Assembly (NCBI GenBank): GCA_023245355.1
Contig: JAHFKN010000004.1
Location: 25,309 to 89,308, forward strand
Length of the DNA stretch: 64,000 bases
Source of the DNA: Candidatus Gottesmanbacteria bacterium
GTDB lineage: Bacteria > Patescibacteriota > Microgenomatia > UBA10105 > UBA927
Direction of reading: 5' to 3'
Part shown: positions 1 to 64,000 of the stretch, piece after piece
Layout: every line of letters begins with the position of its first letter
Position numbering within the stretch: the stretch's first letter is position 1
Notes under the pieces: generated by a model
What the model was told of the DNA's origin: nothing
Databases searched by the model: none
The model's input: only the letters and a program-made list of their open reading frames with translations
Made by a program: the position numbers and the translations under genes

Positions 1-326
1 AATACCCTGGCAATCTGAAAAAGCGTATCAGGAAACACTTCTACGTCCCCGTCTAAAAATACGACAAATTCACCCCGGGCCGCATCTACTCCCCTGTTTC
101 GTGCTATTGCCGGACCTTTGTTTGCCCGCAGCCGGACAATCCGTACCGGTTTCTTCAGTGCATCAGGAGGAAGCAGCCGGGCCTCTAAAGCCGGATCGGA
201 ACCGTCATCGACGACAATCACCTCGTACTCAGGCGCGTGCTTACTCTTGCTAAGAGTCAGAAGAAGATTCTCCAGTTTTTCCAACGCATTGAAATACGGA
301 ATAATGACGGACAAATATGGTTTCAT
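1..326 (-). CDS. Glycosyltransferase family 2, N-terminal part (gene continues beyond window start)
   Basis: Reverse-strand translation from ATG at 326 gives MKPYLSVIIPYFNALEKLENLL...EYEVIVVDDGSDP...FVVFLDGDVEVF, which are the GT2 signature motifs (VIIPxFN, DDGS, DxD). Its start lies 9 nt downstream of the DegT gene stop. Confidence 0.6.
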   Translation of the reverse strand, partial: MKPYLSVIIPYFNALEKLENLLLTLSKSKHAPEYEVIVVDDGSDPALEARLLPPDALKKPVRIVRLRANKGPAIARNRGVDAARGEFVVFLDGDVEVFPDTLFQIARV

Positions 327-334
327 CGGTACGG

Positions 335-1474
335 CTACAGGGCCTGCAGCGTTTTTCGGGCAGTTAGGACAACATATTCACGTTCTGTTTTGCTCATTCC
401 CGCGTAAATCGGCATACGCACCAGCGTTGCCGCGACATCTTCTGTTACCGGCAACCTCATCCTTGCTCCTGCCAGCCGCTTTCCCATGGGAGATGCATGA
501 AGCGGCATATAATGCGTAGATACTTCTATGTGTTTTGCCCGCATTGCTTTTACGAATGCTTCCCGCATGCTCACGTTCGCGAATTTGAGCGCGTAAATAT
601 GCCAATTCGGCTGTGTCATCCCCTTCGGTACTATAGGGAGTTGAATTTTTCCGGCAAATGACTGAAATGCTTTAGTATATTCTGATGCAATTTGATTTCT
701 ATCTTTATTTATTCTATCAATTTGATCCAATTGTATATTCACCAACGCAGCGAGTATATCAGAAAGCATAAAACTGCTTCCTTCCCCTACCCAGCTATAC
801 GCAGACACCTTTCCGGCAAGGAACGCCATTCTGTCGGTACCGATAGAGCGGAATATTTCCATGGCATCAGAAAGAGCACGGGAATTTGTCAGGATGCTTC
901 CTCCTTCGCCGGCCGCTACGTTTTTCGTCCCATGAAATGAAAGCGCGCCCGCCACGCCGAACGTCCCCAACGCTTTATGCTTATATTGTGCGCCGATACA
1001 ATGTGCCGCATCTTCAACGACCCAGATTCCTGCTTTTTTGGCCAAAGCCATCAGTTCGTCAAAATACCCTCCGGCAAACCCCGCATAATGCACAGTCATG
1101 ATACCGACCGTCCGTTTGGTTATCCGGCGCATGACGTCTTGTGGATCAAGACTAAAGTGTATGGGGTCAATATCAGCAAATACCGGGGTTGCGCCCCTGA
1201 CCATGGCCGCAGTAGCGGTAGACGCAAGCGTAAAAGAAGGAACAATCACTTCATCACCGGTTTTTGCTCCCAGGCAAGCGACGGCAGCCTCCATAGCGTG
1301 GGTGCAGCTTGTGACCGGAATTGCAAATTTTGCCTTCGTAATCTGCTTTAATTTTTCGCGCATCAACGCGGATTCCGGCCCGTCAGCAGTGCCCACGCCT
1401 GTACGCATGGCGTGGATAACCGCGGCTTCAGCTTTCACTCCCCAAAACGGTTTATGGAGCGGAATTTTCATCAA
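335..1474 (-). CDS. DegT/DnrJ/EryC1/StrS-family PLP-dependent sugar aminotransferase (ArnB/WecE-like)
   Basis: 379-aa ORF. The SFHGTKN motif carries the PLP lysine. Family-typical N-terminus (fold type I aminotransferase) and the general layout of nucleotide-sugar aminotransferases. Confidence 0.85.
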   Translation of the reverse strand: MMKIPLHKPFWGVKAEAAVIHAMRTGVGTADGPESALMREKLKQITKAKFAIPVTSCTHAMEAAVACLGAKTGDEVIVPSFTLASTATAAMVRGATPVFADIDPIHFSLDPQDVMRRITKRTVGIMTVHYAGFAGGYFDELMALAKKAGIWVVEDAAHCIGAQYKHKALGTFGVAGALSFHGTKNVAAGEGGSILTNSRALSDAMEIFRSIGTDRMAFLAGKVSAYSWVGEGSSFMLSDILAALVNIQLDQIDRINKDRNQIASEYTKAFQSFAGKIQLPIVPKGMTQPNWHIYALKFANVSMREAFVKAMRAKHIEVSTHYMPLHASPMGKRLAGARMRLPVTEDVAATLVRMPIYAGMSKTEREYVVLTARKTLQAL

Positions 1475-1540
1475 AACCGATCATACTTGAAGCCATACGG
1501 GTTTGACAAGACCTGCCGCTGGCGGATACAACTAAATTAC

Positions 1541-1996
1541 ATGGGTGAACTGGGAAAAAGGCTGAAACCGAGGGCCACACATCAGCAGGACTATGTCGTG
1601 TATAAACCGGTAGACATTCCCATAACCGTCAGCATGGACACACCAGGTAAAACAGTGCGGGAACTCATGAAATGGCCCAAAAACAAAAAGGTATTGGCAG
1701 TACGGGTACCGAATACGTTTTCAGAATATGAAACGCATTACCTGACAAACAACAAAACGGCAGCAAGCCACGGTCAGGAAGCCAGGAAAGCCACGATAGA
1801 AGCGCTCAGCGCAGAGCATCACAAATCAGCACGGGAAATATTGCGTGACCTGGCAGGAGGCGCGGTATTACCGCTTATCTATTCCACAAACCTGCCGTAT
1901 CTGACCACTCCGCGCGGTCCGCTTCATGAACCGGTATTTATAGATCAGAAACAGGCAAAACTGAAGAAAAAAAGGAAGGCTAAATCCGTTTTATGA
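1541..1996 (+). CDS. Hypothetical protein with a basic C-terminus; function unknown
   Basis: The ORF fills the ~500-nt gap between two minus-strand genes. The internal ATG at 1541 is preferred over 1412 because the longer form would overlap the divergent DegT start. No recognisable motif. Confidence 0.3.
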   Translation: MGELGKRLKPRATHQQDYVVYKPVDIPITVSMDTPGKTVRELMKWPKNKKVLAVRVPNTFSEYETHYLTNNKTAASHGQEARKATIEALSAEHHKSAREILRDLAGGAVLPLIYSTNLPYLTTPRGPLHEPVFIDQKQAKLKKKRKAKSVL

Positions 1997-2513
1997 CTCT
2001 TGCAGGCACGCCTGCCACCATGACGCTGTCTGTCACATGCTTCGTGACAACAGCACCGGCGCCGACTACGCTTCTTTTGCCGATTACAACTCCGGGCAAA
2101 ATGATCGCTCCGGTGCCGATATAGGACCCCCGCTTCAGTACGACCTTGTCTTCATGCGTGGGATATATATTCTGCAGCGGATGATCGTTGTAGCCTACAT
2201 TTATATGCGTAACGATGGTTACTCTGCCGGAAAGCGTTACTTCGTCGGCAAGCTCTATGCCGCCGCGAACGTCCAGACTGACTTCATCACCCAAAAAGCA
2301 TTTGTTACCGATCGTCAGCCTGCTGAACCCATAATGGTGCAAATTGGTAAACCGAATATCCATAATCACCGTATCTTTTCCTACCGTTGCTCCCGCCAGC
2401 CGGAGCAGGAACACCCGCACGGGAGGCAACGACACATGAATGAGCCAGGCATACAGGCCGTACCACACAAACTTTACTGCTTTGGAAAATCCGATCGTCC
2501 GTAATGCATTCAT
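1980..2513 (-). CDS. Hexapeptide-repeat (left-handed beta-helix) acetyltransferase, WbbJ/WcaF-like
   Basis: Repeated [LIV]G-x4 hexapeptides (GTGAIILPGVVIGKRSVVGAGAVV) and an N-terminal hydrophobic helix. Confidence 0.75.
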   Translation of the reverse strand: MNALRTIGFSKAVKFVWYGLYAWLIHVSLPPVRVFLLRLAGATVGKDTVIMDIRFTNLHHYGFSRLTIGNKCFLGDEVSLDVRGGIELADEVTLSGRVTIVTHINVGYNDHPLQNIYPTHEDKVVLKRGSYIGTGAIILPGVVIGKRSVVGAGAVVTKHVTDSVMVAGVPARVIKRI

Positions 2514-2522
2514 ACTGGATAC

Positions 2523-3239
2523 CTAATGCAGCCGTTTCCGTAACGCCCATAACTGCACCATATAGTCTAGCGTATCACGGACGATATTGACGGAGGAAAC
2601 TTTGTCAAAACGCCGGAGAAACAGAACGGGCACCTCCATAATAGTCAGGCCTGCGCGTCCGGCATACACCATAATTTCCGTGTCCCAAAACCACCCGGTA
2701 TGCCGTGTTTTCGAAAACACGGGAAGAATTTTTTTCCGGCGGAAAAACTTATACCCGGTTTCCGTATCCATGCCTCCCGTGCCGATCATTTTATCGGACA
2801 GCCACTGATACCCGCGGCTTAACACTTCGCGGATGATCGCTTTCGGACTGGTCCGGTAATATCTGCGTCCGATAACAACATCTGCCTGTCCTTTCAGGAT
2901 ATGCGAAACAATCGACGGGATATATACGGGAGATACCTCACAATCGATGTCTATGTATCCTGACACCGTTCCGGTCGAAGCACGTACCCCGTCCATGACT
3001 GTCTTGCCGCGACCCTGATTTTTCGTGTGATACAGCGCGCGCATATTAGGATAGGTACCGCAATACGTTTTGATGAGGTTTTGTGTACCGTCGGTACTTG
3101 CATCATCCACAAATATCAGCTCGTATGTCACGTGACTGCCGTCCAGGACATCTTTTATGCGCCTCACGCTGTCGGCAAATAACCCTGCCTCATTAAAACA
3201 CGGTAACACCAGGGAAAGATCCGGGGATTTTTGCTTCAT
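2523..3239 (-). CDS. GT2 polyprenyl-phosphate sugar synthase (DPM1/ArnC/GtrB-like)
   Basis: LSLVLPCFNE...LIFVDDASTDGT...DIDCE motifs typical of Dpm1/ArnC-type GT2 enzymes that load sugars onto polyprenyl phosphate. 238 aa. Confidence 0.8.
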   Translation of the reverse strand: MKQKSPDLSLVLPCFNEAGLFADSVRRIKDVLDGSHVTYELIFVDDASTDGTQNLIKTYCGTYPNMRALYHTKNQGRGKTVMDGVRASTGTVSGYIDIDCEVSPVYIPSIVSHILKGQADVVIGRRYYRTSPKAIIREVLSRGYQWLSDKMIGTGGMDTETGYKFFRRKKILPVFSKTRHTGWFWDTEIMVYAGRAGLTIMEVPVLFLRRFDKVSSVNIVRDTLDYMVQLWALRKRLH

Positions 3240-3288
3240 TGCCGCTTGATCATATCAGGCGCGGTTATTGTGATGCAATAAACGGCCG

Positions 3289-4818
3289 CTATTTGTTCCG
3301 TACGAGAAGACTGCTGTCACCGGAAAGCGGGGAAAAATGCGTGCGGATATATGTTTTATCACGCTCAGAAAGTGTTGCTACTCTCTCCAGCCTCCCCTGA
3401 TACACATACTGAGTACCGGTCGTTTCCAATGCTGAGGCCAGATCCGGCAGTTCGCGGGAAAGGTACGGTTCCCACTGTCCGAACGGCACACAGCAGACAT
3501 AATACGGATCTTTAAAATACAGCGTAGAGCCGACCAAATCCAATACATATGCGTTTTTAGGGATAGTACGCATGGCGCGCTCAAGAATCCCGATATCTTC
3601 ATGGTTCGTGAGAGTAAACTTGGGGGTAGTAACGGACACCGTAATGCTCCACATGCCGTAAATCAACACCAGCAGACCCGCGGCGCCTATTGCACCCCCG
3701 CCCCGCACTCTGCTGAGCATATTCCATGCGATGGAAAGGGCGTCCGCCGCATAAAAAGAAACAAATACGGCGACGGGAATAAGATACTGCGCATGCCGCA
3801 GTGGATATCCGTACATAAATACGGAAACCTGAGCCAGCAATGAACCTGCTATCAGCAATTCCGTAAACACTCCTTTTCTGCCTCCGGGCAAAAACGGAGT
3901 AACGAGCCGCAGACAGCCGGTCATAAGCCCGATAAACCATATGGCATGATTTGCCAACAAACCGGCTGACCACCCGGACTGACCGTAATATGTAGCGTTG
4001 GGATAAAAAAATAAATCCGGCAACATACCGAATACTTCTCCGATACGGTTCACTTCAAACGGAAGTTTCGTGAGCGAATATACAGCCGTCATGACAACGT
4101 CCCGGCTGCCCGATATTGCACCGATCCATAGTGCAAAAATACCGGCGGGGATCAGCATTCCCGCTGCTAATAACCCTAGTGCGCGCGCTTTATATACCCG
4201 TGTACCCTCTCCCCATACTACCCAAAGAACACTTACGAGTCCTGCAACCGCTATCTGAGGCACTGTCTTGGGCAATACCAAAAGCGAGGTACCGTACCAA
4301 AACCCTGCCATCATCCAGCGCGCGTACCCCTTAGTACCCCGCAGGGCTTCAATATGCCAATACAATCCCAATAATGCCAATACTGTGGCGAGCGTGTCCG
4401 GTCGTATTTCCAGTAGTTTGTCAGCCGGCAGGGGAAGAAAAGCAAGCATAATTGCTGCCCATATTGCCATCCCGGAGTGCCGCACCTGCCGGAAAATTAC
4501 AAAAAGGAGTCCCGTCATCGCCGCAAATATACAAAAAGCCAGAACGCGCCCCGCGATAAGGACGGAGGCTCCTTCGAAAAACACGTAGAGCGGCGCCAAT
4601 ACATACAAAAAACCCGGCGGGACATACTGCAAAAAATCCCTATACGGCAACAACCCGGAAAACACATTGTGCGCCCAATGGAGATATGCCATTTCATCGG
4701 CATCAAAATACCGCACCAGAGACAGCTTAAGTCTTACGCTCAACAGAAAAATCAGAAGCCCTGAAACAATAAGACCGGTCACGATGATAAACAACACTCG
4801 AATTTGCTTGAGTTGCAT
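3289..4818 (-). CDS. Polytopic GT-C-fold membrane glycosyltransferase (ArnT/PMT-like)
   Basis: Roughly 12 predicted TM helices with aromatic-rich loops. The track ORF extends to 4884, but the ATG at 4818 (MQLKQIRV) avoids a 40-nt overlap with the divergent gene at 4844. Confidence 0.55.
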   Translation of the reverse strand: MQLKQIRVLFIIVTGLIVSGLLIFLLSVRLKLSLVRYFDADEMAYLHWAHNVFSGLLPYRDFLQYVPPGFLYVLAPLYVFFEGASVLIAGRVLAFCIFAAMTGLLFVIFRQVRHSGMAIWAAIMLAFLPLPADKLLEIRPDTLATVLALLGLYWHIEALRGTKGYARWMMAGFWYGTSLLVLPKTVPQIAVAGLVSVLWVVWGEGTRVYKARALGLLAAGMLIPAGIFALWIGAISGSRDVVMTAVYSLTKLPFEVNRIGEVFGMLPDLFFYPNATYYGQSGWSAGLLANHAIWFIGLMTGCLRLVTPFLPGGRKGVFTELLIAGSLLAQVSVFMYGYPLRHAQYLIPVAVFVSFYAADALSIAWNMLSRVRGGGAIGAAGLLVLIYGMWSITVSVTTPKFTLTNHEDIGILERAMRTIPKNAYVLDLVGSTLYFKDPYYVCCVPFGQWEPYLSRELPDLASALETTGTQYVYQGRLERVATLSERDKTYIRTHFSPLSGDSSLLVRNK

Positions 4819-4843
4819 GGGATAATGACACCATTGTGACACA

Positions 4844-6451
4844 ATGAAAAAAATATCTCGAGAATCGGTTGCGGCAATCATCATCGGAATCGGTGTTATT
4901 ACGGCAAACTCCTATCATGTATTAGCAGAATTGATCACAAACCCCAAAGACCGCGTATTTACCGGCATAGCACACTATTTCGCCGATTATTTTCTGTATG
5001 TTTCCCACATTACGCAGGGGGCACACGGTGCCTGGTTTATGACGAAACATCTCTTTACCAATGAATCCATGTCTCCGACGTGGATTTACTGGATCTATAC
5101 GATTCTCGGCAAGACAAATGCGATCGGCATACACCCGTTTGCCGCATACAACGGAAGCATCATCCTCTTAGGTACTGCACTTCTTATCCTCTGGTGGAAT
5201 ATAATCCGGGATTTGTTCCCGAAACGGCCGCTTACGCAGCTGATAGCATTTCTCTTCATTACCACGGCATCAAATTTCCCCGGATTAGGAGACTTTTGGT
5301 TCTCCCCTACTCCTGCGCTAAACCGCCTCGGCGGCGTTCCGCACCAATTTGTTCAGACTATTCTATTACTTCTTACCATACGTGCATTTTTATCTGCGGC
5401 ACACACCGCAAAACGGCCGTCCGTACTATCAGGCATCACCCGCTATCTGCTGCTTTGTGCGGTTTCTTTTCTTGCCGCCACAGCAAGTCCGATTCAGATG
5501 CTGCTTGTCACGGCCTCAATGGGTATATTCCTCGTAATCTCACTGTGGGGCGGCAACAGATCCTATATAGCATCCTTTGCGGCAGTCGCACTTCCTGCAT
5601 TTTTCGGAGCATATCTTACGAACGCTGAATTTGCCCGGCAGCCGATTCTTGCCGCCGCAAAACTATGGGAAAACAGCCAGCCCGTTTCCGTACCTGTCTG
5701 GCAATTTATCCTCGCGCTCGGACCGATCAGTGTGCTTCTTCCGTTCGGAATACGACAGTATCTTACAAACATCACACCCTTGCGGTCTGTGCTGGGAATC
5801 TTTGCTGCATTGTCACTGGCAGCTTTTTTCAGCGGGGTTCCGCTTCTGTTAGGAACAACTCCCGTCCGCTGGCTCTCTCCTGCCTCAATCGCCGTACTCC
5901 CTCTTATTGCCGCACTGGGATTTATGGAAGTGTCCCGTCTCACGGATCGCATGATTCCGCTTCCCCGTGTGTACATTCGCGCTCTGTTGCTCCTGATATA
6001 TATCGCGTTTACTGTTCCGTCGCTCTATACACAGGTGCAGGCAAGAGTAACACCGCTCCGGTCTGATCCGACCATGCAAACGCTCAATCATGTTCCCGCG
6101 CCCGTAATGGAAGCGCTTACCGCTATAAAATCTACTCCGGGAAACGGTGTCGTCGTCACTGATCCTTCCATCCCCTACGACGTACTTGTCCCCGTCATTT
6201 CAGGAAAACGGTCATTTACCGGACACCCTATCCATACGCTCTACCCCCAGGTAAAAGAAGAACTGCGCCACAAGTTTTTTTCCGGGCTAATGACGGACCC
6301 CGAAGCCAGACAATTTATAAAAGACCACACTATTTTGTATATCCTCGCTTCCCCACAGGCAGTTCGTATACTCGAACGGTATCCGTTTCTTTCCCTTTCG
6401 TTTCAAAACGACACCGTCTCAGTGTATATCGCAACCGGGATAACGCCGTAA
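4844..6451 (+). CDS. Polytopic membrane protein, paralog family A (GT-C-like); motifs HYFADYFLYVSHITQG, FPKRP and RLGGVPHQ
   Basis: 535 aa with many TM helices. Clearly homologous to 14500..16083 (HHPADYFYYLSQFAQG, MPKRP, RFGGVPHQ) and more distantly to 11471..13120. Confidence 0.6.
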   Translation: MKKISRESVAAIIIGIGVITANSYHVLAELITNPKDRVFTGIAHYFADYFLYVSHITQGAHGAWFMTKHLFTNESMSPTWIYWIYTILGKTNAIGIHPFAAYNGSIILLGTALLILWWNIIRDLFPKRPLTQLIAFLFITTASNFPGLGDFWFSPTPALNRLGGVPHQFVQTILLLLTIRAFLSAAHTAKRPSVLSGITRYLLLCAVSFLAATASPIQMLLVTASMGIFLVISLWGGNRSYIASFAAVALPAFFGAYLTNAEFARQPILAAAKLWENSQPVSVPVWQFILALGPISVLLPFGIRQYLTNITPLRSVLGIFAALSLAAFFSGVPLLLGTTPVRWLSPASIAVLPLIAALGFMEVSRLTDRMIPLPRVYIRALLLLIYIAFTVPSLYTQVQARVTPLRSDPTMQTLNHVPAPVMEALTAIKSTPGNGVVVTDPSIPYDVLVPVISGKRSFTGHPIHTLYPQVKEELRHKFFSGLMTDPEARQFIKDHTILYILASPQAVRILERYPFLSLSFQNDTVSVYIATGITP

Positions 6452-6458
6452 AACACGT

Positions 6459-8084
6459 ATGAAACATATAGCAGACTGGATCCAAAAGCACGCAGGAATC
6501 CTTGTTGTCGGTGTATTTTTCATCATCCACATAAGCATCATGAATGCGTACGGTTTTACGTGGGATTTTCACTTCCATTTTTTCGGCGGAGGCAAATTAT
6601 TGGGAATCAGTCCGGACGTGTTGGAGCCGCGCGCGCTTCCGTTTGTCGAACCGGATCCGCGGCTCGCATGGACATTGCCGTACGGCCCGCTCATGAGCAT
6701 TCCTCCCGTCGCATCCTATTTACTGTTATATAAAACCCTCGCATGGCTTCCGGCTGATACGTCATATCATCTGCCGATAGTTTTGTGGGGCATATCCGGT
6801 ATTGCCGTTCTCTATCTGTTTATCAGGGAAGCCATAAACCGGCGGGCCGCACTGCTTGCAGCAATCTTTTTGGGACTTACCCCCCGGTATTTCGGCGATC
6901 TCCACAATAACATGAAGGATGTACCCTCTGCCGTCGCGTTTGCACTCAATATATGGCTCTTATGGCGCCTGATCAGACATAAACGGCTCATAGACCTCTT
7001 CCTTGCCGTCATAGGCTTTGCTGTGGCGTTCAATGTCAAAATTAACAGCATTTTTATCCCGGTCGTGTTTATGGTATGGCTGGTTGTTTTGCGCGTCACA
7101 CGCGCCAAAGTGCGGATATCGGCCTACATATTGGCATACATGCTGACGGCTCCTGTAGCCGCATTTTTGTTGTGGTGGGCATTTTGGCCTGACCCGATAG
7201 GACAACTCCGGCACGCATTTTTTACCTTCGGAGTCGGCACAAACAATATTGAGGTATTACTAAACGGGGCGTGGTATTGTTCCGGCTCTACCGTACCCTG
7301 GTATTACCCGTATTGGTACCTCGCCATTACGACCCCCATTCCTCTCCTTGCCGGTTTCTTTATGGGAATTTTCTCACTACTCGGAAAACCGGGTACGTAT
7401 AAACCGACCATACTGCTGATGTTGTTATGGTTCATACTCCCGCTGACCCGGTATGTGTTCCCCTCAATCGGCGTTATAGACGGCATCCGCCATTTTGAAG
7501 AAGTGGTATTTCCGATCGCGGCTCTATCCGCAATCGGAACGGATTATCTGCTGAATCTGATCGCGAAACGATGGGTACGTGTACTCATACCATTGACTGC
7601 CATAGGGTATCTTATATACACCGTCGTTTCTTTTCATCCCTATCAGATAACCTATTTCAATGAATTTGTCGGAGGGGCGGCGGGAGCAGTCGGTAACTAT
7701 GATCTGGATTACTGGGGCACGAGCCAGAAAGCGGCAGTTGAGTGGGTGAACAATAATGCTCCGCAAAATGCGAAAGTGCATATCGTCATGGCATCGGCAG
7801 TGGCCGGACAATATCTGCGGCCTGACCTGATTGCTAACCTGAACAAATACGGATATGACGAATCGGATTTTGTCATCCTGTTAAACCGCCAGTCGTTTTT
7901 TTACCGCTTCTTTTATGCATATGAATACCTCCTGTATCATCGGCCCGCGCATATCATCACGGTCCGGGGAGCACCGCTTACCTGGATTTATGACAACCGG
8001 ACGGATAACAAAACACCCCGTCAAACTCCCTGGTGGCACGATGAAGATCCCTGCATACGGAAATATTGGAAAGGTGAACGATGA
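6459..8084 (+). CDS. Polytopic GT-C-fold membrane glycosyltransferase (ArnT/PMT-like)
   Basis: 541 aa. N-terminal TM bundle with an aromatic/acidic first loop (WDFHFHFFGGGKL) and a C-terminal soluble region. Confidence 0.6.
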   Translation: MKHIADWIQKHAGILVVGVFFIIHISIMNAYGFTWDFHFHFFGGGKLLGISPDVLEPRALPFVEPDPRLAWTLPYGPLMSIPPVASYLLLYKTLAWLPADTSYHLPIVLWGISGIAVLYLFIREAINRRAALLAAIFLGLTPRYFGDLHNNMKDVPSAVAFALNIWLLWRLIRHKRLIDLFLAVIGFAVAFNVKINSIFIPVVFMVWLVVLRVTRAKVRISAYILAYMLTAPVAAFLLWWAFWPDPIGQLRHAFFTFGVGTNNIEVLLNGAWYCSGSTVPWYYPYWYLAITTPIPLLAGFFMGIFSLLGKPGTYKPTILLMLLWFILPLTRYVFPSIGVIDGIRHFEEVVFPIAALSAIGTDYLLNLIAKRWVRVLIPLTAIGYLIYTVVSFHPYQITYFNEFVGGAAGAVGNYDLDYWGTSQKAAVEWVNNNAPQNAKVHIVMASAVAGQYLRPDLIANLNKYGYDESDFVILLNRQSFFYRFFYAYEYLLYHRPAHIITVRGAPLTWIYDNRTDNKTPRQTPWWHDEDPCIRKYWKGER

Positions 8085-9490
8085 AAACAAACCGTGCTGC
8101 GCGGCTGCTTGTTCCCGCGCTTACGATATTGGGAGCATTGTATCTGCTGTTTCATCTGCTTTTCTTGTGGATGTATACCAATATTGACGGCTATTTTTAC
8201 TGGGCAATCGGCCGGTATTTTACGACAGGCAGCTATCCGTTTATCTCTCCGTTTATCTATGCAAAACCAATCACGGTATCTCCCCCGCTCTACGGCCTGT
8301 TCGTGTCTCTTATCGGAACCGTGCCAAATGGTGACGTCATTCTTCACGCATTCCATATACTTCTCATAACATGCACGACATTGTTACTGTTTAAAATATT
8401 AACCTCGATGATATCCAGAAATCTGGCCGCGCTTATCAGCTTTTTCTTTCTCATATTTCCGTCAAACGTCATATATACGGCCTCCATGATGACGGAATTA
8501 CCCGCGCAAACCGCGATGACGGCGTATCTGTATTTAACCCAAAAATATATGCGGTCTCACAAATCATCCGCATTGGGAATTATGCTCGTTTTATCGGCAA
8601 GCATGACCCTGCTTAAATATCAGTTCATTGTTTTGTTTGTCATTACGTTCCTTTTCCTTCTGTGGAACATCCTTGTGATGCGGACCAAATCGCCGTTTTT
8701 GATCTCCTGTGCTATCTTTGGCGCACTGATTATCGGTATATGGGTCAATATAAACCACACGGTCACCGGCGTATGGGGCCTTTCCGATACGAAAAAAATG
8801 CCCTTCTATACCAATTTTGTCTGGGAAGGAAAATACTACCCTCCGGAAAATCATCCTGCAGTCAAAGCGCTCCGAAAATATGTACCGGTAACTGCCGATA
8901 GGTATGCGGAATACTGGGATCTTCAGGATTATATCCTGCCGTATGTAGACCGCAATTGGTCCGCCGTGGATGAATTATTGGGAAATGTGGGGGTTGCCGC
9001 AATAGCTACCCACCCGTTTGAATATGTACAAAACGGAATCCGAATATTTATTAAGACCCACGGCCACCGCGCCCCCTGGTGGCAGAACATTGAAACGTTC
9101 GGTACGCGTGACCCCGTACAGCCGCTGTATTGTGACGCATTGGGAACCATCAAATTCTGCAGGCCGATCATTAAGACAGCCTATTCATACACGCTCTGGA
9201 ATACATACGTACGAAAGTCCCGCAGCCTTTATAACGCGGTAATCGCCCCCGTCCTTCTGTTTCTTTTCCTTCCGCTTCTTTGTATTGTATTGGTAGCCCG
9301 TCAGTGGAATAAACGTATTTTTGCTCTGGTCTATCTTTCTAACCTCATCCCGATATCATATCTTGCCATGACCGAATCCCGGTATCTTATCCCCTATTAC
9401 CCGCTAATAATTATTATTTCCGTACTGGGTGCGCAGTCAGCCGTTTCATACGTCCGGGCAATGGCCCACAAAATACAAAACAGAGCATAA
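8081..9490 (+). CDS. GT-C-fold glycosyltransferase, PMT/ArnT (GT39/GT83)-like
   Basis: 469 aa. The first loop, NIDGYFYWAIGRYF, resembles the DE/DxY motif of GT39/GT83 enzymes. Multiple TM helices. An ATGA overlap with the upstream gene suggests translational coupling. Confidence 0.65.
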   Translation: MKTNRAARLLVPALTILGALYLLFHLLFLWMYTNIDGYFYWAIGRYFTTGSYPFISPFIYAKPITVSPPLYGLFVSLIGTVPNGDVILHAFHILLITCTTLLLFKILTSMISRNLAALISFFFLIFPSNVIYTASMMTELPAQTAMTAYLYLTQKYMRSHKSSALGIMLVLSASMTLLKYQFIVLFVITFLFLLWNILVMRTKSPFLISCAIFGALIIGIWVNINHTVTGVWGLSDTKKMPFYTNFVWEGKYYPPENHPAVKALRKYVPVTADRYAEYWDLQDYILPYVDRNWSAVDELLGNVGVAAIATHPFEYVQNGIRIFIKTHGHRAPWWQNIETFGTRDPVQPLYCDALGTIKFCRPIIKTAYSYTLWNTYVRKSRSLYNAVIAPVLLFLFLPLLCIVLVARQWNKRIFALVYLSNLIPISYLAMTESRYLIPYYPLIIIISVLGAQSAVSYVRAMAHKIQNRA

Positions 9491-11474
9491 CAAGCACGGT
9501 TCCTATACTTATTCCCGCGCCAATGACAAAAATTTTCGGATTGTACCGGTATATAACCGTATGATTTCCGGGTGAAACAATAAGTGTTCGGAATACATTG
9601 TCTGTCTTGTTGATACTTGTTTTTTTGCCGTCTATATACGCTTCCCACCCCGGATACCATACTTCAGAGCTTTCCAGTGTCGTTGCACAGGAATTGTTAA
9701 CCGACAAATCTATCCTGTTCGGGCGATACGAAACAACACGTACGGTTCCGCAGGCAGAACCGAGGAAAAATCTGGGCAATACGCCGGTATTTTCATAAAG
9801 CCGGTACTCAGATGTTTTTGACTCCATGATTTTCCGGTACCGTGCAACGCCAGCAAACGGATCGTACGCGACGGGCACTTGTATATATTTTATATTCAGC
9901 CTGTCTATACCTGCTGCAGCCTCGGGGGTAAGATACGGAATCTGTATATCATGGGATAGCACTGCCTGCTCACCGGACTCCCCTGCAATATGCGCCACAT
10001 ACTCAAAATACGGCCGCAAAATCGACGGATCGTAGCCGGTCGCTGAATATACCCCGTAGGAAAGGCCGCTGTCAAAATCCATCGCATCCCGCTGCGGGAG
10101 CCATGCGCCGTAATTCTGCAACACGCGGTACGGCTCTGTATCAGCCTGCAGCAATGCAATGAATTCTTTGTCATGCCGCGCTGCCGGCACCGGTTTAAGT
10201 TCTATAAAACCGCGTCCGAACATGACCATCTCACCCGCTACCAATCCTGCCAGGATAAACGGCACCACACGGATTCTGCTGAGCATCCTGATGAAGTATG
10301 CTGCCCCGAATCCGGAAAGCACGGATAATCCGAACACGGCAAGAATAAGATGCCGGGGAGGGATCCGCAGATATTTGTACATGGGAATCCATTTCCACAG
10401 ATAATATTGCAGATCTACTCCCGCATTCGGCCCCAGAGAAATCCAAAATCCCAACACAGTAACACAGATGATGCCGATTCCGACGGCTTGAAGCTGCCGT
10501 TTACCGCTTCGAAACAGACTGAATGCACCTGTCCCGGCCAATATGAGACCGACGACACCGACAAACATGCTGTGCTCGGTAAAATTCGGCGGCGGACCGG
10601 CATAGGTCGTCACATTCCCGAAGATAAACGGATTGAGGAGCTGCCAAAAACTCCGCCACTCGAGCGATCCGTATGCGTGCCATGTATACGGAAATCCGTA
10701 CGTCCTGATACTCATCCTAAAAAACTCCTGCACGGGAAGCACTTGGATAGCGGCAAGCATGATGCCGGTTGTTCCCGCAGCCAAAGCGGAAAATACCGGC
10801 TGCAATCGTTTTTGTTCTATGCACACGGCCGCAATGACTATCCCAACGACGATAACACTCATCATTGCCATCGTCTGATACCCGGCAAACAGCTGGAGGG
10901 AAAGCATGATAGCGGCCAAAGCAAACGATTTTTTATACGCCGGCCCTGTTGCGTATCCTAGCCGGTAAAACGACCACACCACCCATGGAATCCAGGAGGC
11001 CGCGGCAATAACGTCTGCGTGTCCCGCATAGGTTCTCGCCATAAAAAATCCTGACAATCCGAATACTGCCCCGCTTATCCACGCTCCCGTGTTATATGCA
11101 TATTTCGATGTTGTTAGTTGTGCTTTGTTGTCAGGTACCTGTCGGCTAAGCACATACATGCCAATCATTGCCCATACAACATGCAGGTACAGATGCCATC
11201 CGTAGGCCGCGGGGAGCGGCAGCACGGAAAATATCCATGTCGGCACATACCAGATATTGACGATCGGATTTGCGATAAACGGCTCCCCGCCGAACATGTA
11301 CGGATTCCACCAGGGAAATACTCCGTGAGAAACGCTCTGATTAAAAAATTCACGGAAAAAGAAATAACTCCGGTGAATATCATCACCGAAAATCATCTGA
11401 CCTTCCGGAGGAAACAATGCCCTGCCGAATACGGCTACCCCTAACAATACATACCCTAATACAGCGGGAATCAT
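9414..11474 (-). CDS. YfhO-family GT-C membrane protein
   Basis: 686 aa. N-terminal ALFPPEGQMIFGDDIHRSYFFF...FPWWNPYMFGGEPF matches the YfhO signature (FP.WNPY.F.G.P). Multi-TM. Confidence 0.6.
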   Translation of the reverse strand: MIPAVLGYVLLGVAVFGRALFPPEGQMIFGDDIHRSYFFFREFFNQSVSHGVFPWWNPYMFGGEPFIANPIVNIWYVPTWIFSVLPLPAAYGWHLYLHVVWAMIGMYVLSRQVPDNKAQLTTSKYAYNTGAWISGAVFGLSGFFMARTYAGHADVIAAASWIPWVVWSFYRLGYATGPAYKKSFALAAIMLSLQLFAGYQTMAMMSVIVVGIVIAAVCIEQKRLQPVFSALAAGTTGIMLAAIQVLPVQEFFRMSIRTYGFPYTWHAYGSLEWRSFWQLLNPFIFGNVTTYAGPPPNFTEHSMFVGVVGLILAGTGAFSLFRSGKRQLQAVGIGIICVTVLGFWISLGPNAGVDLQYYLWKWIPMYKYLRIPPRHLILAVFGLSVLSGFGAAYFIRMLSRIRVVPFILAGLVAGEMVMFGRGFIELKPVPAARHDKEFIALLQADTEPYRVLQNYGAWLPQRDAMDFDSGLSYGVYSATGYDPSILRPYFEYVAHIAGESGEQAVLSHDIQIPYLTPEAAAGIDRLNIKYIQVPVAYDPFAGVARYRKIMESKTSEYRLYENTGVLPRFFLGSACGTVRVVSYRPNRIDLSVNNSCATTLESSEVWYPGWEAYIDGKKTSINKTDNVFRTLIVSPGNHTVIYRYNPKIFVIGAGISIGTVLVMLCFVFCGPLPGRMKRLTAHPVRK

Positions 11475-13120
11475 GGCGAAAAATAGACAGTTACACGGTT
11501 ATTTTTATATGCCTGCCTAAGAAACGGATACGAGAGAGAAAGGTCATTTACCCTGCCGTCTTCCCGTTCCTGCGGCCCGAAAAATACGTACCGGGCACCC
11601 ATACTCTGTATCCAGCGGTGCGCCTCATCCGCGTTCATTCTCCCGGAAAAAAACTCCCGGACTTTTTCTTTTTTCACTTCAAATGCAACGGTGTTGTCAT
11701 GTCCTGCATACACGGTGTTGCCGCTCACAACCGGAATATAATTTCCGGCTGTAGTCTCCGACAATACTACACCCATGCCCTTTGTCTGCTCCCCGATAAA
11801 CTGCATCGCAGATATAAAATCTTTGAGCGGATACATCACATAGCTTCCGGTAGGAACCAACGGGAGTGTAGCCCGGATTTTATGATCCACGAAATCCCGC
11901 TGCCAGAGATACGAAGAATACATATGGAATACTCCTGTTCCTATGAGAATACACGGAACGAGCATTGCCACAATCCGGAACGGACGGATCCGGTACAGGC
12001 GAAACAGCGCATACATCCCCAGTGCCCCCAGCGGCACGTGCGGAATCATTTCTGAAAACCGGAGCGGACTCTGTTGCGGCACGAATGCGAATATCCCAAG
12101 CAGGGCTGCCCATGCGATAACCCAGGAAACCGCGGGAAACATCAGTGTCTCAAAAGACATGAGTGCTACGACAAGTCCGATAAGCCCGAGCGGAAGCGTA
12201 GGCCCCATCGCCCGGAAATACTCCGCATAATCAAACGGGAGCGGACGGATCATATCGACCTCAGCCAGCCGCTTCCAGGGGTAGATACCGGTCATCAGCA
12301 TGAGATAAAACAGCGAGGCTGCGCTCACCATGCCGATAATAACGTACGGCACGAAAAGCCGGCGGCGATTTCTGCCTGACAGCAGAAAATATACGGCCAT
12401 CACGGTATATACAAACAGCAGGCCCGGAGGAAATATCATGCCCAATACGAGCGCGGACAGCCCGAGCATCATGATGAGTGCCGCGTTGGTAACTACGGAA
12501 ACGGAGGTAACCGCCAGGATGAGAAAAACAATAAGCGCCTGCCCGGCCAAAAGATGCGGAATAAACGTTATCCGCTGCAGGCTGTCCATAACGGACCACC
12601 ATGCCATATAGCCGCCGAAACGCCACACCCCGCCAACTTCTACAAGTTTCGGCCAAGAGCTTGCCGTCACAGCCAGGACGAACGCCGTAAGCCCCGTCAT
12701 GTATGCTGATGCCCGTCCTATACCCGCAAATGATTTCATGGAAAACGCAGCGATGAGCCCGAGCAGTGTGATAGCAAGAACGATTCTGGCCACATGATAC
12801 ACATCCCCTGCCCGATGATACGGAACCCGTGCAAACCTTCCGGCCCGCCCCATGAACAGATACATTTCATGGATAAGCGACCCGGCGTGAGGCTCCGACG
12901 TGTATTTTTCCGTAACTGTTATCCGCCCTTCCAGCCCTTCCCGGATACGGGACAGATAAAAATTGTAATCAGTCGGAAAATTATGCACGAGTTCGAATTG
13001 ACGGTCTGTCTGAAGCATGTCTTTACGCGACAATTCATAGATTGAGGGTGAAAGTGAACTTAAGACGAATCCTGCAATCAGAAGCGGAATAATTACCTTT
13101 TTTATATCCATAATCCCCAT
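11471..13120 (-). CDS. Polytopic membrane protein, paralog family A-related (GT-C-like)
   Basis: 549 aa. The NFPTDYNFYLSRIREG loop motif is shared with 4844 and 14500. 4-nt overlap with the downstream YfhO gene. Confidence 0.55.
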   Translation of the reverse strand: MGIMDIKKVIIPLLIAGFVLSSLSPSIYELSRKDMLQTDRQFELVHNFPTDYNFYLSRIREGLEGRITVTEKYTSEPHAGSLIHEMYLFMGRAGRFARVPYHRAGDVYHVARIVLAITLLGLIAAFSMKSFAGIGRASAYMTGLTAFVLAVTASSWPKLVEVGGVWRFGGYMAWWSVMDSLQRITFIPHLLAGQALIVFLILAVTSVSVVTNAALIMMLGLSALVLGMIFPPGLLFVYTVMAVYFLLSGRNRRRLFVPYVIIGMVSAASLFYLMLMTGIYPWKRLAEVDMIRPLPFDYAEYFRAMGPTLPLGLIGLVVALMSFETLMFPAVSWVIAWAALLGIFAFVPQQSPLRFSEMIPHVPLGALGMYALFRLYRIRPFRIVAMLVPCILIGTGVFHMYSSYLWQRDFVDHKIRATLPLVPTGSYVMYPLKDFISAMQFIGEQTKGMGVVLSETTAGNYIPVVSGNTVYAGHDNTVAFEVKKEKVREFFSGRMNADEAHRWIQSMGARYVFFGPQEREDGRVNDLSLSYPFLRQAYKNNRVTVYFSP

Positions 13121-13137
13121 TCTAACCTAAACCCGGG

Positions 13138-13167
13138 TTGACTTTACACCCACCTACTTGGGATAAT
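13138..13167 (+). promoter_or_regulatory. Sigma70-like promoter candidate: TTGACT, 18-nt spacer, GATAAT
   Basis: Seen in the 54-nt divergent intergenic region. The -10 element ends 7 nt before the ATG at 13175. Confidence 0.3.
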
Positions 13168-13174
13168 CGTACCA

Positions 13175-13729
13175 ATGACGCAGCCACTTTCTGATTCGGC
13201 GATTGACCCACATCTGCGCGACAAAGTCTATGAACAGGACTACTCGCCGAAACCGGCAATTGCCGGGATAAAAATTCTGAAAATAAAAAACTTCGTAGGA
13301 GAAAACGGCGACTTTTCCGAACTGTTACGGATGAATGAATCAGGTGAAGCCGAACAGCTAGTGGGATTCCGTGTACGGCAGATTAACCGGAGCAAGCAAT
13401 ACAACAAAGCGATCAAGGCATGGCATCTTCACTATAACCAGGATGAAGTCTGGTATGTCCCCCCGGATGAACATCTGCTTCTCGGCCTGTGGGATGTCCG
13501 TGAAGGGAGCGAAACGAAAGGGATCACCCAAAAAATCCCGCTTGGCGGCGGAAATTCCATTGCAGTGTATATTCCCAGAGGTGTCGCGCACGGAGCAGCG
13601 AATTTTTCCGGCAAAAAAGCAAATGTATATTACTTTGTGAACAACCAGTTCAACCCGGACAATCCGGATGAACACCGTCTCCCCTGGGACGCTGCCGGAA
13701 AAGAGTTTTGGGAAGCCCCGAAAGAATAA
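13175..13729 (+). CDS. RmlC-like cupin sugar-nucleotide epimerase/isomerase (dTDP-4-dehydrorhamnose 3,5-epimerase family)
   Basis: 184 aa. The AVYIPRGVAHGAANF motif resembles the RmlC/FdtA 'xIPxGxAHGF' strand. Cupin size. Confidence 0.55.
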   Translation: MTQPLSDSAIDPHLRDKVYEQDYSPKPAIAGIKILKIKNFVGENGDFSELLRMNESGEAEQLVGFRVRQINRSKQYNKAIKAWHLHYNQDEVWYVPPDEHLLLGLWDVREGSETKGITQKIPLGGGNSIAVYIPRGVAHGAANFSGKKANVYYFVNNQFNPDNPDEHRLPWDAAGKEFWEAPKE

Positions 13730-13791
13730 TCCGGATATCTTCATAACCGTTTCAGTGGAATATCAGAGAACAATTCTCTATACTCACTCCT

Positions 13792-14454
13792 ATGGACAGT
13801 CCCCCAACCTCCCGCATGCTGATTCCTGCTTTGGTTATCAGCGCCGTATTGTTTGCCGGAGCGTTTATGGCATTTACGTCTTCGCAATCTCAGCCGGGTA
13901 CCATTGTACTGCCCGGAGGCATAACGTATCTCGGACCGACACCGACCACAAAGCCCCCTGCCGCCCTTGTCACCGACGGAAAAATTCCCGTTCCCGCAGA
14001 TGCAAAATGGGCTGAAAGAAATGGTGCGCTGTTTCCCTATTCCTTCTCCTACCCCGAAACGCTTTCCCTGGGAGTATTCCCTGATGATCCGTTTGACGCC
14101 GTCACGGTCTTTTATCCGGGTACGGATTCCAATGCAAACATATTCTTCCGTGTCGACACCCTCACAAAACTCAACAAAAAACAATTTATAGGAAAACCAT
14201 CAGAATACGCCAACGCCTGGTGGAAAGAATATGCGTGGAAAGGAGTAGCCTCGGTCACCGCATTCACCAACAGCCGGGGACTCAGCGGATACCGTGCAAA
14301 ATACAAAAATGAGCAGGGAGTCACCCCCTATGATCATGTATTCTTTGAGGTTCCGGGTTCTCCCGATCTCATTATCTGGCTCAGCGGCAAAATATTTACG
14401 CCGGAAACGTTTGACCGGCTTGTCGATTCTGTCTCCTGGAAGAAGACCAAATAA
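13792..14454 (+). CDS. Membrane-anchored (N-terminal TM) extracytoplasmic hypothetical protein
   Basis: 220 aa. One N-terminal hydrophobic helix (LIPALVISAVLFAGAFMAF). No known motif. Confidence 0.5.
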   Translation: MDSPPTSRMLIPALVISAVLFAGAFMAFTSSQSQPGTIVLPGGITYLGPTPTTKPPAALVTDGKIPVPADAKWAERNGALFPYSFSYPETLSLGVFPDDPFDAVTVFYPGTDSNANIFFRVDTLTKLNKKQFIGKPSEYANAWWKEYAWKGVASVTAFTNSRGLSGYRAKYKNEQGVTPYDHVFFEVPGSPDLIIWLSGKIFTPETFDRLVDSVSWKKTK

Positions 14455-14499
14455 CAGAGCGATGCTTCCTCTTGGTATCTCCTCCCTGCTTCCATTACC

Positions 14500-16083
14500 A
14501 TGGTAGATGTGTACACGGTTATTACCATCGGCATCATTCTGACTGCCACACTTGAAAATATCTGGCCGCTTATCGCCGGATACTCCCAAACGCCCCGGGG
14601 GTTTGTTTTTTTAGGCACTGTCCATCACCCTGCTGATTATTTCTACTATCTTTCCCAGTTTGCTCAGGGGTCATACCGCTTCATAACATCGGTCAATCTG
14701 TTTTCGGGAGAACAGGCGGCTCCGACGTTTGTCGGCTGGAGTAACGTATTGGCAGGCAGGATATTTTATATGGTCGGCTTCTCCCCGTTTATGGCTTACC
14801 ACGTAAGTGTCTTTGTGTTTACCGTACTCCTTTTTATTGCCGGTTATCTCCTGCTTTCCGCCATGATGCCCAAACGTCCGGCAACACTTGCTCTGTTCCT
14901 GTTTGCCCTGTTCCACGCATTTCCGGTTTTAAGGGACGGCCAGCGTTCCTACGGCGACTATTGGAACAATTTTGCCGTTCCCAGAGTCCGGTTCGGAGGC
15001 GTGCCGCATCAGCTCCTGCTTACGACAGCCTCATTCCTCATGGTCTACTTTTTCATTATCTGGATACAACGCAAAAACCACGCATGGCACGTACTCGCGG
15101 GCCTCGGCGTGTCCAGCCTCATTCTGGCAAGTCTGCAACCTGTTTTGTGGGTGCTTGTCACGGGTATCGCCGGACTTTCTGTATGTACCCATATGTTGAT
15201 AACCACAAAACGGATTACTTCCATACTGCGCGTTACCACACCGGTGCGCCTGTGGCTTACGGTATTTATCAGCGGACTGCCGCCTCTTTTTTACCTGAAC
15301 CGGCTGTTTTCTGCACTTCCGTTCTCCCAACTCAGGCTGTGGGAGGCTCATGCGCAAACCGCACTCACTCCAGAACATGTGATCACGGCGACCGGGCCCA
15401 TATTGTTAATCGCGCTCTTTTCGCTGCCTCATTTCATAACCCGCCCGTCATTTGCATCGCTTTTTACGGGTATATTTTCCGTTGTTTCTTTCTTTCTCTT
15501 TCTCTCCCCCATTCCGCAACTGATCGGTATAAGTCACGTCCGCTTCATGTCTGCGCTGACCATTCTGTGTATTTCCGGCATCGCAGCACATGGAATAACT
15601 TCTCTATGGCAATCCCGCACGCGCATAGCGCGCATCAGCGGAATACTCATTTTTGCAGGCACAATCGCCCTCCTGATTCCGAATCATTTTAAGACGCTGG
15701 AGCTGTCGACCCGATTTGATCCCAATAACGCCTATTACTACCTCACCAACACTGACTATGAATTTTTGAAGGCGGCAGGCTCAATAGGAAACCCGGAGGA
15801 CACGTTTCTCGTCGCCTGGCCGTACAACAGCATGTTCCCTGCAATCGCGGGCAGGAGGACGTTTCATGGTCACCCGCTTCTTACGATCAATTCGGCACAA
15901 AAAGACGCGCTTGCATCCCGGGCGCTAGGCGGCTCCATGACACCTTCCGAACTCCGGCAATTCCTCAAAGACAGCCATATCTCATACGTGCTTACGGTCG
16001 CGGATACCCGTGCGTTTTCAACCGTACCGTTTCTCACCCGTGTAGCAGCCTCAAAAAATCTGGTAGTATACCGTGTCCTCTGA
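14500..16083 (+). CDS. Polytopic membrane protein, paralog family A (GT-C-like)
   Basis: 527 aa. HHPADYFYYLSQFAQG, MPKRP and RFGGVPHQ motifs shared with 4844..6451. Confidence 0.6.
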   Translation: MVDVYTVITIGIILTATLENIWPLIAGYSQTPRGFVFLGTVHHPADYFYYLSQFAQGSYRFITSVNLFSGEQAAPTFVGWSNVLAGRIFYMVGFSPFMAYHVSVFVFTVLLFIAGYLLLSAMMPKRPATLALFLFALFHAFPVLRDGQRSYGDYWNNFAVPRVRFGGVPHQLLLTTASFLMVYFFIIWIQRKNHAWHVLAGLGVSSLILASLQPVLWVLVTGIAGLSVCTHMLITTKRITSILRVTTPVRLWLTVFISGLPPLFYLNRLFSALPFSQLRLWEAHAQTALTPEHVITATGPILLIALFSLPHFITRPSFASLFTGIFSVVSFFLFLSPIPQLIGISHVRFMSALTILCISGIAAHGITSLWQSRTRIARISGILIFAGTIALLIPNHFKTLELSTRFDPNNAYYYLTNTDYEFLKAAGSIGNPEDTFLVAWPYNSMFPAIAGRRTFHGHPLLTINSAQKDALASRALGGSMTPSELRQFLKDSHISYVLTVADTRAFSTVPFLTRVAASKNLVVYRVL

Positions 16084-16118
16084 GAGGTATATTTCCTACT
16101 TGATTTGAGTCCTATAGT

Positions 16119-16931
16119 ATGGTACACTTTCGTATTGAAATGACTACTGCCGAGTTCCGACCGGTTGCTGAAATTTTAAATCCCCACGCTCCTAACTTCA
16201 GTGAGCTTCACTACCACGTCAGAATCGATGCGATGACACCTGAGGAAAAACTACACTGGCTCTCTGACCAAATCCTTAAAGAAGAACACCGCCTGCTCCG
16301 GGAACCGTACAACATGGCGCAAATCCGGCCGGAAGCCAAAATCATGTTCTTAACGGGAGGCCCCAAAAGCGACGTTACCGAAGCACGTGATTTTGACGGC
16401 AACCTCATTCATACGCGCCATCTCGATCATCCGCGGCCGATGTTTGCCGAAATTCCGGAAGCACTAAGCTCCATATCCCACTGGTTCGACATGATGATCC
16501 AAAGCAAGGAAAACAACACGCTGCCTCCGTCTCCTGTCGCTGCTCTTTCAGAAGTATCTGACGTCGTATACAACGTGTCACATCTATTAACACTCGATGA
16601 GTATTTCTGGGAAGAATACAACACGTACCTCCAGCGTATTGCAGGCTCGTTAGGGTACAGTCTGGATCAGCTTCTGACCATTGCCGTCTACAAATACAAT
16701 TTCCGGCTTGGCCAGGGAAAATCACAAAAAAATATCGGTATCGAAAATGATCTTATCTCAAAAGTACTGGCCAAGGTCGGCCCTGACGGCAAACCGCTGT
16801 ATCCGACACCCACCGAAACACAATTCCAGAAAACGTTCCATACACTGGCAGAAGTTCAGACGCTTCTTAATACACGCCTGGAGCAACTCCGCCAGGAACA
16901 TGAGTGGAAGAAACACCCCGTATCCGGCTGA
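16119..16931 (+). CDS. Soluble hypothetical protein embedded in the glycosyltransferase locus
   Basis: 270 aa with no TM segment and no recognisable motif. Tightly packed between membrane-protein genes. Confidence 0.5.
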   Translation: MVHFRIEMTTAEFRPVAEILNPHAPNFSELHYHVRIDAMTPEEKLHWLSDQILKEEHRLLREPYNMAQIRPEAKIMFLTGGPKSDVTEARDFDGNLIHTRHLDHPRPMFAEIPEALSSISHWFDMMIQSKENNTLPPSPVAALSEVSDVVYNVSHLLTLDEYFWEEYNTYLQRIAGSLGYSLDQLLTIAVYKYNFRLGQGKSQKNIGIENDLISKVLAKVGPDGKPLYPTPTETQFQKTFHTLAEVQTLLNTRLEQLRQEHEWKKHPVSG

Positions 16932-17000
16932 TATTCCATCCCCCTACCGGACATTTTTTGTACAATTTAACAATGCGGCAAATTCCCGTATGATAAGAAG

Positions 17001-18857
17001 GTGTCAAAAAACTCCGCATTATTCGTATTGATAGCACTCGGGCTGTTCGTGCGGCTTATCCTGATCCCCAACCCCGGATTTGAAGCGGATATTTCATTCT
17101 GGAAATCGTGGGGGCTCGCGTTTGTCGACAAGGGAGCCGTCGAGGGACTCAGGGTGACCAACAATAACTACCCCACTCCGTTTATCTATACGTTAGGAAC
17201 CATGGTGGGGATCTACAAACTGTTTGCCGATCCGCATAATTTTCAGGAATTCTGGAAAAATACCAATCTCCTTTTTCTGACCATCAGTAAACTGCTGCCC
17301 ATTCTCGCGGATTTAGGGATTGCAGCGCTTTTGATCTATATAGGAAAAAACGCCAAAAAACTCGGATTTCCTTCTTTGGGATTTTCACTCTTCGGCCTGT
17401 CGTTTTATGAACTTGCGGCGGGTATCTATCTTTTAAATCCCGTGTCACTTATCGACGGCGCCTGGTGGGGCCAGGTCGACAGTGCCGGCGTATGTATTTT
17501 CTTAGGTGCACTCGTTCTTGCGCTCAAAAAACAACCGTTTGTTGCCGGATTCGTATTTATCCTCGCCATGATGACCAAGCTCCAGAATATGATTTATGGC
17601 CCTCTGTTTTTTCTTTTCCTGTGGCAAACGGGCGGATTCACCGGATTGATGAAAGCCATATTAGGAGCACTGACAGGCTTCGTAGGGCTTAATATAGAAT
17701 TCTTTGCTGCCAAAAACGCCGACCGGGTTCTATCCAGCCTTACCGAAAACTATGATTATTTCCCCTGGATGAGTCTTATGGCGTACAATCTCTGGTGGAT
17801 TGTGACGGGCGCCAAAGGACTTGTCACCTCGGATAAGCTTACGGTTTTAGGGATTCTGAACGCCAAAACCATCGGATTACTGTTATTTTCCTCATTCTAT
17901 TTATTTGCACTGCTCCGCCAGCTTATGATTTCGGTGCGCCGCGAAAGTACAAAAGACGACGGTACGAAACCGGTGATTCAGTCATTCCTCGAAGGTCTTA
18001 TTCTCGTAAACGGAGCGTTTTTTCTTTTTCAAACCCAGTCGCATGACCGGTATGCGTTTCCGCTGTCCGTATTCCTTCTGTTGTGGGCGCCGTTTATCAT
18101 CACTGACGGAAAGAATAAACTGTCAATTGCGCGGTTAAAGATATTTGCGGGATTTTATACCGTATTCAGCCTGTTCTATTTCTATAATCTTCATACGGCT
18201 CTTGCGGTAAATTATCCGCATAACGGCCTGCCGTTTCTATCGGGACTCACCCAGCCGGCATTCACAATATTTACGGCATATATCCTTCTTGCCCTTTTTG
18301 CCGTCTATATTTTTTCACTGCTTCAATTCTCAAAACACACCCGGCGGATCGGACTGGCAGTGCTCGCTATTTTTATTTCCGGAGTGCTGTATCTTAATAA
18401 ACCCCTTTGGCTCCGTCAGCCGGTACGTTTAACCGCATTTACGCCGTACATAAGCGAACAGGCATACGGAACCAGGCAAACGGACAAGGCGGTACAGAGC
18501 TCATTCGGAGGTGCGTACAAATGGACCAGACTGTCCGTACAATATCTCTTCTATGACAACGGCCTGGGAACGCACGCCAATTCCAAACATGTGTTTGATA
18601 TCAATAAAAAATTTAAGAAATTTACCACCGACTACGGCATTGATACCGAAGCAGGCGCCAAAGCGAGCGCGCGGTTTGAAATCTACGGAGATGACCGCCT
18701 GCTGTTCCGCTCGGAATCCATGGGCCGGTACGTGCTTCCTAAACACGCGGAAGTAGATATAACGGGTGTTACCTATCTTTCACTGGTCACAACAGACGCC
18801 GGTGACGGTAATTATGACGACCATACGGATTGGTTGAGTCCTGTACTCTGGCCATAA
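17001..18857 (+). CDS. GT-C-like membrane glycosyltransferase fused to a C-terminal NPCBM-like carbohydrate-binding domain
   Basis: 618 aa. N-terminal multi-TM region with an EADISFWKSWG loop. The C-terminal ~140 aa (nt ~18438..18857) reads GLGTHANSKHVFDI...FEIYGDD...VDITGVTYLSLVTTDAGDGNYDDHTDW, matching the NPCBM/NEW2 consensus (GLGvHA.S...VGvDD...V.v.GA..L.LVV.DaGDG...DHADW). Confidence 0.65.
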   Translation: MSKNSALFVLIALGLFVRLILIPNPGFEADISFWKSWGLAFVDKGAVEGLRVTNNNYPTPFIYTLGTMVGIYKLFADPHNFQEFWKNTNLLFLTISKLLPILADLGIAALLIYIGKNAKKLGFPSLGFSLFGLSFYELAAGIYLLNPVSLIDGAWWGQVDSAGVCIFLGALVLALKKQPFVAGFVFILAMMTKLQNMIYGPLFFLFLWQTGGFTGLMKAILGALTGFVGLNIEFFAAKNADRVLSSLTENYDYFPWMSLMAYNLWWIVTGAKGLVTSDKLTVLGILNAKTIGLLLFSSFYLFALLRQLMISVRRESTKDDGTKPVIQSFLEGLILVNGAFFLFQTQSHDRYAFPLSVFLLLWAPFIITDGKNKLSIARLKIFAGFYTVFSLFYFYNLHTALAVNYPHNGLPFLSGLTQPAFTIFTAYILLALFAVYIFSLLQFSKHTRRIGLAVLAIFISGVLYLNKPLWLRQPVRLTAFTPYISEQAYGTRQTDKAVQSSFGGAYKWTRLSVQYLFYDNGLGTHANSKHVFDINKKFKKFTTDYGIDTEAGAKASARFEIYGDDRLLFRSESMGRYVLPKHAEVDITGVTYLSLVTTDAGDGNYDDHTDWLSPVLWP

Positions 18858-18858
18858 T

Positions 18859-21207
18859 ATGAAACGCATAGAACCATATATCGGGATAGTGTTGCTTCTT
18901 GTTGCTGTCGGATTTAATCTGTGGACGTACCGCAGTGAACCGTCTTCACTGGTGGATCCGAATGACAATACGTTCCAATTTGCTTTGGTCGACAGGACAA
19001 ACCAAATATGGTCTTTTGCACAACAAAAGTGTACCGGCATTTTAAAGCCATTCTGCAGCATTTCCTACGTATCTGACCACTGGGTTCCGAACTGGGCCGA
19101 GGGATATAACCTCCCGTACTACTATTCGCACATTCCGCAGATCCTGATAGTCGCCTCATGGCGGCTTTTGACCCCGATGATTCCTCAGTATTCGCTGTTT
19201 ACCCATTATCATTGGGTTATTTATCTGCTTCTGTGCCTCTTCCCTATTTCGCTGTTTATCGCACTCCGGATTGTCGGCATTACCTGGATTTCGGCCGGCA
19301 TAGGCGCTCTCCTTGCCTCGCAGATATCGACAGACGGCCTCTACGGACTGGATCCTGCATCATTCGTCTGGCGGGGATACGGGTTAAGCAGTCAGCTATT
19401 TTCCACTATTTGGCTTCCGCTTGCGATTGCCTATGCCTGGCGGTATTTCACCAATCGCACATCTTCCCGTTTTCTTTGGCCGGCAATAGCAAGCTTGGCT
19501 GCAACGACAGCCGGTCATCTGGGCATGGGCATTATCGGATTTATGAGTGTGGGAGTCTTAGCTATCAGCCCGTCCGTACAATCTATACTGACACAATCCT
19601 GGGACAAAAAAACCGCAAAGGATCTCATGGATACCTTACTCAAGCTATGTTTTGTCTTCGGCGGTGTCGGACTGTTACTGGGATACTGGATCGTACCGAT
19701 ACTGCGCGACGGAAACTACCACAACATCTCCGTCTGGGACGGGATATGGAAATTTGATTCGTTCGGGTACCGCGAGGTGCTCAAAAATCTGTTTAACGGC
19801 GATCTGTTTGATTTCGGCCGCCTTCCTGTCATGACTATTGCCGTGTGTATCGGTCTGTTTGCGGCATTTTCAGGTACATATTTCGGATTTTCCCTTTTGT
19901 TTATCTTCTGGCTGCTTCTGTATTTCGGCAGAACGACCTGGGGAGGAGTATTCAGTCTCATTCCGGGAATGAGCGAATACCATCTTTCGCGTTTCATAGT
20001 CGGTGTCCATATAACGGGGATATTTTTAATCCCGTTAGGCATAGAAAAAATACGGGAAATACTCCGGCAATACGCGCCGAAATATATACCGACCGTCACG
20101 GGTCCGCTCATAGACCTCATATGTACGACCATCATTATTGCCCTCGGCATTTCGTTGATATATCCCCAGACCATCCGGTATGCCGAACACAATGACGTGT
20201 TGATCGCGCGGGGTATTAATTCATACCGTCAGGAGGTAAAAGACGTTGACGCCTTATTTACAGCTCTCAGATCAAAAATGGCTCAAAAACCCGGCCGGGT
20301 ATTTGCCGGTCGCGGAGGCGGATGGGGCAAAGGCTTCCGGATTGCGGAAACACCGATGTATATGCATCTTTCTACCTACGGCATTCCGGTTATTTTATGG
20401 CTTCCGGAAACATGGTCCCCTAATTCGGATACCGAACAGTATTTTTCGGAAAACAATCCCGACCACTACAACCTCTACAACGTGCGGTATGTGGTGACCC
20501 CGGCAACACTTAATTCCGAACAAATACAGCCGTTCTGGAGCCTTGTAGAGAACGGAGACACATGGAAATTGTATGAAGTGGCAACAGACGGATATATCAC
20601 ATCCGGAGTCCGCCCGGCAACCGTAAGCAGCACGAAAGCGGATTATAGGAATGTCGTGCGCTTCTGGATGCATTCCGGAGCGCCTGATCAGGGGTTATTC
20701 CCCGAACTGACGTTTGATGCCGCATACCCCAAACAAACCGGACGCGCAAACTTCCGGATGAGAAATGAGGTGACGTACGAAACCCCCGACAAAGCACTGC
20801 ATAATCTGTTTGCAGAAGCCCCGCTCTATCTCCCGCCGGCTGCTTCCTCACTGCAGCAGTTTACCGGCATGAAAAAAGAAGACTATGTAAAAAGTGTAGT
20901 TACGTCACAATCGGAAAACGGTGACATGGTCTTTACTGCGCGCGTGACGGTAAAAGAAAACTGCAAAGAGTGCATTGTGATCCTCAAGCAATCATTCCAC
21001 CCCTCCTGGCAGGCGACGGTAGACGGGAAACCCACACAGACATTTGCCGTATTTCCCTTTTATACCGCCGTCAGCCTGGATACGCCGGGAGATCATGATG
21101 TCGTATTTTCATATACGCCGTCGGCGTTCAAACACATATTTCTTGCTGTCGGATTGATTTCCCTTTTGTGCTTTCTTTGGGTTGCCCGTAAAAACCGGAC
21201 ACCCTGA
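18859..21207 (+). CDS. Large polytopic membrane protein with a ~380-aa extracytoplasmic C-terminal domain and a terminal TM helix (GT-C-like?)
   Basis: 782 aa. Many N-terminal TM helices and a final hydrophobic segment (IFLAVGLISLLCFLWV). Starts 1 nt after the upstream gene stop. Confidence 0.5.
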   Translation: MKRIEPYIGIVLLLVAVGFNLWTYRSEPSSLVDPNDNTFQFALVDRTNQIWSFAQQKCTGILKPFCSISYVSDHWVPNWAEGYNLPYYYSHIPQILIVASWRLLTPMIPQYSLFTHYHWVIYLLLCLFPISLFIALRIVGITWISAGIGALLASQISTDGLYGLDPASFVWRGYGLSSQLFSTIWLPLAIAYAWRYFTNRTSSRFLWPAIASLAATTAGHLGMGIIGFMSVGVLAISPSVQSILTQSWDKKTAKDLMDTLLKLCFVFGGVGLLLGYWIVPILRDGNYHNISVWDGIWKFDSFGYREVLKNLFNGDLFDFGRLPVMTIAVCIGLFAAFSGTYFGFSLLFIFWLLLYFGRTTWGGVFSLIPGMSEYHLSRFIVGVHITGIFLIPLGIEKIREILRQYAPKYIPTVTGPLIDLICTTIIIALGISLIYPQTIRYAEHNDVLIARGINSYRQEVKDVDALFTALRSKMAQKPGRVFAGRGGGWGKGFRIAETPMYMHLSTYGIPVILWLPETWSPNSDTEQYFSENNPDHYNLYNVRYVVTPATLNSEQIQPFWSLVENGDTWKLYEVATDGYITSGVRPATVSSTKADYRNVVRFWMHSGAPDQGLFPELTFDAAYPKQTGRANFRMRNEVTYETPDKALHNLFAEAPLYLPPAASSLQQFTGMKKEDYVKSVVTSQSENGDMVFTARVTVKENCKECIVILKQSFHPSWQATVDGKPTQTFAVFPFYTAVSLDTPGDHDVVFSYTPSAFKHIFLAVGLISLLCFLWVARKNRTP

Positions 21208-21232
21208 ACGTAACGCAGAGAATGCCATCGGT

Positions 21233-22039
21233 ATGCCGTACAACACGCGCTATTTCTTATTATTCCTGGGTCTTGCCGTCGTAACACTGATAAGCGTCAA
21301 TTTGCACTTCCCCACTCCGGCCGGAAAAGCAGATATCCTGATTATCTCTCCCCACCCTGATGATGCGGTCCTTTGCTGTACCGGACTTATTCTGCAGGCA
21401 TTGGGACAGAAAAAGCGCGTGCATATCGTAGAAATGACCGACGGGGACGGATATGCAGATGCGGCAGCTCTCCTAGCCAAGAAATCCGCCGGATTACTGA
21501 CATTGATAGACATGCGCAGGCTGGGACGGGTACGGAAACATGAAGAAATCCTAGCTATGCAAACCCTTGGACTCAACCGCAATCACATCACGTTTTTGGG
21601 ATACCCTGACGGCTGGCTGGATGAGGTGTACAACGCAGAAGATACACCGTTCCGCAGTCCCTTTACTGAATTGTCCCGGTCTGCTTCCTCTGACACACTA
21701 TATATCAAATCATCAGTTATAGCCGACCTTACATCAATTATTGCCCGGTACGCACCAACACACGTGTATGTGTCCGGCAATTTTGACAGTGCCTTAGATC
21801 ACCGGGTAACCTATAAATTCGTGACGGATGCCGTGAAAATCTCGGGGTATACCGGCAAACTGTTTATGTATGCAAATCACACAACGGACAGCGGCACGCT
21901 ATTGCCGGAATATGAGCTGACTCTTACACGGGAACAAAAACAGGCAAAAGCTGCTGCTATCACAGCATATACGTCACAATTACCGTTGGACGGTGATTAT
22001 CTGCGTTCGTTTGCCGGAACGAAAGAACTATTTTATTAG
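21233..22039 (+). CDS. PIG-L/LmbE-family N-acetylglucosaminyl deacetylase
   Basis: ISPHPDDAVLCCTG motif (the PIG-L HPDDE signature) followed by HIVEMTDGDG. An N-terminal TM anchor. The ATG at 21233 is preferred over the track start at 21182, which overlaps the upstream gene. Confidence 0.8.
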   Translation: MPYNTRYFLLFLGLAVVTLISVNLHFPTPAGKADILIISPHPDDAVLCCTGLILQALGQKKRVHIVEMTDGDGYADAAALLAKKSAGLLTLIDMRRLGRVRKHEEILAMQTLGLNRNHITFLGYPDGWLDEVYNAEDTPFRSPFTELSRSASSDTLYIKSSVIADLTSIIARYAPTHVYVSGNFDSALDHRVTYKFVTDAVKISGYTGKLFMYANHTTDSGTLLPEYELTLTREQKQAKAAAITAYTSQLPLDGDYLRSFAGTKELFY

Positions 22040-22104
22040 CGTATTACACTCTGATCTTCTCAGCTGTTTATCAGCATCCCTGCCGGCACTATAGAGAAAC
22101 GCGT

Positions 22105-25100
22105 TCACTTTTTTATCTCTAATTCCGTATTTTCTCCGTTTCTCACAAATACGTGAATCGTCACTATTCCCGTCACGGTAATTCGTAGTTCCCCTATCGG
22201 TATCCGGTCGCTCGTCCGGTACATGGGTATCCATGTATCTTTCGGCACAGTGCCGAAGACAGATAACAATTTCTCATCAATATCCTTTTTATTCGGGGTA
22301 AATGACACCGTTCTTTTACGGTTTGCCTGCCCGACATCAATGGCTAATTCATCACTGACGGGACCCACCCACGAAAACCACCCTTCCGCATCCGTTGGCC
22401 CGGCGGGATCCTCTATTTGGTAGGCCAGATACCCGCGGACAATATTTTTCTTTGCTGATTCTGGAACCGGCACGGCGATATCAATAGAATGATCCTCACT
22501 CCCGGCTGCCGCCCCGATATCCAAAAGCACCAACATCCCTTTCTCATCTATGCTGACTTCATACGTAATGGGGTCGTTTAGCACATGCAGACGGTCTCCG
22601 ACAAAAAGCGGCACATCGCCTCCCGACATCACCTGCCCGTTTTTCATAATATCCCTGTTGTCGTAATCCCTGTGCACAATCAGCTGTTCCCCGATAACCT
22701 GTATCCGCATCGGTGTCGCTTGCGTAAGGTACACATCAATACTTGCTGACGGCGTCAATCTGGCTGACGGAGGTTGTAGAGGAGACTCTTTTACCTGTGC
22801 GGCATTCGTATCAATCATCACGTTGGGCGTATAAATCACGGCAAACGAAAGGTCGTCCTCATTCCGCACCCCCCATTGTATAAACGCGCTCATAAGCTGT
22901 GTGCGCGCGGCAGATTCATCAGGCGCATCATTCAGGATTCTGGCTACATCAGCCCGATGCCCCTCAGAAATAATCTTCTGGATACTGTCACTACCCACAA
23001 TCCATCTGCTGCCCGGCGGCATCTCGCGCTCTACGACATTGGCAACACTGCCATCATCCTCAAACATCTGCGGCGTTTCCCCTGTCGTGCCCGTTACTTT
23101 TATCTGGTATGCGGCTTTCCCGGCTTTTGTCGGAATATTAATCCACGCCAGATACGTACGCGCCTGTTCGGGAGTCAGCCTGCTGTTTTGCCGTTTTACA
23201 GCAGCGATCGCCTGCGGCAAATTCGGTACAGTTTTCAACACGCTCCGTAGCACATCGTCGGGCAGTGATCCTGCTTTGTATTGCGCGCGCTCATCGTCTT
23301 GTATACGCGCCCATGCGACTGCCTGCTCCGCCTGAGCAGTACTCAACCGGGTATTCATCAACAACAGATTATTCACATCCTCTTCTACGTTTTTGACTGT
23401 AGACAGAATTCTGTCAACGTCTGCTTTCTCTAACTCGCGCGGTTCATCAACACTGTCCAATTCCTTCGTTTGCTGGTTGTAGACAAACCGGTAATGGTTC
23501 CCGACCCGGTAATCCAGCATGTATTGTTTTCCGTCTTTCCGGTAAAAAAGAATGACGGAAAGTGTCGTACGCACTTTTTCTGAGGCCGTCGCATTGTAAC
23601 TCCGCATTTCCTGCGCATACAAATCCATGATCTGTGCCAACCTGTCGGTACGGGCATCCGTATCCAAAAATACGTTCGGGTCAAACCCGCTTCCAGTCAT
23701 ACGCCGGTATGTTTCTATTGCCCGTTCCCATGCTTCTTTCTGAATATCCGCTGATGCACGTCCCTGACTTGATACGCCATCTATATTTACGATGATGTCA
23801 GGGCCGGTGATGATGACATCCTCCCCTCCGATTGCATACGTTGCCCCCTGCGGAACCTCAGGAACAAATGCGGGCACTAATGACTTTCCTGCTTTTGCAA
23901 GTGCTGCGCCTACTGATTGTTGTGTGTTCGAAAGCGGCGTTCCCATTTTTATGCCGAGCAGCTCCCGCACCCTAGGATCCATAATGCCCAAATTCACGCT
24001 ATACGGACCGGATGTAAGTACATTCCATAATCTTCTCCACCATGGCAACGCATCCTGATATTTTCTGCCCGCCAACTCACCAATTGCGCGCTGCCATCGG
24101 AATGCACGCGTGACATCTTCATCGGATTCGAATTTGTTTTTGGGCGCAATTTGTTCCAATTGATCCTTCTCGCGGTCAGACACGCCTAATTCAGTGAGCC
24201 GGATACCCCCGCGTTTTTCTACCGTCACATCAGGATGCAGATACCGCCGGAGCCAATCCCATTCCCAATAGGGAATACCTTGTTTTGGCAATCTATTCTC
24301 AAAGAAATGAGCAGATATAGTCTGTAACGCGTCTTCATTTGCGCGGGACGCCAAAACACCCAGTGCCTCATCAAAAATCGCTATATTTTCCGTATCGGCA
24401 TCCGACTCACCCCCGGTATTGGCAAATGTCACATCCGTGATACCAAAACTCGGATGGGAATAGTATCTGTGACCGTCAATAGAAAGATCCGATAGCTCGT
24501 GCTGCAGCGCCTCACGGAACGCCTGTATATCTACTTGCGTTCCCTCAGGAAGAAAAATGACAAAATCATTTGCGGATTTATGAAATACGACAATCTGGTG
24601 AACTCCCAGTGATCCGAACACACGTTCAACAATAGGGACAAACTGTTTATGAATCATCTCGTCCCCTGCCAAATCCCCCAGATCCGTATTTACGTGTTTG
24701 AGCGTTCCTGCATAACTCACCTGCAATAGCCGGGCATTTCCGGGATATAATTCATGAGCCGACTTTATAGCACCTTTAGCATTTTTATGCACCAGCACTT
24801 TTGCGTTTGCATCAATCGTCCGGAAATACCGTTCCAAAACGCCTGCCGGCCCCTGTAACAAATCATCTACCAGTAACGTAGTGGTCAGTTGTGTCATGTA
24901 TTGCCTGAACTGCTGATGCACGCTGTTTCCAGTCTGACCCAATAACGAAATATCATGTATCAACAAGTTGATAAGCCCATAACTTCTGCGTAGATTATCC
25001 AGCGCCTCCGTGTATATAGCATCTCCTTCTATAGCAGCAGCAAGGGCATTCTGATCCACACGGGCGACATCTTCCATCGCTAATGATTCATCAGAAAGAT

Positions 25101-28100
25101 GTATGCCAAGCGGCCTGGATGTTATCCGTTTTCCGTCTTCATAAAACATCGTGTGTGTTCCTAATATTTCTCCAAACCGCGATATAAAATCGTCTGCTTC
25201 AGTATCCGTCACTGACTCATCGACGAATATGGCATACTTATCCCCTGCTACGCGGATGAGGCCGAAGCGGTTTGCCGCGTCATTCATGGCAATTCTTGTT
25301 TCGAAAAACACCGCAGCCATGTCTTTCAATAAATAATCTCCCAATAATTTTTGAGTTCTGGAATCGGCGAGGACATGATTTGCCCCGAACAGATTTTCAA
25401 TATCAATAACTTTGACAATCTTACGGTTTACATGCGACAGCAACGGCCAGGATTGGGACGTCCAAACAAGTTGAGGAGCATCTCCGTAACTGTTTACCTC
25501 ATCAATCCAGTCAGTCCGCACCTGGCTCCGGATGCTTAAAGGAAACATTTCACGGCTCAGTGGCCGGAGTTGTTTTTGATGTAATGCATCAAGAAAATAC
25601 TCATTATATAGATCTACCAATTCCGGGGCGCCGATAAGTATCTGATTCATTTGTGAGGCTAACTCTATGTCTCCCATACGGTTGATAAACTGTAAGAACG
25701 CGCGGAAAATCGCTGCCTTTACTATCTCCCGCTGCTGAACCCGCTGGAAGCTGTTCTCCTGTGCACTATACGCTTGCAACACCGGCGTCCTGCTGCGCTG
25801 TTGCAACTCTACAAACACATCACGGAAATCGTTGAGAAGCTGTTGGTGTGTCCAGGTGCCGTTCCCTGACACTGATGCAAACCGTTTGCGCCGGCCGCTC
25901 GGGGTGACCAGATCCATCACCGCAAATACCGTCCCGTCAGGCACTTTCACCGTATCAGCTGAGTATTCCGATATGGAATCGAACTCTGCTTCAGATACGA
26001 GTACAGGAGGGACATACGAAACAAGCGCTGTTCCGTTCATCGCCTGTATCATAGGACCGACATACGGCAGACGCAGTAATCCCAAACGCAAAAAGCGCTG
26101 GAGCCATATCGGAATATACCGGTTATTCGTCACCATAAACACGACACCCAAAAGCGACTCGTCCTGCGATCCGTTGATCGCCCGGACAGCCGTATTGAAT
26201 GCATCCGGCTCAATCCACTGGTTATCAGGAGTGATCATCGGTAATGTTTGCGGCTGGATTCTCCGCAACTCAACCGGGAAATTTTGCGCATCACTGCTTT
26301 CCGGATACGTAGGTACCATCGGCGAGATGATGGAAGAATCGTTTTTGAAATCCATATGAAGCGCTTCCAGTGTTTCCGCATATAAACGCGCAACCCCGCT
26401 GAAACGAAGCGTTCCGTCAACCGGTATCTGTAACACCGGATCCTCAACCTGAGTATTCATACCGGGAACATTCATCGTTCCCTGCTCCAAAATACCGTTG
26501 CTTAACGCAGCAAACATCCGGAATGCCAACACGCCCTCTACCACCAAATGATCGCCTGTTACTATGATGCCGCCGGTACCCGTCCGGGCAACCCGGAGCC
26601 ATGCATTCTGACTCTCCGTATATCTTCCGACATACCGCTCCGGATCAGCCGGCTGCTCGTCAATAACGACCATCGCCTCCCCCGGATCCGCTGCTATTTC
26701 ACCCTGTGCAATCAATCCGGCAATTTCATCCGCCGTAAATTCCCGGTCCAAAGGAACCCTGATACGCCGGAATCGTCCGTCTGCTTGTGCAATCGCAATC
26801 ACCGCTTCATCTTGGATAAGCTCCCTGGGATCATAGGCGGTCCTGTTTTTTGCTTCATTCACCCGTACAAACAGAGGCTGATTGTGTGCTCTGGCAGCAT
26901 CACTTCGGGCAAATTGCAGGAAGTTGACTATCAGTTGCGGCGCAAAGTCATCCTTTACCCGCATGTTTTTATATTCCTTGTGCAGCACGATCGCCCGTTC
27001 CCGCCGGGTCAGACTTCCCACCATATATTTCTCCCACTGCGTCATTTCGGAAACAGCCCGCGAATCGACGGCAAATTGCGGAGAAGAAATCCGCCTGATA
27101 CCCACAAGCAGCCAGTATAATCCGCGTGCCAGAGCCCGACGCATAGAGGAAGCGCGGAGAATCGGCAGATCGTTCATTGCTGCTGTAAGCTGCGTCGGTG
27201 TCGGCAATCCCATGCGCACCAACGACCGGTCATCGGTGCCGATTGCTACCCGTAGGCTTTCGCCGAACGGATACTGCGGCTGCATACGGATAAACAATCC
27301 TCTCACGCCCTCCTGTACTCCGCGCAGCTGATTGAGCATGCCCGCACGCCGGGCGACAGCCGGCCACCGTTCAATCGGCTCATGGGTAAATAATGCTACT
27401 GCTTCTTCACGGGACATAAACCGTCGGACACTAAACACCGCTTCTACCCCTGATGTGACCATGGCGTCGTACTGACGGTATTGCTGCGGGGTTCCCATGT
27501 GAGCCGCCAAAAGCGCATCAATTTCACCCGCATACTCTTCCCCGTATTCACGGATGACTTTTGCACGGATGACCCCCGCTTCAACGGGATAACTGTCATA
27601 TTGTCCCCCGTCTGCCTGACGTTTCGTGAGCGTTCGAATAATAAATGAAGAATCTTTCGCGAACGAATTATCCCGTTGGGCGGCATATGCAAGTATTTCC
27701 GTGCTTACGATATACCGGTATGTGCGGGCATCAAGATACGCAGCTAATCCTTCCCGGCGCTCTTCCTGGGTATTCCATGACCGCAATAATTCCGTTAACC
27801 GGTCGGTTGCCGGAGCAGAACTTCCGTCATTCCTGATGATGTCATACACCGCATGCTGCATCTCATGAATAACCATTTGTCTGCCGTACGCTTCCCCGTA
27901 CCGGCGGTTTATAAATATAACCGAATCGTTAAATGCTGGTATCAATGTTTTCCCAGGATGCAACCCGCTTGCGCCTTCATACGAAACCCCCTGTGCTACG
28001 ATACCGTCGTGCATGAGCTCGTGAGCATTCAACGCCGCTTTGCTAAAATCTGCAGCATCCAGTTCTATGATCACAAACGGGCCGCGGACGACCATGCTGG

Positions 28101-31100
28101 TTTCTGCTCCCACATCCGTACCGAATACTGCTTTTATGAACGTTTGCCCGTCCGGATACGCTGAGGCGGCGCGTCCGATAATCTGTTGCTGCGTGCGGTA
28201 CCGCTCCACAATTCTAACCATTTCATCCCGCACCGGCCGCGTAAATCCGTACGTTATCTGATATTGATCATAGACGGCCCGGATTGCCTCGTCGTCTGCC
28301 TGCGGATTTGCGATAAGAAGCTCGCGGACTTCGGCTTCCAATCTGGCCAATCCGACTCGGTAATAGGCATACTTTTTATCAAACGCCGCCTTGGTCATCC
28401 GGCGTTCCCAGGAATTCGGCGGGGTTTGCCGCATGGTGGTTATCCACTCGCTCACGTCAAACGTTTCGCCCCTTCGTATGGGAACGGCGGATATACTCTC
28501 CCGGAACCTGGTAAATAGATATGGTTTTTGCAGGAATTCAGGAATTAATTGCTGAAAGCCCCATACCGACCGCGTTACCGGTTTCTCCGGATCCATAGAC
28601 TCGAGTATTACTGCTGCCGGCGGCTCCATTCCCTCTTCTATAATCGGTGTCACACTGTCGATTACTCGCCCGACCGGACAATCATTTGCACCCTGAGGAT
28701 CTTGTGCAAATACCAACGGAATCAAACGCAATGCAGACCCTCCGCATGCCTGTTGTCGCACCCGTTTCGCCGCGGCTCTGACAAACTGTTTTGCCGGCCG
28801 GGTCACCGGTGTATATGCATTCCGAAGCGCCCTGCCGCTGCGCACTGCTGCAAGCGCCAGCTGCGGATCAATCCACGGACGGCTTTGCTGACGGAATTGC
28901 GGAGATTGCGGCGCAGGTTCTGAAGCAGGAATCAGTTTCCCTATTCCCTGCGGAATAAGCACCTGCATGGTCTCATCAAACTGCCACAACCCGCGCCACA
29001 TAACACCCAAGGAAGCTGTTACTCTTGTAAACCAACGTTTGTCCGTCTGCTGTCCCTCAAGACGGAGCATGGCGCGCGCGAGCGCAATGTTTGCACGCAA
29101 AGACCGCTGAATCGCACCGGGATTACCGGCTGCAACTTCGGATGATTTGAGCGCACGTCCTGCGAAAATCCGCTGCACGAACCGGAACGGCCGCTGCACG
29201 GCGGTATATGCAACTCCGACAAACACCGAACTCAAACTTAGATTCGTGCCTGGCACAGACCCCTGTTGCCGCGCCGCCGCCAATGCGCCCCCCTCTTCCT
29301 GTGTAAGTAATATGGCGATTTGTGATCGTCCACGGCCCTCTGCAATCGCGCCGTATTTGGCGACAAACTGATCAAACGTAAGCGTTTCACCGCGGATAAT
29401 TCCGTCTCCGGTCACTTTTCCGTTTGCAAATTTATAGTTTGCGTCATATACCGTAAATGTCTGTATTCCTGCTTCATTTGTATCAATATACGCTATGTGT
29501 CCGGGATTTTTTGATCCTTTGTTGTATACGACGAAAAAATGTCCGGGTCCGTATGTTTGCAAATCTTGTTGCGACTGTACGCGTAATACGTAATATTCAC
29601 CCCGAAATACCAATCCGTCGGGATCATTGGATAATTCATCACCGGCCATAGATTTCGCCACTTCACCTCCGATTGCTGAAATCGGAATATTGAAATCAAC
29701 GAGCCCGCTTTCTACGAGAAGATTTGCAAACGCCACACATTGCACCTCCTGATCCGGCCAAACATTGCGCTGCGAGGTGAACAGGTCATCCAGGAAATCG
29801 TATGCATCATAGTCCGCCCGGTCGAGCTCACGTGCAAGCGTCTCAAACCCGCGGTCAACCAATCCTGTTTTTAATGCTTCACTCGGCGTTACTGTATCTC
29901 TGTCAGGGCTACTTTGCCATTCGTTGAGGATATCTGCAAATACGTTGGACATAATAGCCGCCTGCGTTTTGGCAGCCGGGCCCAATATCGTCCGCGCACC
30001 TGCTGCTGGTAGCCGCGGCAAAGCGGTAGGAACCTGTGGCAGCGTTTCAGCAACCGGTGGCTGCGCCTCAATAACAGGCGGCTGTACTTCTTCCGGTTGA
30101 CTCACGGCGGCACTTTGTGCTGGTACCGACAGCGGTTTAGTTCCGGCAGGAGACAACACCTGTACTCCTTTAAACTTAGCAAGGAACGTATCGACCGGCA
30201 TGAGGTACGTGCCCGTCGCCTCATCTTTTTCTATACCGGCATACACACCCCACGTAGACGGATTGATAAATGAAGTCATCAGGCCGTCTGCCAGCCGGAC
30301 GAATACTTCGCCGTCACGCTCAACAAACCCCAGATACACCAAACTGTGTTCGGTAACTTTCGATGAATTAAGGGAAATGATTGTTCCATGGGCAACACCC
30401 TTGTAGGCTGCTTCCTGCTGTCCCATCATGACCCGAAGTAATGACTCCCTCAGATCAGCAGACGGCACATACAGAATAACTTTTCCGTCCTTGATCTCGT
30501 ATTGTATGGACGGGTGCTTGCTCACCATTTCCAGGAATACCGACTGGGTAACTTCGTACCGCGTCTTGGACTGCGAAATGACGGGGATTGTTTCGTCACT
30601 TAACTGATAGCCCATATTCTTAAGAATTGAGGCAAATTCCGTCTTCCCTTTCCCCTCCTGAACCCCGAGATTCAGAAGCGCCAGCGCCTGTTCTGACTTT
30701 GTTCCGCCGCCGTGGTTTAAATATTTCTCCACGATTGCAGGATCCATCGTCAGACTGTCGCGGGACTGAGCTTCGGGAGACAATAATTCCGCATACAACA
30801 ACGGGTCGATAACGACAGGCACGGTTCCCGTAGTTGCAGTCTCTGCATCGATAAGCGATATTGCAGCCGTAAGCGTATGGATATAACAGGTAAATCCGCC
30901 TGCCTGCGGCAGCGCGATAACGTATCCTGAACTCTTGCTTCCCGGCAAGCCGCTTTGGATTTGGGAAAGCGGAATTGCAGCGGTTTGCGCACCGCGTTCT
31001 TCCGTCGTTGCCGACGGGAATACGTCATCATGGAGAAGTGACCCGCTTGGCTGACCGTCGGACGGATATGTCACAACCCGGGCAATCACCGTCCCCTGTT

Positions 31101-34100
31101 CATTCGTGATATCGACAACTTGTGCGCCTGCCAACACAAGCCGCGCGTTGATACCGTTTACATTTCCTTTTCCGAGCGTTGCCTCCAGACTCTCATACAA
31201 CTTACGCACATCATCAACCATTCGGTTTTGTTGTGCCGTACTAGTACCATACGTCCGCTGTGACTTGACATAAGTTACAAGCGCCTGCGTCACATCCGTT
31301 TCATACCCGAGCGAAGACACTGATACGGGGACAGCTGCGGACGGACCACTCCCGCTATTACTCACGGGAGGCAAGACCAGTATCTCACTGGGCTGTTCCT
31401 GTTGATCAGTGATGACATTGCTGCTTTGCTGCCTGCTCGCAAGATAATCCTGAATCCGTTCTGAATACCCCTTCATGGCAGGAACCTGAGACAGAAGGAG
31501 TGCTAGGGCCAACACACCGCTGACCATTTTAATCGTTACCTGCGCGAATACTTTTTCCAGCGATTCAAATACGCGCCAACCGACTGACTGCAATCCGAAC
31601 AATATGGCAAGAACGGCTGCAATCATTCCCGATATCTGCGGCAGCCGCGTCTGCACCAGTGATCCGTACTGGGGAACCATCATGGCAATCGCCGCAAGGA
31701 ACCCAAGTCCTGCCGCTATCTCAACTGCTATCAGTATGTTATTTCTGGTAAATAATCCGCTGATCTGATCACGAAGCGGTGCTATCTGCTTCCGCGGACC
31801 TGCCGGAACAAGGACGGACGGCAATAAATCTCCGCGCTGCCCCCGTGTTACTGCCGGCGTCTGACCGCGGTCTTTTGCTCCGTATATCGAACCAAGCGCG
31901 GTAATCCATTTCCTCGTATTGTTCCTGATATTTCCTTTGTAAAGGGAAGTATCAATCCCTGTTAATACCGCCGTAACGACGTCGTTGATCTCTTGGGTTT
32001 TGACCTTCTCGCCTCTTGCCAGCCGTTCTACTACTGCGCGGGCCTGTGCATTCCCGGCTATGGCGCCGACAATGATATTGGCAGCGCTGTCGCCGGTAAT
32101 GCGCGTAATCAGTCCGAATGTCCGGGCATCTGCTGTCTCCCGGACCATCGAAGTTACCAACGCTGCCCGCACGGATTCAATAAGCGGAGACACCGGGGCT
32201 CCGGAAAGATGCCGCACTACATTCTGCTGGATAAGCGCCAAATCAGAATAATTATGAACACGGATCTGATCTTCTATCGCAGTATCGACTGCAGACTGGA
32301 CGAATGTTACCCATGCTTCATGCTGACCGACGTATTCCAGCAAACGGTCCTGAATATACACGGCAAATAGAGTCTCCCAATGGTCTTGCGAGATTGCCGC
32401 CGGACGGATCGGATATGCAGTACTTACCTCACGCACAACTCTGTCACGGAATTCCGCGTCATTGCGGTCAATGACACGGCCTTCCGCAACCCACGTGCGC
32501 AAAGCTGCGCGTACCTGCGTACGGATTTCCGCTCCGCGGATTCCCATAAGGTCAGCAAACCCCTTTGTCTCTTCCGGCGTTACGCGGAATAATTCATAAG
32601 CAGCGATGAGTCTGCTCCTTAATGCGGCAATGTCTTCTGTTCTCGCCGGAGATCCGGTATCAAGGGTAGGACTGCGTAATAATTCGGTCAGCAATGCATA
32701 CTCTTCTTCATGTCCGTATGTTGCCGTCCTGTTTGCACCCCTGCCTCTGCTGATAGTTCCGATCCTGTTTTCGATAGCAGTACGGAGAACAATCTGTTCC
32801 TTTCTCAGTGCTTCAAGCTGAGAAGCGAAAATCACATTTGATTCCTCAGTCATCTCCGTACTTTGTAATTCTTCAGGAATTATCTGCGGCTCGGGCGTCT
32901 GCCGTTGTGCCGCCTGCCTGATAATTTCAGGATCTACTCCTACGGTTCTGGCCAATATTGCCGTTAACCGGGTCGCGCGCTCATTGCGTTTTGCCCGTGT
33001 GACCAACCGCTTCATTGTGTCTGACTCCATTACACGGATAAGACGCGGGGTGGCAATGGCGATATGAATTTGCTTATCCTGCGATGTGAATTCCTCCTGA
33101 TGCGATTCTATATAGGCAAGCGCTGCTCCTCCCTGAAGCTTCACTCCCTCAATAGTCGTAATTTGCAGCTGCTGGTCAAGCTGGAATCCGAGCGTCCGTA
33201 TAACAAATAACGCCATTGTCGGATTGGTAACACCAAGAATGCGTACCGGCCTGGTATACCACGGCATGCGTTGAATTTTTTCTATCGCACGGACCAAATC
33301 AACAGTTCCTAAATTGACCGACTGGACATCATATATCGCATTTTGGCTTGCGCTAAACGGCACGAAATGCATCCACATGGGTATCAAAGGAATAATCGAT
33401 TGGGAACTTTTGATACGGCGCGGAATGAATGATATGAGTGATTCAATAAACCTTGGTACACGATCATATAACCGTGATATAACGTCACTTACACGGGATC
33501 GCTCGAAAGCCACTGATCCGGTCCAGTCATAATTAGACCCGGTCATACGTGCATGGATATTTGTGTCTGTTTGGAACAACTCTTCTTCCGTTAGCGACGC
33601 TAACGCTTCGCGATATCTATCTTCAGAAAAGTTCTCGTCCGTTATTCCAAACCGCTCAGCCACTCCGGGCGGCAGCGATTCGATCAGGCGGAAATTTACC
33701 ATCTGCGGCGTTTCATAAAAATCACGCTTACTGTTGTATGGGATACCGAACTCATCGAGAATCGAGCGCGCTGCGTCGCGATTGGCTTTCGTATTTTCAA
33801 GACGGATTATATTCAGGTTCAGCCCGGAAGCGATGCCTGCTCGACGGGCTAAATCAGTCTCCGTACGGGACATTTCGAGCCGAAGAATACGTAATAATTC
33901 TTCCACAACCCGGCTCCTGTCATTTCCTGTTGTAAATATCCGCCCATGTTGTTCAATAAAGTACGTAACTTCATTCAGGGTAGAAACGACAGCATTCGTT
34001 GAAAGATTCCAGAGACGGTTCTCCGAAATCAACCGGAGCCCTGTGGTAAGCAGTACAATCGGGTTTATTTTATCGGTATCCACACCTTCTTTTTCTATAA

Positions 34101-37100
34101 GGGATTCAAGCACCTGAGTGTCTATTCCGAATCGCAGGCTAAGCATCGGAATAACATCTTTGGATTGTAATTTGCTTGTCGCGGTAAACCGTGCAACATC
34201 GGACCGGCTACGGGGAACCGACAGTCCGTTGTTTCCTGATCCCCCATCAACGACAACCGGCACTTCATTGACTGCCGCTTCTTCCTCCCGGATAAGGCTT
34301 CTTCCGTCACTCAACAGTAGTTGCTCAGCCGACTGCACCGGGCTCAGCAGTATGGGATATGAAGTCTTCCCCGTTACCTCAAAAATAGTCCTCACATCAG
34401 ATGCCAATTCCAGCATCCGTTCCTGTGCAGCCATGGGATTTTGCAGGTCGGCCACCAACATGGCAACCGCGTCAGGAAGGGTTATTTCTGGGGGTATGGG
34501 TTCTTCTTCCCTTGGGGGAATACCTGGCGCCGGTGCCCCACCCGCAGGCTGCTCATTCTTTCCGCCCGGCTCCCCCGGTTTTAGAAGCCACAAATAATGA
34601 GCAATATCAGTGATCAATTGTGCGAAATTATCCTCGGAAATACCATACGTTTGTGTGATATGAGCAAGCGTTTCATCGGTCGGTTGCCTGTATTGGACAT
34701 CATTGGGGAATAATTGTTGGAGAAGTTCTGTGGTAATTTGCGCGGCATGGAGTCCACGGAATATCTGCTCTGTTTCTTCTGCACTGCGTACCCATCCGCT
34801 GTTTGCTTCCTCAAGAATTTCCAGCGTCAGCTGCTCCTGCCGTACAACAGCAGGAATCTGAGCAGTCGGATTGACTGTCATGGATATCAGTGTCCGCATA
34901 TATATTGTCAAAAGCGCCCTCACTGCGTCGGGGTTTGCCCGCACCTGAGTAAACTGCCGTTGAATTGCCGCTTGCGCCTCATCCCACCGGGGATTTGTGT
35001 CCAGTTCTTCCTGTAGATCAGTAAGACGCGGCAATACCAACTCCCCGGTAGCTCCCGATATATCGGCAAATACCGCATCGAGCATTGCGTTATCTTTCGT
35101 TGCGTCCAGCCCGAACCGCGCCGCCATTTCATCCATAAGATCCCGGATAGTGCTTTGCGGTGCAGGCGCAGGAGCTTCCAAACTTGCATAAATTTCCGAT
35201 ACCCATGACTCAAGTTCTGTGGTGTTGATTCCTGTTTCCATGATTCCGCCGTCAATAAGCAGCATTCTGATCCTGTCACGGAGCATCGTTTCCCTGTGTT
35301 GTCCGCGTGCTTCTGCAACAAGCCGTTCATCAGACGCTACCCGTGATAACAGGTCATAAAATTCATCAAGTGCAGCGCGGTCCGCAATGACATGCCGTAT
35401 ATACCCGGTAAACCGCTCAGCTTCGAAGCCTACTGTCTCTTCGAGTAACGGGCTCAGGGATTCACGCACAACTCCGATTCCCTGTGCCTCTGTCGTCCAT
35501 GATTCCTCACCGAGCGCACGGACTACGGCAGTAATATCAGTAAGGAGTGCTTGTGCCCGGTACGGATTTCGCATAACCGCACGGATAATATGCGGAGTAA
35601 GCGGAGCAAGTTCCCGTGCATCGGCAAATAATCCCAATAATGTCTCCCACGCAACTTGAACGTGCGGGTCACGCCAGGCTTCCAATACACCCACCGGCGG
35701 CATAACACCTACCAGCATGTCTGTCACGATCGGTGCGATAAGCTGCCGCCACCCATCGGGAATACCGCGCGTTATGGCAAATGTAATACTTCTTCGTCTC
35801 TCATTCATGGCACGTGCTCCGCGTGAGCGCTTCTGCTGCTGTGCCCTGGATAAAGCCAACGCTTCCCTACCCGCCCGTTGACGGATGTTTGTCGCGATAA
35901 ACTCTCTGGGAGCTGCCGGAGGTACACCCTCATCAAACGTCATACCCCACTTTGTCAGTTGGTCCAGGAAATCATTGAGCCGCTCCTCGACAGACTGCAG
36001 CACGTCGTACCTGCCCATTTGGGATCCCGTCCTTCTCGAATACCGTCGCTCAGGCGGAGCAGTTCGGTTATACGCATCAATACCGTTTTCCAGCAATTCC
36101 AACGTACTCTGACCGCCCGTCGTTGTCTGATCTACCGCTGCCGTCCTCTGATTCAGCTGCCCTAAATATGCAACCATCGGATCAAACACCTGCCGGAGAA
36201 TCGGCTCGCTTAATCTGGTATACGTCTCACCCGCTTCGGGACCGGTGTTATCTACACCGGCAATCATATGCTCCATAAGCTGATGGATAGTGCCGACTTT
36301 TACGTTTACCTTGCTGTTCCATGCAGCCAAAAACTTATCCGGACTGATATGAAAGGTGGTAAACCGGTTTAATATAATACCCGTCACGGCATCGGCAAGT
36401 ACCGGTGTACTATCTTCATTGATCCACGTTGTTCTTGCTTCTGCAATCGTCCGCAGTATAAAGTTTTGCAGATCCTGAATTTCACGGCGTAGCTGCCCCG
36501 CCTCCTCAAGGTTCTTATATGTCTCGGTCTCTTCAATTAAACGGATAAATATATCCTCGGGTACAAATATCGGCAATCCCGGATTACGCAATTCCGCTTC
36601 ATACGCCGCGCGCAATATGTCTGCTGCCCTATCCGCTGGGCTCGCTATGATGGCTCTTCGTGCCGATACAAGGGCCCGTAATTGATCCCTGATTTCTTCT
36701 GACTTCGCCTTCGGGAACTCAGTTAACAGCCATGCATCATAGGCCGCACGGGTTTCCTGAACTTTTTGACGAACCTCAGCGGTAACAGTACGGAGTTCGG
36801 AAACATTCTGATTATCTACAGCGTCATACCACTGTTGCGGTACGTCCTGCAGCGTCTTGTGCATATACGATTCCTGGTCGCGTATGATACGAATTGACGC
36901 CTCAATATATTGAATCCGCAATTTACGCTCGAATGATCCAGCCGCCCTCTTCCGTTGTTCTTCCGGCAATATGGTGATTTTCTGTACATCTGCATCAAAC
37001 GCGCTGATAAGCTTTTCTGTCTCATCAATGTTATCTTCTGCGCCAAGCGACAATCCCTGATATCGGCTCCGCAATTTAGAGAGAATCTTATTCCCTGCCT

Positions 37101-40100
37101 GAGTAACTTTTTCCTGCAACTCCGCCCCGTAATGCCCATACTCGCCGCGGGCGATTGCGTCGGCAATCTGCTGCAACCGTGCAGTATCACGGCTCAGCCG
37201 GGCATATACTTCCATATCTGCCACAGTGGACAACTCGTCAAAAAACGCCGTTGCCGCTTCAAATTTTTCCATTGACGATGTATCTGCCCCGGGAACGAGC
37301 GCCTTGAGATCAAACACCGGCTGATCCAACACACTGAAATCTCCGTTCCCGATATTTTCCATAAGACGCTGAGTAATCTGTATGTTCCCCTGCATGTCTG
37401 CTTGTGCAGCATCTGTCAGTGTTTCCGCTTCTGACCGCATGAACTCATCCAATGCTATCAGTGCGTTATACCGGTCCAATCTCCTTTTATAAATCGCGTA
37501 GTCATTTCCTTTACCCATGCCGCTAAACCACGCTTCCGAAAATACCGTTTCTCCCCCAAGCGCAACTCCTGCCGGCTTCTCATCAAATACGCGTTTTGCC
37601 GTCTGTATATACAACGCGTGATACCCCGAGATAGCTGCATGGTCCCGCGGGGAATATTCTTCCGGAGAATAAAACCAGGCGTCCGCATTCTGGTAATATC
37701 CTGAAACTTCCTCAGACATCCACGCTTTAAATGCACCTTGCCCGAATTGACTGTCAAATAGGGTACCGAATGGCGGCACCATTGAGGATCCACCCCGTAG
37801 CAAATAGGTGTACCCTGTGTCTGCTGTAGTTGCCAGACTGTCCAAAATCGCCCGCTCCTCAACACCTGCCTTACGAAGCAAATTAACGGCCTCTAACACA
37901 CGGGCAACACCTGTTCCGTATGCTATGAATTGAGCATCCGGTACGACCAGCTGAGCCAAACCCGACGTAAATGCTTCAATGTACGTTTGTTCCTGCGATT
38001 TATTAATGCTCAGATTTTGCACCTGACGTTCATGAATCATTTCATGAGCCAATGTGTTTACAAGCATTTCAGTGTTATTAAATTGACTTGTCAGCACGAA
38101 ATGACCGCTCAGTTGCTTTGATTGGAAGCCAACCACGTCAGCGGCATCAGCGGTGTCGTATACGATCCCAAGCTTTGCGTCGAGCACGGTAAACGGCACT
38201 GCATACCGTCCGGACCCGAATGCGAACCGGTGCCCCGTCTTGTCTTCAACGGTCTGATTAAGATAATTATGCACGGCAATATTGAGATCAAAATAATTGC
38301 TGAGCGTACCGAACGAAGAAAGGATATCCTGATAACTCAGGCGCATACTTGCAGCCGCAAGATATAATTCATCATCCGTTACTTCCGTAAGCGCTCTGTC
38401 GTCGCGATATACTCCCCCGTTTACCCGTGATTCTATTGACTGCAACAGGGCTGCCTGTAAATTCGTCAGATTAGACAAATCCAAATGACCGCCATCACGG
38501 GTGTTTTTCAGCCGTTGCTTGGCAATACTCGTTTTGTACAGGGTAACAAGACCCTCAACGGTGCGCTTGTTTTCGGCTGCATCCCCGTACATACGGGATA
38601 TATACTCATCAGCAACTTCCCTGAGATTAATTGTCACGCCTAACAGGTGCGCGACTTTAGTCTCCATGTCTTTCTGTATCAGACCGGCACTCCCTATCTC
38701 GGTATTCAGGGTGGTAAATTGGGAAATTTCCGTTTCGGTAAAATCAAATCCGAGCCTGTCATATTCACTCTTCAAACTGCGTAACGCCGTCGCAGTAAGC
38801 ACGCTGTTTTTGTCATACCCGTTCGCACGGATAAAATCAGAAATATGATTGGTAAATTGTGCGTATCGTCCGATAAACCGCCGCACCTCATAATAATCAG
38901 TAGCCGCCTTCCCGAGTTTCACAGACGCCACACTCTTCTCTAACGTGGTGTTCTGGCGTGAGCTTCTGCCCGCTGTTATCCTGTCTATCACGGACTGTAT
39001 TGCCGGGGGAAACTGTTTCTTTTCCGTCGTATCCCCCGCCGGAGCCACAGCTGGTGCTGCCTTTTTAAGTTCTTCTATCTTCTTTTCTGCCTCTAAAATC
39101 TCTTGCTCATACTCCTTGAGCGGGTCATTACCGAGAATTGCATCTGCCGCCAGATTCCACAGATTACGAAGCACGCTTGAGGATTGTCCGGTAATTTCCG
39201 CTTTTATCGCCGTGAGTGTCCGCTCGGCAGATGCAGCATCGGTCATCGTACGTATCAGGGACAAATCCGCTTTGCGCTGCGCGCGGATGAACGCGAACAC
39301 TTCATTTGCCTGCTTTGCGCTCTTACCTGCTAATTCTGCACGCACCGCGTTCATAGCTAACGCCCGTGCAGTCCGCGCATTTTGCCTCGCTCTGTCTGCA
39401 AGAGCTACTTCATCAGGAGCGTCAAAAATGTCAGCTTCTTTGGTATGCACAAGATATCGGACTATATTAAACAGAATCGTATTTACGGGCTTCCCTGCAT
39501 CCTCATGGCCGGATCCCGGCCTATGATTATCTTCATGCTGCTGTATAGCTGACATAATGTCATTGAGATACCCGATAGCAGAATCTGTTTGCCCCACACT
39601 CCTGGCCTGATGGGCCTTTGCAAATAGCGGCATGATGACGTTTTCCACAAAATCAGAACAGTCAGAACAAAGCAGCGGATTGATTTGTGCACTGCTGAGC
39701 ATCTGAGCTTCGACATTTGCACCGAATAAATTCGCGACGAGAGCACCGACATCGGCGCCACCCGAAACTCCGGCCGGTGCTGCCGTATATACCGTAGTGT
39801 AGATAAATTGCGATTCCGACACGGTAACCGGCGTTTTTACCCCCTCAAGATCAATATTCCACGTTGACCTGTTTATACCGTTTCCTCTGACACGTCCTTT
39901 TATCTCAAGCACCGTGCCGTTTGCATTCGTATATTGAGCGATAACGTCAATACCAAGTCCCTGCGCGACACCTGCCGGCAATACTACGCCTGTCAGGGTA
40001 TATCCCGTGAGATCAACTTCAGGCGTTGTTGTCACCGGTGCAGAAGGAACGGGGACCTGGACAATAAGTGTTCCTGCTTCAAATGCTAACCGCTGCTCTT

Positions 40101-43100
40101 CCGTCGCAATCGCCTGCGTCACGCTGTCCAGTAGAGTCGTTGCGGAAATGACGTCGCGGACAAATCCTGCACCCGGCACGACACCTGCCACAAGCGCTTT
40201 TTCAAGCGCTTGTAAGGCGGTAAGATGTTGCTGTTCACGGGCAACAACAGAAGATACAAGATTATTGAAAGCCTGAACAATTGCAGACGTATTTCCCCAC
40301 AGCGCCCTAAGGTCCAGCCGGCCGATAGCCACCCCCTGCCCGCGGATTGTTTCCAAAAACTCATTCATCTGTTTTTGTGCTGCTACCAACTGTGATGCTG
40401 CGTCTGCTTTCTGCTTTCCGGATATATACGCATCTTGTGCTCGGCTCACCATTGCCTCAGCTGCTTTAATATCTTTTTCAATTTCACGGAGCTTTGCTTC
40501 ATAATCAATGACTGCGCCTGACTCTGCATTCGCTTTTGCATTCACGACTGCCTGCAGCGCTGCCTGAGCCGCACTTCTTGCGGTCTGCAACGCTTCGGAT
40601 TGTTTGCGGACGAATTCATTTGCTGCAGCAAGTCTGGCCTGAAGATTTTGTAATTGTTCCTGCTGCTGCGCCGTCAATTGTCGTGACGGTATCGGTTGAG
40701 CACCCTGAGGTCGCCTCCAAAAAGCACTGATCTGATCAAAAACTGAGACAGTAAATGGTGCAAACGTATACGTTTCTGGAGTAAACGTATTTACGACCGG
40801 GGTATCATACCGATAGGAATAAACAGTAGTGTTTATTTCCTCCGTGACCCGTTGTACACCTTGACTGCCAAACGGACTTGTTGCATCCAAAAATACAAAA
40901 TCGCTTCCCTTATACGCCCGGCTTAATTTATCGTCCAGACCCAGCACAGTGCCGTTATTGTATGATTTTGGTGCAGCCGGATTATGACCATGAAGTATAC
41001 GCGGTGCTATCGCATGTGTATTAACATCCGTAACAAAAAGAGACCGATAGTAATCGGACAGCATTTGACTCCCTTGTAGTTGCCCGTGGTGTGTGAGGCT
41101 TCGGAAAAGATTCTCAAGTTGAGTTGTATTCCCCCTCGCTATGATAGCGCTGATATTGGCATTGATCCGCTTTACTACGTCATCAGCGCTCAACCCTAGT
41201 GCCTGTATACGCTCCCTGACGCGCCGCAAATCATTTATATCTACCTCTTCGGAATCACGCAGATCTGCAAACGCAGGTTCCATAAAAATATATTTTGCAT
41301 AGATCGCGCTATCACTATGCTGCATGATGTCACCGCCGCTCCGTAGCGATATCCAATCAAGTGAAGCAAGTAGTTTCCGTAACGACGTGACGTTCTCCCT
41401 AGCCTGACGAACCTCTTCGGGATCTACTCCATTTCGGGCAAATAACCCGCCACCTTCAAACGACGGAGAGTTAGGATCTGATAAAGCTGCCCAGAGAAAT
41501 TGAACTTCATGATTTCCGCCCATGAGCAGCATGTCACCGCCCATACGCCGCGCTTCATCACGAAGGGTTGTGAGACGCCGTAACAACTCTAATCCCGGTT
41601 GGCGTGCATACTGCGCGAAGTATCCGGACTTCAGATATGGCCGTACAGTGAGCCGTCCGTCAATAAACTTAATACCCCGGTCAAAATAATCACCAAGAAA
41701 TGTCATCAAAATACGCGGATCTTTTACGTGCCATTCATGCTGTGCATCTACGGTAATTGCCCCACGTGACAATAACACCTGTTCAACTTGTTCCGGGTCA
41801 GCGTGAACATCTGCTAATATCAACCTATACAAGGCCGCATCTATCTCACTGATAACGACATGTTCTGCTATCGTCTTTTCGTCCCATTTAATCCCTGATA
41901 GTATGGTTGCCGTGACTTTTCCAAGAGACGGAATGATGATATTTCTGCCGAATTCATCGTACACCTGATTAGCTTCCTGATCAGACAAGCCGAGCCGCAC
42001 TAATTGCTCAATCTGATAGCTTCTGAATACCGGAGAGCCGAATCCTTTCGCGAATATTTCCTCCCGAACCCTGCCCTCAAAATCACTCATGAGACTCACC
42101 GGATCTATTTCAGATTGTGCGCGGGCGAATTGCTGCATCTGCACACCGATATTATGAACTGCCAAAGTAAGTTTGGATTGGTATGCTTCACGGAGCTGAG
42201 TATATGCACGTGCGTTTTTCTGCTGAAGTATCGTAGCTTCCTCCTCCTGTGTCGGGGCAGTTACGACCGGACTAACAGGTACCGGCTGTACCGACTCGAT
42301 CTCCAGCGCTATAGCAGCCACCTGCGCATTCGCTGATTCCAGTGCCGCCTGAGCACTCATAACTGCTTCATCAGCTTGTTGTTGTGTTGTAAGCGCCTGC
42401 TGATATGCTTCTTCGGCAACACGTCTCCGTTCTTCAGGATTATCCTCATTCTTTAACGTATTTATTGCATCGAAATCCGCATGTAACGCGGCGAGTTGTT
42501 TTTCTGCATCCAGTACCTCTTTCTGCCGTGAAGCCGCCGTATCTAATAACGTTTGTAATTCACCTTCTAATTGAATTAATTGCTGTTCTTCAGGCATTAT
42601 CGGAGATGTACCTTTTGCGGAAAATGCCGGCCGTGGCGTTACTTGTGCCAGATGATGTGCCCATAATCCCACACGGAGTGTGTCGTAGCCGATGATAAAC
42701 GGCACAAAAAGCGTCACGAGAAATGCAGGAATTATCCCTGCGATACCGATCGCTCCGAACGCCATACCAAGGACTGCTACGATCATCGGGAGCAAAATAA
42801 CACGCGAGACTGCATACCATACGATTCCTCCGAATCCTTTGGTGATACTCGCGTTCAGGAATGAATACAAACCACCCGATTTCGCAAACAGATTTTCAAC
42901 CCCGGTAAGCGCTCTGGGTGAGCTGGCAACGAGTGTTGCGACAAGCCGGGACAGGTCAAATCCGAATACTGCAAGCGCACGCGCTCCCCAGAACGGCCCT
43001 GGGAAAAGAGCGATACCGCGCGATATCCAGAATATCGCCTTATCTGTTCTTGGTGAGGCAGTAATCACGCGGGAGACAAACTGACGGATCGTCGTAGGTT

Positions 43101-46100
43101 GTGTGGTTTGTACCGGTGCAATGAGAGAACCCTGTGTCCATTCGCTTCTCGGAATCCACCAGACGGTCTTTCCGTTCGGAGCAGCCCAAAACTTCTTCCA
43201 TCCGGCTAACCCGTCATCTGCTAACCGCTGCAAGTCATACGCCCAAAGCGGACCCGAAATCGCATGAAGCGGCGGGAAAAATATACCGGCTATAGACAGT
43301 AACGGCCGGGAGATGAGCCATACACGCGCATTATTTCGCGGGGTTGCATTGGTCCACGCTTTCGGAAGTATGAAAAATTCAAACCCTTTCATGTCCCAGT
43401 TGTCCACGCTCTGAATATAGGAGGTGAGGGTAAGTGCGGGCTGATTTCTGTTGGATATTGCCCGCCCGATCCTGTACGTATCCCATGCCAGCCTGATCGG
43501 TGCCGCGGTCACGAGTGACGTCGTCCACTGCACGGTCTGAAGGATTGCCCGGAGCGGATTCCACTGCGGATCACCGATAGCAAACGGCGTTGCATTTACC
43601 ATACTCTCCAGTGTTCCCGTGCGGCTTCCTGCATTGATATTTTTGAGCGTCTGACTGAACTTCGGTGAATTCATGAGCGGCAACGTCCAGTCACCGTGGA
43701 AGAAATTCTGTATGGTCGGCACTGTTAACGCCACATTTGCAGCTCTCACGGCCGCGGCTATCATCCGCGTCGGCGGCTGTAACAGTATGTCGTTAGCCAA
43801 AAACGCAATTCCTATCCATGGCTGACCGATGAAAAACGGCCCGATCCTAGTCGCGCCCCAGACAGCCGCTGCTCCCAATTGCTGCGGCGTGGCCCACTCG
43901 CCTTTTCCGGTAATCAGTCTCGTAAACACCTGACCGAGCAATCCGAACGGATGTGCCCCGAAACTCATATCATATGCCGTACCGATATCCTGCCATTGTG
44001 TCGTTACCGACTGCGGTTGTTGCAAAGACTGAGCGTTCGGAGCAGTCCGTGTTTGGGAATATTGAGGCGCCACTCTTCTGAACGCTAATTGGAATGCCGT
44101 CGGCATACTTACCAATGCCCGGCCGACAGATGTAACACCCGCCCACCTGGCAGCAACCCATTTTGCGCGGCTGGTTGCCGCGATAACACCATTTACGTTC
44201 CGGCGCTGACGCGCAATCCCGTCACGGACAAACCTGCCGGATAAGCCGTCAATTACCTGACTGATAATTCCGTCTGTCCGCTGTCTGTACGAAGTGACAA
44301 GTACGTTCTTATGGGAATCCGTCTGGATATGAACTTTCTCTGCCTGATCAGATACGGCGATATCGCTCCCTACAGCAGCACCTCTGACGACTGCCAAATC
44401 GGTAAATGCCTGTTTTACAGCTGCGTTTGTTATTGCCGGCGTATGCATAACAAACAGAGATTCCATCGCAGCACGCAAATTTTCCCTCGCGGAATCAGCA
44501 AGCGAAAGTACTGTCTGCTGCGGATTACCCGCAAGCGATTCTGAAGACAGGCTGCTTGCTGCCCGGGCTATCGCTTGTTCGTACGCTACAAACGCGGCAA
44601 CTGCCCTGGCATACGCTGAACCCCGCAGTATATCCTCTGTGACCTGAATGCCTGATTTATTGAGCTGTTCGGCAACTTTTTTCTCGGCATCTTTCTTTAA
44701 CGCTTCAGCAATTTGCGGAGATGTCGCCTTACCTAATCGGTCCATTTGGGCCGCAACTTGAGCAAGTTTTGAGTTCAGATTATACAATGGACCAAATTCC
44801 GGCGCGCTAATTGTTTGAACAGTCTGCAATGCGGCAGGACCCGAAGACACATCGATAACGGTTTCTATATTTCCGGTAACGAGCTTCACACTCTTTACGC
44901 CTGCCGGCAACGTAAAGACAGACGTATCATCAATGGTCTGGCTCTGTTCGGATCCGTCAGCGGCATTCCAGACAACACGCGTACCGTTTTCTATCGTATG
45001 TGCGCCGGTTAATGCGCTTTGATCTGTTCCCACGAGGATATCGCCTTTACGGATCGTACCTAAGGTATCCACGGTTTGCGTACGTATCGGTAAGCGTGCT
45101 TTGGCTGCCTCCAATTCAATTTTCGCCCGGGCAAGCTGGGCCGCTGCGACATTTGCCAGCGAGAGAGAAAACGCATCGGAACCGCTGAGTGATCTGCCGC
45201 GGCTTATCTGATCGACCAACGTCTCTGCTCTCCCCAACGAATCCAGAGCAACCTGTTGCCCTACCGGATCAGCAAACGGTGACGCTGCCCTGGTAATTGC
45301 TTCCACACGTTCCTGCGTCGTCACGGCAGCCGTATCCCGGCCCTGACGCGATACGCTGGTTGCTATATCGGATACACGGATATTTTCGTTAATGAGCGCT
45401 GTCCGCTGGTCAACACGGAGGACATTTTGTAAACTCGCACGTGTTTCGGGGGCCGCTGTGTCCGTTATCGCTATGGCGACCCGTTCACCGGAGTTGTACA
45501 TGGTATCGAAATAATACTGCCGCGCCTCCAGACTCAATTGCTTAAATTCCGGCAACTCCTTGATGTGGTTGATAAAATCCCTGGCCCTGCGAGCAGCCTG
45601 ATCGATGGCTTCCGAACCCAGCTGGCTCGATTGCGACAAACTGTCATTGATACCGGCTACTTTGTCATATTCCAACTTCAGCGCCTCGGAAAGAGACATA
45701 GTCTTTCCTTCACGTGTCACCATAAGCGGTGCCCCACCGTTCGTGCGCGCACTGATATCGTTTAGCAGATCAATGCTGTTTTTTACCAAATCATCATACC
45801 CCTGGCGCAAGGCATTCGTCAGTGCGTTTTGTTTGGCGGACAACTCATTGCCCTCAAAAATATCAAGCGCAAACTCTTTGTTTATACGGGCATCGGTATC
45901 GCTTAAAAGATATACGGTGCCGTCTTTTGCTATTTCGCGTGCCCGGCCGATATCCTGCACGACATCGGTCGTAGTTCCGGTGCGTTCACTGGTAAACACA
46001 TACTCCGGATCACCAGATCCTTTCAGAAGTGTTTTCCCGTCAGGACTCATCTGATGCGGTTCAAATACGCCTTTTATGTCCGTGCCTCTCCCGCTCCCCT

Positions 46101-49100
46101 GGTCGTATACGACGATAAACCGTTTGTTTCCGCGGTTTTTCAGCGCATATTCAGCGGTAAATTTTTCTATCGAGGTCCCGCTGGAATCGCCCTCAATAGA
46201 ACGCACATAGACTCCGTCTTTGTATACCTGCACTTTCCGGGTTTCGGCCACATTGTTATCGTTATTGACGACAATCACCTCGACGTCAGGCCCCATGCGT
46301 CGCGCTTCGGATAATACCTGACCAAGGGCAATCTCACGCCCGACTTCCTTAAGATCCAAAATGACGCGTGCGGCCTGTCCCTCTGCTAAATCTCCGATGA
46401 TCATGTTGGCAAGCGCACTCACTTTTTTCCATGCAAACTGACGCACCGCATTATCGCCGAAGATAAGATTGCGGCTCGTAAAGTCAGGGTTCGGAACTTT
46501 AAGCGTCATCCCGAGAGATAATTTTGCATCCAATACCACGCTGTCGGGAGTACCGGTAAATCCGTACAGGCGGGGTGAATAGTGACCGCTCGAGAGTATC
46601 TGTTTCCATGTCGAGGATTCTCCCTGATTCGACACGGTCACGGTATCAATCCGTAATGCTACGTCACTATGGTCCACATTGTTCCCCCGCATCGCTTCCT
46701 GTATGCGGTATCCCACTGTTTCGAGCGCCAATGCGGCGAGCGCTTCCTGCGGCCTGGTGTTCTGCAGCCTCCCACCGCCATCGCCGTATACCAATTGATT
46801 GTTCGCATCAAATCCGTACCCGTTGGTAGAGCGGGACGCGTGCTCAATAATCGCGTTCATCGCCCCTACCCGTTCCCCGAATTCGGACTTGAATGCAGAC
46901 GGTGTATCGCCGGATTTGTAATACCGGTCGAATGCGGCTACGACATCCCGGGGGTTCGTCCTGGGGTTTCCTGCATCATCCACACTAATCCTATTTTCCG
47001 ATAGAAATTGATCAAACGAACGGGTGTCTCCCTGTGCTTTACTGGCATCAAATGCCTGGCGGGCTGCCTCTGTCACCATGTCGCGGTACATTCCCTGAGC
47101 CGTATCGTTATCTGCTAACACATTGTGTTCGCCGGAACGGGTAAACAGCTCGACTGATGACTTCCGGGTTTGTACGGCAACTGCCATATCTTCAAATGAG
47201 CGCACGGCATTTGCCTCGTACATACTACGGTATTTCTGTACCAAACCAGGGCTCTTCTGACTCACCAACTCCTGCATCTGTCCGCCGGATGAAAATCGGG
47301 TACCGGCTGCTATCACATCAAATTCGTCAACCAACAACATGGCATCTTTGGTCGTTTTCAAAAATGCCTGGGTTAACGGATCGTCGGCACGTGATGCATG
47401 GAATTCATACGGCGTTTCGACGGTCGCGGAATACACAACGTCAGCGTCTGCCATGGCGCGCACAGCACGGGCATCTTTTCCGTCCAGTGTTACTACCGTG
47501 TTACTGGCGGCGTCAAAAAACGTTACTTCTCTGCCCTGCATGTTGTAATAGACTGCTTTCACGCCGTTTCTGGAATGCACTTGCGGGCCGTATTCACGGA
47601 TCATCCCCTGCACATCTGCCCAGGTCGTCGCCAGCACGTGTACCTTCGTGCCCGTCAGTACTACTTTAGAATCTGCAATTGCATTCAGGAGAAATGACGA
47701 CTTCCCCAATCCCGTTGCCCCGTCATATAACACACCCATGACTCCGGCGCTTCCGTCTATCTGCGTATCAAAAATGGCGTCATAGAAAATACCGGATTGA
47801 TCCAGTCTGCCGTCAGGATTGTTGGGGCCGGACATGCGAAGATCCGTCCCTTTCCCGTTGATTGCGCTCCAGTTTGTCTCCAGCGTATCTAAGAATTTCG
47901 ACACATCCGCGAGCCGCTGCGAGGCTGCTCTACTTGGTTTTCTGCCTTTACCCGTAGTGTCTTCTAGCATGAGCGTGTTATCTTCACCTCTCACGACACG
48001 GAACCCGTCGTTTCGTATCGCTTCCGCAGTAACCCGGAGTTTGCCCACCGTATCAACCGTGCGAAGCTGAATATCTGCTACACGCGCTCCGCCGAATATT
48101 TTGCTTATACGCACAAAAAGTGAACGGTTGGCTCTCGCCTGCACAGATTCAAACGCAGCAAGCGCATCGGCAGATTTAATCTCTAAATCTTTGATGGATT
48201 GTTCGAGTTCTGCCGGCACCGGCTTCCCTTCGGCTTCCAGAGTACGTTTGAGGCTTTCCGCTTCCGCACGACGCTCTTCAGCCACGATGTAGTTATACCG
48301 GGCATCAAGGCTTTGTTCCTGTATCGCTCTTCCGCTTAACACGTCGGCTATCCCCCTGCCGGTATTTGGCGTTTTGGTAATGTTGGAAACAAATTCGGAA
48401 AACTTCCCGCGGAGCGTCCCTGCGTAGGCTACCGATGCACGGAGCGATTCTGCTTTTGCCGCGACGACTTTGGCCTGCTGCTGCAACGGGGCTAATTCCT
48501 GCGTTTCGATTTGAGCGGCTATTGTCCTGCGTTCAGCAACGTTCGGATGCAGGTCGCGCTCAGTTGCTACCGCATTTACCCTGTCCAATGCTTCCTGCGC
48601 ACGGCTGACTGAACGCTCTGCTATGGCTATCGCTTCATCTGATGCATTGCGGGCTCTAAGATCCGTCAGTGCCCGATTGGCATCATCGACCTGTTTTGTA
48701 CGCAGTGCGATATCTTCTGATATATCCGGCTTATCAAACAGCTGTATGCGGTCCTCAGCTGCAATGATTTGTTCGTCTAACCCTACCAATGTTTCCTTGG
48801 TAGTTTTAAGCTGGTCGGCATATGTTTTCTGTGCGGCCGTATAGGTGTATGTTGTTGCTGTTTCCTCTGCAGACTGAACATGGCTGAGTGCTTCGGAATA
48901 CACCGGTGAAGACGGATCCGTCGTCTTTGCAATTTCTTCAAACGCGTCTATAGCCGCACGGTAATCACGGACCTCCGTAGGTTCCCGCCCCAACACCTGA
49001 TCACGAACGCGTTCCGCAAACGAACGCGGATCATGAAGTGTTGTTGCTGCCTGTTCGGTCGCTACTACCCGCTGTGACATTTCAACTGACCGGCGGGCAG

Positions 49101-52100
49101 CTTCGATCATGCCGCCTGTCACTACCTGCTCTACCGGCAACCCTGCAGCATCATAGGTACCGGTCGGTACGGAAGATTTAACGGTGCCGTCCGGATTTAC
49201 ATACTTTTGCCAGATATCAACGGCGTCAGCAAGCGCACGCTCAGCGGGTGTCATTTGCGCAGGATCTTTTGTTAATGTTTTGTCTTTTGTCGCCTGGGTG
49301 ATAATCGAATTTGTCTGCGAAACAGCTTGTGCTGCCGCCCCGATCGCTGAACCAAGACGCGTCTGTACGTCAAGCTGGAGCGCTGCCCGGTTCGTTCCGT
49401 CTACATGCACGGTTTGACCGTTAAACGTAATGTCGCTCGGAAAGATAAGTGACGCGTTGCCTAACTCTACCGCGTCTGCCAGAGCCTGTGCGCGAGCAAC
49501 AAACGGGTCATCGATCCGTACAAGATCTGCCTGAGATTGGTGCAGGGCAGACTCACCGACAGACAAACCGGCCATCATGACGTTCGTGGCACAGCTTTCA
49601 AACGGAACCGTCCCGAGTGCTGCTGCCGTACACGCGACACCCGCTTGGGCAGTGTTTACGATTTGATCGGCGCGCATCAGCGTCCGTGCAGTTGCTGACT
49701 GCGGAGCGCTGGCTACAATCGGCGCCGTAACTAAACGGCCGGCAGAAACCATGGTCATGCCGGCAGACACCAGACAATCAGCGCTTAACCCAGTCTCCGC
49801 ACAGGTCTGAATTGTTTGGCTTCCGAAAACCGCTGTCCCCAACGCATTCCGTCCCATCTGCACGGCAAGCGGCTCACTTGATCCGCTGAATACCGTCCGT
49901 GCGAGATTTTGCGTAACGGCATTGGTTTGCTGAAGTAATACTTCCTGCGTTACGGCAACACGTCCTGCTTGCCGTGCTAACACGGCCAAATCAGCTACGG
50001 CAGCGTCTGCAGGCGAAATGAGCCGCGCAACCCCCGATAGTTTACTCCCGGTCGTTAATGCAATATCAGCGCTGTCCAGCAACGTCAGCGTACCCTGCTG
50101 AATCCGTTCGATACGGGCAACCCGCGCCATGGCGTTAAGTCCCCGGGATGCCGGCAAAATGGATGATGCGGCAAACAATGTCATACCCGCTGACTGCAGA
50201 CAGGCGCTCGTGTTCATATCCGCATGCATTGTGCACACCTGTGCCGTATCCTGAGCACTGGAACCGGTCATATAAATACTCATGGACTCCCCTGCAATCG
50301 CGAGCGCTGACTGCGCAGTCAGTGCCGCAGCCCCGAGCTGCGCAATCCGAAGCGGCGGCACAACAATTGCCACGGCAGTCATAACCGGCTTTGCCGTCAT
50401 CATGACCGGTGCCCGGATATTACGGTCATACCATGATGCATTCGGATCATCCCGTATCAGCTGTCCTTCAAGTAATGCACCGTTTTCAAATTTATTAAGT
50501 CCGATTGCTACGACAGCCAGCGGATCCGTCGCAACTATATGTTCGTATGCCCGCTGACCGGCTGCGATATCTACTGTTCCGTTAAGCACTCCCTCCAATG
50601 TCACGTCCACATTGCCGGAGGATAATAAAAATCTTGCATCCTCAGACTGTATATACGCGGAAACCTGCTCATGCTGATACTTCTGGATGGCGGATATATC
50701 GGTCGTTCCGAGTTTTTGCCCTACCTGTTGCTGCAATGACTCCTGTGCCGCAGGGTTCAGATTGACTATGTATGCACTGGCCAACGCATTTGCCTGGGCA
50801 ACTTGAATCTCTTTTTTCGCCTTATCAAACGCACTCTGCTCCTCAGGGGTGATAACCCCGACGACGGACGCCTGATGCATCGCCTGTTGTGCTTTCTTAT
50901 ATTCTGCGTTTGCCGTATCCAGACTCGTTTTTAACGCGTCCATGCTGTTGTTGCCGGAAAGAGCCGCGTTCACGACCCACTGGGGATCAATCGCCATCAG
51001 ATCTTTTGCCCCCTCAATCTTATAAACGCCGGTATTGATATTGTCCGTAATCGCATACCCGACCGCTACACGGTGGGTAAGAAAATCTTCCGTCGTCTGT
51101 TTTTTGGGATCGGCCGTCTTTTTCCATGTGTCATATTCGAGTTTGAGTTCCGGATCCGTTTTAAGTTGTATTTCAAAATTCTTGATAAGATCAGGATTGG
51201 TCGTTACGGCATAATCAACAACGACGACCGCTGATTGTTGTTGCTGAAGAGTAGCAAGCTCAGGGTTTAACCTCGTGGTAAATGCGCCGTTACTGACCGA
51301 ATTTGCGACACTGACAAGCGGCATGAGCGTCTGTTTCCAGGGTTCGATTGACGCCATCGCCCTATCCACACTGCGCTCACCTGATAATACCTGATTAAGA
51401 TACGCTGCTTCGCTGACAGGATCATCCGCACGTACCAAACCTAATTGCACCAACTTCGGTTTATTTTCATAATATTGCTGCATCTGATGCTCAAGATAAT
51501 CTTCAGTTGTAGTCCCCGGATTTGCTTTCAGCCATGCCTGTGCTTCGGGATTAGCGTTTTGTGCTGCTATATAGGTTTTTTTGTTGTCCTCAGGAAGCAG
51601 CGCGACATATCCCTGCGCCTGTGTCGTTGCGTCTTTTTCACTCATCCCGAACAGGTTGTTAAATGACGTTTTGGTTTTCGTAATAACCGTGTTTAACCAT
51701 GTTTCACCGACACGGGTTGTAGTTGTGGTGGCAGGCCCATACCCGGGAGGACGGCTTGCCATAACAGGATGTAATTCGTCATAGAGCGCCGTGGGCACAA
51801 CCTTCCCGGACTGCACGTCAGCTAAAAATGACAGATATTTGCCGTCAGCTTCCAGTTCCGGCCGGAGTTTTTCAATTGCGTCCATTTGCGCCTGATCAAA
51901 TGACGCCTGCCATATCGCTTCCGTTTTCCCGGCAGTGCTTCTTCCCTGTTGTAATTGCTCTTTTTTCCACTCTTCGTAGGCACTGGAATATTCACTGTCA
52001 GGATTCATAGCAACCAGCGATTGCGGAGCTGCCTGCTGCTGTTGTTGTTGCTGCTGCTTAACCGCATCGACAATCTGCGGCGCCACCTGTTTTTCCAGTG

Positions 52101-54639
52101 CTGTCCTGATAGCCCCCGCATTTGCCGAAACACCCGCAAACATAGAATCGTTTTTGTGGGCGTTGTAATATGCAAGCACATCGGAATCCGATCCGATATA
52201 TGCTTTTGTAAGATCAATTTGTGCAAACCCGTCATTGATAGCCCCAAGTGCGGCAGACGGCATGGCGGACCGGATCGTCGCCCGGGCAGTTGCGATGTCA
52301 CCGCATTTTGACGCAGCTGACGTAGTCGTAGCCAATTGTTTACAAAGCTCCGTTTCTATGCCGGGAACGCCGTTTTGCAGGTTATATACCACATTGTCCG
52401 CCCAATTCTGCGTGATGGCACCCGCATCGGCAGCGCTCAATCCCAACGCTGCTATCTGCGCTTGTTTTTTCTTCATCGGATCACATTTCGGATCGCTTCC
52501 GCACACTGCACTGTTCGGTTTATTGAGTATGTCTGATGCTGTTTGAAAGTCTTTGAACCGTTCTACCATCGCCAGAGTATCTTCTTTGGTCACTCCGGGG
52601 TAATTAAGTGCTGCCTGTACGTTTTTCTGATATCCGGAACAGACTGAGGTATTACCGGTATTCTGATCGAGACAGTTCTGATATGCGCTTTGCGCCGTAA
52701 GATATAGATTGGATACTTTTGATACGACATAATTGTGATAACTCGCATCGAGCGATTCCGTTTGCGTCGGGTCGATACCCGCCGAAGTCAGCGCATTATT
52801 GGCCTGCTGCAAATATCCCGCACAATTCGCGTCATTTGACTGCTGCTGGGTACACAATTCATATTTTTCCCGTGCGGCAAAGTATTTATCCTGCCCTTCA
52901 TACAGTTTGACCGTTGATGTAACCTGTGTTTTTGCCAACTCCTGAAATGCCTGAGATTCGACCGTAATGCCGTATTTGGCAAAGGCTTGGGATTCACAGG
53001 AACTTTGTGTACCGCCGTTTGCTTTACATGCATAAATATCCTGTGCAGCCTGGTTAACAGTGTTTTGGAACTTCGCCGATTCTTCTGTATATTCTTTTGC
53101 CAACCCTAAACTTTTAGGAATCACGGTTAACGGACAACCGGGACACTGCGCCCACATTCCTTCGGACGGATTCTTCGGATTCCGCACACATTGCCACCGC
53201 TGGTTATCATTCATGTCAGTCGCCGGACCATACTGCTCGCCGGTGGCAACATTTCCTTCCATTATGGCCGTTCCCCCGGCGCCGCCGCATGATACGGACG
53301 CCTTCGGTTTCACCGTCGGCGACGGAGTTGTTCCGGGATTGATTGCGACCACTGTAACGATCGGAGTGATTGTGGGTCTGACAGACGGCACCGTCGTCGG
53401 CACGGTCGGAACCTTTGTCGGAATCTTTGTCGGGGGTGACGTGACTGCTGCCGGCGGCTGAGTCGGCTTGGGGGTTGCTGGGGTCGTGGGAGCCGGCTTA
53501 CACGTACCTCCCCAAACGGTATACCCATACGGGCAATTATCCGAGCAATTTTTGTTACCCCCGCCTATCAGGACGCAGTCAGACCCCGGAGGCAATGTCG
53601 GTTTGGGGGTAACCGGCGGGGTTACGGATCCCTTTGTTGTCGCGACGATGGGTGCAGTCGTAGGTTTCGGGTTACATGATCCCCACGATGATCCGTACTG
53701 ACAATCACCACACAACAAGCCGCACCACTGGTCAGGCGCATGGGTAGGTTTCGGAGTTACTTTGGGCGTCGTCGTAACGGTCGGCTTGGGCGTAGTTTTA
53801 CAGCCGACACCGAAACCTAACCAGCAAAACGGGGCAACGGTCGGCGCTCCTCCGATTCCTGCCGTCAATATCGTCGGAAACGGCTCGCATTGATTTGTGG
53901 CGACATTGTATTTGGCTTTTCCTCCGCATTGATCTTTATTCAGTGCCGTCTGAGTAAGTAACGGCGGAGGCGTAACCGTTGTGTTGACTTTCTGAGACGG
54001 AGTCGGGGTTTTGCTCGCTGAGGCCATAGCAAGACAGCTGGTACGGGCAGCCGCTGTTCTCATACGTAAACATGCGGACCTGTCAAATGCAGGCGTGGCG
54101 GTAAGACGGGGCGTTATGGTGGTACGCGGTGTTACGGTCGTGCGCGGTGTTGAAGACGCCGCAATTCCGCACTGAGTGATACACGAATACGACCCCATAC
54201 ATCGCGCCAGACAGGTGTTATACGACGTTTGTGACGTCGTTGGCGTACGCGACGGAGTCGGCGTTTTTGTGGGTGTTTTTGACGGAGTCGGCGTTTTTGT
54301 GGGTGTTTTCGTGGGTGTTTTAGTCGGTATCTTTGTCGGTGATGAATATGCGGCGAATTGCCGTAACTCTCCCGTGCGGTCACGCTGGATCCGTACAATG
54401 GCTATAAATGTCGTTGCCGCAAACAGCATGAGAAGAATAAGCGGAAGAATCCGGATAAATCCCCTGCTCTTTTGTGGGGATCCGGAAAACAAACGTCTAT
54501 AACAATCTATAAAGAAGTGGAACACCGATGAGGCTGAGGATACTTCCGGCGCATGAGCAGACGAATGTAAGTCAAATCGATTATTGAAATCTTTAGATAA
54601 ATGCTCCAAAATGAACGTCAGATCACCCGGTGTCACCAA
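22105..54639 (-). CDS. Giant mosaic membrane-anchored protein, 10,844 aa. N-terminal TM anchor, PT-repeat and Cys-rich stalk, SF2-helicase-like ATPase, internal membrane region, PPP-type metallophosphoesterase, HExxH motifs, papain-fold modules and tandem degenerate GGDEF-fold domains
   Basis: A single open frame of 32,535 nt with no stop. Residue positions were mapped by counting and cross-checked against nucleotide anchors (K861 at 52057-59, K2313 at 47701-03, H4377 at 41509-11, H5532 at 38044-46, H8925 at 27865-67). The apparent start is a non-ATG codon (TTG 54639 or GTG 54636), preceded by an AGGGG SD-like element. Confidence 0.85.
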   Translation of the reverse strand: MVTPGDLTFILEHLSKDFNNRFDLHSSAHAPEVSSASSVFHFFIDCYRRLFSGSPQKSRGFIRILPLILLMLFAATTFIAIVRIQRDRTGELRQFAAYSSPTKIPTKTPTKTPTKTPTPSKTPTKTPTPSRTPTTSQTSYNTCLARCMGSYSCITQCGIAASSTPRTTVTPRTTITPRLTATPAFDRSACLRMRTAAARTSCLAMASASKTPTPSQKVNTTVTPPPLLTQTALNKDQCGGKAKYNVATNQCEPFPTILTAGIGGAPTVAPFCWLGFGVGCKTTPKPTVTTTPKVTPKPTHAPDQWCGLLCGDCQYGSSWGSCNPKPTTAPIVATTKGSVTPPVTPKPTLPPGSDCVLIGGGNKNCSDNCPYGYTVWGGTCKPAPTTPATPKPTQPPAAVTSPPTKIPTKVPTVPTTVPSVRPTITPIVTVVAINPGTTPSPTVKPKASVSCGGAGGTAIMEGNVATGEQYGPATDMNDNQRWQCVRNPKNPSEGMWAQCPGCPLTVIPKSLGLAKEYTEESAKFQNTVNQAAQDIYACKANGGTQSSCESQAFAKYGITVESQAFQELAKTQVTSTVKLYEGQDKYFAAREKYELCTQQQSNDANCAGYLQQANNALTSAGIDPTQTESLDASYHNYVVSKVSNLYLTAQSAYQNCLDQNTGNTSVCSGYQKNVQAALNYPGVTKEDTLAMVERFKDFQTASDILNKPNSAVCGSDPKCDPMKKKQAQIAALGLSAADAGAITQNWADNVVYNLQNGVPGIETELCKQLATTTSAASKCGDIATARATIRSAMPSAALGAINDGFAQIDLTKAYIGSDSDVLAYYNAHKNDSMFAGVSANAGAIRTALEKQVAPQIVDAVKQQQQQQQQAAPQSLVAMNPDSEYSSAYEEWKKEQLQQGRSTAGKTEAIWQASFDQAQMDAIEKLRPELEADGKYLSFLADVQSGKVVPTALYDELHPVMASRPPGYGPATTTTTRVGETWLNTVITKTKTSFNNLFGMSEKDATTQAQGYVALLPEDNKKTYIAAQNANPEAQAWLKANPGTTTEDYLEHQMQQYYENKPKLVQLGLVRADDPVSEAAYLNQVLSGERSVDRAMASIEPWKQTLMPLVSVANSVSNGAFTTRLNPELATLQQQQSAVVVVDYAVTTNPDLIKNFEIQLKTDPELKLEYDTWKKTADPKKQTTEDFLTHRVAVGYAITDNINTGVYKIEGAKDLMAIDPQWVVNAALSGNNSMDALKTSLDTANAEYKKAQQAMHQASVVGVITPEEQSAFDKAKKEIQVAQANALASAYIVNLNPAAQESLQQQVGQKLGTTDISAIQKYQHEQVSAYIQSEDARFLLSSGNVDVTLEGVLNGTVDIAAGQRAYEHIVATDPLAVVAIGLNKFENGALLEGQLIRDDPNASWYDRNIRAPVMMTAKPVMTAVAIVVPPLRIAQLGAAALTAQSALAIAGESMSIYMTGSSAQDTAQVCTMHADMNTSACLQSAGMTLFAASSILPASRGLNAMARVARIERIQQGTLTLLDSADIALTTGSKLSGVARLISPADAAVADLAVLARQAGRVAVTQEVLLQQTNAVTQNLARTVFSGSSEPLAVQMGRNALGTAVFGSQTIQTCAETGLSADCLVSAGMTMVSAGRLVTAPIVASAPQSATARTLMRADQIVNTAQAGVACTAAALGTVPFESCATNVMMAGLSVGESALHQSQADLVRIDDPFVARAQALADAVELGNASLIFPSDITFNGQTVHVDGTNRAALQLDVQTRLGSAIGAAAQAVSQTNSIITQATKDKTLTKDPAQMTPAERALADAVDIWQKYVNPDGTVKSSVPTGTYDAAGLPVEQVVTGGMIEAARRSVEMSQRVVATEQAATTLHDPRSFAERVRDQVLGREPTEVRDYRAAIDAFEEIAKTTDPSSPVYSEALSHVQSAEETATTYTYTAAQKTYADQLKTTKETLVGLDEQIIAAEDRIQLFDKPDISEDIALRTKQVDDANRALTDLRARNASDEAIAIAERSVSRAQEALDRVNAVATERDLHPNVAERRTIAAQIETQELAPLQQQAKVVAAKAESLRASVAYAGTLRGKFSEFVSNITKTPNTGRGIADVLSGRAIQEQSLDARYNYIVAEERRAEAESLKRTLEAEGKPVPAELEQSIKDLEIKSADALAAFESVQARANRSLFVRISKIFGGARVADIQLRTVDTVGKLRVTAEAIRNDGFRVVRGEDNTLMLEDTTGKGRKPSRAASQRLADVSKFLDTLETNWSAINGKGTDLRMSGPNNPDGRLDQSGIFYDAIFDTQIDGSAGVMGVLYDGATGLGKSSFLLNAIADSKVVLTGTKVHVLATTWADVQGMIREYGPQVHSRNGVKAVYYNMQGREVTFFDAASNTVVTLDGKDARAVRAMADADVVYSATVETPYEFHASRADDPLTQAFLKTTKDAMLLVDEFDVIAAGTRFSSGGQMQELVSQKSPGLVQKYRSMYEANAVRSFEDMAVAVQTRKSSVELFTRSGEHNVLADNDTAQGMYRDMVTEAARQAFDASKAQGDTRSFDQFLSENRISVDDAGNPRTNPRDVVAAFDRYYKSGDTPSAFKSEFGERVGAMNAIIEHASRSTNGYGFDANNQLVYGDGGGRLQNTRPQEALAALALETVGYRIQEAMRGNNVDHSDVALRIDTVTVSNQGESSTWKQILSSGHYSPRLYGFTGTPDSVVLDAKLSLGMTLKVPNPDFTSRNLIFGDNAVRQFAWKKVSALANMIIGDLAEGQAARVILDLKEVGREIALGQVLSEARRMGPDVEVIVVNNDNNVAETRKVQVYKDGVYVRSIEGDSSGTSIEKFTAEYALKNRGNKRFIVVYDQGSGRGTDIKGVFEPHQMSPDGKTLLKGSGDPEYVFTSERTGTTTDVVQDIGRAREIAKDGTVYLLSDTDARINKEFALDIFEGNELSAKQNALTNALRQGYDDLVKNSIDLLNDISARTNGGAPLMVTREGKTMSLSEALKLEYDKVAGINDSLSQSSQLGSEAIDQAARRARDFINHIKELPEFKQLSLEARQYYFDTMYNSGERVAIAITDTAAPETRASLQNVLRVDQRTALINENIRVSDIATSVSRQGRDTAAVTTQERVEAITRAASPFADPVGQQVALDSLGRAETLVDQISRGRSLSGSDAFSLSLANVAAAQLARAKIELEAAKARLPIRTQTVDTLGTIRKGDILVGTDQSALTGAHTIENGTRVVWNAADGSEQSQTIDDTSVFTLPAGVKSVKLVTGNIETVIDVSSGPAALQTVQTISAPEFGPLYNLNSKLAQVAAQMDRLGKATSPQIAEALKKDAEKKVAEQLNKSGIQVTEDILRGSAYARAVAAFVAYEQAIARAASSLSSESLAGNPQQTVLSLADSARENLRAAMESLFVMHTPAITNAAVKQAFTDLAVVRGAAVGSDIAVSDQAEKVHIQTDSHKNVLVTSYRQRTDGIISQVIDGLSGRFVRDGIARQRRNVNGVIAATSRAKWVAARWAGVTSVGRALVSMPTAFQLAFRRVAPQYSQTRTAPNAQSLQQPQSVTTQWQDIGTAYDMSFGAHPFGLLGQVFTRLITGKGEWATPQQLGAAAVWGATRIGPFFIGQPWIGIAFLANDILLQPPTRMIAAAVRAANVALTVPTIQNFFHGDWTLPLMNSPKFSQTLKNINAGSRTGTLESMVNATPFAIGDPQWNPLRAILQTVQWTTSLVTAAPIRLAWDTYRIGRAISNRNQPALTLTSYIQSVDNWDMKGFEFFILPKAWTNATPRNNARVWLISRPLLSIAGIFFPPLHAISGPLWAYDLQRLADDGLAGWKKFWAAPNGKTVWWIPRSEWTQGSLIAPVQTTQPTTIRQFVSRVITASPRTDKAIFWISRGIALFPGPFWGARALAVFGFDLSRLVATLVASSPRALTGVENLFAKSGGLYSFLNASITKGFGGIVWYAVSRVILLPMIVAVLGMAFGAIGIAGIIPAFLVTLFVPFIIGYDTLRVGLWAHHLAQVTPRPAFSAKGTSPIMPEEQQLIQLEGELQTLLDTAASRQKEVLDAEKQLAALHADFDAINTLKNEDNPEERRRVAEEAYQQALTTQQQADEAVMSAQAALESANAQVAAIALEIESVQPVPVSPVVTAPTQEEEATILQQKNARAYTQLREAYQSKLTLAVHNIGVQMQQFARAQSEIDPVSLMSDFEGRVREEIFAKGFGSPVFRSYQIEQLVRLGLSDQEANQVYDEFGRNIIIPSLGKVTATILSGIKWDEKTIAEHVVISEIDAALYRLILADVHADPEQVEQVLLSRGAITVDAQHEWHVKDPRILMTFLGDYFDRGIKFIDGRLTVRPYLKSGYFAQYARQPGLELLRRLTTLRDEARRMGGDMLLMGGNHEVQFLWAALSDPNSPSFEGGGLFARNGVDPEEVRQARENVTSLRKLLASLDWISLRSGGDIMQHSDSAIYAKYIFMEPAFADLRDSEEVDINDLRRVRERIQALGLSADDVVKRINANISAIIARGNTTQLENLFRSLTHHGQLQGSQMLSDYYRSLFVTDVNTHAIAPRILHGHNPAAPKSYNNGTVLGLDDKLSRAYKGSDFVFLDATSPFGSQGVQRVTEEINTTVYSYRYDTPVVNTFTPETYTFAPFTVSVFDQISAFWRRPQGAQPIPSRQLTAQQQEQLQNLQARLAAANEFVRKQSEALQTARSAAQAALQAVVNAKANAESGAVIDYEAKLREIEKDIKAAEAMVSRAQDAYISGKQKADAASQLVAAQKQMNEFLETIRGQGVAIGRLDLRALWGNTSAIVQAFNNLVSSVVAREQQHLTALQALEKALVAGVVPGAGFVRDVISATTLLDSVTQAIATEEQRLAFEAGTLIVQVPVPSAPVTTTPEVDLTGYTLTGVVLPAGVAQGLGIDVIAQYTNANGTVLEIKGRVRGNGINRSTWNIDLEGVKTPVTVSESQFIYTTVYTAAPAGVSGGADVGALVANLFGANVEAQMLSSAQINPLLCSDCSDFVENVIMPLFAKAHQARSVGQTDSAIGYLNDIMSAIQQHEDNHRPGSGHEDAGKPVNTILFNIVRYLVHTKEADIFDAPDEVALADRARQNARTARALAMNAVRAELAGKSAKQANEVFAFIRAQRKADLSLIRTMTDAASAERTLTAIKAEITGQSSSVLRNLWNLAADAILGNDPLKEYEQEILEAEKKIEELKKAAPAVAPAGDTTEKKQFPPAIQSVIDRITAGRSSRQNTTLEKSVASVKLGKAATDYYEVRRFIGRYAQFTNHISDFIRANGYDKNSVLTATALRSLKSEYDRLGFDFTETEISQFTTLNTEIGSAGLIQKDMETKVAHLLGVTINLREVADEYISRMYGDAAENKRTVEGLVTLYKTSIAKQRLKNTRDGGHLDLSNLTNLQAALLQSIESRVNGGVYRDDRALTEVTDDELYLAAASMRLSYQDILSSFGTLSNYFDLNIAVHNYLNQTVEDKTGHRFAFGSGRYAVPFTVLDAKLGIVYDTADAADVVGFQSKQLSGHFVLTSQFNNTEMLVNTLAHEMIHERQVQNLSINKSQEQTYIEAFTSGLAQLVVPDAQFIAYGTGVARVLEAVNLLRKAGVEERAILDSLATTADTGYTYLLRGGSSMVPPFGTLFDSQFGQGAFKAWMSEEVSGYYQNADAWFYSPEEYSPRDHAAISGYHALYIQTAKRVFDEKPAGVALGGETVFSEAWFSGMGKGNDYAIYKRRLDRYNALIALDEFMRSEAETLTDAAQADMQGNIQITQRLMENIGNGDFSVLDQPVFDLKALVPGADTSSMEKFEAATAFFDELSTVADMEVYARLSRDTARLQQIADAIARGEYGHYGAELQEKVTQAGNKILSKLRSRYQGLSLGAEDNIDETEKLISAFDADVQKITILPEEQRKRAAGSFERKLRIQYIEASIRIIRDQESYMHKTLQDVPQQWYDAVDNQNVSELRTVTAEVRQKVQETRAAYDAWLLTEFPKAKSEEIRDQLRALVSARRAIIASPADRAADILRAAYEAELRNPGLPIFVPEDIFIRLIEETETYKNLEEAGQLRREIQDLQNFILRTIAEARTTWINEDSTPVLADAVTGIILNRFTTFHISPDKFLAAWNSKVNVKVGTIHQLMEHMIAGVDNTGPEAGETYTRLSEPILRQVFDPMVAYLGQLNQRTAAVDQTTTGGQSTLELLENGIDAYNRTAPPERRYSRRTGSQMGRYDVLQSVEERLNDFLDQLTKWGMTFDEGVPPAAPREFIATNIRQRAGREALALSRAQQQKRSRGARAMNERRRSITFAITRGIPDGWRQLIAPIVTDMLVGVMPPVGVLEAWRDPHVQVAWETLLGLFADARELAPLTPHIIRAVMRNPYRAQALLTDITAVVRALGEESWTTEAQGIGVVRESLSPLLEETVGFEAERFTGYIRHVIADRAALDEFYDLLSRVASDERLVAEARGQHRETMLRDRIRMLLIDGGIMETGINTTELESWVSEIYASLEAPAPAPQSTIRDLMDEMAARFGLDATKDNAMLDAVFADISGATGELVLPRLTDLQEELDTNPRWDEAQAAIQRQFTQVRANPDAVRALLTIYMRTLISMTVNPTAQIPAVVRQEQLTLEILEEANSGWVRSAEETEQIFRGLHAAQITTELLQQLFPNDVQYRQPTDETLAHITQTYGISEDNFAQLITDIAHYLWLLKPGEPGGKNEQPAGGAPAPGIPPREEEPIPPEITLPDAVAMLVADLQNPMAAQERMLELASDVRTIFEVTGKTSYPILLSPVQSAEQLLLSDGRSLIREEEAAVNEVPVVVDGGSGNNGLSVPRSRSDVARFTATSKLQSKDVIPMLSLRFGIDTQVLESLIEKEGVDTDKINPIVLLTTGLRLISENRLWNLSTNAVVSTLNEVTYFIEQHGRIFTTGNDRSRVVEELLRILRLEMSRTETDLARRAGIASGLNLNIIRLENTKANRDAARSILDEFGIPYNSKRDFYETPQMVNFRLIESLPPGVAERFGITDENFSEDRYREALASLTEEELFQTDTNIHARMTGSNYDWTGSVAFERSRVSDVISRLYDRVPRFIESLISFIPRRIKSSQSIIPLIPMWMHFVPFSASQNAIYDVQSVNLGTVDLVRAIEKIQRMPWYTRPVRILGVTNPTMALFVIRTLGFQLDQQLQITTIEGVKLQGGAALAYIESHQEEFTSQDKQIHIAIATPRLIRVMESDTMKRLVTRAKRNERATRLTAILARTVGVDPEIIRQAAQRQTPEPQIIPEELQSTEMTEESNVIFASQLEALRKEQIVLRTAIENRIGTISRGRGANRTATYGHEEEYALLTELLRSPTLDTGSPARTEDIAALRSRLIAAYELFRVTPEETKGFADLMGIRGAEIRTQVRAALRTWVAEGRVIDRNDAEFRDRVVREVSTAYPIRPAAISQDHWETLFAVYIQDRLLEYVGQHEAWVTFVQSAVDTAIEDQIRVHNYSDLALIQQNVVRHLSGAPVSPLIESVRAALVTSMVRETADARTFGLITRITGDSAANIIVGAIAGNAQARAVVERLARGEKVKTQEINDVVTAVLTGIDTSLYKGNIRNNTRKWITALGSIYGAKDRGQTPAVTRGQRGDLLPSVLVPAGPRKQIAPLRDQISGLFTRNNILIAVEIAAGLGFLAAIAMMVPQYGSLVQTRLPQISGMIAAVLAILFGLQSVGWRVFESLEKVFAQVTIKMVSGVLALALLLSQVPAMKGYSERIQDYLASRQQSSNVITDQQEQPSEILVLPPVSNSGSGPSAAVPVSVSSLGYETDVTQALVTYVKSQRTYGTSTAQQNRMVDDVRKLYESLEATLGKGNVNGINARLVLAGAQVVDITNEQGTVIARVVTYPSDGQPSGSLLHDDVFPSATTEERGAQTAAIPLSQIQSGLPGSKSSGYVIALPQAGGFTCYIHTLTAAISLIDAETATTGTVPVVIDPLLYAELLSPEAQSRDSLTMDPAIVEKYLNHGGGTKSEQALALLNLGVQEGKGKTEFASILKNMGYQLSDETIPVISQSKTRYEVTQSVFLEMVSKHPSIQYEIKDGKVILYVPSADLRESLLRVMMGQQEAAYKGVAHGTIISLNSSKVTEHSLVYLGFVERDGEVFVRLADGLMTSFINPSTWGVYAGIEKDEATGTYLMPVDTFLAKFKGVQVLSPAGTKPLSVPAQSAAVSQPEEVQPPVIEAQPPVAETLPQVPTALPRLPAAGARTILGPAAKTQAAIMSNVFADILNEWQSSPDRDTVTPSEALKTGLVDRGFETLARELDRADYDAYDFLDDLFTSQRNVWPDQEVQCVAFANLLVESGLVDFNIPISAIGGEVAKSMAGDELSNDPDGLVFRGEYYVLRVQSQQDLQTYGPGHFFVVYNKGSKNPGHIAYIDTNEAGIQTFTVYDANYKFANGKVTGDGIIRGETLTFDQFVAKYGAIAEGRGRSQIAILLTQEEGGALAAARQQGSVPGTNLSLSSVFVGVAYTAVQRPFRFVQRIFAGRALKSSEVAAGNPGAIQRSLRANIALARAMLRLEGQQTDKRWFTRVTASLGVMWRGLWQFDETMQVLIPQGIGKLIPASEPAPQSPQFRQQSRPWIDPQLALAAVRSGRALRNAYTPVTRPAKQFVRAAAKRVRQQACGGSALRLIPLVFAQDPQGANDCPVGRVIDSVTPIIEEGMEPPAAVILESMDPEKPVTRSVWGFQQLIPEFLQKPYLFTRFRESISAVPIRRGETFDVSEWITTMRQTPPNSWERRMTKAAFDKKYAYYRVGLARLEAEVRELLIANPQADDEAIRAVYDQYQITYGFTRPVRDEMVRIVERYRTQQQIIGRAASAYPDGQTFIKAVFGTDVGAETSMVVRGPFVIIELDAADFSKAALNAHELMHDGIVAQGVSYEGASGLHPGKTLIPAFNDSVIFINRRYGEAYGRQMVIHEMQHAVYDIIRNDGSSAPATDRLTELLRSWNTQEERREGLAAYLDARTYRYIVSTEILAYAAQRDNSFAKDSSFIIRTLTKRQADGGQYDSYPVEAGVIRAKVIREYGEEYAGEIDALLAAHMGTPQQYRQYDAMVTSGVEAVFSVRRFMSREEAVALFTHEPIERWPAVARRAGMLNQLRGVQEGVRGLFIRMQPQYPFGESLRVAIGTDDRSLVRMGLPTPTQLTAAMNDLPILRASSMRRALARGLYWLLVGIRRISSPQFAVDSRAVSEMTQWEKYMVGSLTRRERAIVLHKEYKNMRVKDDFAPQLIVNFLQFARSDAARAHNQPLFVRVNEAKNRTAYDPRELIQDEAVIAIAQADGRFRRIRVPLDREFTADEIAGLIAQGEIAADPGEAMVVIDEQPADPERYVGRYTESQNAWLRVARTGTGGIIVTGDHLVVEGVLAFRMFAALSNGILEQGTMNVPGMNTQVEDPVLQIPVDGTLRFSGVARLYAETLEALHMDFKNDSSIISPMVPTYPESSDAQNFPVELRRIQPQTLPMITPDNQWIEPDAFNTAVRAINGSQDESLLGVVFMVTNNRYIPIWLQRFLRLGLLRLPYVGPMIQAMNGTALVSYVPPVLVSEAEFDSISEYSADTVKVPDGTVFAVMDLVTPSGRRKRFASVSGNGTWTHQQLLNDFRDVFVELQQRSRTPVLQAYSAQENSFQRVQQREIVKAAIFRAFLQFINRMGDIELASQMNQILIGAPELVDLYNEYFLDALHQKQLRPLSREMFPLSIRSQVRTDWIDEVNSYGDAPQLVWTSQSWPLLSHVNRKIVKVIDIENLFGANHVLADSRTQKLLGDYLLKDMAAVFFETRIAMNDAANRFGLIRVAGDKYAIFVDESVTDTEADDFISRFGEILGTHTMFYEDGKRITSRPLGIHLSDESLAMEDVARVDQNALAAAIEGDAIYTEALDNLRRSYGLINLLIHDISLLGQTGNSVHQQFRQYMTQLTTTLLVDDLLQGPAGVLERYFRTIDANAKVLVHKNAKGAIKSAHELYPGNARLLQVSYAGTLKHVNTDLGDLAGDEMIHKQFVPIVERVFGSLGVHQIVVFHKSANDFVIFLPEGTQVDIQAFREALQHELSDLSIDGHRYYSHPSFGITDVTFANTGGESDADTENIAIFDEALGVLASRANEDALQTISAHFFENRLPKQGIPYWEWDWLRRYLHPDVTVEKRGGIRLTELGVSDREKDQLEQIAPKNKFESDEDVTRAFRWQRAIGELAGRKYQDALPWWRRLWNVLTSGPYSVNLGIMDPRVRELLGIKMGTPLSNTQQSVGAALAKAGKSLVPAFVPEVPQGATYAIGGEDVIITGPDIIVNIDGVSSQGRASADIQKEAWERAIETYRRMTGSGFDPNVFLDTDARTDRLAQIMDLYAQEMRSYNATASEKVRTTLSVILFYRKDGKQYMLDYRVGNHYRFVYNQQTKELDSVDEPRELEKADVDRILSTVKNVEEDVNNLLLMNTRLSTAQAEQAVAWARIQDDERAQYKAGSLPDDVLRSVLKTVPNLPQAIAAVKRQNSRLTPEQARTYLAWINIPTKAGKAAYQIKVTGTTGETPQMFEDDGSVANVVEREMPPGSRWIVGSDSIQKIISEGHRADVARILNDAPDESAARTQLMSAFIQWGVRNEDDLSFAVIYTPNVMIDTNAAQVKESPLQPPSARLTPSASIDVYLTQATPMRIQVIGEQLIVHRDYDNRDIMKNGQVMSGGDVPLFVGDRLHVLNDPITYEVSIDEKGMLVLLDIGAAAGSEDHSIDIAVPVPESAKKNIVRGYLAYQIEDPAGPTDAEGWFSWVGPVSDELAIDVGQANRKRTVSFTPNKKDIDEKLLSVFGTVPKDTWIPMYRTSDRIPIGELRITVTGIVTIHVFVRNGENTELEIKK
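24340..25422 (-). other. Giant protein: tandem degenerate GGDEF-fold (nucleotide-cyclase palm) domains (aa ~9740-10100)
   Basis: Domain 2 reads VSYAGTLKHVNTDLGDLAGDEMIHKQFVPIVERVF...VVFHKSANDFVIFLPEGTQVDIQAFREALQHEL, aligning with GGDEF consensus blocks (DIDhFKxINDtyGHxaGDevL ... RyGGDEFaillP.t..e.a...ae.iR). Domain 1 reads IDIENLFGANHVLAD...LIRVAGDKYAIFVDE. The GGDEF signature is replaced by SANDF and AGDKY. Confidence 0.55.
27853..28023 (-). other. Giant protein: paired HExxH motifs 52 aa apart (NAHELMHDG aa 8873-8877; VIHEMQHAVYD aa 8925-8929)
   Basis: Two HExxH motifs in 'AHExxH' contexts. About 0.3 HExxH are expected by chance in 10.8 kaa, and three are observed. Confidence 0.4.
29410..29772 (-). 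other. Giant protein: putative papain-fold Cys/His module 2 (aa ~8290-8410; QCVAFANLL ... GHFFVVYNKG...GHIAYID...VYDANY)
   Basis: The Cys8301 to His8367 spacing (~66 aa) and an HFFVVY beta strand followed by D/N resemble C39/transglutaminase-like papain-fold peptidases. Confidence 0.4.
30295..30927 (-). other. Giant protein: putative papain-fold Cys/His module 1 (aa ~7905-8115; GGFTCYIHTL ... HSLVYLGFVERDGEVFVRLADG)
   Basis: Cys in a GxxC context followed by a His-hydrophobic beta strand resembling the C39-like 'HwvVl..........DP' pattern. Weak. Confidence 0.3.
31465..31743 (-). other. Giant protein: second TM cluster (aa 7633-7725), three hydrophobic helices
   Basis: ILIAVEIAAGLGFLAAIAMMVP, ISGMIAAVLAILFGLQSVGW and FAQVTIKMVSGVLALALLLSQV. 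Confidence 0.5.
38032..38046 (-). other. Giant protein: HExxH motif 1 (LAHEMIHERQ, aa 5532-5536), zincin-like candidate
   Basis: A HEMIH pentapeptide with a Q three residues after the second His. Confidence 0.35.
40960..41832 (-). other. Giant protein: calcineurin-like/PPP-family metallophosphoesterase domain (aa ~4270-4560)
   Basis: Motifs in canonical order and spacing: DVHAD (4277-4281), GDYFDRG (4316-4322), GNHE (4375-4378), LHGHN (4549-4553). Confidence 0.7.
42685..43960 (-). other. Giant protein: internal membrane-embedded region (aa ~3560-3985) with Trp-rich hydrophobic segments and a clear TM hairpin
   Basis: GIVWYAVSRVILLPMIVAVLGMAFGAIGIAGIIPAFLVTLFVPFIIG (aa 3938-3984), preceded by WxxW-rich hydrophobic stretches (FFIGQPWIGIAFL, IFWISRGIALFPGPFWG). 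Confidence 0.55.
46060..47742 (-). other. Giant protein: SF2 helicase-like ATPase module (aa ~2300-2860), ResIII/HsdR-like motif set
   Basis: Walker A GATGLGKSS (aa 2307-2315), Walker B/DExD LLVDEFD (2436-2441), motif III-like GFTGTP (2693-2698) and motif VI-like QGSGRGTD (2846-2853). Confidence 0.5.
52041..52064. repeat. Trinucleotide run (CTG)3(TTG)3(CTG)2 encoding poly-Q8 (aa 862-869)
   Basis: ctgctgctgttgttgttgctgctg on the plus strand, equal to (CAG/CAA)8 on the coding strand. Confidence 0.8.
53110..54357 (-). other. Giant protein: mucin-like stalk (aa 95-510) of PTKTPT repeats and P/T-rich linkers separating small Cys-rich modules
   Basis: PTKIPTKTPTKTPTKTPTPSKTPTKTPTPS, followed by modules such as CLARCMGSYSCITQCG, CGGKAKYNVATNQCEP, WCGLLCGDCQYGSSWGSCNP and CVLIGGGNKNCSDNCPYGYTVWGGTC. 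Confidence 0.7.
54251..54310. repeat. Perfect 30-nt tandem direct repeat (x2, 1 mismatch) encoding KTPTKTPTPS
   Basis: The unit gacggagtcggcgtttttgtgggtgttttt occurs at 54251-54280 and again at 54281-54310. Confidence 0.8.
54394..54459 (-). other. Giant protein: N-terminal signal-anchor TM helix (aa 61-82, FIRILPLILLMLFAATTFIAIV)
   Basis: A 22-residue hydrophobic stretch preceded by basic residues (KSRG), which fits an N-in orientation. Confidence 0.6.
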
Positions 54640-54758
54640 ACCCCTACAACATCAGGTGGTCTCTTATTACTATGATGAAGTTACGTGCGTAGTGTCAATA
54701 GTCCACTTTCGGGTATTGACAAATATAAAATTTCTCTCCAAACTAAAACGTAGAGAGT

Positions 54759-54974
54759 ATGAAGAAAAAACACATCTCCCACCGCAAACATCATGTCGTA
54801 CGCGCATCGTCACATGCTCCCAAAGAAGGATATTTGGTTGTTGTACGAAGCTGGATGTTACTGGTTATGTTTGCTCTTATGCTGGGACTCGGAGCGGTCG
54901 TCGGAACGTATCTCAATACCCAATCAGCGGCCAATACTCCGGCGGTAGCAGGGGTCCAGGCAGAAGCGAAATAA
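54759..54974 (+). CDS. Small single-TM protein (71 aa), divergent from the giant gene
   Basis: A -35-like TTGACA at 54714-54719 lies upstream. A His/Lys-rich N-terminus is followed by one TM helix (WMLLVMFALMLGLGAVVGTYL). An intrinsic terminator follows immediately. The tRNA terminator would explain the hairpin on its own, so confidence is modest. Confidence 0.35.
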   Translation: MKKKHISHRKHHVVRASSHAPKEGYLVVVRSWMLLVMFALMLGLGAVVGTYLNTQSAANTPAVAGVQAEAK

Positions 54975-54997
54975 TCGTTACGAGTGGTTTTTACCAA

Positions 54998-55023
54998 AAA
55001 GAAGCCCGGAGGCTTCTTTTTTT
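54998..55023. terminator. Bidirectional rho-independent terminator (stem aaaGAAGCC / GGCTTCttt, loop cgga, flanked by A-run and T-run)
   Basis: Perfect 9-bp stem with T7 on the plus strand and A/T-run symmetry. It sits 2 nt past the 3' end of the tRNA pair (minus strand) and 24 nt after the small plus-strand ORF. Confidence 0.65.
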
Positions 55024-55024
55024 G

Positions 55025-55095
55025 TGGACCCGAGGGGAATCGAACCCCTTTTTGAACTATGCCATAGTTCCGTACTACCGGTATACGACGGGCCC
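55025..55095 (-). tRNA. tRNA-Ala (anticodon GGC)
   Basis: Hand-folded. Acceptor GGGCCCG/CGGGTCC with the G3:U70 Ala identity pair, anticodon stem GAACT/AGTTC, loop ATGGCAT, T-arm AGGGG-TTCGATT-CCCCT. No encoded CCA. Confidence 0.8.
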
Positions 55096-55102
55096 TGACA
55101 AG

Positions 55103-55175
55103 TGGACCTGACCGGAGTCGAACCGGTGATCTCCGCAATGCGAATGCGGCGCTCTACCAACTAAGCTACAGGCCC
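55103..55175 (-). tRNA. tRNA-Ala (anticodon CGC)
   Basis: Hand-folded. GGGCCTG acceptor with G3:U70, D-arm GCTTAGTTGGTAGAGC, anticodon stem CCGCA/TGCGG, loop TTCGCAT, T-arm CCGGTTCGACTCCGG. 7 nt from the neighbouring tRNA. Confidence 0.85.
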
Positions 55176-55229
55176 CCGTACACTTCTGAAATTATACCAA
55201 TCCGCACGCGGAAATACTATCCGCACGGA

Positions 55230-56315
55230 CTATTTCAAAAACGAAGTTGGATTGACAGGGGTGCCGTTTTTCCGGACTTCGAAATGCAGATGCGTGCCGG
55301 TTGACCGGCCGGTCGAACCCATTTTGCCGATTACCTGGCCCCGGCTCACCGTGTCCCCCGCCTTCACATACACTTCTGTCATATGAGCGTAGAGCGTTGA
55401 CAATCCGCCGCCGTTATCGATGATTGCGTGCCTGCCATAGCCGTAATTTAAATACTGAACCGATATCACTGTTCCGTCCCCGGCAGCTGTAACCGGCGGC
55501 TGACTGGGATTGGCGATATCAAATGCCATGTGATACCACACGGGATATTGCGTGATGACGCCCACAGTCGGCCAGGAAAACTGCCCGCTTCCTCCTGCCG
55601 AAAGCGGCGCTGCTGCAAACTGCCGCGGAGCGATAGGGGCTGCTTCCGGCATAACGCCGTCAGGCACGACGAGTGTCTGTCCGACGGACAGAGCAAACGT
55701 ATCGAGATCCGCAAAATCATTAAACGGAAAGTTTACGATTTTTTGCGCTTCCGTTTTATACTTCTTGGCGATCGAATACACAGTCTCCCCTTCCCGGACT
55801 TTATGCACCATACCGGTAACAGGAGGAATCTTCAGACTTTGCCCTATAGTCAAACTATCTCTTTTAAGATCATTTGCCCACTTAATACTATCAACTGATA
55901 CGCCGAATTTTTGCGCGACGGTTGATAAGGTATCACCGTTTTGTATCTGGTATGTTATGATTTGATCACGTGGTTTTTCTGACACCTGCGTCTGCACGCC
56001 GTATTCAGATAAATCCAGACTCGTGACAACTGCTGACGGCGGTGTAAAGTCAGCAAGCGCCTGATTCTGCGCCCCGGGATACGCGGTTGCCAAAATGGGC
56101 GCCGCAATAATTGCAGCAAGCACCAATACACTTACGGAAAAATGCAGGAACGGACGCTGATACCCCCCTCTTCTTGCCATGAGGATATCAACCAGCACGT
56201 CTTTATTGGTTTCAAACCAGGTGCCGAACCGCCGGAGTTTACGGGAAAGGTAATGATACCAACCCTTCTGCCACAAGCGGAGATCATCCCTGAGTAATTG
56301 CATTCGTTTTCTCAT
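55230..56315 (-). CDS. LysM-domain M23-family metallopeptidase (peptidoglycan endopeptidase), membrane anchored
   Basis: 361 aa. N-terminal TM helix, two LysM-like segments (GDTLSTVAQKFGVSVDSI; GETVYSIAKKYKTEAQKI), and the M23 catalytic signature HMAFD...GSTGRSTGTHLHFEV. Confidence 0.8.
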   Translation of the reverse strand: MRKRMQLLRDDLRLWQKGWYHYLSRKLRRFGTWFETNKDVLVDILMARRGGYQRPFLHFSVSVLVLAAIIAAPILATAYPGAQNQALADFTPPSAVVTSLDLSEYGVQTQVSEKPRDQIITYQIQNGDTLSTVAQKFGVSVDSIKWANDLKRDSLTIGQSLKIPPVTGMVHKVREGETVYSIAKKYKTEAQKIVNFPFNDFADLDTFALSVGQTLVVPDGVMPEAAPIAPRQFAAAPLSAGGSGQFSWPTVGVITQYPVWYHMAFDIANPSQPPVTAAGDGTVISVQYLNYGYGRHAIIDNGGGLSTLYAHMTEVYVKAGDTVSRGQVIGKMGSTGRSTGTHLHFEVRKNGTPVNPTSFLK

Positions 56316-56571
56316 GTTCTAGGAAGCTAGAGTAACACAAAAATACCCCTCAAACAAATACACTCAAACAAGGCGCGGTGAGGACGCGTTTAACCTCCGC
56401 ATTGAAGTATTTTTTGTTATTTTGCTTACCGAGTATTGAGCGTGCGGATGCCCAACCTTCAGTGTTGGGAGGTTCCGCCGCACCAATCGAGGTTAGCAAA
56501 ATCGAAAAAACTTCACGGCGGGGCTTTTCTTTGATTCTTTCTTTGAGCAGACAAAGAAAGAATGAGGTAAA

Positions 56572-58314
56572 TTATCCCTGCGCCAGACTCTGAAGAAATT
56601 CGGCGTTATCTTTCGTTTTGCCCAGCCTGTCGATAAGCATCTGTGTGCGTTCCTCATCAGAAAGCATGCTCAGCATGTGCCGCAACGTCGTCACTTTTTT
56701 CATGGTGTCTTCCCCTAAAAGCAGCTCATCATGCCGGGTTCCGGATTTGCCGACATCAATAGCCGGGAAAATCCTGCGCTCCTGCAGGGAACGTGACAAG
56801 TGCAGCTCCATGTTGCCGGTGCCTTTAAATTCTTCATAAATCAAATCATCCATGCGGCTGCCGGTTTCGACCAGTGCAGTTCCGATAATCGTAAGCGACC
56901 CTCCGTCCGTAATCCGTTTCAACACCGGCTGTTCGCCTTGAGCTTTTTTCACTTCTTCCTCGGGGGTAACAAATGGCTCATTGCACCGTGCCGCTCCCAG
57001 GAATTTCTTTGCAGGATACAGTGCTGCGGGATCAAATCCTCCGGTAAGCGTGCGTCCTGACGGGTTTACCACCAGGTTATATGCGCGGGCAAGCCGGGTA
57101 ATGGAATCGAGCAGAATGACAACGTCATGCCCCATTTCAATCAACCGTTTAGCCCGGTCCAACGCTACTTCAGCTACACGCGTCTGATGTTCCGGTGATT
57201 CGTCGAAATTAGAAGCATACACTTCGCCTTTCACTGACCGGGAAATGTCCGTGACCTCTTCCGGACGTTCTCCTATTAGCACAGCCATAAGATGTACTTC
57301 CGGATAGTTTGCGGAAATGCCGGCTGCCAATTCCTTGAGAATCGTTGTTTTTCCGGCTTTCGGAGGACTCACGACTAATCCCCGTTGACCGAATCCGATC
57401 GGAGAAAGTAAATCGAGTATACGTGTAGACAACGGTGCTACTCCTGTTTCCAGCCGCAATAACTTGTTAGGATATATCGGCACCAGGTCTTCAAACCGCG
57501 GCCGTTTTTCCATTTGCTCAGCCAACAGATCGTTTACTTTTTCTACTTTAAGTAACCCCCAATACCGCTCGTTATCTTTCGGCTGCCTTGCCTGGCCTTC
57601 TACCATATCGCCGTTCCGCAGTAAAAATCTGCGGATTTGGGATTGGGAGATATATACATCGCGTTCACTGGGCGTATATTTCGGCCGCAAAAATCCATGC
57701 CCGTCGGGCATGGTGTCCAAAACGCCGCGCACTGTTTCTGTCGGAACATCGACATCCGGCGTAAACGCAGTACTGCCTGTATTTTCATTGAAATCCCGTC
57801 TCGGAGCCCGGTCAAACCCGGTATCCCGGGCATACCCCTCGTCGCGTCGGTATCCGCTGCCACCGGAAAACCCGCCTGATCCGCGATGAAAGTCCCGTCC
57901 GCCAAACCGGCTATCGCCTCCGCGGTTGAATCCGCCGCGGTTACCCCGGTCAAATCTGCCTCTGCCGCCGCTTCGGAAATCACGGCGTCCGCCGCGGTCA
58001 TTTCCTTGCGCTGGCTGATACCCACGGTCATTTCCCATAGAGGGAGCACGCACGAAAGCCGGCTGATCTGCATTCACGGCCGGTTCAGCAGCAGGTACGG
58101 TTGTACGTGCGCCTTGCGGTGCCCCGACCAAATCTTCAAGACTCAAGCTGGGCGCTGGCTCTTCGGCGGGTTTTACGGCCTCAGGAGCTTCTACAAATTT
58201 CTCCACGGCTGCTTTCGGCTCCGGCATCGGAGCTTCCGCTTTCGGCGTTTTCTCTTCTGTCGCCTTCGTGGATTTTTTTACTGTAGATGGTTTGCGTGTT
58301 GCTTTAAAAGCCAT
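56572..58314 (-). CDS. rho: Transcription termination factor Rho with an N-terminal RGG-rich insertion
   Basis: 580 aa. RecA-like core motifs ([33 protein letters not shown]). OB-fold region. Residues ~93-175 are an R/G/D/F-rich low-complexity insertion. Confidence 0.9.
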
Positions 58315-58497
58315 AGATATATGCGGGGCTCCCGATATTAGTTGGTTGGTTCAATACGTAAGAAAAACATTAAAAATATAAGAAAGATGCCTGGTACAGA
58401 TTCTTGGCTTAGACATTCATGGGAAAAATCTGAAACTACTACTGAGGAGTCGTAATCTTGCCCTATTAAACCAGAAACAGCCTCCCGTTGTCAAGCG

Positions 58498-60708
58498 TTA
58501 ATTTATCCGTTCGTAAATAACCGTCTCGTTCTGCTGATAGGCTACGCGCGAAAATTGTTCAAATTTCCATTCAGCCAGAGAGGTAAACTTCTGCCGCTCA
58601 ATCGAACCCACGACAATAAAGCGTACATGATACACATCAAGAATACGCTTTGTTTCATCGATATCTTCGGATTCGTAAATTTTGCGCACATCTTCACGGC
58701 GCGGAGACACGACATCATAGGAACCCCTCCATAACCATTCATGGACCGCCCATCCTACGACGGTGGGTACCCCGGTAAACACGGAAAACCGTTCATAATC
58801 CGTATAACTGTCTCCGTCTGCTTCCGCTATGACCGATCTATCATGAGGATCATGCTGCTTGAGCCACATGATTGCACTATAGTCATCAGGATATTCCCTC
58901 ATAAGCCAGGTCAGCCCGTATAATCCGTCATAATTCTTAAGCTCCCCGAAATAACTGCGCACGGAAAACGTCGGATAAATAGCGGTCAGAAAGAACTGAA
59001 ATATGACGAGCACCATACACAGTATCCGCACCCATGACCGTTTCATGATGCCGGCTCCCGGCCGCCGCCCGAAAAACAAATGCATGATCGCGTACGCCGA
59101 AACGATGCTCCACATGATAAATGCCTGATATCCGAGCTTAAACATCGTATTTGAGCGGAAATGCTGGGGATATATGTCTTTAAAATAAAAAAATTCAGGG
59201 AATATGATGAGCGCGAAACAAAATACGTAGAACACTACCAGGATTCTTTCGATATGAGTAAATTTAGTATTCCATACTGTCTTTATGTCATACAGGTGTT
59301 TCATTTTATCTATTTTGCTAATCAGCAGTATGCCGCCGCAGAACCAAAAAAATCCCCAGAGAAGCCACATCATCCATAACGGCGACTGCTGGCACTTCTC
59401 CACTCCTTCAAAAAGAATCGGCCCTACCTTGGTATTGGCAAGAAGCGGCAACGGGCAGTTTACCGCAACCCCGTTGACAAACGATTTAAATTGCAGAAGA
59501 AACGGGAGGCTGACTCCCAGTGCCGCTGCCAGGACAACACCTGTCTCTGTCCCCCACTCCTTCCATGAGCCTTTCAGAAACGGGATATGCGTCATGGTGA
59601 GAAGTATCAGGAACAATCCCAAATAAATCGGCCCGTCCAGTGCATTTGTCATAAGCAGCACGCCGACGAGGAACCCGTATACGCCTAGTGCAAACAGGTC
59701 ATGTTTCTTTTTCCGGATATCAACGCGTCCGAATACCGCAATAAGCAGTCCGATGGCAAGCAGCACGAACGGAATGGATAATACGTGACCGTGAATATCG
59801 GAAACGACGAACGAATAACTGGGAAACTCATGAATGGTAAACGGGATAAAGCGCGTTGCGTTAGCGTACCAGTACCGCGCCATCCCCTCGGGAAGTTTCT
59901 CCCAAAATTCGCCCCAACTCCATGCCAGCTTCCAGAACGGCGCGACATCTTCCCCGGTATACCCGCGGGTAAATGCGTAAATTGTCTGCATATTGCCGGC
60001 CAACGTCACCATGAATGCGGTAAGTATGCCGCCGATTACGGAAAACACACGTTTCCCACGGGCAAAAAACGGGGAGGTATACACGAGCTGGTACCCGATG
60101 GAAAAGCTCATGGTAAGACATAAGGCAAAAATAGTGGAAAGCATGAGGTTGAACGTCACGGCCAGATCGAGCCCGGATAATTTCGTAAGGACCGCCGTGA
60201 CCAGATGCCCGAAATAATAGTAATTTACCGGCAATGGCGGATACCACATGTCCGCGGGAGGAAAATACGTGCTGCGTAATGCCGACTGCATGAAGCCATA
60301 ATCCATAAATTTCTCCAAGCCCCGGATGCTCGGTTCATGCGCTTTCACCCATGACCAAAACAGCAGCGCGATAAAAAATACCGCTTCTTCTATGCCGATT
60401 GTTACAAGCGAGCGCCTCCACTCCCCCTTTTCTTTCTCCTCCGGTGCGGCCTGGTGCAGAATAATACCGATACCAAAAACGGCAATAATCGATCCGATGA
60501 CGACAATCTCGGTAAACGGTGCAATATGCGCCGTACCCAGCACGTAGACGATCCAGGTTACGGCTGCCATGCCGACTGCCTTTGCGAAAAAATATCCGGC
60601 GTCATGCCAACGGGAAAATAACCGCTTCGTAAGCGGATATGCAGCGGCGCCCACAAAAAAAAGCGTCCCCCACCATCGTAAAACCATGAAAAAATCAGTG
60701 AGCGGCAT
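58498..60708 (-). CDS. DUF2298 / 'Chlor_Arch_YYY'-family polytopic membrane protein
   Basis: 736 aa with more than 15 TM helices. Conserved loop FPPADMWYPPLPVNYYYFGH containing the family-name YYY motif. Confidence 0.55.
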   Translation of the reverse strand: MPLTDFFMVLRWWGTLFFVGAAAYPLTKRLFSRWHDAGYFFAKAVGMAAVTWIVYVLGTAHIAPFTEIVVIGSIIAVFGIGIILHQAAPEEKEKGEWRRSLVTIGIEEAVFFIALLFWSWVKAHEPSIRGLEKFMDYGFMQSALRSTYFPPADMWYPPLPVNYYYFGHLVTAVLTKLSGLDLAVTFNLMLSTIFALCLTMSFSIGYQLVYTSPFFARGKRVFSVIGGILTAFMVTLAGNMQTIYAFTRGYTGEDVAPFWKLAWSWGEFWEKLPEGMARYWYANATRFIPFTIHEFPSYSFVVSDIHGHVLSIPFVLLAIGLLIAVFGRVDIRKKKHDLFALGVYGFLVGVLLMTNALDGPIYLGLFLILLTMTHIPFLKGSWKEWGTETGVVLAAALGVSLPFLLQFKSFVNGVAVNCPLPLLANTKVGPILFEGVEKCQQSPLWMMWLLWGFFWFCGGILLISKIDKMKHLYDIKTVWNTKFTHIERILVVFYVFCFALIIFPEFFYFKDIYPQHFRSNTMFKLGYQAFIMWSIVSAYAIMHLFFGRRPGAGIMKRSWVRILCMVLVIFQFFLTAIYPTFSVRSYFGELKNYDGLYGLTWLMREYPDDYSAIMWLKQHDPHDRSVIAEADGDSYTDYERFSVFTGVPTVVGWAVHEWLWRGSYDVVSPRREDVRKIYESEDIDETKRILDVYHVRFIVVGSIERQKFTSLAEWKFEQFSRVAYQQNETVIYERIN

Positions 60709-60728
60709 ATATGCGCGGAATTATACCA

Positions 60729-61340
60729 TCAGGCTTTCCCCCGTCCCACAAAAACCTGTTGTGTTTGCTGTTTATGCTCTTGTTTCAGCATGATGGCGTC
60801 AACGGTCAGGGCAACCCTTCGCGCCAGCGGAATACCGATTCGGTGAGCTAGATGCGTAACCGGCCGGAGACCGGTAAATATTCCTCCCATAACTGCACCT
60901 CCTAGCCCGCGTTGTATGTTCGGTCGGATATCTTTCTTGAGTTCCGATACCGCTGTGAGCTGATTTGCACTGTCAACCAATGACGCCCCTTTTTCTGCAC
61001 GCCGTTTTTCGATAAGCCCTCCGACTAACCCTTCTGCCGCGACAACAGTCCCTGCCACTCCCAGCACCATATCACTCATCCCTGCCCACATTTCGGCATT
61101 TTTACTCCAGTCGGCAATATAAGGACGGATGCGATCCATTGCTGCCTGACCTTTTTTTGACGTGATGAGTTTGGAGACCTGCTCGAATGCACCGACGGCA
61201 TCCTCAGTTATGGGAGCAGATTTCATGTACCGGTCATGGAATGAAACTATCCTGTCACGAACCGTCTTCACGACAGGAGGGGGCAATTGCTGTTCATGAC
61301 GAGCGGATTCCATAATATAGTTTGAGTATACGCCACCCAC
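60729..61340 (-). CDS. Hypothetical protein (203 aa), co-directional with and 20 nt upstream of the DUF2298 gene
   Basis: An ORF of operon-compatible geometry. Gly/Ala-rich amphipathic middle. No known motif. Confidence 0.4.
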   Translation of the reverse strand: MGGVYSNYIMESARHEQQLPPPVVKTVRDRIVSFHDRYMKSAPITEDAVGAFEQVSKLITSKKGQAAMDRIRPYIADWSKNAEMWAGMSDMVLGVAGTVVAAEGLVGGLIEKRRAEKGASLVDSANQLTAVSELKKDIRPNIQRGLGGAVMGGIFTGLRPVTHLAHRIGIPLARRVALTVDAIMLKQEHKQQTQQVFVGRGKA

Positions 61341-61386
61341 CCACCGTTACGGAAGATACACGCTCAGGCGTGATACAATTACCCGC

Positions 61387-62670
61387 ATGAATATCGCAAT
61401 TATCGGAGGCGGGTTTACCGGTCTTACGGCTGCATACACGCTTTCCAAACAGGGTCATGCTGTCACCATATTTGAAAAAGAGCCGTATCTGGGAGGACTT
61501 GCATACGGGTTTACCAGACCGGATTGGCAATGGCATATCGAGGCGGCATACCACCATTTATTTACCAATGACCGGGATATTATCTCGCTCATACATGAAT
61601 TGGGGATTTCTGACAGCCTGATTATCAAACGTCCCGTCACGTCTACACTCTGGCAGGATGCCATGTACCAGCTGGATTCTCCCAAACACCTGCTTCTTTT
61701 CCCCGGATTATCGTTTACCGACAAAATACGGACGGCGGCACTGTTAGGATTTTTTAAACTCTTTCCTGTTTGGCGCCTGCTCGAACGCACGACTGCGGAA
61801 CGTATCCTTATATCCGTCGGCGGACGAAGGGCATGGAGTGTTGTATGGGAACCCCTACTCTACGGGAAATTCAGCACGTATGCGCCGAAGGTTTCTGCTT
61901 CGTGGTTTTGGGCCCGCATAGTGAAACGCACACCGTCACTTTGTTATATACGGGGCGGATTTCATACCGCGGTATCAGCTCTGGAGCAGGCAATTATTAC
62001 ACAGCGCGGAGTGATACACACGGCAACTCCCGTCGATGCCATGAAACGGACCGGACATGACAAATACGCCGTACGATGGGGCAAAAATCAGCAGACGTTC
62101 AACGCTGTATTACTGACAGTCCCCACGCCGTTTGCTGCCAACATCGCTCCGATGATTCCTGCTTCCTATATCCGTCCGCTTATGCGTATTCCGCATGTAT
62201 CCGCACAAACGCTTATCGTAGAAACGGACCGGCCGATACTGAAAAACGTGTATTGGCTCAACGTGACGGACCGGTCGTTTCCGTTCCTTGCCGCTGTCGC
62301 CCATACCAATTTTATGGATCCGAAATATTACGGAGGACACCACCTTACCTATTTCGGCAACTATCTTCCCGACGGCCATCCGCTGCTTTCGATGAACAAA
62401 AGCCAAGTACTCAAAACGTTCTTACCGCATATCAAACGGCTTGCTCCAAACGCCCGATACACCATCCGTCATACATATCTTTTTACCGGTCCTTTTGCCC
62501 AGCCGGTACACGAAGTCCGCTATTCCGAAAACATACCGCCTATTGCCACTCCACTCCCCAATCTGTTTATGGCCAATATGGATTATGTCGTCCCGTGGGA
62601 CCGGGGTACCAACTACGCAGTGGAACTTGGGGCTAGAGCAGCAGCGTGTATACTAAAAGAAACAACATAA
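61387..62670 (+). CDS. FAD-dependent oxidoreductase, UDP-galactopyranose mutase (Glf)-like / amine-oxidase fold
   Basis: 427 aa. N-terminal Rossmann IAIIGGGFTGLTAA...IFEKEPYLGGLAYGF. WHIEAAYHHLFTND resembles the Glf 'GpHiFHTn' motif. Confidence 0.5.
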   Translation: MNIAIIGGGFTGLTAAYTLSKQGHAVTIFEKEPYLGGLAYGFTRPDWQWHIEAAYHHLFTNDRDIISLIHELGISDSLIIKRPVTSTLWQDAMYQLDSPKHLLLFPGLSFTDKIRTAALLGFFKLFPVWRLLERTTAERILISVGGRRAWSVVWEPLLYGKFSTYAPKVSASWFWARIVKRTPSLCYIRGGFHTAVSALEQAIITQRGVIHTATPVDAMKRTGHDKYAVRWGKNQQTFNAVLLTVPTPFAANIAPMIPASYIRPLMRIPHVSAQTLIVETDRPILKNVYWLNVTDRSFPFLAAVAHTNFMDPKYYGGHHLTYFGNYLPDGHPLLSMNKSQVLKTFLPHIKRLAPNARYTIRHTYLFTGPFAQPVHEVRYSENIPPIATPLPNLFMANMDYVVPWDRGTNYAVELGARAAACILKETT

Positions 62671-62678
62671 CCTTACGT

Positions 62679-64000
62679 ATGCACCGGGCTTCTTTACTCA
62701 TCAGCGCCATCGGAATCCTCCTGTTTTCATTCTTCCTTATGATGTATACGTTTTCCTATGACGCCAATACGCATGACATCCGTATTGCGACCAAACTCTG
62801 GAGTGATTTCGGCGCCCACATCCCTCTCATACGGTCATTTTCGTACGGCGAAAACTTAAACCGGCTCATGCATGCCCGCCCGATTGAATCCCCGCTGTTT
62901 CCGGGAGAACCGATCCGTTATCATTTCGGTTTTTACGCACTTGCCGGCATTCTGGAACATCTGGGGCTGCGCATTGACTGGGCGGTAAATATCCCGAGTG
63001 CGGCCGGATTTTTTCTTCTTATTGTTTGTATCTTTTATCTTTCGTACCTCCTCTACAAACAAGAGGGTATTTCATGGCTTTCTGTTGTATTTTTTCTCTT
63101 CAACGGATCGTTATCCTTTCTGCGGTTTTTACGCGAGCATCCGCTTTCCAAACATACGATAACCGACATTATGACCAACGCGCAATTTCCGGCGTTCGGA
63201 CCGTGGGACGGCGGGGATATTTCCGCGTTCTGGACGCTCAATATTTATACGAATCAGCGTCACCTCGGATTATCGTACGCCCTGCTCCTTGCCCTCATTA
63301 TTCTGCTGTATAAACCGCTCAAACACGCCCGCTACACTCCGCTTATAATCGGCGGCGTTACCTCGCTTTTGTTATTTGTAAACTTCGCTGCTGCCGGAAT
63401 TGCTGCGCTGTTTTTCGGCTGGGTGTTTCTGATACAAAAAAAATCCCGCATGCTGCTCCTCCAGAGTGCCGTAATTATTCTCCCTGCGTTTTTTCTGCTC
63501 CGGCATATGAGTAACTTGAGCTCGTCGGTTGCCTGGCAGCCGGGATATCTTATGCGCACGCCGAATCCCGGAATATGGTCGTTTGCATCGTTTTGGTTTG
63601 CAAATCTAGGCCTTCACAGCATTCTCATCCCTGTAGGACTCATTCTGTCGCCGAAAGCAGTGCGCCGATTTCTTATCGGTCCTCTCGTTATCCTTTTTAT
63701 TCTCCCGAACCTGTACCGGTTTTCTCCCGACATGATCAATAACCATAAGTTTTTCAACTTTTTTCTCATTATCGGAAACATCGTGTCCGCGTATGCAGTC
63801 ATGACTCTCATAAAAAAAGCAGGCCAAATACAACATCGCGTGTGGAAACGCGCACTCCAGCTCACGGTGGGGACCATACTCATCGTTCCGCTGATCATAT
63901 CCGGTGTTATTGATTTCTTTCCGCTGATAAATGACACCAAGGGCTCCGTACCGGATACACGCGCAAACGCTGATGCTGAATTTATCCGTTCCAACACGAA
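62679..64000 (+). CDS. Polytopic membrane protein (GT-C-like), 5' part; continues beyond the window
   Basis: Open frame from the ATG at 62679 to the window end with no stop (not in the supplied track). Many TM helices. The loop HDIRIATKLWSDFGAHIP...ESPLFPGEPIRYHFGFYALAG is similar in style to the other paralogs. Confidence 0.5.
   Translation, partial: MHRASLLISAIGILLFSFFLMMYTFSYDANTHDIRIATKLWSDFGAHIPLIRSFSYGENLNRLMHARPIESPLFPGEPIRYHFGFYALAGILEHLGLRIDWAVNIPSAAGFFLLIVCIFYLSYLLYKQEGISWLSVVFFLFNGSLSFLRFLREHPLSKHTITDIMTNAQFPAFGPWDGGDISAFWTLNIYTNQRHLGLSYALLLALIILLYKPLKHARYTPLIIGGVTSLLLFVNFAAAGIAALFFGWVFLIQKKSRMLLLQSAVIILPAFFLLRHMSNLSSSVAWQPGYLMRTPNPGIWSFASFWFANLGLHSILIPVGLILSPKAVRRFLIGPLVILFILPNLYRFSPDMINNHKFFNFFLIIGNIVSAYAVMTLIKKAGQIQHRVWKRALQLTVGTILIVPLIISGVIDFFPLINDTKGSVPDTRANADAEFIRSNT

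Follow-up and report, generated by a model that had tools for sequence, protein, structure and literature searches.

Nine GT-C-type membrane glycosyltransferases encoded with donor-sugar tailoring enzymes in a conserved block of a Gottesmanbacteria genome

Nine polytopic membrane proteins encoded close together in 64,000 nucleotides of a Candidatus Gottesmanbacteria genome (the window) are GT-C-type glycosyltransferases with donor-sugar tailoring enzymes alongside, and this assignment, already proposed by a first-pass annotation of the DNA, holds up by Pfam matches, homologues, structure models and a conserved aspartate. The block is quite probably an extracytoplasmic envelope-glycan locus of Gottesmanbacteria-type CPR bacteria, in which the nine GT-Cs work step by step, from polyprenyl-phosphate sugars, to build or decorate a surface glycoconjugate or a small number of them. 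No description of this locus was found in the searchable literature.

Between 3289 and 21207 the polytopic proteins, with 8–10 hydropathy peaks apiece, account for nine of twelve genes and cover 15,590 of 17,919 bases (87%; Table 1, where genes are named by their first coordinate). The first-pass annotation had nine such genes contiguous here and eleven in the 64 kb. Nine are indeed present, but as six consecutive genes (3289–13120), then one, then two, with the cupin 13175, the anchored protein 13792 and the soluble protein 16119 interposed; the total comes to ten with the DUF2298 protein at 58498, and 62671–64000 holds no additional polytopic GT-C-like protein. The first gene, earlier given as 3289–4884, is likelier to be 3289–4818 on database gene calls and homologues, and so its overlap with 4844 disappears. 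The ATGA overlaps at 8081–8084 and 11471–11474 and the 1-nt gap at 18857/18859 (TAA-t-ATG, 18855–18861) are seen directly in the DNA letters, as first described. The cluster genes fall into at least four transcription units of differing orientation, and the locus continues ~10 kb upstream.

Table 1. Genes of the cluster and related genes elsewhere in the window
Gene	Coordinates	Strand	Product	Matches and features
1	1–326	-	GT2, first 108 codons of 341 aa, 3 C-terminal TM helices	remainder upstream of window
335	335–1474	-	DegT/WecE-like PLP sugar aminotransferase	PF01041 1.9e-85
1541	1541–1996	+	small conserved ORF, 151 aa per database calls	gene call L002 6698–7153
1980	1980–2513	-	hexapeptide-repeat acyltransferase (WcaF/WbbJ/NeuD-like)	PF00132 2.8e-10
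2523	2523–3239	-	soluble GT2, 238 aa, nearest polyprenyl-phosphate sugar synthases (Dpm1/ArnC/PgfS/AglJ/PpgS type)	PF00535 4.9e-26
3289	3289–4818	-	GT-C, divergent PMT_2-like, 509 aa	invariant R-Y-F-D39-A-D41-E42 behind TM1
4844	4844–6451	+	Pfam-less GT-C family, paralogue 1 of 3	invariant D48 in HYFADYF; AglB-like C-terminal domain
6459	6459–8084	+	putative PMT_2-family GT-C, 541 aa	PF13231 2e-13, 51.3 bits (cutoff 26.1); invariant TWD36 behind TM1
8081	8081–9490	+	putative PMT_2-family GT-C, 469 aa	PF13231 27.3 bits (cutoff 26.1), marginal; conserved D36; start codon overlaps preceding stop
9414	9414–11474	-	putative YfhO-like GT-C, 686 aa	PF09586 30.7 bits (cutoff 28.5), C-terminal 78 aa only, marginal; conserved G-D31-D32 behind TM1
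11471	11471–13120	-	Pfam-less GT-C family, paralogue 2, 549 aa	conserved D51; stop overlaps start of 9414–11474 gene
13175	13175–13729	+	RmlC-like cupin (dTDP-keto-sugar epimerase/isomerase superfamily)	PF00908 47.1 bits (cutoff 27)
13792	13792–14454	+	220-aa protein: N-terminal membrane anchor, short P/T-rich linker, outside domain	one TM
14500	14500–16083	+	Pfam-less GT-C family, paralogue 3, 527 aa	conserved D46
16119	16119–16931	+	270-aa soluble protein	most conserved gene of the locus by far, 74–94% identity in 8 genomes
17001	17001–18857	+	GT87/PIG-M/ALG6-type GT-C (aa 1–470) with C-terminal NPCBM (CBM51-like) glycan-binding module	NPCBM 3.2e-31; conserved D30
18859	18859–21207	+	putative YfhO-family GT-C, 782 aa	invariant D33-P-N-D36-N behind TM1
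21182	21182–22039	+	PIG-L family de-N-acetylase, N-terminal signal-anchor	PF02585 2e-24, 87 bits; TM aa 25–45
58498	58498–60708	-	DUF2298/Chlor_Arch_YYY polytopic protein, 13 TM, candidate tenth GT-C-like	PF10060 1.4e-95; TIGR03662 482 bits
61387	61387–62670	+	amine-oxidase-superfamily flavoprotein	PF01593 (Amino_oxidase) 5.4e-29; NAD_binding_8; NF005560 PRK07233 398 bits (cutoff 252)

All nine keep an aspartate right behind the first transmembrane helix, 30–51 residues from the N-terminus and after a short basic N-terminal stretch. Pfam gathering thresholds are passed by three of them, 6459 and 8081 (PMT_2) and 9414 (YfhO), and for these and 18859 a GT-C class is probable from the Pfam matches. 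Orthologues of 9414 carry a precomputed YfhO label and the protein itself has weak C-terminal matches to PgfM1/PgfM2; its C-terminus is resembled by that of 18859, for which PF09586 is found in 37 of 120 listed homologues, NCBI naming one a YfhO family protein. The 3289 protein taken alone has no Pfam match, and members of its family match PMT_2 (7 of 64), DUF2142 (2) and GT87 (1). Its AF2 model has a pLDDT of 93.9, and the best 41 Foldseek matches of that model in the PDB are all GT-C proteins, with ArnT and yeast STT3 at a TM-score of 0.61. Together with that of 4844, whose family is without any Pfam or NCBIfam model, the AlphaFold models have pLDDT values of 94–95 and significant matches exclusively to GT-C folds. 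The 4844 model also represents the paralogues 11471 (blastp 7.6e-20, hhalign probability 99.8%) and 14500 (3.6e-41, 100%). Relatives of 17001 (n=35) match GT87 (12), PIG-U (6), Alg6_Alg8 (6), ALG3 (6) and PMT_2 (2), and its family profile finds GPI mannosyltransferase 1 (PIG-M, 3.5e-9) and ALG6 (1.6e-4) among solved structures; its matches to CBM51-type structures range from 1e-31 to 1e-52. Profile-profile links among the GT-C families are weak, and the nine make up at least five separate lineages, namely PMT_2 (two), distant PMT_2-like, YfhO (two), GT87/PIG-M/ALG6-like with CBM51, and the Pfam-less STT3/AglB-like family (three).

The DegT, hexapeptide, cupin, PIG-L and Dpm1/ArnC-like GT2 genes named in the first pass are all borne out by family matches. 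DegT scores 353 bits against the WecE model NF008687 (dTDP-4-amino-4,6-dideoxygalactose transaminase, cutoff 375), higher than the 202 bits against ArnB. The hexapeptide enzyme matches the NCBIfam WcaF subfamily at 8.5e-23, under cutoff, and the 238-aa GT2 has among its top NCBIfam matches PgfS (2.8e-15), AglJ (2.2e-13), ArnC (6e-11) and PpgS (3.8e-10), all under equivalog cutoffs, with Dol-P-hexose transferase also among the nearest families. A second GT2 had been counted, and what lies in the window is the start of a protein mostly upstream of it, the translation of 1–326 being the N-terminus of L002:4458–5483(-), with a precomputed PF00535 and EpsD, MftF and HfsG as top NCBIfam matches, all far under cutoffs. 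This 341-aa membrane GT2, a methyltransferase and a second GT2 of the 2523 type (239 aa) lie just upstream of the window. The cupin was rejected as a bona fide RmlC (TIGR01221 38 bits, cutoff 156), and the flavoprotein 61387, earlier called Glf-like, has no GLF match. Since the donor-enzyme scores all lie under NCBIfam equivalog cutoffs, the identity of the sugar is approximate only; with DegT nearest WecE and the 238-aa GT2 nearest polyprenyl-phosphate sugar synthases, it may be aminated or acetylated. The window holds no flippase gene of GtrA, ArnE/F or Wzx type, and only L031 and L032, both distant loci, have ArnE/F-like genes. Nine or ten GT-Cs would also have to draw on no more than two or three candidate synthases of lipid-linked sugars, which counts against the glycan-assembly reading.

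Synteny had been proposed as a check, and the locus recurs in ~20 Gottesmanbacteria/Patescibacteria genomes with one-to-one orthologues, the GT-C genes at ~35–77% identity, so that the block is not a matter of chance. A point against that reading is that the cluster varies in size (about five or six genes in the core block of L043 encode polytopic or GT-C-like proteins), so that some steps would be non-essential; in L042 the donor cassette is replaced by FdtA, DegT and GNAT, which fits the expectation for a variable surface glycan. Three other genes of the cluster are without a Pfam match: 1541, on the strand opposite its neighbours, with orthologues at 52–84% identity in L005–L007; 13792, also without an NCBIfam match and kept in the cluster (54–66%); and 16119, which finds nothing in Pfam, NCBIfam or the PDB and has a non-significant Cro-HTH-like stretch at aa 188–218. 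Among relatives PIG-L is found only where it adjoins a giant gene of more than 10,000 codons, here encoding a membrane-anchored protein of 10,844 aa. L042 and L043 have the cluster without the giant gene, abutting LysM-M23/Rho/DUF2298 genes that in the window come after it, with DUF2298 in the same place, beside Rho and followed by genes for a flavoenzyme and a PMT_2 protein. The neighbourhood is thus conserved and the giant gene a variable insertion into it, not an obligatory partner.

Precedent for the mechanism comes from systems joining a GT-A polyprenyl-phosphate sugar synthase, a flippase and a GT-C (PMC8035078). By family similarity, DegT, the RmlC-like cupin and the hexapeptide acyltransferase would convert a dTDP-4-keto-6-deoxyhexose in the cytoplasm to a 4-amino- or 4-acetamido-4,6-dideoxyhexose, and the Dpm1/ArnC/PgfS-like GT2s (2523 and the one just upstream of the window) would place this and other sugars on polyprenyl phosphate. 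A flippase encoded outside the window would then turn the lipid-linked sugars over, and the nine GT-Cs, with an N-in first helix leading to the conserved Asp of the first external loop, would move them at the outer face of the membrane. Their donor is presumably a polyprenyl-phosphate sugar, the fold and the Asp being what this analysis saw directly. The anchored PIG-L may remove N-acetyl groups from the product, and candidate acceptors are a wall polymer, a lipoglycan or Ser/Thr/Pro-rich protein stalks. With at least five lineages and an own orthologue for each gene in relatives, nine different linkage or acceptor specificities are most likely, and the nine may work as one assembly line on a single glycan, as opposed to several decorating systems. 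An aminated or acetylated polyprenyl-phosphate glycan assembly line was the original suggestion; GT-Cs with donor tailoring stand, and the single line, the acceptor and the flipping are what we infer.

The assembly logic would most likely be that of mycobacterial arabinogalactan and lipoarabinomannan rather than the one behind a lone three-component decoration system. Systems of the latter kind (GtrB/CsbB/ArnC GT-A with GtrA/ArnEF and YfhO/PMT_2/GtrC/ArnT) are alike in having a polyprenyl-phosphate-synthase-like GT2 beside PMT_2/YfhO GT-Cs, a conserved Asp on the first external loop and outer-face transfer from a lipid-phosphate sugar (PMC8035078), but they pair one-to-one, include a flippase and belong to Firmicutes or proteobacteria, whereas here the host is a CPR bacterium and the main GT2 has no membrane segment. 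Mycobacterial arabinogalactan, lipoarabinomannan and lipomannan synthesis (EmbA/B/C, AftA-D, PimE, MptA-C) likewise uses many GT-Cs stepwise outside on polyprenyl-phosphate monosaccharides, with carbohydrate-binding modules fused to some enzymes in both cases and PimE/GT87 being the Pfam family matched by 17001 relatives. However, genes for a DPA or DPR pathway (UbiA-type transferase, DprE1/2) were not seen in the locus, its sugars are apparently amino-6-deoxyhexoses, its enzymes are non-orthologous (9–14% structure-based identity), and phylum and envelope are unrelated. The Arn pathway (ArnB, ArnA, ArnC, ArnD, ArnE/F, ArnT) has analogous parts in DegT, N-acylation, the ArnC-like GT2 and the PMT_2/ArnT-like GT-Cs, ArnT being a top structural match of 3289 and PIG-L a candidate counterpart of the deacylase. 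It differs in its aminotransferase, DegT being closer to WecE, in using a formyltransferase in place of a hexapeptide acyltransferase and an ArnD-type polysaccharide deacetylase in place of PIG-L, and in having ArnE/F; to our knowledge no lipid A is expected in the monoderm-like lineage of the host. Oligosaccharyltransferases (STT3/AglB/PglB) are set apart by the WWDYG-type motif, absent from 4844, 11471 and 14500; the Pfam-less family has no Pfam STT3 match even at E<=10, the 4844 family profile has no sequence match to any solved OST, and AftA and ALG12 score nearly as well as oligosaccharyltransferases. Streptococcal Pgf/GtrB-PgtC2, which O-glycosylates Ser/Thr-rich disordered regions (PMC12041528), resembles the locus in PgfS, the best NCBIfam match of 2523, in YfhO-type GT-Cs and in membrane-anchored P/T-stalk proteins encoded nearby; here, though, the matches all fall far under equivalog cutoffs and the GT-Cs are far more numerous.

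A transporter or other non-glycosyltransferase role for the polytopic proteins, with incidental clustering beside sugar enzymes, is already contradicted and deserves almost no credence. Five of the nine as single sequences match no Pfam or NCBIfam model, and the family profiles of 4844, 3289, 6459 and 18859 match nothing in the PDB by sequence, as such a reading would allow; against this, no search, including the test set beforehand, matched a transporter family for any of the nine, homologues of the remaining proteins bear GT-C Pfam families, the Asp is universal, and the closest transporter matches of the two models have TM-scores of ~0.1–0.2 with non-significant E-values. Protein O-glycosylation, with Ser/Thr/Pro-rich stalks such as the giant and the 220-aa anchored protein as main clients, is unlikely, even though the giant's anchor runs directly into PTKTPTKTPT... 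with more P/T-rich linkers at aa 100–140 and 380–450, 13792 has its own P/T linker, the giant gene convergently adjoins the cluster in six of eight genomes examined, and the C-terminal domain of the Pfam-less family resembles that of oligosaccharyltransferases. The cluster persists in L042 and L043 without the giant gene, the giant proteins share mosaic segments only, nine enzymes are many for O-glycan stubs, and the NPCBM on 17001 favours a carbohydrate over a peptide acceptor.

Equally doubtful is that the nine are independent multi-component transmembrane systems, each decorating an envelope polymer of its own (peptidoglycan-linked polysaccharide, teichoic-like polymer, lipoglycan) with one sugar, as Bacillus, Listeria and Lactococcus do with several GT-A/GT-C pairs. 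Firmicutes decoration systems do use exactly PMT_2 and YfhO (PMC8035078), the genes lie in several transcription units, and 8081, 16119 and 14500 are absent from some relatives, as fits dispensable decorations. In known systems, however, each GT-C has its own GT-A, unlike the nine or ten served here by two or three GT2s; block and gene order are stable across the genomes, and nine separate acceptor polymers would seem unlikely for a CPR genome of ~1 Mb. Stepwise building or decoration of one or a few glycoconjugates remains the preferred reading, and with it a CPR bacterium with a tiny genome would devote a conserved block to nine different membrane-embedded GT-C sugar transferases and the enzymes that make an amino sugar and load it on lipid.

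The nine polytopic proteins encoded between 3289 and 21207 are GT-C glycosyltransferases by fold or family, and their probable function is the stepwise assembly and decoration of a glycan outside the cytoplasm by a non-redundant GT-C battery working from polyprenyl-phosphate monosaccharides. What the analysis shows is the fold or family of the enzymes, a conserved aspartate, gene linkage and synteny. Each protein has 8–10 transmembrane (TM) peaks by hydropathy, within the 8–13 helices expected of GT-C enzymes, helix patterns in the two AlphaFold2 models made (for genes 4844 and 3289, named like the rest by start coordinate) agree, and the nine genes cover 87% of the 17.9 kb. The first-pass annotation had the nine as contiguous; they are rather nine of twelve genes, with the cupin gene and those at 13792 and 16119 interrupting the run, and for the first of them database gene calls and homologues favour the 509-aa extent listed below over the one then proposed. 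Its total of eleven polytopic proteins in 64 kb comes down to ten, as an eleventh was looked for and not found. Both of the ATGA overlaps that it described, and its 1-nt gap, are seen directly in the sequence, and the DegT, hexapeptide transferase, GT2, RmlC-like cupin and PIG-L genes are there as claimed. Of its two GT2 genes that at 2523 stands, whereas the other is a 341-aa GT2 of which only the first 108 codons lie in the window and the rest upstream.

Features of the locus and its surroundings, with acidic residues conserved after TM1 in the nine membrane-protein families
Feature	Position	Strand	Description	Conserved acidic residues
Upstream of window, same organism			341-aa membrane GT2; methyltransferase; second 239-aa GT2	
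Upstream of window, same organism			544-aa polytopic protein; weak PMT_2 match; F-D-D-D motif after TM1	
Upstream of window, same organism			GT4-like enzyme; second DegT	
Upstream of window, same contig	L039 17578-21137		Leucine-rich-repeat protein; DUF7282 protein; GFO/IDH/MocA dehydrogenase; Wzy_C membrane protein	
GT2	2523-3239	-	238 aa	
3289	3289-4818	-	Membrane protein, 509 aa	D39/D41/E42
4844	4844-6451	+	Membrane protein	D48
6459	6459-8084	+	Membrane protein	D36
8081	8081-9490	+	Membrane protein	D36
9414	9414-11474	-	Membrane protein	D31-D32
11471	11471-13120	-	Membrane protein	D51
Cupin	13175-13729	+	RmlC-like	
13792	13792-14454		220-aa anchored protein	
14500	14500-16083	+	Membrane protein	D46
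16119	16119-16931	+	270-aa soluble protein	
17001	17001-18857	+	Membrane protein	D30
18859	18859-21207	+	Membrane protein	D33/D36
PIG-L	21182-22039	+	PIG-L deacetylase	
Giant ORF	22105-54639	-	10,844 codons, directly after PIG-L on opposite strand	
tRNA-Ala pair	55024-55175	-	Anticodons GGC, CGC; directly upstream of giant gene start	
DUF2298	58498-60708	-	Tenth polytopic protein; 13 hydropathy peaks	
Flavoenzyme	61387-62670	+	Amine-oxidase-superfamily flavoprotein	

All nine families keep an aspartate just after TM1, 30–51 residues from the N-terminus and behind a short basic N-terminus, which is where GT-C enzymes have their catalytic acidic residue, as established from the ArnT, PglB and PMT structures. 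The tabulated residues are at least 90% conserved in each family alignment, those of 8081 and 14500 comprising 5–6 sequences only, and the basic N-termini suggest that the first helix is inserted N-in. As single sequences, three of the nine are recognised by Pfam above threshold (6459, 8081 and 9414); five drew no Pfam match even at E<=10 and NCBIfam contributes nothing. Against the PMT_2 threshold of 26.1 bits (PF13231, GT39/GT83-like) 6459 scores 51.3 bits and 8081 a marginal 27.3, and 9414 matches YfhO (PF09586) at 30.7 bits (threshold 28.5), but in its last 78 residues only. The C-terminus of 18859 is similar to that of 9414, and although 18859 has no YfhO match itself, PF09586 is found in 37 of 120 homologues, at ~47–61% identity, among the matches listed. 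As a single sequence 17001 matches Pfam in its C-terminal NPCBM module alone, a part whose profile matches CBM51-type modules, but 35 relatives carry GT87 (12, best 3.5e-19), PIG-U, Alg6_Alg8 and ALG3 (6 each) and PMT_2 (2), and the family profile finds GPI mannosyltransferase 1 (3.5e-9) and ALG6 (1.6e-4) among solved structures. The 3289 protein falls below the PMT_2 threshold, with PMT_2 in 7, DUF2142 in 2 and GT87 in 1 of 64 relatives, and has an invariant R-Y-F-D-A-D-E motif after TM1. No search assigned any of the nine to a transporter family, the outcome named beforehand as refuting a GT-C character, and a transporter reading is excluded.

PDB sequence-profile searches with the 4844, 3289, 6459 and 18859 families gave nothing relevant, and the GT-C link of 4844 and 3289 comes instead from structure comparison, in which solved GT-C enzymes match both models. 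For 3289 (pLDDT 93.9) the top 41 Foldseek matches are GT-C enzymes without exception, ArnT and yeast STT3 reaching a TM-score of 0.61. The 4844 protein, for which none of 120 homologues has a Pfam domain, was modelled from a 67-sequence alignment at pLDDT 95.3, and all 14 Foldseek matches with E<=0.001 are GT-C (STT3, AglB, AftA, ArnT; TM-score 0.47–0.58), as against ~0.1 for transporters. Genes 4844, 11471 and 14500 form a set of paralogues (blastp 1e-20 to 1e-41; hhalign 99–100%). Strong hhalign links among the nine families are confined to these three, the 6459–14500 and 6459–9414 links being weak (77–78%), and so a single recent tandem amplification as the origin of the nine is rejected.

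The GT2 at 2523 has its nearest matches among polyprenyl-phosphate sugar synthases (PgfS, AglJ, ArnC, PpgS, Dol-P-hexose transferase), and so has the 239-aa GT2 encoded upstream, which is AglJ/ArnC/PgfS-like; both lie far under equivalog cutoffs and neither has a TM segment. Together with the fold, these PgfS/ArnC/AglJ-like neighbours suggest that the nine use a polyprenyl-phosphate-linked sugar as donor. Such sugars would include a 4-amino- or acetamido-4,6-dideoxyhexose among others: the DegT protein is closest to the dTDP-4-amino-4,6-dideoxygalactose transaminase WecE (353 bits, cutoff 375), with ArnB at 202 bits only. The hexapeptide enzyme resembles WcaF/WbbJ and NeuD/PglD types alike, so it may serve N- or O-acylation. 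The cupin belongs to the RmlC Pfam superfamily (47.1 bits, cutoff 27) but reaches 38.4 bits against the RmlC equivalog TIGR01221 (cutoff 155.75), and is therefore called RmlC-like, its reaction uncertain. The flavoenzyme further on had been described as Glf-like, an identity that is ruled out: GLF (PF03275) is not among its 18 Pfam matches at E<=10, the matches including Amino_oxidase (5.4e-29) and NAD_binding_8, with PRK07233 the best in NCBIfam. This PRK07233 flavoprotein and the DUF2298 (Chlor_Arch_YYY) protein are kept as neighbours in the window (58498–62670) and in the related loci L042 (16792–21634) and L043 (15800–20834), where a PMT_2 gene comes next, and may form a separate small module for lipid-linked sugars. 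The last ~1.3 kb of the window (62671–64000) contains no ORF longer than 130 aa and gave no Rfam match, and tblastn found no trace there of that PMT_2 gene.

Counting the upstream genes, the locus spans at least 32 kb and has ten GT-C candidates in a row, with DUF2298 further on. Of the upstream genes at L039 17578–21137, on the window's own contig, the sugar dehydrogenase is nearest to UDP-GlcNAc 3-dehydrogenase and the Wzy_C protein is O-antigen ligase/polymerase-like, and these genes suggest an added step of en-bloc ligation or polymerisation. No small 3–4 TM ORF or Wzx-like gene for a flippase (GtrA-type, ArnE/F-type or Wzx) occurs in 1–22039, where intergenic gaps are 7–70 nt; another part of the genome may encode one. 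Only in distant Patescibacteria, inside their divergent GT-C clusters, are there 124-aa four-helix membrane proteins (L031 6088–6462, L032 2664–3038), by eye ArnE/ArnF (SMR-like), which are candidate lipid-sugar flippases with no equivalent in the window.

The synteny comparison proposed as a check took one genome for each species and found 31 related loci; the gene order recurs in ~20 of them, with one-to-one GT-C orthologues at ~35–77% identity. The order is DegT, hexapeptide, GT2, 3289, 4844, 6459, (8081), 9414, 11471, cupin, 13792, 14500, 16119, 17001. Distant loci are smaller versions, the core block of L043 holding five to six polytopic genes. In L042 (4696–7374) FdtA (3,4-ketoisomerase), a GT2, a DegT apparently split into two ORFs and a GNAT acetyltransferase replace the cupin, DegT and hexapeptide transferase, and so a different amino sugar, of the 3-acetamido-3,6-dideoxyhexose type, would be put onto the same GT-C scaffold. 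The soluble 16119 protein, missing from the smaller clusters of L041–L043, is 74–94% identical over eight genomes, as against 41–64% for the GT-Cs beside it, and has invariant His-rich motifs SELHYHVRIDAMT and LIHTRHLDHPRPMF; neither the single sequence nor the profile gave a Pfam, NCBIfam or PDB match, a Cro-like HTH stretch at aa 188–218 being non-significant. In L037 (12309–12852) and L041 (7478–7946) toxin-antitoxin pairs (BrnT/CopG-type antitoxin; HicA/HicB) are inserted into the glycan locus or at its edge, that of L037 in the exact place of the window's PIG-L.

The window sequence is identical to that of the ENA metagenome contigs ERZ27279977 k141_6951596 (118 kb; window at 47571–111570) and ERZ27279942 k141_736955. 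For three of the membrane proteins Patescibacteria are almost the sole source of homologues, the named records being Candidatus Gottesmanbacteria and Woesebacteria, which makes the organism a CPR bacterium of the Gottesmanbacteria type. Composition gives no indication of foreign origin, GC being even at 0.46–0.52 throughout the window. Several MAG records with this Patescibacteria-type locus (L004, L006, L008, L009 and others) are titled 'uncultured Gammaproteobacteria bacterium', which their contents contradict, and the titles look like a placeholder or mislabelling.

Beyond PIG-L lies the giant gene, whose product has an N-terminal membrane anchor (aa 61–85), PTKTPT-type stalks (aa 100–140 and 380–450), a Cys-rich region (aa 140–780) and two more hydrophobic stretches near aa 3936–3985 and 7635–7720; over its full length no Pfam domain and no internal repeats were found. 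Five other genomes have giant genes of 6,880–13,555 codons in the same position. These match the window's in mosaic segments only (for example, aa 9629–10223 aligns with a stretch of the L038 giant at 54% identity), and orthology was rejected. Where the window has 21182–54639, L042 (12245–13431) and L043 (12377–12909) have no giant and the same flanks abut, with a YfhO gene and one or two small genes followed by LysM-M23, Rho, DUF2298 and the flavoenzyme, as after the window's giant. The giant gene is thus not an obligatory partner of the cluster. Its surroundings are conserved and it is itself the variable part, an island set between the GT-C cluster on one side and the tRNA-Ala pair and LysM-M23 gene on the other, and the tRNA pair is a possible landmark of the insertion site. 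PIG-L stands beside all four giants above 10,000 codons (window, L035, L036, L038) and in none of the four loci L037 and L041–L043.

The giant protein is a candidate client of the glycosylation enzymes, and protein O-glycosylation has a precedent in streptococci (PMC12041528); that O-glycosylation of Pro/Thr stalks is what the locus does seems unlikely all the same. A bolder proposal, of low probability, would make the 4844 family an unrecognised bacterial STT3/AglB branch that has lost WWDYG, and the locus a protein-glycosylation factory, taking in the PMT_2, YfhO and PIG-M-like enzymes as well, which coats the Pro/Thr-rich stalks of surface proteins, among them the hypervariable giant of 7,000–13,500 aa that most genomes have beside the locus. 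The family does have the architecture, with a GT-C TM core and, at the C-terminus, a globular domain like the central core of AglB. A regex search found WWDYG (WWDxG) in the C-terminal domain of none of the three paralogues, F-T/S-G-H-P-x-H-T being the C-terminal motif conserved instead, STT3 (PF02516) gave no Pfam match at E<=10 and the profile retrieved no OST from the PDB. The family is, from its model, built and predicted to work like an STT3/AglB-type GT-C, and lies outside that family by sequence criteria.

That the nine are independent decoration systems is likewise an improbable account. Firmicutes have multi-component transmembrane glycosylation systems with parts like those of the locus (PMC8035078), but such systems have one GT-C per GT-A and a dedicated flippase, whereas here nine GT-Cs and the upstream weak PMT_2-like protein share three GT2 genes, and 1–22039 has no flippase gene. 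In scale and logic the locus is rather like mycobacterial arabinogalactan/LAM assembly. In the extracytoplasmic assembly that we prefer, polyprenyl-phosphate monosaccharides would be used by the GT-C enzymes to add sugars stepwise outside the membrane, and the nine would cooperate on one product.

The fold of the enzymes and the kind of mechanism are already known. The novelty lies in the scale, with nine to ten GT-Cs per two or three lipid-sugar synthases, in the host lineage, and in a threefold-duplicated GT-C family with an AglB-like C-terminal domain and no database model; searches of the literature on CPR, Patescibacteria, Gottesmanbacteria or Microgenomates glycosylation and GT-C loci turned up neither this locus nor any GT-C battery from a CPR bacterium. 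CPR/Patescibacteria are ultra-small and mostly episymbiotic, with genomes of ~1 Mb, and to our knowledge there is almost no experimental knowledge of their envelope. The locus supplies a GT-C family of oligosaccharyltransferase-like architecture outside Pfam and NCBIfam, and GT2 and GT-C gene sets open to heterologous testing. A single conserved block, at least 32 kb long, with nine to ten different glycosyltransferases of the outer face implies a complex surface glycan made largely outside the cell, retention in ~20 related genomes implies that this glycan is central enough to be kept, and variation of the tailoring cassette between relatives is what would be expected of a structure facing hosts and phages.

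Follow-up and report, generated by a model that had tools for sequence, protein, structure and literature searches.

A single reading frame of 32.5 kb on the minus strand of a 64,000-nucleotide stretch of DNA from Candidatus Gottesmanbacteria (the window) encodes a protein of 10,844 residues. As far as sequences can tell, it is a real, selectively maintained gene and not an assembly artefact. The protein belongs to a family of giant proteins in which conserved backbone blocks are separated by at least four slots; the contents of these slots, like the C-terminus, are replaced wholesale between relatives. According to a block map, this holds even for orthologues that are 87% identical. An earlier note on this DNA had called the product a single giant mosaic protein, and the block-wise replacement of cassettes gives the word “mosaic” a concrete basis. 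The features are compiled in Table 1.

Table 1. Features of the giant reading frame and its surroundings (window positions; aa, residues of the protein)
Feature	Position	Strand	Residues	Remarks
Whole giant ORF	22105..54639	minus		10,844 codons + stop; from ORF listing and translation, one terminal stop
Promoter-like TTGACA-18-CATAGT	54669..54698	minus		~30 nt upstream of codon 1; weak lead
Short N-terminal tail + TM anchor	54382..54639	minus	1-86	TM aa 60-85, KD 2.69
PT-rich linkers alternating with small paired-Cys units (mucin-like stalk)	52300..54381	minus	87-780
A/Q-rich, Cys-poor region	50440..52299	minus	781-1400	Sole match sub-threshold GA_3; conserved family-wide
Conserved low-charge region, candidate membrane crossing	49540..50439	minus	1401-1700
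Candidate SF2/SecA-type motor ATPase	45940..47772	minus	2290-2900	Motif level only
W/P/F-rich hydrophobic domain ending in TM pair	42664..43962	minus	3560-3992	TM 3936-3987
Variable slot 1	40663..42360	minus	4094-4659	No similarity to orthologue there
PPP-family (Shewanella-like) metallophosphatase core	40960..41832	minus	4270-4560
Conserved backbone block	35929..40662	minus	4660-6237	78% to orthologue, ~47% to L007, L010, L011
HEDNHRPGSGH, fits HExxHxxGxxH (metzincin-type zinc-site pattern)	39505..39537	minus	5035-5045
TLAHEMIHE zincin-type motif	38032..38046	minus	5532-5536	Kept in P0017 and orthologue; weak SprT-like and M76 matches only
Variable slot 2	35167..35928	minus	6238-6491	Orthologue: unrelated 571-aa segment
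Variable slot 3	32899..34302	minus	6780-7247	Orthologue: only ~50 aa
Cluster of three TM segments	31483..31740	minus	7634-7719	Kept in orthologue and L010
Slot 4		minus	8208-8210	Empty here, directly upstream of CHAP-like motifs; NAGPA glycosidase inserted in L010
CHAP/NlpC-P60-like motif set	29410..29772	minus	8290-8410	Motif level only
HELMH, HEMQH: two further HExxH	27853..28023	minus	8873-8929	Weak eCIS_core match only
C-terminal junction TEL/EIKK-stop	22105..22128	minus	10838-10844 + stop

That one stop-free frame of this size exists had already been claimed by the earlier note, and the claim stands. In its other two sense frames, this DNA contains 1,144 stops, i.e., 0.053 per codon, from which the chance of 10,844 stop-free codons is calculated to be about 1e-255. 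The gene caller of the source contig likewise sees a single gene, there of 10,697 aa with a later ATG. Where translation starts is less precise. The first possible start in the ORF listing is a TTG. Codons 19-29 show four synonymous and no nonsynonymous changes relative to the orthologue; at codon 39 the window has GTG and the orthologue ATG, and in the relative L016 this codon is a TTG that was called as the start. The ambiguity thus spans 38 codons, and the product has 10,806-10,844 residues. The promoter-like element is kept in the orthologue, within a stretch that is nearly identical there. At the other end, the orthologue continues for about 1,528 residues from exactly the point of the C-terminal junction; a terminator-like site directly 3′ of the stop was not found.

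An assembly chimera, a fused pseudogene or a chance frame would be the trivial explanation. In its favour, the contig stems from a short-read MEGAHIT assembly. Against this stand the intact syntenic ORFs in independent ENA, JGI and NCBI MAG assemblies. The closest is a syntenic orthologue on an independently assembled contig, open over 12,307 codons and about 87% identical; its frame was put together from three pieces that are identical where they overlap. Over 9,500 codons the comparison of the two yields dN/dS values of 0.077-0.22 at dS of 0.7-1.4, which implies purifying selection on the giant gene. In L007, L008, L010 and L011 the frame is open along the entire fetched length. Giant ORFs without interruption, with called lengths of 12,670-15,735 aa, occupy the same DUF2298-Rho-LysM/M23 locus in five further relatives; the individual calls for the syntenic genes are 12,670, 13,555 and 15,708/15,735 aa, and they are homologous at 31-71% identity. 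In all, no fewer than seven independent genomic instances show the frame intact. With dN/dS near 0.1 and the chance probability given above, the artefact explanation retains hardly any credibility; it is already effectively refuted, and the concern about a chimera voiced in the earlier note is answered.

The locus itself is ordered as DUF2298, Rho, LysM/M23, two tRNA-Ala genes (two tRNAs being the only Rfam matches) and the giant gene, and this synteny holds across 72-97% Rho identity. The assignment to this taxon is backed by Rho relatives that bear the names Gottesmanbacteria and Patescibacteria, and by a UBA6580 locus. In one contig of 1.22 Mb the giant gene makes up about 3%. Its neighbourhood is one of envelope glycosylation, with two PMT_2 genes, YfhO, GT2, DegT, PIG-L, NPCBM and DUF2298. 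The downstream gene is a convergent PIG-L deacetylase, kept in both genomes. P0019, at 4,366 aa, is no compact version of the protein; the end of its contig cuts it off.

The N-terminal part agrees with what had been described before: a conserved signal anchor (also kept in the orthologue, P0017 and L016) and a PT/Cys-rich stalk, with 13% P, 16% T and 4.4% C in aa 1-500. The stalk would be extracytoplasmic and is possibly O-glycosylated. All paired cysteines of the protein precede aa 1683. The low-charge region contains 12% KRDE, compared with 22% overall, a weakly hydrophobic segment (1412-1441) and three C-x9-12-C-x3-AGM units. By hydropathy, the protein has no fewer than six strongly hydrophobic TM segments along a span of 7,700 residues, in addition to weaker conserved ones. 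Two further membrane regions had been proposed; they correspond to the conserved, strongly hydrophobic clusters at 3936-3987 and 7634-7719, the first of which closes one of the best-conserved blocks of the family (3560-3992). Three TM regions do not do justice to the topology, which is more complex. The assignment of inside and outside, for which hydropathy and domain-type logic were used, is self-consistent: cysteine pairs occur only before aa 1683, and FHA and PPP lie between TM clusters. In L011 a hydrophobic segment precedes the LCP domain, and in L010 NAGPA comes after the three-TM cluster. The paired cysteines at 1469-1683, however, come after the proposed inward crossing and count against the model.

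A repetitive adhesin, already rejected in the earlier note, can be dismissed. Tiled self-BLASTP yielded no internal repeats at E<1e-3, what TRF found was confined to short repeats in the PT linkers (periods 12-30 nt; 53405-54341), and domain searches, self-BLASTP and TRF revealed no long tandem arrays of a structural domain of the Ig, cadherin or RTX type.

The slots differ in content. In slot 1, which follows the conserved TM hairpin, the window protein has a PPP phosphatase, three relatives have a HopA1-family domain and one further relative has FHA. In the relatives, HopA1, FHA, NAGPA, CrtO, LCP and GDSL cassettes exceed Pfam thresholds; the wall-enzyme cassettes NAGPA, LCP and SGNH sit in these relatives and not in the window allele. 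The backbone block that follows slot 1 carries an invariant CSDC (4991) and two zincin-type motifs.

Supported among the enzyme modules is the PPP phosphoesterase, which the earlier note had recognized correctly. Its motifs appear in order (DVHAD 4277, GDYFDRG 4316, GNHE 4375, QHSD 4440, HGHNP 4550), and the catalytic ones are kept in P0019 and P0022, and between members that are only 32-39% identical. The window module scores 17 bits (E 0.008) against Pfam Metallophos, its top match, where the gathering threshold is 21.5 bits; the homologous module of P0019 (BLASTP E 5e-52 to the window) reaches 31.6 bits and thus passes. In the PDB, the family profile retrieves a PPP phosphatase as top match at E 0.006. 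With the Shewanella-like PPP phosphatases (cold-active phosphatase, PDB 1V73/2Z72/2ZBM, the best PDB profile matches; PF00149) the cassette shares the DxH, GDxxDRG, GNHE and GH motifs and an Asp-Gly-x-Trp insertion; it differs from them in being a cassette of about 300 aa within a protein of 10,800 aa and in an insertion of about 25 aa between motifs II and III.

The SF2 helicase-like ATPase of the earlier note is a candidate at motif level, located at aa 2310-2900. Motifs I, II, III, V and VI occur in order (GATGLGKS 2310, LLVDEFDV 2438, YGFTGTP 2694, GSGRGTDI 2850, QDIGRAR 2895), with a long insert between II and III. They align across subgroups. The orthologue and L010 have the set intact; subgroup B has a degenerate motif VI. 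The region found no helicase or SecA match among Pfam HMMs and by PDB profile; a ResIII match at E 0.1 appeared in L010 only. An hhalign comparison of its profile with E. coli SecA gave a probability of 0.3%, but the comparison had little power (Neff 1.4, one sequence as template). The Walker-A/DELH pair at aa 899/954 does not qualify as a P-loop: it lies in Q-rich helical sequence with no strand before it and looks like chance.

For the HExxH and papain-fold modules the situation is similar: the motifs are there, but HMM or PDB-profile support is lacking. The protein has four HExxH motifs versus 0.15 expected, and the H, E and H residues of HEDNHRPGSGH are invariant in four aligned members. 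Their only HMM matches are SprT-like, M76 and eCIS_core at E 0.04-0.13, and the profile of block 4660-6237 found no match in the PDB. The Cys-His-Asp/Asn set at aa 8301-8401 (QC8301VAF, GH8381IAY, YD8399AN) is invariant in three members, in which the region hit no Pfam family at E<=10 and nothing in the PDB. The tandem GGDEF-fold domains, finally, are not supported by the sequence: neither a GG[DE]EF motif nor a match to GGDEF (PF00990), even at E<=10, could be detected.

That the protein would match no named family was correctly foreseen. Pfam, NCBIfam and PDB sequence searches remained essentially blank, NCBIfam entirely so, and more than 95% of the window protein is without domain assignment. 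Phmmer and hmmsearch against the PDB returned nothing for whole tiles or for the ATPase, block 4660-6237 and CHAP-like profiles. At E<=10 there are no GT, methyltransferase, GH, peptidase or NUDIX domains in the window protein. The reading as an NRPS/PKS megasynthase is rejected, as Pfam shows none of the domains expected of one (A, C, KS, AT, carrier). When 1.84 billion representative proteins were searched exhaustively with HMMER, only fragments of the family itself came up; from this search and from locus scans the homologues were taken. Single-sequence AlphaFold models were too poor for use, with pLDDT values of 36 (ATPase region) and 52 (zincin-motif region).

What could such a protein be good for? 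Its inferred function is rather probably that of a platform which spans the membrane and remodels or engages a cell wall; the protein would be a giant multi-pass component of the envelope, specific to this lineage. The N-terminal TM would anchor the stalk outside the cell, where it is probably O-glycosylated by the flanking PMT-family transferases, in analogy to actinobacterial Pmt. Via the low-charge region the chain would re-enter the cytoplasm. There, the SF2/SecA-like motor may power the export of the protein's own long extracytoplasmic segments, as in the SecA hypothesis of West-Roberts and colleagues, and the cassettes of slot 1, PPP in this allele and FHA or HopA1 in relatives, would connect the machine with phospho-Ser/Thr signalling. 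Beyond the three-TM cluster, the C-terminal third would again be outside and offer wall-active chemistry, in this protein through a putative CHAP-like amidase and zincin motifs, in relatives through NAGPA, LCP and SGNH cassettes. The target may be the cell's own wall, or the wall of the host cell that would carry these presumed episymbionts. Strain-level variation would come from the exchange of cassettes. A bolder extension, which we offer tentatively as possible rather than probable, sees an undescribed family of membrane-spanning machines of 11-16 thousand residues, claiming about 3% of a genome of ~1.2 Mb, whose slots are re-equipped by recombination (PPP/FHA/HopA1 in the cytoplasm, NAGPA/LCP/SGNH/CHAP-like outside). 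Such a machine, made of a single polypeptide, would be a host-interface or envelope apparatus that can be reconfigured and whose evolution was independent of the giants of Omnitrophota.

LCP and PMT families have their established function on the cell's own envelope. This matters for a more aggressive interpretation, a host-attack apparatus as proposed for the “archaeovorins” of Omnitrophota, which would adhere to and digest the wall of a host or prey, with the cassettes as weaponry. CPR bacteria are inferred to be episymbionts, and giant surface proteins have been implicated in their attachment to hosts (PMC8080830, PMC13059738). The architecture resembles that of the archaeovorins in its many TMs, its motor-like ATPase and its phosphatase; the relatives have cassettes of the hydrolase type (NAGPA, SGNH), the window protein the CHAP-like set, and the rapid turnover of cassettes would suit an arms race between host and parasite. 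Yet the LCP enzymes and the flanking PMT, YfhO and GT genes point to work on the own envelope, the overall purifying selection is strong, and Pfam recognizes no glycoside hydrolase or peptidase in the window allele. All in all, we consider host attack unlikely, but worth keeping in mind.

At the opposite extreme, the protein might be a mainly passive fibre, an adhesin or an S-layer-like coat, with enzyme-like motifs as inactive relics. The mucin-like stalk, the long A/Q-rich helical stretches, the near-absence of HMM-detectable enzymes and the degenerate motif VI of subgroup B would fit. This is nevertheless improbable: tandem structural repeats are missing, the TM segments are too many and too widely spread, the catalytic PPP motifs are kept between distant members, the HExxHxxGxxH residues are invariant, and relatives contain bona fide enzyme cassettes. 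Even less can be said for an effector of the polymorphic-toxin or contact-dependent-inhibition type, that is, a conserved delivery scaffold with a variable toxic C-terminus and a cognate immunity gene. The exchanged C-terminus with its sharp junction, the swapped internal cassettes, the HopA1 “effector” family domain of relatives and faint eCIS_core and Imm74 matches invite this thought. However, domain searches and self-BLASTP found no RHS/YD, haemagglutinin or other delivery repeats, and the conserved PIG-L deacetylase occupies the place where an immunity gene would be expected. Multi-pass membrane integration and the extended chromosomal synteny would be atypical too, and the variable modules are of the signalling or wall-enzyme type. 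We regard it as very improbable.

The envelope platform, as we prefer to see it, finds its closest known kind among large or giant proteins with multiple TM segments, those of Omnitrophota (“archaeovorin-type”) and Actinobacteriota (West-Roberts et al. 2023, bioRxiv 10.1101/2023.11.21.568195), a likeness without demonstrated homology. The resemblance to giant genes of uncultivated lineages, suspected in the earlier note, holds in a comparison with published proteins. Common to both are single, non-repetitive ORFs of at least 10,000 aa in ultra-small or uncultivated bacteria, numerous TM segments, long unannotatable stretches and a proposed role at the cell surface, further a divergent SecA-DEAD/SF2-like ATPase (here a candidate at motif level), a Ser/Thr phosphatase and cell-wall-active enzymes. 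The differences are equally clear. The CPR Gottesmanbacteria are not among the phyla that the survey found rich in large genes. The archaeovorin type is defined by SecA_DEAD, GGDEF, NUDIX, GT, MT and GH, none of which is HMM-detectable in the window protein. In the size classes of the survey (at least 30,000 aa “giant”, at least 10,000 aa “large”; 10.1101/2023.11.21.568195) archaeovorins exceed 30k aa, whereas the present family, with 10.8-15.7k aa, is “large” only and not “giant”. Allelic replacement of cassettes at fixed slots is a property of this family and is not described in that survey.

Large membrane-anchored surface proteins of CPR bacteria have been proposed to serve host recognition and attachment in Vampirococcus lugosii (PMC8080830) and Absconditicoccaceae (PMC13059738). 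They share the kind of organism, the membrane anchor and a very large size, but reach about 4,200 aa at most and have recognizable adhesion domains (WD40, PKD, fibronectin, integrin); the present family is some three times larger, multi-pass and devoid of domains of these types. With polymorphic toxins such as Rhs, CdiA and MafB it has in common a conserved body and the wholesale replacement of modules, including the C-terminus, between close strains. It differs in lacking delivery repeats and an adjacent immunity gene, in having internal as well as terminal slots and in its signalling and wall-enzyme cassettes.

With genomes this small, how CPR/Patescibacteria build their envelope and engage their hosts is an open question of central importance. 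A conserved gene to which about 3% of the genome is devoted, on which purifying selection acts strongly and which finds no match in domain libraries is a prime candidate for the envelope or host interface. The family is also a natural experiment in protein modularity, as close relatives differ by whole in-frame cassettes at fixed positions. A practical point may be added. A word-indexed protein search with queries of 1,600 and 400 aa returned nothing and missed even the 87%-identical orthologue; its silence is not absence. Since such searches and gene callers mishandle the family (missed hits, truncated starts, a mislabelled MAG), genes of this kind are likely under-reported.

The giant ORF is a single frame of 10,844 codons (window 22105..54639, minus strand); by ORF listing and translation, its first possible start is a TTG and its one stop lies at the end. 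The other two sense frames of this DNA contain 1,144 stops, and the chance probability of an equally long stop-free frame is about 1e-255. Its GC content (0.47-0.54) is similar to that of the flanks. The gene caller on the source 118-kb ENA metagenome contig also sees one gene, of 10,697 aa, starting from a later ATG. JGI contig Ga0172375_10000139, from another sample, has an identical gene order with a giant gene at the same place. This orthologue, reassembled from three overlapping sequence pieces with identical overlaps, is open for 12,307 codons; 9,500 codons of the window's giant ORF (87.6%) align with it collinearly, at 61-88% identity. A dN/dS of 0.077-0.22 at dS 0.7-1.4 indicates that the frame is under strong purifying selection wherever the orthologue is comparable. 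At four related loci (L007, L008, L010 and L011) one frame is open across the whole 20-25 kb examined. Three more genomes, found via Rho homologues, share the synteny DUF2298, Rho, LysM/M23, giant gene; their called giant products measure 12,670, 13,555 and 15,708/15,735 aa, the N-terminal parts being 31-71% identical to the window's. The contigs of two family members are 1.17 and 1.22 Mb long, and the 13,555-aa gene makes up 3.3% of the longer one. The intact syntenic orthologue, the relatives' open frames and the purifying selection effectively exclude a chimera, a pseudogene or a chance ORF; the assembly chimera considered in the earlier note is countered by intact giant ORFs in syntenic place on a separately assembled contig and at further loci.

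Codons 1-18 are identical in DNA to the orthologue, and all four changes in codons 19-29 are synonymous. About 30 nt before codon 1, the conserved stretch contains TTGACA-18-CATAGT, which resembles a promoter. Together, these features favour a start at the TTG/GTG of codons 1-2. Codon 39 is a possible alternative (GTG in the window, ATG in the orthologue, the called TTG start in the related locus L016); whichever start is used, the protein has 10,806-10,844 aa. The ~35 nt just upstream of the ORF and its first 18 codons are nearly identical in DNA to the orthologue, while dS elsewhere is about 0.9, suggesting that a promoter, a leader or an element of translation initiation is conserved at the 5' end.

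The window's Rho has its near named relatives in Candidatus Gottesmanbacteria (92% identity) and the 'Patescibacteria group', and one family member belongs to Gottesmanbacteria UBA6580. The MAG carrying L010 and L012 (CAZNKB010000003.1, GCA_964573695.1) is titled 'uncultured Gammaproteobacteria bacterium', yet it shows the DUF2298-Rho-M23-giant-gene synteny and its Rho shares 82% identity with the Gottesmanbacteria-type Rho of the window; for these reasons its label is almost certainly wrong. The gene of P0019, a distant member (locus L018, JBHPHI010000003.1, GCA_042569595.1), is truncated by a contig edge and lies in a different context, with PilN/PilO, ribosomal protein S20, MurJ and LepA. 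The family thus extends past the Rho-linked locus; it probably also reaches beyond the Gottesmanbacteria clade sampled here.

Overlapping tiles of the giant protein gave zero Pfam matches above threshold, and a pass at E<=10 added sub-threshold Metallophos and noise alone. NCBIfam and PDB sequences yielded no match. Exhaustive HMMER with aa 4100-5299 against 1.84 billion representatives returned 8 proteins, every one a piece of the family itself. The earlier impression that no named family fits is borne out, and more than 95% of the window's giant protein is without domain assignment. Nor is it a repetitive adhesin: as had been read from the sequence, it is largely unique, tiled self-BLASTP reveals no internal repeats, and the repeats reported by TRF are short and confined to PT linkers at the 5' end.

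Features of the giant gene, its product and its surroundings
Feature	Protein (aa)	Nucleotides	Strand	Remark
Envelope-glycosylation neighbourhood		window 335-21207 and 58498-62670		dense gene cluster around giant gene
Two tandem tRNA-Ala genes (anticodons GGC, CGC)		window 55024-55175	-	between LysM/M23 gene and giant ORF, directly upstream
Near-identical upstream/start stretch		window 54640-54700; orthologue L004 about 15830-15885	- (window)	DNA comparison
TM anchor	60-85			strong
PT-rich linkers	87-780			13% P, 16% T; small paired-Cys units in between
Conserved low-charge region	1401-1700	window 49540-50439	-	weakly hydrophobic segment; three C-x9-12-C-x3-AGM units
Candidate SF2/SecA-type motif set	2290-2900			in order: GATGLGKS, DEFD, FTGTP, GRGTD, QDIGRAR
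W/P/F-rich hydrophobic domain	3560-3992			ends in TM pair; among family's best-conserved blocks
PPP phosphatase module	4270-4560
Conserved block	4660-6237			invariant CSDC, HExxHxxGxxH motif, TLAHEMIHE (5532)
Small all-beta domain	4869-4939 approx.	window 39822-40035	-	pLDDT 62-89
HExxHxxGxxH motif	5035-5045			HEDNHRPGSGH
Three TM segments	7634-7719
Putative CHAP/NlpC-P60-like Cys-His-Asp/Asn motif set	8290-8410			invariant in three members
Orthologue C-terminal extension		L002:13212-17852	-	Cys-poor, leucine- and alanine-rich

The N-terminal signal anchor, the PT/Cys-rich stalk and the further membrane-spanning regions described in the earlier note were all recovered (table); 39 of the 45 Cys precede aa 1684. 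The three-fold C-x9-12-C-x3-AGM-hydrophobic unit, conserved from the window to P0019, could form hairpins, either re-entrant or at the membrane surface, whose loops are closed by disulfides. Three of the enzyme-like modules are to be read as motif-level assignments. Of the presumed SF2 ATPase, the ordered motifs stand and align with equivalents in the distant subgroup, the latter having a degenerate motif VI, but HMMs, PDB profiles and hhalign lend no support. Similarly, HExxH occurs four times against 0.15 expected, but no protease HMM or profile matches, and the presumed papain fold is reduced to a motif set that no HMM supports. Tandem degenerate GGDEF-fold domains are not supported: neither motif nor Pfam match was seen anywhere in the giant protein, even at E<=10. 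The all-beta domain, which shortly precedes the invariant CSDC/HExxHxxGxxH region, is the sole confidently predicted piece of two single-sequence AlphaFold models.

The claim of a PPP-type phosphoesterase is supported. The catalytic motifs are complete and correctly ordered (DVHAD, GDYFDRG, GNHE, QHSD, HGHNP). The top Pfam match, Metallophos, is sub-threshold (17 bits, E 0.008); the homologous segment of P0019, from another MAG (BLASTP E 5e-52, 32-39% identity, motifs kept), passes the threshold at 31.6 bits and adjoins a genuine FHA domain (E 1e-19). With a three-sequence profile, the three best PDB matches were the Shewanella cold-active PPP phosphatase (1V73, 2Z72, 2ZBM; E 0.006-0.011), and the alignment covers the motifs as well as an Asp-Gly-x-Trp insertion common to both. 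On this sequence evidence, the PPP module is considered established.

The protein is indeed a mosaic. Blocks collinear with the 87%-identical orthologue (aa 1-4093, 4660-6237, 6492-6779, 7248-8208, 8210-10842) are broken by segments without detectable similarity: aa 4094-4659 (slot 1), 6238-6491 and 6780-7247, where the orthologue has 388 unrelated, 571 and about 50 aa, respectively. The orthologue further has 233 aa inserted at aa 8208-8210, and from the exact point where the window's protein stops it continues for about 1,528 aa more; Pfam gave no match to this extension beyond ECSIT_N (E 0.008), and it may be a helical-repeat module. Slot contents differ among relatives. In slot 1 the window has PPP, L007 has FHA and P0019 has both; the orthologue, L010 and UBA6580 each have a HopA1-family domain there that passes the Pfam threshold. 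The aa-8208 slot of L010 is occupied by a NAGPA phosphodiester glycosidase (E 1e-30), and L010 also contains another FHA as well as a CrtO-like membrane acyltransferase. In UBA6580, a hydrophobic segment is followed by LCP and GDSL/SGNH domains. Block identities to L010 are discordant, 72% (1205-3187), 30% (3285-3537), 62% (3536-4113), about 47% (4660-6250) and 69-72% (7221-8449), which suggests that the blocks have different histories.

The neighbourhood comprises genes for a DegT aminotransferase, a hexapeptide acyltransferase, GT2, two PMT_2, YfhO, a dTDP-sugar isomerase, an NPCBM protein, a PIG-L deacetylase, DUF2298 and an amine oxidase. Several ORFs of 500-780 aa (3289-4884, 4844-6451, 11471-13120, 14500-16083, 18859-21207) are blank in Pfam, nonetheless conserved on the orthologous contig. 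A mechanical ORF call (54584-55111, plus strand) overlaps the tRNA-Ala genes and is spurious.

Hydropathy and the in/out logic of the recognisable modules suggest a self-consistent topology. The Cys/PT stalk would be outside the cell, the motor ATPase, FHA, PPP and HopA1 modules inside, between the membrane domains, and wall-type enzymes (NAGPA, LCP, SGNH, CHAP-like) outside, beyond the last TM cluster. In Actinobacteria, secreted segments rich in Pro/Thr receive O-linked mannose from PMT-family enzymes; by analogy, glycosylation of the PT stalk is a testable idea. The giant protein may thus be pictured as a platform threaded through the membrane, with a glycosylated stalk on the surface, phospho-Ser/Thr signalling cassettes inside and wall-active chemistry directed outwards, either at the cell's own wall or at a host's. 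A putative cytoplasmic motor might serve to export the protein itself, a role suggested for SecA-like domains in other giant proteins (bioRxiv 10.1101/2023.11.21.568195). Apart from an artefact, the readings weighed against such a platform were a host-attack weapon, a passive fibre and a polymorphic toxin.

The 'giant' CPR proteins described in the literature extend to about 4,200 aa (PMC8080830), and CPR is not among the phyla that the main giant-gene survey lists as rich in proteins of more than 10,000 aa (bioRxiv 10.1101/2023.11.21.568195). The resemblance to giant genes of uncultivated lineages was rightly noted: the closest known kind are the large/giant multi-TM proteins of Omnitrophota and Actinobacteriota, with divergent SecA-DEAD domains, Ser/Thr phosphatases and wall-degrading domains (same survey). 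The two are alike in outline of working. The Gottesmanbacteria family, however, belongs to a different phylum, is one third the size, lacks an HMM-detectable SecA_DEAD and the defining GT/MT/GH/NUDIX set, and has fixed-slot cassette replacement as an extra feature.

A word-indexed protein search yielded 8,000 candidates and zero matches, though 87%-, 55%- and 34%-identical relatives exist in public data. It misses even the known orthologue, so its silence is uninformative for giant proteins. These appear to be invisible to such a search, and similar families may therefore be systematically missed.

Follow-up and report, generated by a model that had tools for sequence, protein, structure and literature searches.

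Canonical GGDEF cyclases (PF00990; PleD 1w25, DgcZ 4h54, T. maritima 4urg and DgcR 6zxb) are homodimers. In PleD, D327 and E370 are Mg2+ ligands, N335 and D344 read the guanine base, and D327, N335 and D344 are essential (PMC7288161). Degenerate GGDEF domains have precedents in the GTP-binding CC3396 of Caulobacter (PdeA) and the ATP-hydrolysing YybT/GdpP of B. subtilis (PMC7288161). GGDEF domains have also been reported from giant proteins of Omnitrophota ('Archaeovorins') and Actinobacteriota (West-Roberts et al., bioRxiv 10.1101/2023.11.21.568195); standard HMMs detect these domains, and the discussion treats them as cyclases that have PilZ genes downstream as partners. The 64,000-nucleotide stretch of DNA analysed here (the window) likewise encodes GGDEF-type domains within a bacterial protein longer than 10,000 aa; unlike those described, they are in tandem, degenerate and below threshold, and no PilZ gene was seen. 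The pair lies in a conserved cassette that differs from the canonical cyclases in having AGDKY and SANDF instead of the signature, in lacking the β1 Asp of domain 2 and an RxxD I-site, in fusing two domains in one chain, and in adding a conserved lead-in and C-terminal W-x-W-L / EKRG elements.

The host of the cassette is a giant ORF on the minus strand (22105-54639) whose translation is 10,844 aa long. Omega against the orthologue L008 is ~0.11 across aa 8700-10839, so the ORF is a real coding sequence. Hydropathy and composition predict an N-terminal TM helix at aa 64-82, followed by segments that by composition are PT-rich and Cys-rich, and hydropathy marks additional hydrophobic helices at aa 3948-3966 and 7635-7715. 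By crude hydropathy five TM helices precede the cassette, which would thus sit outside the cell. No internal repeats were found in the giant ORF, and a Pfam scan returned 0 families at the curated cutoff. There is one weak match to GA_3 within the first 3,400 aa, the other three chunks gave nothing at E<=0.01, and the remaining weak match is a sub-threshold GGDEF in the cassette. The cassette is among the very few interpretable parts of a protein otherwise blank to Pfam, and its conservation in unrelated giant genes makes it a practical experimental entry point to giant-protein function.

The preliminary description had flagged positions 24340-25422 as two tandem GGDEF-fold domains. Its peptides are real and lie on the minus strand of this one ORF (IDIENLF at aa 9745, RVAGDKYAIFVDE at aa 9796, KHVNTDLGDLAGDEMIHKQF at aa 9981 and VVFHKSANDF... 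at aa 10017), and its numbering of aa 9700-10120 fits the 10,844-aa translation. The flagged interval falls inside the conserved unit, but the unit is wider: alignment to the giant ORFs of L002-L004, homologous modules and omega delimit a cassette of ~600 residues at 23950-25758 (aa 9628-10230, minus strand). It begins with a helical lead-in (aa 9628-9721, 25477-25758, minus strand) that aligns in P0003, P0006, L002-L004 and L008. Only its last ~22 residues (aa 9700-9721) were modelled, because the AF2 model starts at aa 9700; model residues 1-24 have pLDDT <50, with short helices at residues 2-5 and 10-18. GGDEF-fold domain 1 follows (aa 9722-9869, 25033-25476, minus strand), with AGDKY (aa 9798-9802, 25234-25248, minus strand) at the GG(D/E)EF place, in the β2-β3 hairpin turn between model strands 93-99 and 102-108. 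A helical linker (aa 9870-9945, 24805-25032, minus strand), built of AF2 helices of mostly low pLDDT, is the fastest-evolving part of the cassette relative to L008 (72.6% identity). It closes with an LLVDDLL turn (D9925-x-x-L9928, with D9925 and L9928 invariant in 11/11 members) that leads into GGDEF-fold domain 2 (aa 9946-10112, 24304-24804, minus strand), whose GG(D/E)EF place is taken by SANDF (aa 10022-10026, 24562-24576, minus strand) in the hairpin between model strands 316-323 and 326-332. A C-terminal motif defined by conservation across members, FENRLPKQGIPYWEWDWLRRYLHPDVTVEKRGGIRLTE (aa 10113-10150, 24190-24303, minus strand), precedes the tail; its W10127, L10130 and R10143 are kept in at least 10 of the 11 members, including the stand-alone proteins. 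This W-x-W-L / EKRG motif has no known homologue, and a profile search of the PDB gave no non-GGDEF match.

Both domains are homologous to GGDEF. Against the window sequence alone, Pfam GGDEF matches domain 2 only, at E=0.017-0.056 and 13.6-15.4 bits (cutoff 23.8 bits); domain 1 has no Pfam match, and the protein is below both the Pfam and the NCBIfam cutoffs. The similarity is solid because of relatives and profile matches: in a library of 1.84 billion proteins the window protein finds P0007 at E=4.7e-11, and P0007 passes the Pfam GGDEF threshold with 35.1 bits over two stretches. A module profile searched against the PDB matched GGDEF chains in 23/23 cases, each half separately, with a best E of 2.5e-5 for domain 2 from the family profile and of 2e-5 for a profile of domain 1 only. 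The tandem fold proposed in the preliminary description is thus borne out, as is its block alignment of domain 2, since HMMER aligned the consensus segments LklvnddlGdeaGDelI and vvyrr.andfyvvld with FKNINDTYGHEIGDQVI and IISRFGGEEFVILFP of 6zxb. In the AF2 model (pTM 0.60; linker pLDDT <50) both motif positions lie on a β2-β3 hairpin, as expected of a GGDEF/palm fold. No solved chain matches domains 1 and 2 together (TMq ~0.22). The best match of the domain 1 profile (E=2e-5) is 3icl, a structural-genomics entry for the GGDEF domain of a Methylococcus capsulatus EAL/GGDEF protein, which shares the Glu-to-Lys change at motif position 4 (RIGGDKFTIL in 3icl, RVAGDKYAIF in domain 1) but is a single domain and has both glycines. 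We know of no reported function for 3icl.

The two domains have lost different parts of the active site. As the preliminary description had it, neither carries an intact GG(D/E)EF signature; a regular-expression search of the full 10,844-aa protein found 0 occurrences of GG[DE]EF, [AS]GDEF or GGD[DE]. AGDKY departs from GGDEF only at motif positions 1, 4 and 5. Domain 1 retains D9746 (PleD D327), N9754 (N335), D9768 (D344), R9796 (R366), and G9799 and D9800 (G369 and E370), and these equivalents are kept in 10/11 family members; the earlier view that domain 1 is as degenerate as domain 2 does not hold. Its K332 place is hydrophobic (F or Y), and is F9751 in the window protein. The K332 contact of PleD, however, is made by the main chain. 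Domain 2 retains K9981 (K332), N9984 (N335) and D9993 (D344), while H10020 replaces R366, N10024 stands at the E370 place and the metal-binding Asp (D327) has become S9975, within the VSY noted previously. The metal-acid pair is therefore present in domain 1 (D9746, D9800) and absent from domain 2, whereas the guanine-reading Asn and Asp are present in both, the Asp being invariant in 11/11 members in each. Equivalents of the phosphate-binding K442 and R446 have no confident placement in either domain.

The family comprises 8 cluster representatives among 1.84 billion proteins, with homologous modules in P0001, P0004 (twice), P0005, P0007 and P0008. The cassette is the main part of the giant protein that can be aligned to the giant ORFs of L002, L003 and L004 (39-46% identity); its borders in other genomes are sharp, and outside this conserved island the giant genes are unalignable. 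Family members also occur as ~510-aa stand-alone proteins with a true GGDEF in domain 1, always paired with a degenerate domain 2. The window copy and the stand-alone P0008 fall below the curated cutoffs and only P0007 passes that of Pfam; this is a rare GGDEF subfamily missed by standard annotation. The stand-alone members have no TM helix or N-terminal hydrophobic stretch by hydropathy and are therefore probably cytoplasmic. The domain 1 motif reads TGDTY in L008, TGDKY in L002-L004, VGDTY in P0001, KGDKY in P0005, GGDEY in the first P0004 copy (P0004a) and GGDEF in P0007 and P0008, with xGD[K/T]Y maintained across the giant-protein clade. SANDF is identical in the window protein, L008, L002, L003 and L004, which are 39-84% identical overall, and is replaced by GASDF in P0001. 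Omega against L008 is 0.109 for the cassette, 0.16 for domain 1 and 0.054 for domain 2, and constraint is strongest on the C-terminal motif (97% identity, omega 0.025); L003 against L004 gives 0.21. The cassette is under purifying selection, and the degeneracy of its motifs is conserved, not decaying.

We put at about one half the probability that the cassette is a non-catalytic nucleotide-binding or regulatory module, one that senses or binds a nucleotide rather than making one. This agrees with the nucleotide-binding half of the functional guess in the preliminary description. The cassette is a self-contained unit in which a helical linker connects a pair of divergent GGDEF folds and the elements at the N- and C-terminal sides are specific to the family. 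Synthesis of c-di-GMP by the cassette in the window protein is improbable, because residue 4 of the domain 1 motif is Lys (Thr in the closest orthologue) and domain 2 has neither of the acids that bind metal. Binding of a (guanine) nucleotide with Mg2+ has most likely persisted in domain 1, since it keeps the β1 Asp, the motif Asp, the guanine-reading Asn and Asp and the Arg before the motif. Domain 2, which has only the set of Lys, Asn and Asp left, may serve as a fixed intramolecular partner, the part that the other subunit plays in a GGDEF dimer. The pair could sense nucleotide occupancy or work as a regulatory switch within the giant protein, a role like that of the degenerate GGDEF domain of Caulobacter PdeA/CC3396, which binds GTP and controls the EAL domain. 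By analogy, PdeA/CC3396 and YybT/GdpP provide the functional model that we favour for domain 1: the signature is broken and the nucleotide contacts are kept, as in domain 1, and the domain has a regulatory or alternative activity in a larger protein, as is proposed here. They differ in that their GGDEF domain is single and stands beside an EAL or DHH-DHHA1 domain; here the domains are paired, EAL and DHH were undetected, and the 10,844-aa host is without other recognised domains. An extracytoplasmic location of the cassette would argue against nucleotide sensing. Observations that sit less easily with nucleotide binding are the F or Y at the K332 place of domain 1, the want of confidently placed K442 and R446 equivalents, the hydropathy topology, and P0005, in which the cassette directly follows a signal-peptide-like N-terminus.

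An unlikely alternative is that nucleotide binding has been lost and that the GGDEF folds form a rigid scaffold or docking unit for protein interaction, perhaps extracellular. The strongest constraint lies outside the classical active-site loops, in the W-x-W-L / EKRG motif and the core of domain 2, and the second copy in P0004 (P0004b) persists despite the loss of most domain 1 key residues. The position of the P0005 cassette next to its signal-peptide-like start, the possibility that the window cassette is outside after the five predicted TM helices, and its persistence as a constant island in hypervariable giant genes point the same way. However, the D, N, D, R, G and D columns of domain 1 are kept among members only 20-25% identical, which is not expected of a scaffold, and the probable cytoplasmic location of the stand-alone members also speaks against this reading.

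More doubtful is an active non-canonical nucleotidyl cyclase or transferase with one asymmetric intramolecular site, in which domain 1 would supply the metal and the donor nucleotide and domain 2 the acceptor. Its product would not be the symmetric c-di-GMP; it could be a linear dinucleotide, a mixed cyclic dinucleotide or an oligonucleotide, following the logic of Cas10 Palm1/Palm2 or of heterodimeric class III cyclases. Consistent with such an enzyme are the conservation of the metal acids and base-reading residues of domain 1 in 10/11 members, the complementary retention of the K332 Lys in domain 2 only and of the acids in domain 1 only, and the constant pairing of a true-GGDEF domain 1 with a degenerate domain 2 in the stand-alone relatives. 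The latter may themselves be ordinary cyclases, so that a catalytic role of the K/T variants is conceivable. Against it, the fourth motif residue is not fixed, being Lys in the window protein and Thr in its 85%-identical orthologue, and substitution of the Glu at this position abolishes cyclase activity in WspR and PleD. In GGDEF enzymes, moreover, each half-site is contained in one domain, so the complementarity argument from class III cyclases is not directly transferable. The GGDD motif is missing from the giant protein, no HD or D4 domains were detected, the window has no cas genes, and PADLOC gave no defence-system match. Cas10 (Csm1/Cmr2) Palm1-Palm2 scores below 31 GGDEF structures, and a type III CRISPR polymerase-cyclase was rejected for want of GGDD, HD/D4 and a cas neighbourhood; one relative has a weak Csm1_B Pfam match (E=0.006). 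Cyclase homology domains of class III adenylyl/guanylyl cyclases gave no profile match or best structural match, and no structural or sequence match to Thg1 was found.

A bolder proposal, to which we give a low probability, is that the cassette is an independently evolved, asymmetric intramolecular GGDEF hetero-pair, Cas10-like in joining a metal-bearing half-site to an acid-less partner, that makes or senses a nucleotide signal other than c-di-GMP. It would be a 'constant' unit that recombination exchanges among giant envelope proteins which are otherwise hypervariable; the bacteria would be small-celled and possibly episymbiotic, and a partner cell might be where the unit acts or what it acts on. 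An extracytoplasmic cassette, or one delivered to another cell, would put a nucleotide-signalling fold where it is not expected.

Very improbable is a PelD/PopA-like c-di-GMP receptor that binds at an I-site and relays the signal, one of the resemblances named in the preliminary description. Receptors are a recognised class among degenerate GGDEF domains (PMC7288161), and the GGDEF domains of giant proteins have been discussed together with PilZ genes (West-Roberts et al.), but no RxxD lies five residues upstream of either motif, where the residues are NDAANRFGLIRV in domain 1 (ANRF at the RxxD place) and SLGVHQIVVFHK in domain 2, and it is also missing from the homologues at this position. 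Within the module RxxD occurs once, as RTID in the linker (aa 9940), and PilZ, EAL and HD-GYP genes were not detected among the window ORFs scanned. Chance resemblance of a generic ferredoxin-like or palm fold, to which the sub-threshold window sequence, the unmatched domain 1 and the weak likeness of the two domains to each other (BLASTP E=0.21; hhalign probability 9.6%) might seem to point, is ruled out by the significant chain through P0007 to Pfam GGDEF and by PDB profile matches exclusively to GGDEF chains.

With two GGDEF folds hard-wired in one chain and complementary losses between them, the cassette is a natural test case for the repurposing of a cyclase as a sensor or an asymmetric enzyme. 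The relatives come from MAGs labelled Patescibacteria or 'Gammaproteobacteria' (the labels conflict), not Omnitrophota. In L002 the cassette is followed by a kinase-like domain, which hints at a nucleotide-rich compartment.

The stretch at 24340-25422, previously described as two tandem GGDEF-fold domains with degenerate active sites, lies on the minus strand inside a single 10,844-codon ORF (22105..54639), and its plus strand is stop-filled noise. All four peptides quoted in the preliminary description were found in the translation of this ORF, at aa 9745, 9796, 9981 and 10017 of the giant protein, whose residue numbers are used below. The two domains are part of a cassette (aa 9628-10230; window 23950-25758, minus strand) consisting of a lead-in, domain 1 with the motif AGDKY (aa 9722-9869), a linker, domain 2 with the motif SANDF (aa 9946-10112) and a C-terminal motif.

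The window sequence alone provides weak evidence for a GGDEF domain, matching the Pfam GGDEF model at E = 0.017-0.056 and 13.6-15.4 bits (cutoff 23.8) over aa ~9980-10070; domain 1 has no Pfam match. A phmmer search of PDB with the window fragment yielded no match, and the same search with aa 8401-10844 yielded KaiB matches at chance level and nothing else. The one weak NCBIfam match (aa 9788-9869, inside domain 1; E = 0.016) is with the GepA model; GepA is a phosphodiesterase of the GGDEF-EAL type.

An exhaustive HMMER search covering 1.84 billion cluster representatives identified eight relatives. Several are pieces of other giant proteins, including P0001, P0004 (7,694 aa, with the module present twice) and P0005 (4,454 aa), while P0007 and P0008 are stand-alone proteins of ~510 aa, scarcely more than the module itself. 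The stand-alone proteins carry LVRIGGDEFKVM and LIRVGGDEFKLM at the place of the window's LIRVAGDKYAIF, and RRGGDF at the place of its HKSANDF. P0007, which JGI names a 'GGDEF domain-containing protein', is above the Pfam GGDEF threshold (35.1 bits, two matched stretches). A profile built from seven modules matched 23 PDB sequences, every one a GGDEF domain, and its two halves were matched separately; a profile of domain 1 only matched 3icl (E = 2e-5), 6hbz and 4zve, again all GGDEF. AlphaFold modelling of the module (pLDDT 70.8; 84-93 in the core of domain 2) places AGDKY and SANDF on beta-hairpin turns. Foldseek against PDB is consistent with the GGDEF fold, aligning one domain alone (TMq about 0.22); no solved chain covers both. 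The profiles and models from the relatives thus confirm the observation and the fold assignment for both domains, and chance similarity to GGDEF is rejected, as the relatives' profiles match GGDEF chains exclusively. Compared directly, domains 1 and 2 are not significantly similar by BLASTP and align in register by hhalign with a probability of just 9.6%, so their common origin rests on the GGDEF match of each.

Active-site residues were mapped through HMMER alignments to DgcR (6zxb) and 3icl, with roles taken from PMC7288161. In PleD, D327 and E370 are the Mg2+ ligands and N335 and D344 read the guanine; D327, N335 and D344 are essential (PMC7288161). Domain 1 retains D9746 (D327), N9754 (N335), D9768 (D344), R9796 (R366), and G9799 and D9800 (G369, E370), departing from PleD with Ala at G368, Lys at E371, Tyr at F372 and Phe at K332. 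Its metal- and base-binding positions are among the columns conserved in at least 10 of 11 family members, and the earlier reading of domain 1 as similarly degenerate therefore understates it. Members of the giant-protein clade have K or T as the fourth residue of the domain 1 motif (T in the orthologous locus L008); P0007, P0008 and one P0004 copy (P0004a) have E. Domain 2 retains K9981, N9984 and D9993, with Ser at D327, His at R366 and SANDF for the signature; its conserved set among the 11 members consists of the Lys, a Gly-Asp and hydrophobic core residues. An RxxD I-site is absent upstream of the motif in both domains of every member, which rules out the suggested I-site c-di-GMP receptor. 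Assignment to Cas10/Thg1 was also considered and rejected.

A pair without GG(D/E)EF would not be expected to synthesize c-di-GMP by the canonical route. Domain 1 has every residue listed for holding GTP-Mg (PMC7288161) save the second Glu of the motif, and Lys or Thr in its place would be expected to block chemistry more than binding. Domain 2, which is without acids and always degenerate, even in the stand-alone members, is fused at the place where a second subunit would normally dock. Because the GTP-Mg residues are kept in one domain and the other is an acid-less, fused partner, we favour a role for the cassette as a nucleotide-occupancy sensor or regulatory switch, a reading from sequence for which the GTP-binding degenerate GGDEF domain of PdeA/CC3396 is a precedent (PMC7288161). 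We consider a nucleotide-free scaffold unlikely, at perhaps one chance in five, and an asymmetric, Cas10-like enzyme more doubtful still. A receptor that binds c-di-GMP other than through an I-site is very improbable.

The main uncertainty about a sensor or switch role is the location of the cassette, which, judged from hydropathy, could be extracellular for the window protein. In P0005 a signal-peptide-like N-terminus (aa 1-35, MHTRTKLYYIVLGFTVGIIFGSLAGLSIPKVYA|QD) precedes the cassette by about 80 aa, which for this protein would mean an extracytoplasmic GGDEF-type module. Two observations argue against an outside placement: the stand-alone members are without a predicted TM helix, and in the related locus L002 a weak protein-kinase/APH-like domain (about 11780-12135, aa ~3929-4045 of a partial ORF; Pkinase 27.6 bits, E = 2.4e-6), in which HGDWKLEQF resembles a catalytic loop, comes right after the cassette. 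No such domain was seen in L003, L004 or the window.

The loci L002-L004 came from a genome scan in which a single sequence retrieved no relative. Alignment A1 was too divergent for deriving scan patterns and the three-sequence alignment A2 served instead. The three loci show 39-47% identity, each within an ORF of >6,100 aa that runs past the fetched 21 kb. A further scan, of metagenomes, yielded the orthologue L008 together with two contigs from groundwater; no cassette relative was found in the viral contigs scanned, and no PADLOC defence model matched the cassette. A word-indexed protein search returned nothing with the window fragment, P0002 alone with the alignment, and only P0007 itself with P0007 as query, because the family is too divergent to share 5-mers. 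The gene neighbours of P0007 are housekeeping genes and are uninformative. Locus L001 (8900-10700), stitched over three frames, matches the intact L002 sequence in alignment, and is thus the same gene broken by frameshifts; protein databases list it as separate 'proteins' of 700, 108 and 413 aa (P0006, P0002). Such fragmentation hides giant genes of this kind.

The cassette is the main stretch of the window protein that aligns with L002-L004 (aa 9628-10208/10230); two more stretches align with L004 only. L003 (9737-11505) and L004 (9740-11508) are 89% identical in nucleotides along a sharply delimited block of 1,769 nt (dS 0.34, omega 0.21) and 88% identical in amino acids along about 600 aa, amid thousands of unalignable flanking residues. 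This sharp island suggests that either the cassette was exchanged by recombination or all the rest diverged to an extreme degree. L004 is labelled 'Patescibacteria group' and L002 and L003 'uncultured Gammaproteobacteria', so that L003 and L004, which are both at 41% GC and share the 89%-identical cassette, carry conflicting labels; at least one of the MAG labels is probably in error, or else the cassette moved between phyla. P0003 directly fuses segments like 8394-8681 and 9628-9796 of the window protein, and in P0005 the cassette is near the N-terminus. P0004 has copies at aa 4030-4454, with GGDEY in domain 1, and at aa 4688-5137, the latter largely decayed (E, P and G at the D327, K332 and N335 positions, NDNRF at the domain 1 motif).

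Selection was assessed against the true orthologue L008, which is 85% identical in nucleotides over 6.4 kb (window 22123-28542, L008 1-6426). The whole C-terminal 2,100 aa are under purifying selection (omega about 0.11), with omega of 0.16 in domain 1, 0.054 in domain 2 and 0.025 in the C-terminal W-x-W-L / EKRG motif, indicating that the degenerate motifs are maintained and not decaying. The last of these, FENRLPKQGIPYWEWDWLRRYLHPDVTVEKRGGIRLTE (window 24190-24303, minus strand, aa 10113-10150), directly follows domain 2; no other part of the cassette is as constrained, the stand-alone proteins keep it too, and no homologue of it is known. Along the gene, dS between the window and L008 varies about 30-fold, from 0.075-0.22 in some 100-codon blocks to 1.1-2.1 in others, with the cassette on the high side; the pattern may point to a mosaic formed by recombination among strains.

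Giant proteins of Omnitrophota and Actinobacteriota have already been noted to contain GGDEF domains (bioRxiv 10.1101/2023.11.21.568195), and GGDEF domains of the degenerate kind are well known (PMC7288161). As far as our literature searches reach, a cassette that pairs two GGDEF domains in tandem and carries flanking motifs of its own has not been described. The cassette is rare in databases, and the window's copy falls below the Pfam and NCBIfam cutoffs.

Pfam is nearly blank over the whole giant protein, the sole result being a weak GA_3 match (aa 1234-1318) and nothing bearing on the partners of the cassette. No internal repeats were found by BLASTP at E<=1e-3, and the module is present once. 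By hydropathy and composition, a strongly hydrophobic (TM) helix at aa 64-82 is followed by PT-rich and Cys-rich segments, with further hydrophobic helices at aa 3948-3966 and 7635-7715. KTPT-type repeats occur in the N-terminal part past the TM helix, and Cys is concentrated in the first 1,000 aa (33 residues, compared with 0-6 per 1,000 elsewhere). Three plausible HExxH motifs occur, LAHEMIHERQ (aa 5532), NAHELMHDG (aa 8873) and VIHEMQHAVY (aa 8925), at about nt 38044, 28021 and 27865 on the minus strand. The segment aa 8720-9103 has its homologue in aa 309-694 of P0001, a protein that has a HEYSH motif somewhere in its sequence; there may be a metalloprotease-like domain some 700 aa ahead of the cassette.

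The giant ORF is set in an ordinary bacterial chromosome. The 22 kb downstream of it (window 335-22039, to its left on the plus strand) begin with a PIG-L deacetylase, after which comes a dense 20-kb envelope-glycosylation cluster with a DegT aminotransferase, GT2, two PMT_2/ArnT-like transferases, YfhO, a dTDP-sugar epimerase and an NPCBM protein; several ~530-aa ORFs in this stretch have no Pfam match. Upstream are Rho, an M23/LysM peptidase and, immediately before the giant gene, a pair of neighbouring tRNA-Ala genes (anticodons GGC and CGC; window 55024-55175, minus strand). The tRNA pair is followed by a hairpin and T-run (gaagcctccgggcttcttttt, about 54995-55025) that resembles an intrinsic terminator.

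Follow-up and report, generated by a model that had tools for sequence, protein, structure and literature searches.

The giant gene and its lineage

The window, the whole 64,000-nucleotide stretch of Candidatus Gottesmanbacteria DNA that was analysed, carries a giant open reading frame on the minus strand whose product holds four HExxH motifs (Table 1). Residues are numbered from the first TTG of this frame; the orthologue P0001, however, starts only at aa ~65, and this comparison puts the true start probably close to aa 50-65. At its N-terminus the protein carries a signal anchor (aa 64-82); a PT-rich linker and a Cys-rich region are also present, and hydrophobic hairpins are conserved at aa ~3945-3985 and 7635-7715. 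The stretch at aa 3945-3985 is hairpin-like, with an ambiguous number of hydrophobic segments. Near the giant gene, the scanned reading frames encode M23/LysM peptidase, Rho, DUF2298, PIG-L, NPCBM, PMT_2 and YfhO-like proteins.

Comparison with the orthologue L007, which is 84% identical, gives a dN/dS of 0.13 over 5,573 codons, and the L007 reading frame stays open over 20.6 kb; the giant gene is therefore real. The L007 locus stops at the position of giant aa 8806, just before aa 8873. Its variable region contains an additional HExxH cassette ('RIIYIDDHYNFPHELVHVLQHQ...EFEAYL'), so HExxH modules recur within the giant-protein lineage. A distant, collinear relative of the gene is represented in part by P0010. 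Two scans of genome contigs found no relatives, a Pfam scan of the giant protein returned 0 matches above threshold, and the protein is an orphan. Neither internal repeats nor extra copies of the two modules described below (B and C) were found in it. A P0002 match spanning the junction of a concatenated query turned out to be an artefact, and the repeat reading was rejected.

Table 1. Features of the giant gene and its HExxH-bearing regions, in positions of the window
Feature	Residues (aa)	Position (nt)	Strand	Description
Giant ORF	10,844 aa	22105..54639	(-)	Carries all four HExxH motifs
HEDNHRPGSGH	5035-5045	39505..39537	(-)	Metzincin spacing HExxHxxGxxH; conserved in relatives
Module B	5381-5690	37570..38499	(-)	Block conserved in the giant-protein lineage; contains HEMIH
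HEMIH	5532-5536	38032..38046	(-)	Proposed zinc motif of module B; conserved in relatives
E5555	5555	37975..37977	(-)	Candidate third ligand of module B; HExxH-x18-E, 'YIEAFTSGLA'
Module C	~8750-9104	27328..28392	(-)	Zincin-like domain, ~340 aa, mostly helical
HELMH	8873-8877	28009..28023	(-)	Second HExxH inside module C; lineage-specific, probably non-catalytic
HEMQH	8925-8929	27853..27867	(-)	Proposed zinc-binding/catalytic motif of module C; invariant in 70/70
E8981	8981	27697..27699	(-)	Candidate third zinc ligand of module C; invariant in 70/70
Y9014	9014	27598..27600	(-)	GGxYDY loop; candidate catalytic helper of module C; invariant in 70/70

HExxH motifs of the giant protein

An earlier sequence-only reading of this DNA had described HEMIH at aa 5532, HELMH at aa 8873 and HEMQH at aa 8925. 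Translation of the frame agrees with all three sites and reproduces the quoted contexts LAHEMIHERQ, NAHELMHDG and VIHEMQHAVYD. That reading had overlooked a further HExxH, HEDNH at aa 5035 (nt 39523-39537). The chance expectation given at that time, about 0.3 motifs per protein, was too high: the composition-based value is 0.095, which is lower because His accounts for only 1.2% of the residues. Among 20,000 shuffles none contained four or more motifs, and the maximum was 3. Across the whole giant protein, Glu occupies the second position in 4/5 of the H-x3-H pairs, and no HDxxH, HQxxH or HxxEH was found.

The four motifs differ in standing. Two lie within conserved zincin-like modules that had no previous annotation, another is part of a loop that is conserved and resembles a metal site, and the last seems incidental. 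The original description of the motifs as zincin-like is supported for HEMQH 8925 and HEMIH 5532, each conserved together with a downstream Glu, but not for HELMH 8873, which is absent from 69/69 homologues.

Module C and its family

The His, Glu and His of HEMQH are invariant in 70/70 aligned module C sequences at ~22% mean identity, and the family consensus at this site reads HEEQHA. Strict conservation of HExxH, a criterion for the zincin-like superfamily, is therefore found among these homologues, each of which has exactly one aligned HExxH. The invariant E8981 lies in the motif (K)DEILAY, with 51 residues separating it from H8929, and W9092 is also invariant in the 55-sequence alignment A1. 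An AF2 model based on 55 sequences reaches a pLDDT of 89.7 and a pTM of 0.88. In element order only, the model runs strand-strand-helix-strand-[HExxH helix]-...-[Glu helix]. The first two strands (model residues 109-113 and 116-121) are directly followed by helix 123-137, and HExxH (186-190) sits inside helix 173-197, immediately after strand 168-172; an active-site helix that follows a strand, with a preceding backing helix, is present in this same sense of element order. E8981 is placed on helix 234-248 and Y9014 in the loop that connects helix 258-266 to helix 278-293.

Sequence conservation and model together suggest that module C is a zincin-like domain of an undescribed family. Mechanistically, H8925, H8929 and E8981 would hold a zinc ion, E8926 would act as the general base, and Y9014 would aid transition-state stabilisation, while the strand preceding the HExxH helix would bind the peptide substrate. 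The best structural neighbour of the modelled domain is 3cmn (Caur0242 from Chloroflexus aurantiacus; SCOP d.92.1.16), a member of DUF2342/Zincin_2 (PF10103); the predicted resemblance, with 11% identity in the structural alignment, is one of fold only. A sequence relationship is undetectable, as a PDB profile search gave no 3cmn match and 0/55 family members match PF10103 at E <= 0.01. We know of no demonstrated activity for DUF2342. Foldseek searches with the model against PDB and BFVD returned nothing at E < 1, and neither module C nor module B could be linked by sequence to an established peptidase family in profile searches of Pfam, NCBIfam and PDB, which gave no match or only sub-threshold ones.

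HELMH 8873 is part of this domain as well: it occupies the C-terminal end of model helix 123-137, ahead of the active-site strand. At the aligned stretch 0/69 homologues have an HExxH, and the columns read F/Y-L-E-gap-G; the motif is therefore probably incidental and non-catalytic. The spacing of 52 aa to HEMQH, which had been singled out earlier, thus reflects neither two protease sites nor a duplication, since both motifs share one domain and HELMH is peculiar to this lineage.

The database matches to module C number 74, about 69 of which cover ~325 aa. They come mainly from Patescibacteria, and the family is absent from Pfam and NCBIfam. At about 70 clusters, it is a candidate addition to Pfam or MEROPS. 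A word-indexed homologue search with aa 8750-9150 gave no match, and the same kind of search with the family alignment found at least one protein. PIT88301.1 and MBU1179651.1 are stand-alone homologues of the module. Most members are soluble, lack a signal peptide and have E/K-rich N-terminal extensions. A hydrophobic segment is missing in 59/69 of them, so the ancestral role of the family may be cytoplasmic, unrelated to secretion or attack. One family gene is located between pheS and pheT, and many follow a conserved coiled-coil ORF of 48-59 aa, suggesting a two-protein complex; no counterpart of this small partner was found inside the giant protein.

Module B

The block around HEMIH is shared with L007 (84% identity), P0001 (67%) and P0010 (27%). 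HEMIH itself is retained in P0001 and L007, and P0010 has HELTH. Gluzincins of the MA(E) clan are classically recognised by an HExxH with a Glu 18-20 residues further on. Module B shows the arrangement HEMIH-x18-E5555, within the distance of ~18-25 residues expected of a conserved gluzincin Glu, and this Glu is kept in the giant protein, P0001, L007 and P0010 ('TFVEAVTEGLA'). The layout resembles that of the short-spacing gluzincins (thermolysin M4, aminopeptidase M1; HExxH-x18-20-E), and the four sequences also share an 'xEAF/xEGL'-like context.

This likeness is confined to the motif and its surroundings, however, as module B has no significant MA-clan Pfam or PDB sequence match, the outcome of profile searches that the sequence-only reading had proposed as a check. 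A PDB profile search with the module was negative, a word-indexed homologue search with its alignment gave no match, and the matches to Hvo_1808_fam (E 0.005), SprT-like and WLM stayed below threshold. The AF2 model, built on 4 sequences, has a pLDDT of 40.4 and is unusable, so that module B is classed, by its sequence alone, as a lineage-restricted and putatively gluzincin-like module. The idea that modules B and C are paralogues was rejected: hhalign aligns only their HExxH, with a probability of 0.7%.

Interpretation and alternatives

On this evidence it is fairly probable that the giant gene encodes a membrane-anchored protein with two or more mutually unrelated metallohydrolase-like modules of the zincin type, whose metal binding and peptidase chemistry are predicted from sequence and model. 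Such modules would most likely cut the giant precursor into pieces, or act on envelope or host proteins. A wider proposal, which we put forward tentatively, is that module C represents a new Patescibacteria-wide metallopeptidase family (HExxH...E...Y, with a coiled-coil partner). In this lineage it would be joined with an unrelated gluzincin-like module in a mosaic protein of the envelope, ~10,800 aa long and built with exchangeable cassettes, where the modules would split the precursor into functional parts or act on surface proteins of the host cell in episymbiosis.

Several zincin-like DUFs are suspected of regulatory, chaperone-like or other non-peptidase roles, and a zincin-derived fold could likewise serve here for a structural metal, a non-peptide substrate, or a regulatory or chaperone-like function. 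This alternative, which we regard as unlikely but serious, draws on the uncharacterised state of 3cmn/DUF2342, on the soluble, signal-less and E/K-rich character of most family C members, and on their genomic settings between pheS and pheT or behind the coiled-coil ORF. Against it, the general-base Glu of HExxH and the Tyr are invariant in 70/70 sequences; a purely structural metal site is therefore disfavoured, as it would need neither. Chance occurrence of functionless motifs, in turn, is hardly credible. It would suit HELMH 8873, given its absence from the homologues, and the probability of one extra random motif across the 10,844 aa is ~0.09. Yet the Poisson probability of at least four motifs is ~3e-6, the 8925 motif is invariant across a 70-sequence family at ~22% identity, the 5532 motif is retained at 27% identity, and the 5035 motif keeps its third His in three relatives. 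For 8925 and 5532, both conserved among relatives, the chance reading was rejected.

A reading of the motifs as minimal zincins of the DUF4157/eCIS-core type, as suggested earlier, or of the SprT or WLM type, as on polymorphic toxins and contractile-injection effectors, appears quite improbable. The matches behind it are faint and at motif level: PF13699 (DUF4157) aligns with 25 residues around HEMQH only (aa ~8907-8931; E 0.19), SprT-like (PF10263) with only 17 residues around HEMIH (aa ~5521-5537; E 0.11-0.13), and WLM (PF08325) with one module B relative at E 0.06, below the gathering score. The HExxHxxQ context of module B and of the L007 cassette presumably also resembles the DUF4157 consensus. 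The scores, however, fall far under the cut-offs (12.4 vs 22 bits for PF13699, 12.6-12.8 vs 25.6 bits for PF10263), 0/55 family C members match PF13699, and module C measures ~340 aa rather than ~80. Furthermore, the ORFs scanned near the giant gene include no eCIS sheath, tube or baseplate families and hence no eCIS locus, and the modules are internal, without a C-terminal toxin layout. DUF4157/eCIS_core domains, which have been proposed to act in the loading, release or maturation of toxins (PMC8213781), are comparable in being small HExxH domains joined by long linkers to very long proteins. They are N-terminal, though, whereas the modules here sit at aa 5532 and 8925 of 10,844.

A parallel in concept to the favoured picture of a membrane-anchored giant with metallohydrolase-like modules comes from Omnitrophota, whose giant proteins have multiple transmembrane segments and embedded C39 and S8 peptidases, proposed to cleave the giants themselves into smaller polypeptides or else to act on other substrates (bioRxiv 10.1101/2023.11.21.568195). 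Both cases would place protease modules within giant proteins, putatively so in the present one. Unlike the protein described here, the Omnitrophota giants come from another phylum, use Cys and Ser peptidases rather than putative metallopeptidases, and contain many recognisable domains, compared with none in Pfam.

CPR/Patescibacteria genomes are small, typically ~1 Mb, and hold many unannotated genes. At 32.5 kb, the giant gene would take up ~3% of a genome of that typical size, and with no recognisable domain it represents a large block of unexplained biology, for which the two conserved zincin-like modules offer the first testable handles. If their role is to process the giant protein or to attack the envelopes of hosts, they would bear on episymbiont-host interaction; should they do neither, they would be a modest addition to an already very diverse zincin superfamily.

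The metal-site-like loop at residue 5035

The fourth motif, HEDNHRPGSGH, fits the metzincin consensus HExxHxxGxxH exactly, and its third His is kept in the relatives. In metzincins this consensus goes with a Met-turn below the metal site. The corresponding stretches read HEDNHKPGSGH in L007, HENNHLPNSGH in P0001 and HEYNHKPESRH in P0019, so that H5035, E5036, H5039 and H5045 are conserved in all three. In contrast to metzincins, two of the three relatives have N or E in place of the Gly, the inner residues are polar, and there is no Pfam match. The comparison points to a conserved three-His loop that resembles a metal site. A conserved Met ('AMNAVR') occurs about 50 aa after the motif, in a segment that is probably helical.

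HExxH motifs in the giant protein

Translation of the giant minus-strand ORF, numbered here from its first TTG, returns the three HExxH motifs of an earlier sequence-only reading at the same nucleotides and in the same contexts. That count was incomplete, since it overlooked a fourth motif, HEDNH at aa 5035. The protein is poor in histidine (132 residues, 1.2%), so its composition predicts merely 0.095 HExxH, and the earlier chance figure of 0.3 per protein was too high. None of 20,000 shuffles holds four or more motifs (Poisson P ~3e-6), Glu occupies position two in 4 of the 5 H-x3-H pairs, and the control patterns HDxxH, HQxxH, HxxEH and HExxxH have zero occurrences in the protein. The enrichment is real, and pure chance is excluded for all motifs save HELMH 8873; the probability of one additional chance HExxH in a protein of this size is ~0.09.

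Coordinates of the features discussed (window positions unless a locus is named)
Feature	Residues	Nucleotides	Strand	Remark
Giant ORF	10,844 aa	22105..54639	minus	uninterrupted; ORF call in window
Stretch before probable start	1-64	54478-54639	minus	first in-frame start is TTG at 54639
Signal anchor	64-82			N-terminus
HEDNH	5035	39523-39537	minus	fourth HExxH; translation of ORF
HEDNHRPGSGH	5035-5045	39505-39537	minus	fits HExxHxxGxxH
CSDC		39658-39669	minus	conserved CxxC ~40 aa upstream of HEDNHRPGSGH
HEMIH	5532	38032-38046	minus	translation of ORF
HELMH	8873	28009-28023	minus	translation of ORF
HEMQH	8925	27853-27867	minus	translation of ORF
Two tandem tRNA-Ala (anticodons GGC, CGC)		55024-55175	minus	directly upstream of giant ORF
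M23 peptidase with two LysM repeats		55230-56315	minus	adjoins tRNA-Ala pair
Membrane glycosyltransferase-like cluster		6459-11474; 58498-60708		two PMT_2, one YfhO-like, DUF2298 / Chlor_Arch_YYY; flanks giant
Small coiled-coil ORF upstream of family C gene		L001 5820-5999; L003 4811-4990; L006 4858-5004

Architecture and relatives of the giant protein

Pfam gives no match above threshold across the full length, and self-BLAST finds no internal repeats, an uncommon combination among giant bacterial proteins. In neither a 5.8-billion-protein collection nor the GTDB species-representative genomes was the window's own sequence found. The true start probably lies near aa 50-65 rather than at the first in-frame TTG: P0001, an orthologue, starts at giant aa ~65, and an alternative TTG at aa 50 would give a typical signal-anchor N-terminus. 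Residue numbers may therefore be shifted by about 50-64. Behind the anchor come a PT-rich linker and a Cys-rich stretch; hydrophobic segments are kept at aa ~3945-3985 and 7635-7715, with an ambiguous number of membrane passes.

The gene is real and under purifying selection, because the frame of L007 (JGI Ga0172375_10000139, a 110-kb metagenome contig), with a stretch 84% identical to the giant, stays open over 20.6 kb with zero stop codons, and dN/dS between the two is 0.13 (5,573 aligned codons). P0001 and P0002 (MCL4200413/4), both partial and encoded side by side in a MAG listed at NCBI as 'Patescibacteria group bacterium', share 40-55% identity with the giant. Non-alignable cassettes separate the conserved blocks (aa ~4080-4700, 6240-6490, 6780-7250), making the protein a mosaic in which the blocks stay and the cassettes are exchanged. 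In place of giant aa ~6240-6490, L007 carries a hypervariable region with an extra HExxH module (translated residues ~4230-4500), which reads 'RIIYIDDHYNFPHELVHVLQHQ...EFEAYLFEE' (motif part 'PHELVHVLQHQ...EFEAYL') and has no Pfam match. HExxH modules have thus been gained and lost within this protein lineage.

L008 (ENA BUCK21-1 scaffold_3, GC 43%) is a collinear distant relative of the giant gene, split into two ORFs and retaining module B (giant aa 5381-5690): immediately before P0010 (2,584 aa; 6001-13755), which carries this module, lies an ORF (17-5938; at least 1,973 aa) with a match to giant aa 1890-3144 (40% identity). The second ORF also bears a Metallophos domain and DUF7790.

Module C and its family

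With the concatenated motif regions of the giant as query, HMMER run in full against 1.84 billion cluster representatives gave 74 matches, ~69 of which align over ~325 residues (aa ~8774-9098) within module C (aa ~8750-9104). These family C proteins mostly have 370-530 aa, a few large ones carrying the domain in the middle or C-terminal half; the members with names, whose annotation is hypothetical protein, belong to Candidatus Magasanikbacteria or 'Patescibacteria group bacterium'. Pfam and NCBIfam models match 0 of 55 members, and a profile search of PDB sequences yields only coiled-coil noise. Every member has exactly one HExxH at the aligned position, commonly HEEQHA. H8925, E8926, H8929, E8981 (motif KDEILAY) and Y9014 (motif GGxYDY) are invariant in a 70-sequence alignment, in which W9092 is kept in 68/69 homologues; all six are invariant in a 55-sequence alignment.

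AlphaFold2 on the family alignment produces one confident domain (pLDDT 89.7, pTM 0.88; model residue = giant residue minus 8739). N-terminal helices precede a beta-hairpin (109-113, 116-121), helix 123-137, a loop, strand 168-172 and helix 173-197, which bears HEMQH at 186-190; later helices include 234-248, bearing E8981. In zincins, the N-terminal subdomain and 'glutamate helix' comprise a sheet, backing helix, edge strand and active-site helix, and the modelled order is the one expected of them. HELMH 8873 lies at the C-terminal end of model helix 123-137, in the same domain as HEMQH 8925, and its position holds an HExxH in 0/69 homologues (aligned columns F/Y, L, E, gap, G). The two motifs singled out earlier as 52 aa apart are thus one conserved site beside a lineage-specific motif, not tandem protease sites.

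Module B and the motif at aa 5035

Module B is kept in P0001 (67% over the block), L007 (84%) and P0010 (27% identity), its HExxH reading HEMIH, HEMIH and HELTH, respectively. In all relatives, 18 residues separate the second His from a shared Glu ('TYIEAFTSGLA' versus 'TFVEAVTEGLA'). Such a distance corresponds to the classical short spacing of gluzincins, and the module accordingly looks gluzincin-like. Profile scores are low for Hvo_1808_fam (E 0.005, 16 bits, cut-off 200) and WLM (E 0.06). A PDB profile search with module B is negative, AlphaFold2 on four sequences is unusable (pLDDT 40), and hhalign detects no kinship with module C (probability 0.7%).

HEDNHRPGSGH has metzincin spacing (HExxHxxGxxH) in the giant, but the Gly is not kept throughout the relatives. 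L007, P0001 (HENNHLPNSGH) and P0019 (HEYNHKPESRH) all retain H5035, E5036, H5039 and H5045, marking a conserved candidate metal site; among the 1.84 billion cluster representatives, HMMER found no homologues beyond the giant's lineage.

Predicted function

Modules C and B are probably metal-dependent hydrolase domains of the zincin type. In module C, invariance and the modelled element order point to H8925, H8929 and E8981 as putative ligands, with E8926 as possible general base and Y9014 as helper. E8981 is the candidate third zinc ligand of module C, and the conserved Glu is that of module B. The main rival, zincin-derived domains with a non-peptidase or regulatory role, seems rather unlikely. 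The earlier zincin-like suggestion is supported for HEMQH 8925, an invariant site, and HEMIH 5532, kept at 27% identity, but not for HELMH 8873; its DUF4157-like alternative is not supported by the membership tests. Nor is SprT membership (module B 12.6-12.8 bits, cut-off 25.6).

Within the giant, the modules might serve self-processing, a role suggested before for the C39 and S8 domains of giant Omnitrophota proteins (bioRxiv 10.1101/2023.11.21.568195), or might act on envelope or host proteins. An attack role is disfavoured by the lack of a hydrophobic segment in 59/69 family C members and by their varied gene contexts (beside a T4SS pilin, beside a TrwB-like ATPase, between pheS and pheT).

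Neither the chemistry nor the class of fold is new. What is new comprises an undescribed domain family, chiefly of Patescibacteria, a second, lineage-restricted module with gluzincin-like features, and the setting of both inside a 10.8-kaa protein without recognisable domain. The modules offer concrete handles for experiment, with nothing surprising in principle.

Gene neighbourhoods

Further neighbours of the giant gene encode Rho, a PIG-L deacetylase and an NPCBM protein; the glycosyltransferase-like flanks, which include the DUF2298 / Chlor_Arch_YYY membrane protein, suggest a cell-envelope glycosylation neighbourhood. Stand-alone family C genes often lie immediately after a homologous coiled-coil ORF of 48-59 aa ('...LL.EYR.RLEELKI...'), and locus L003 carries two family C paralogues in tandem.
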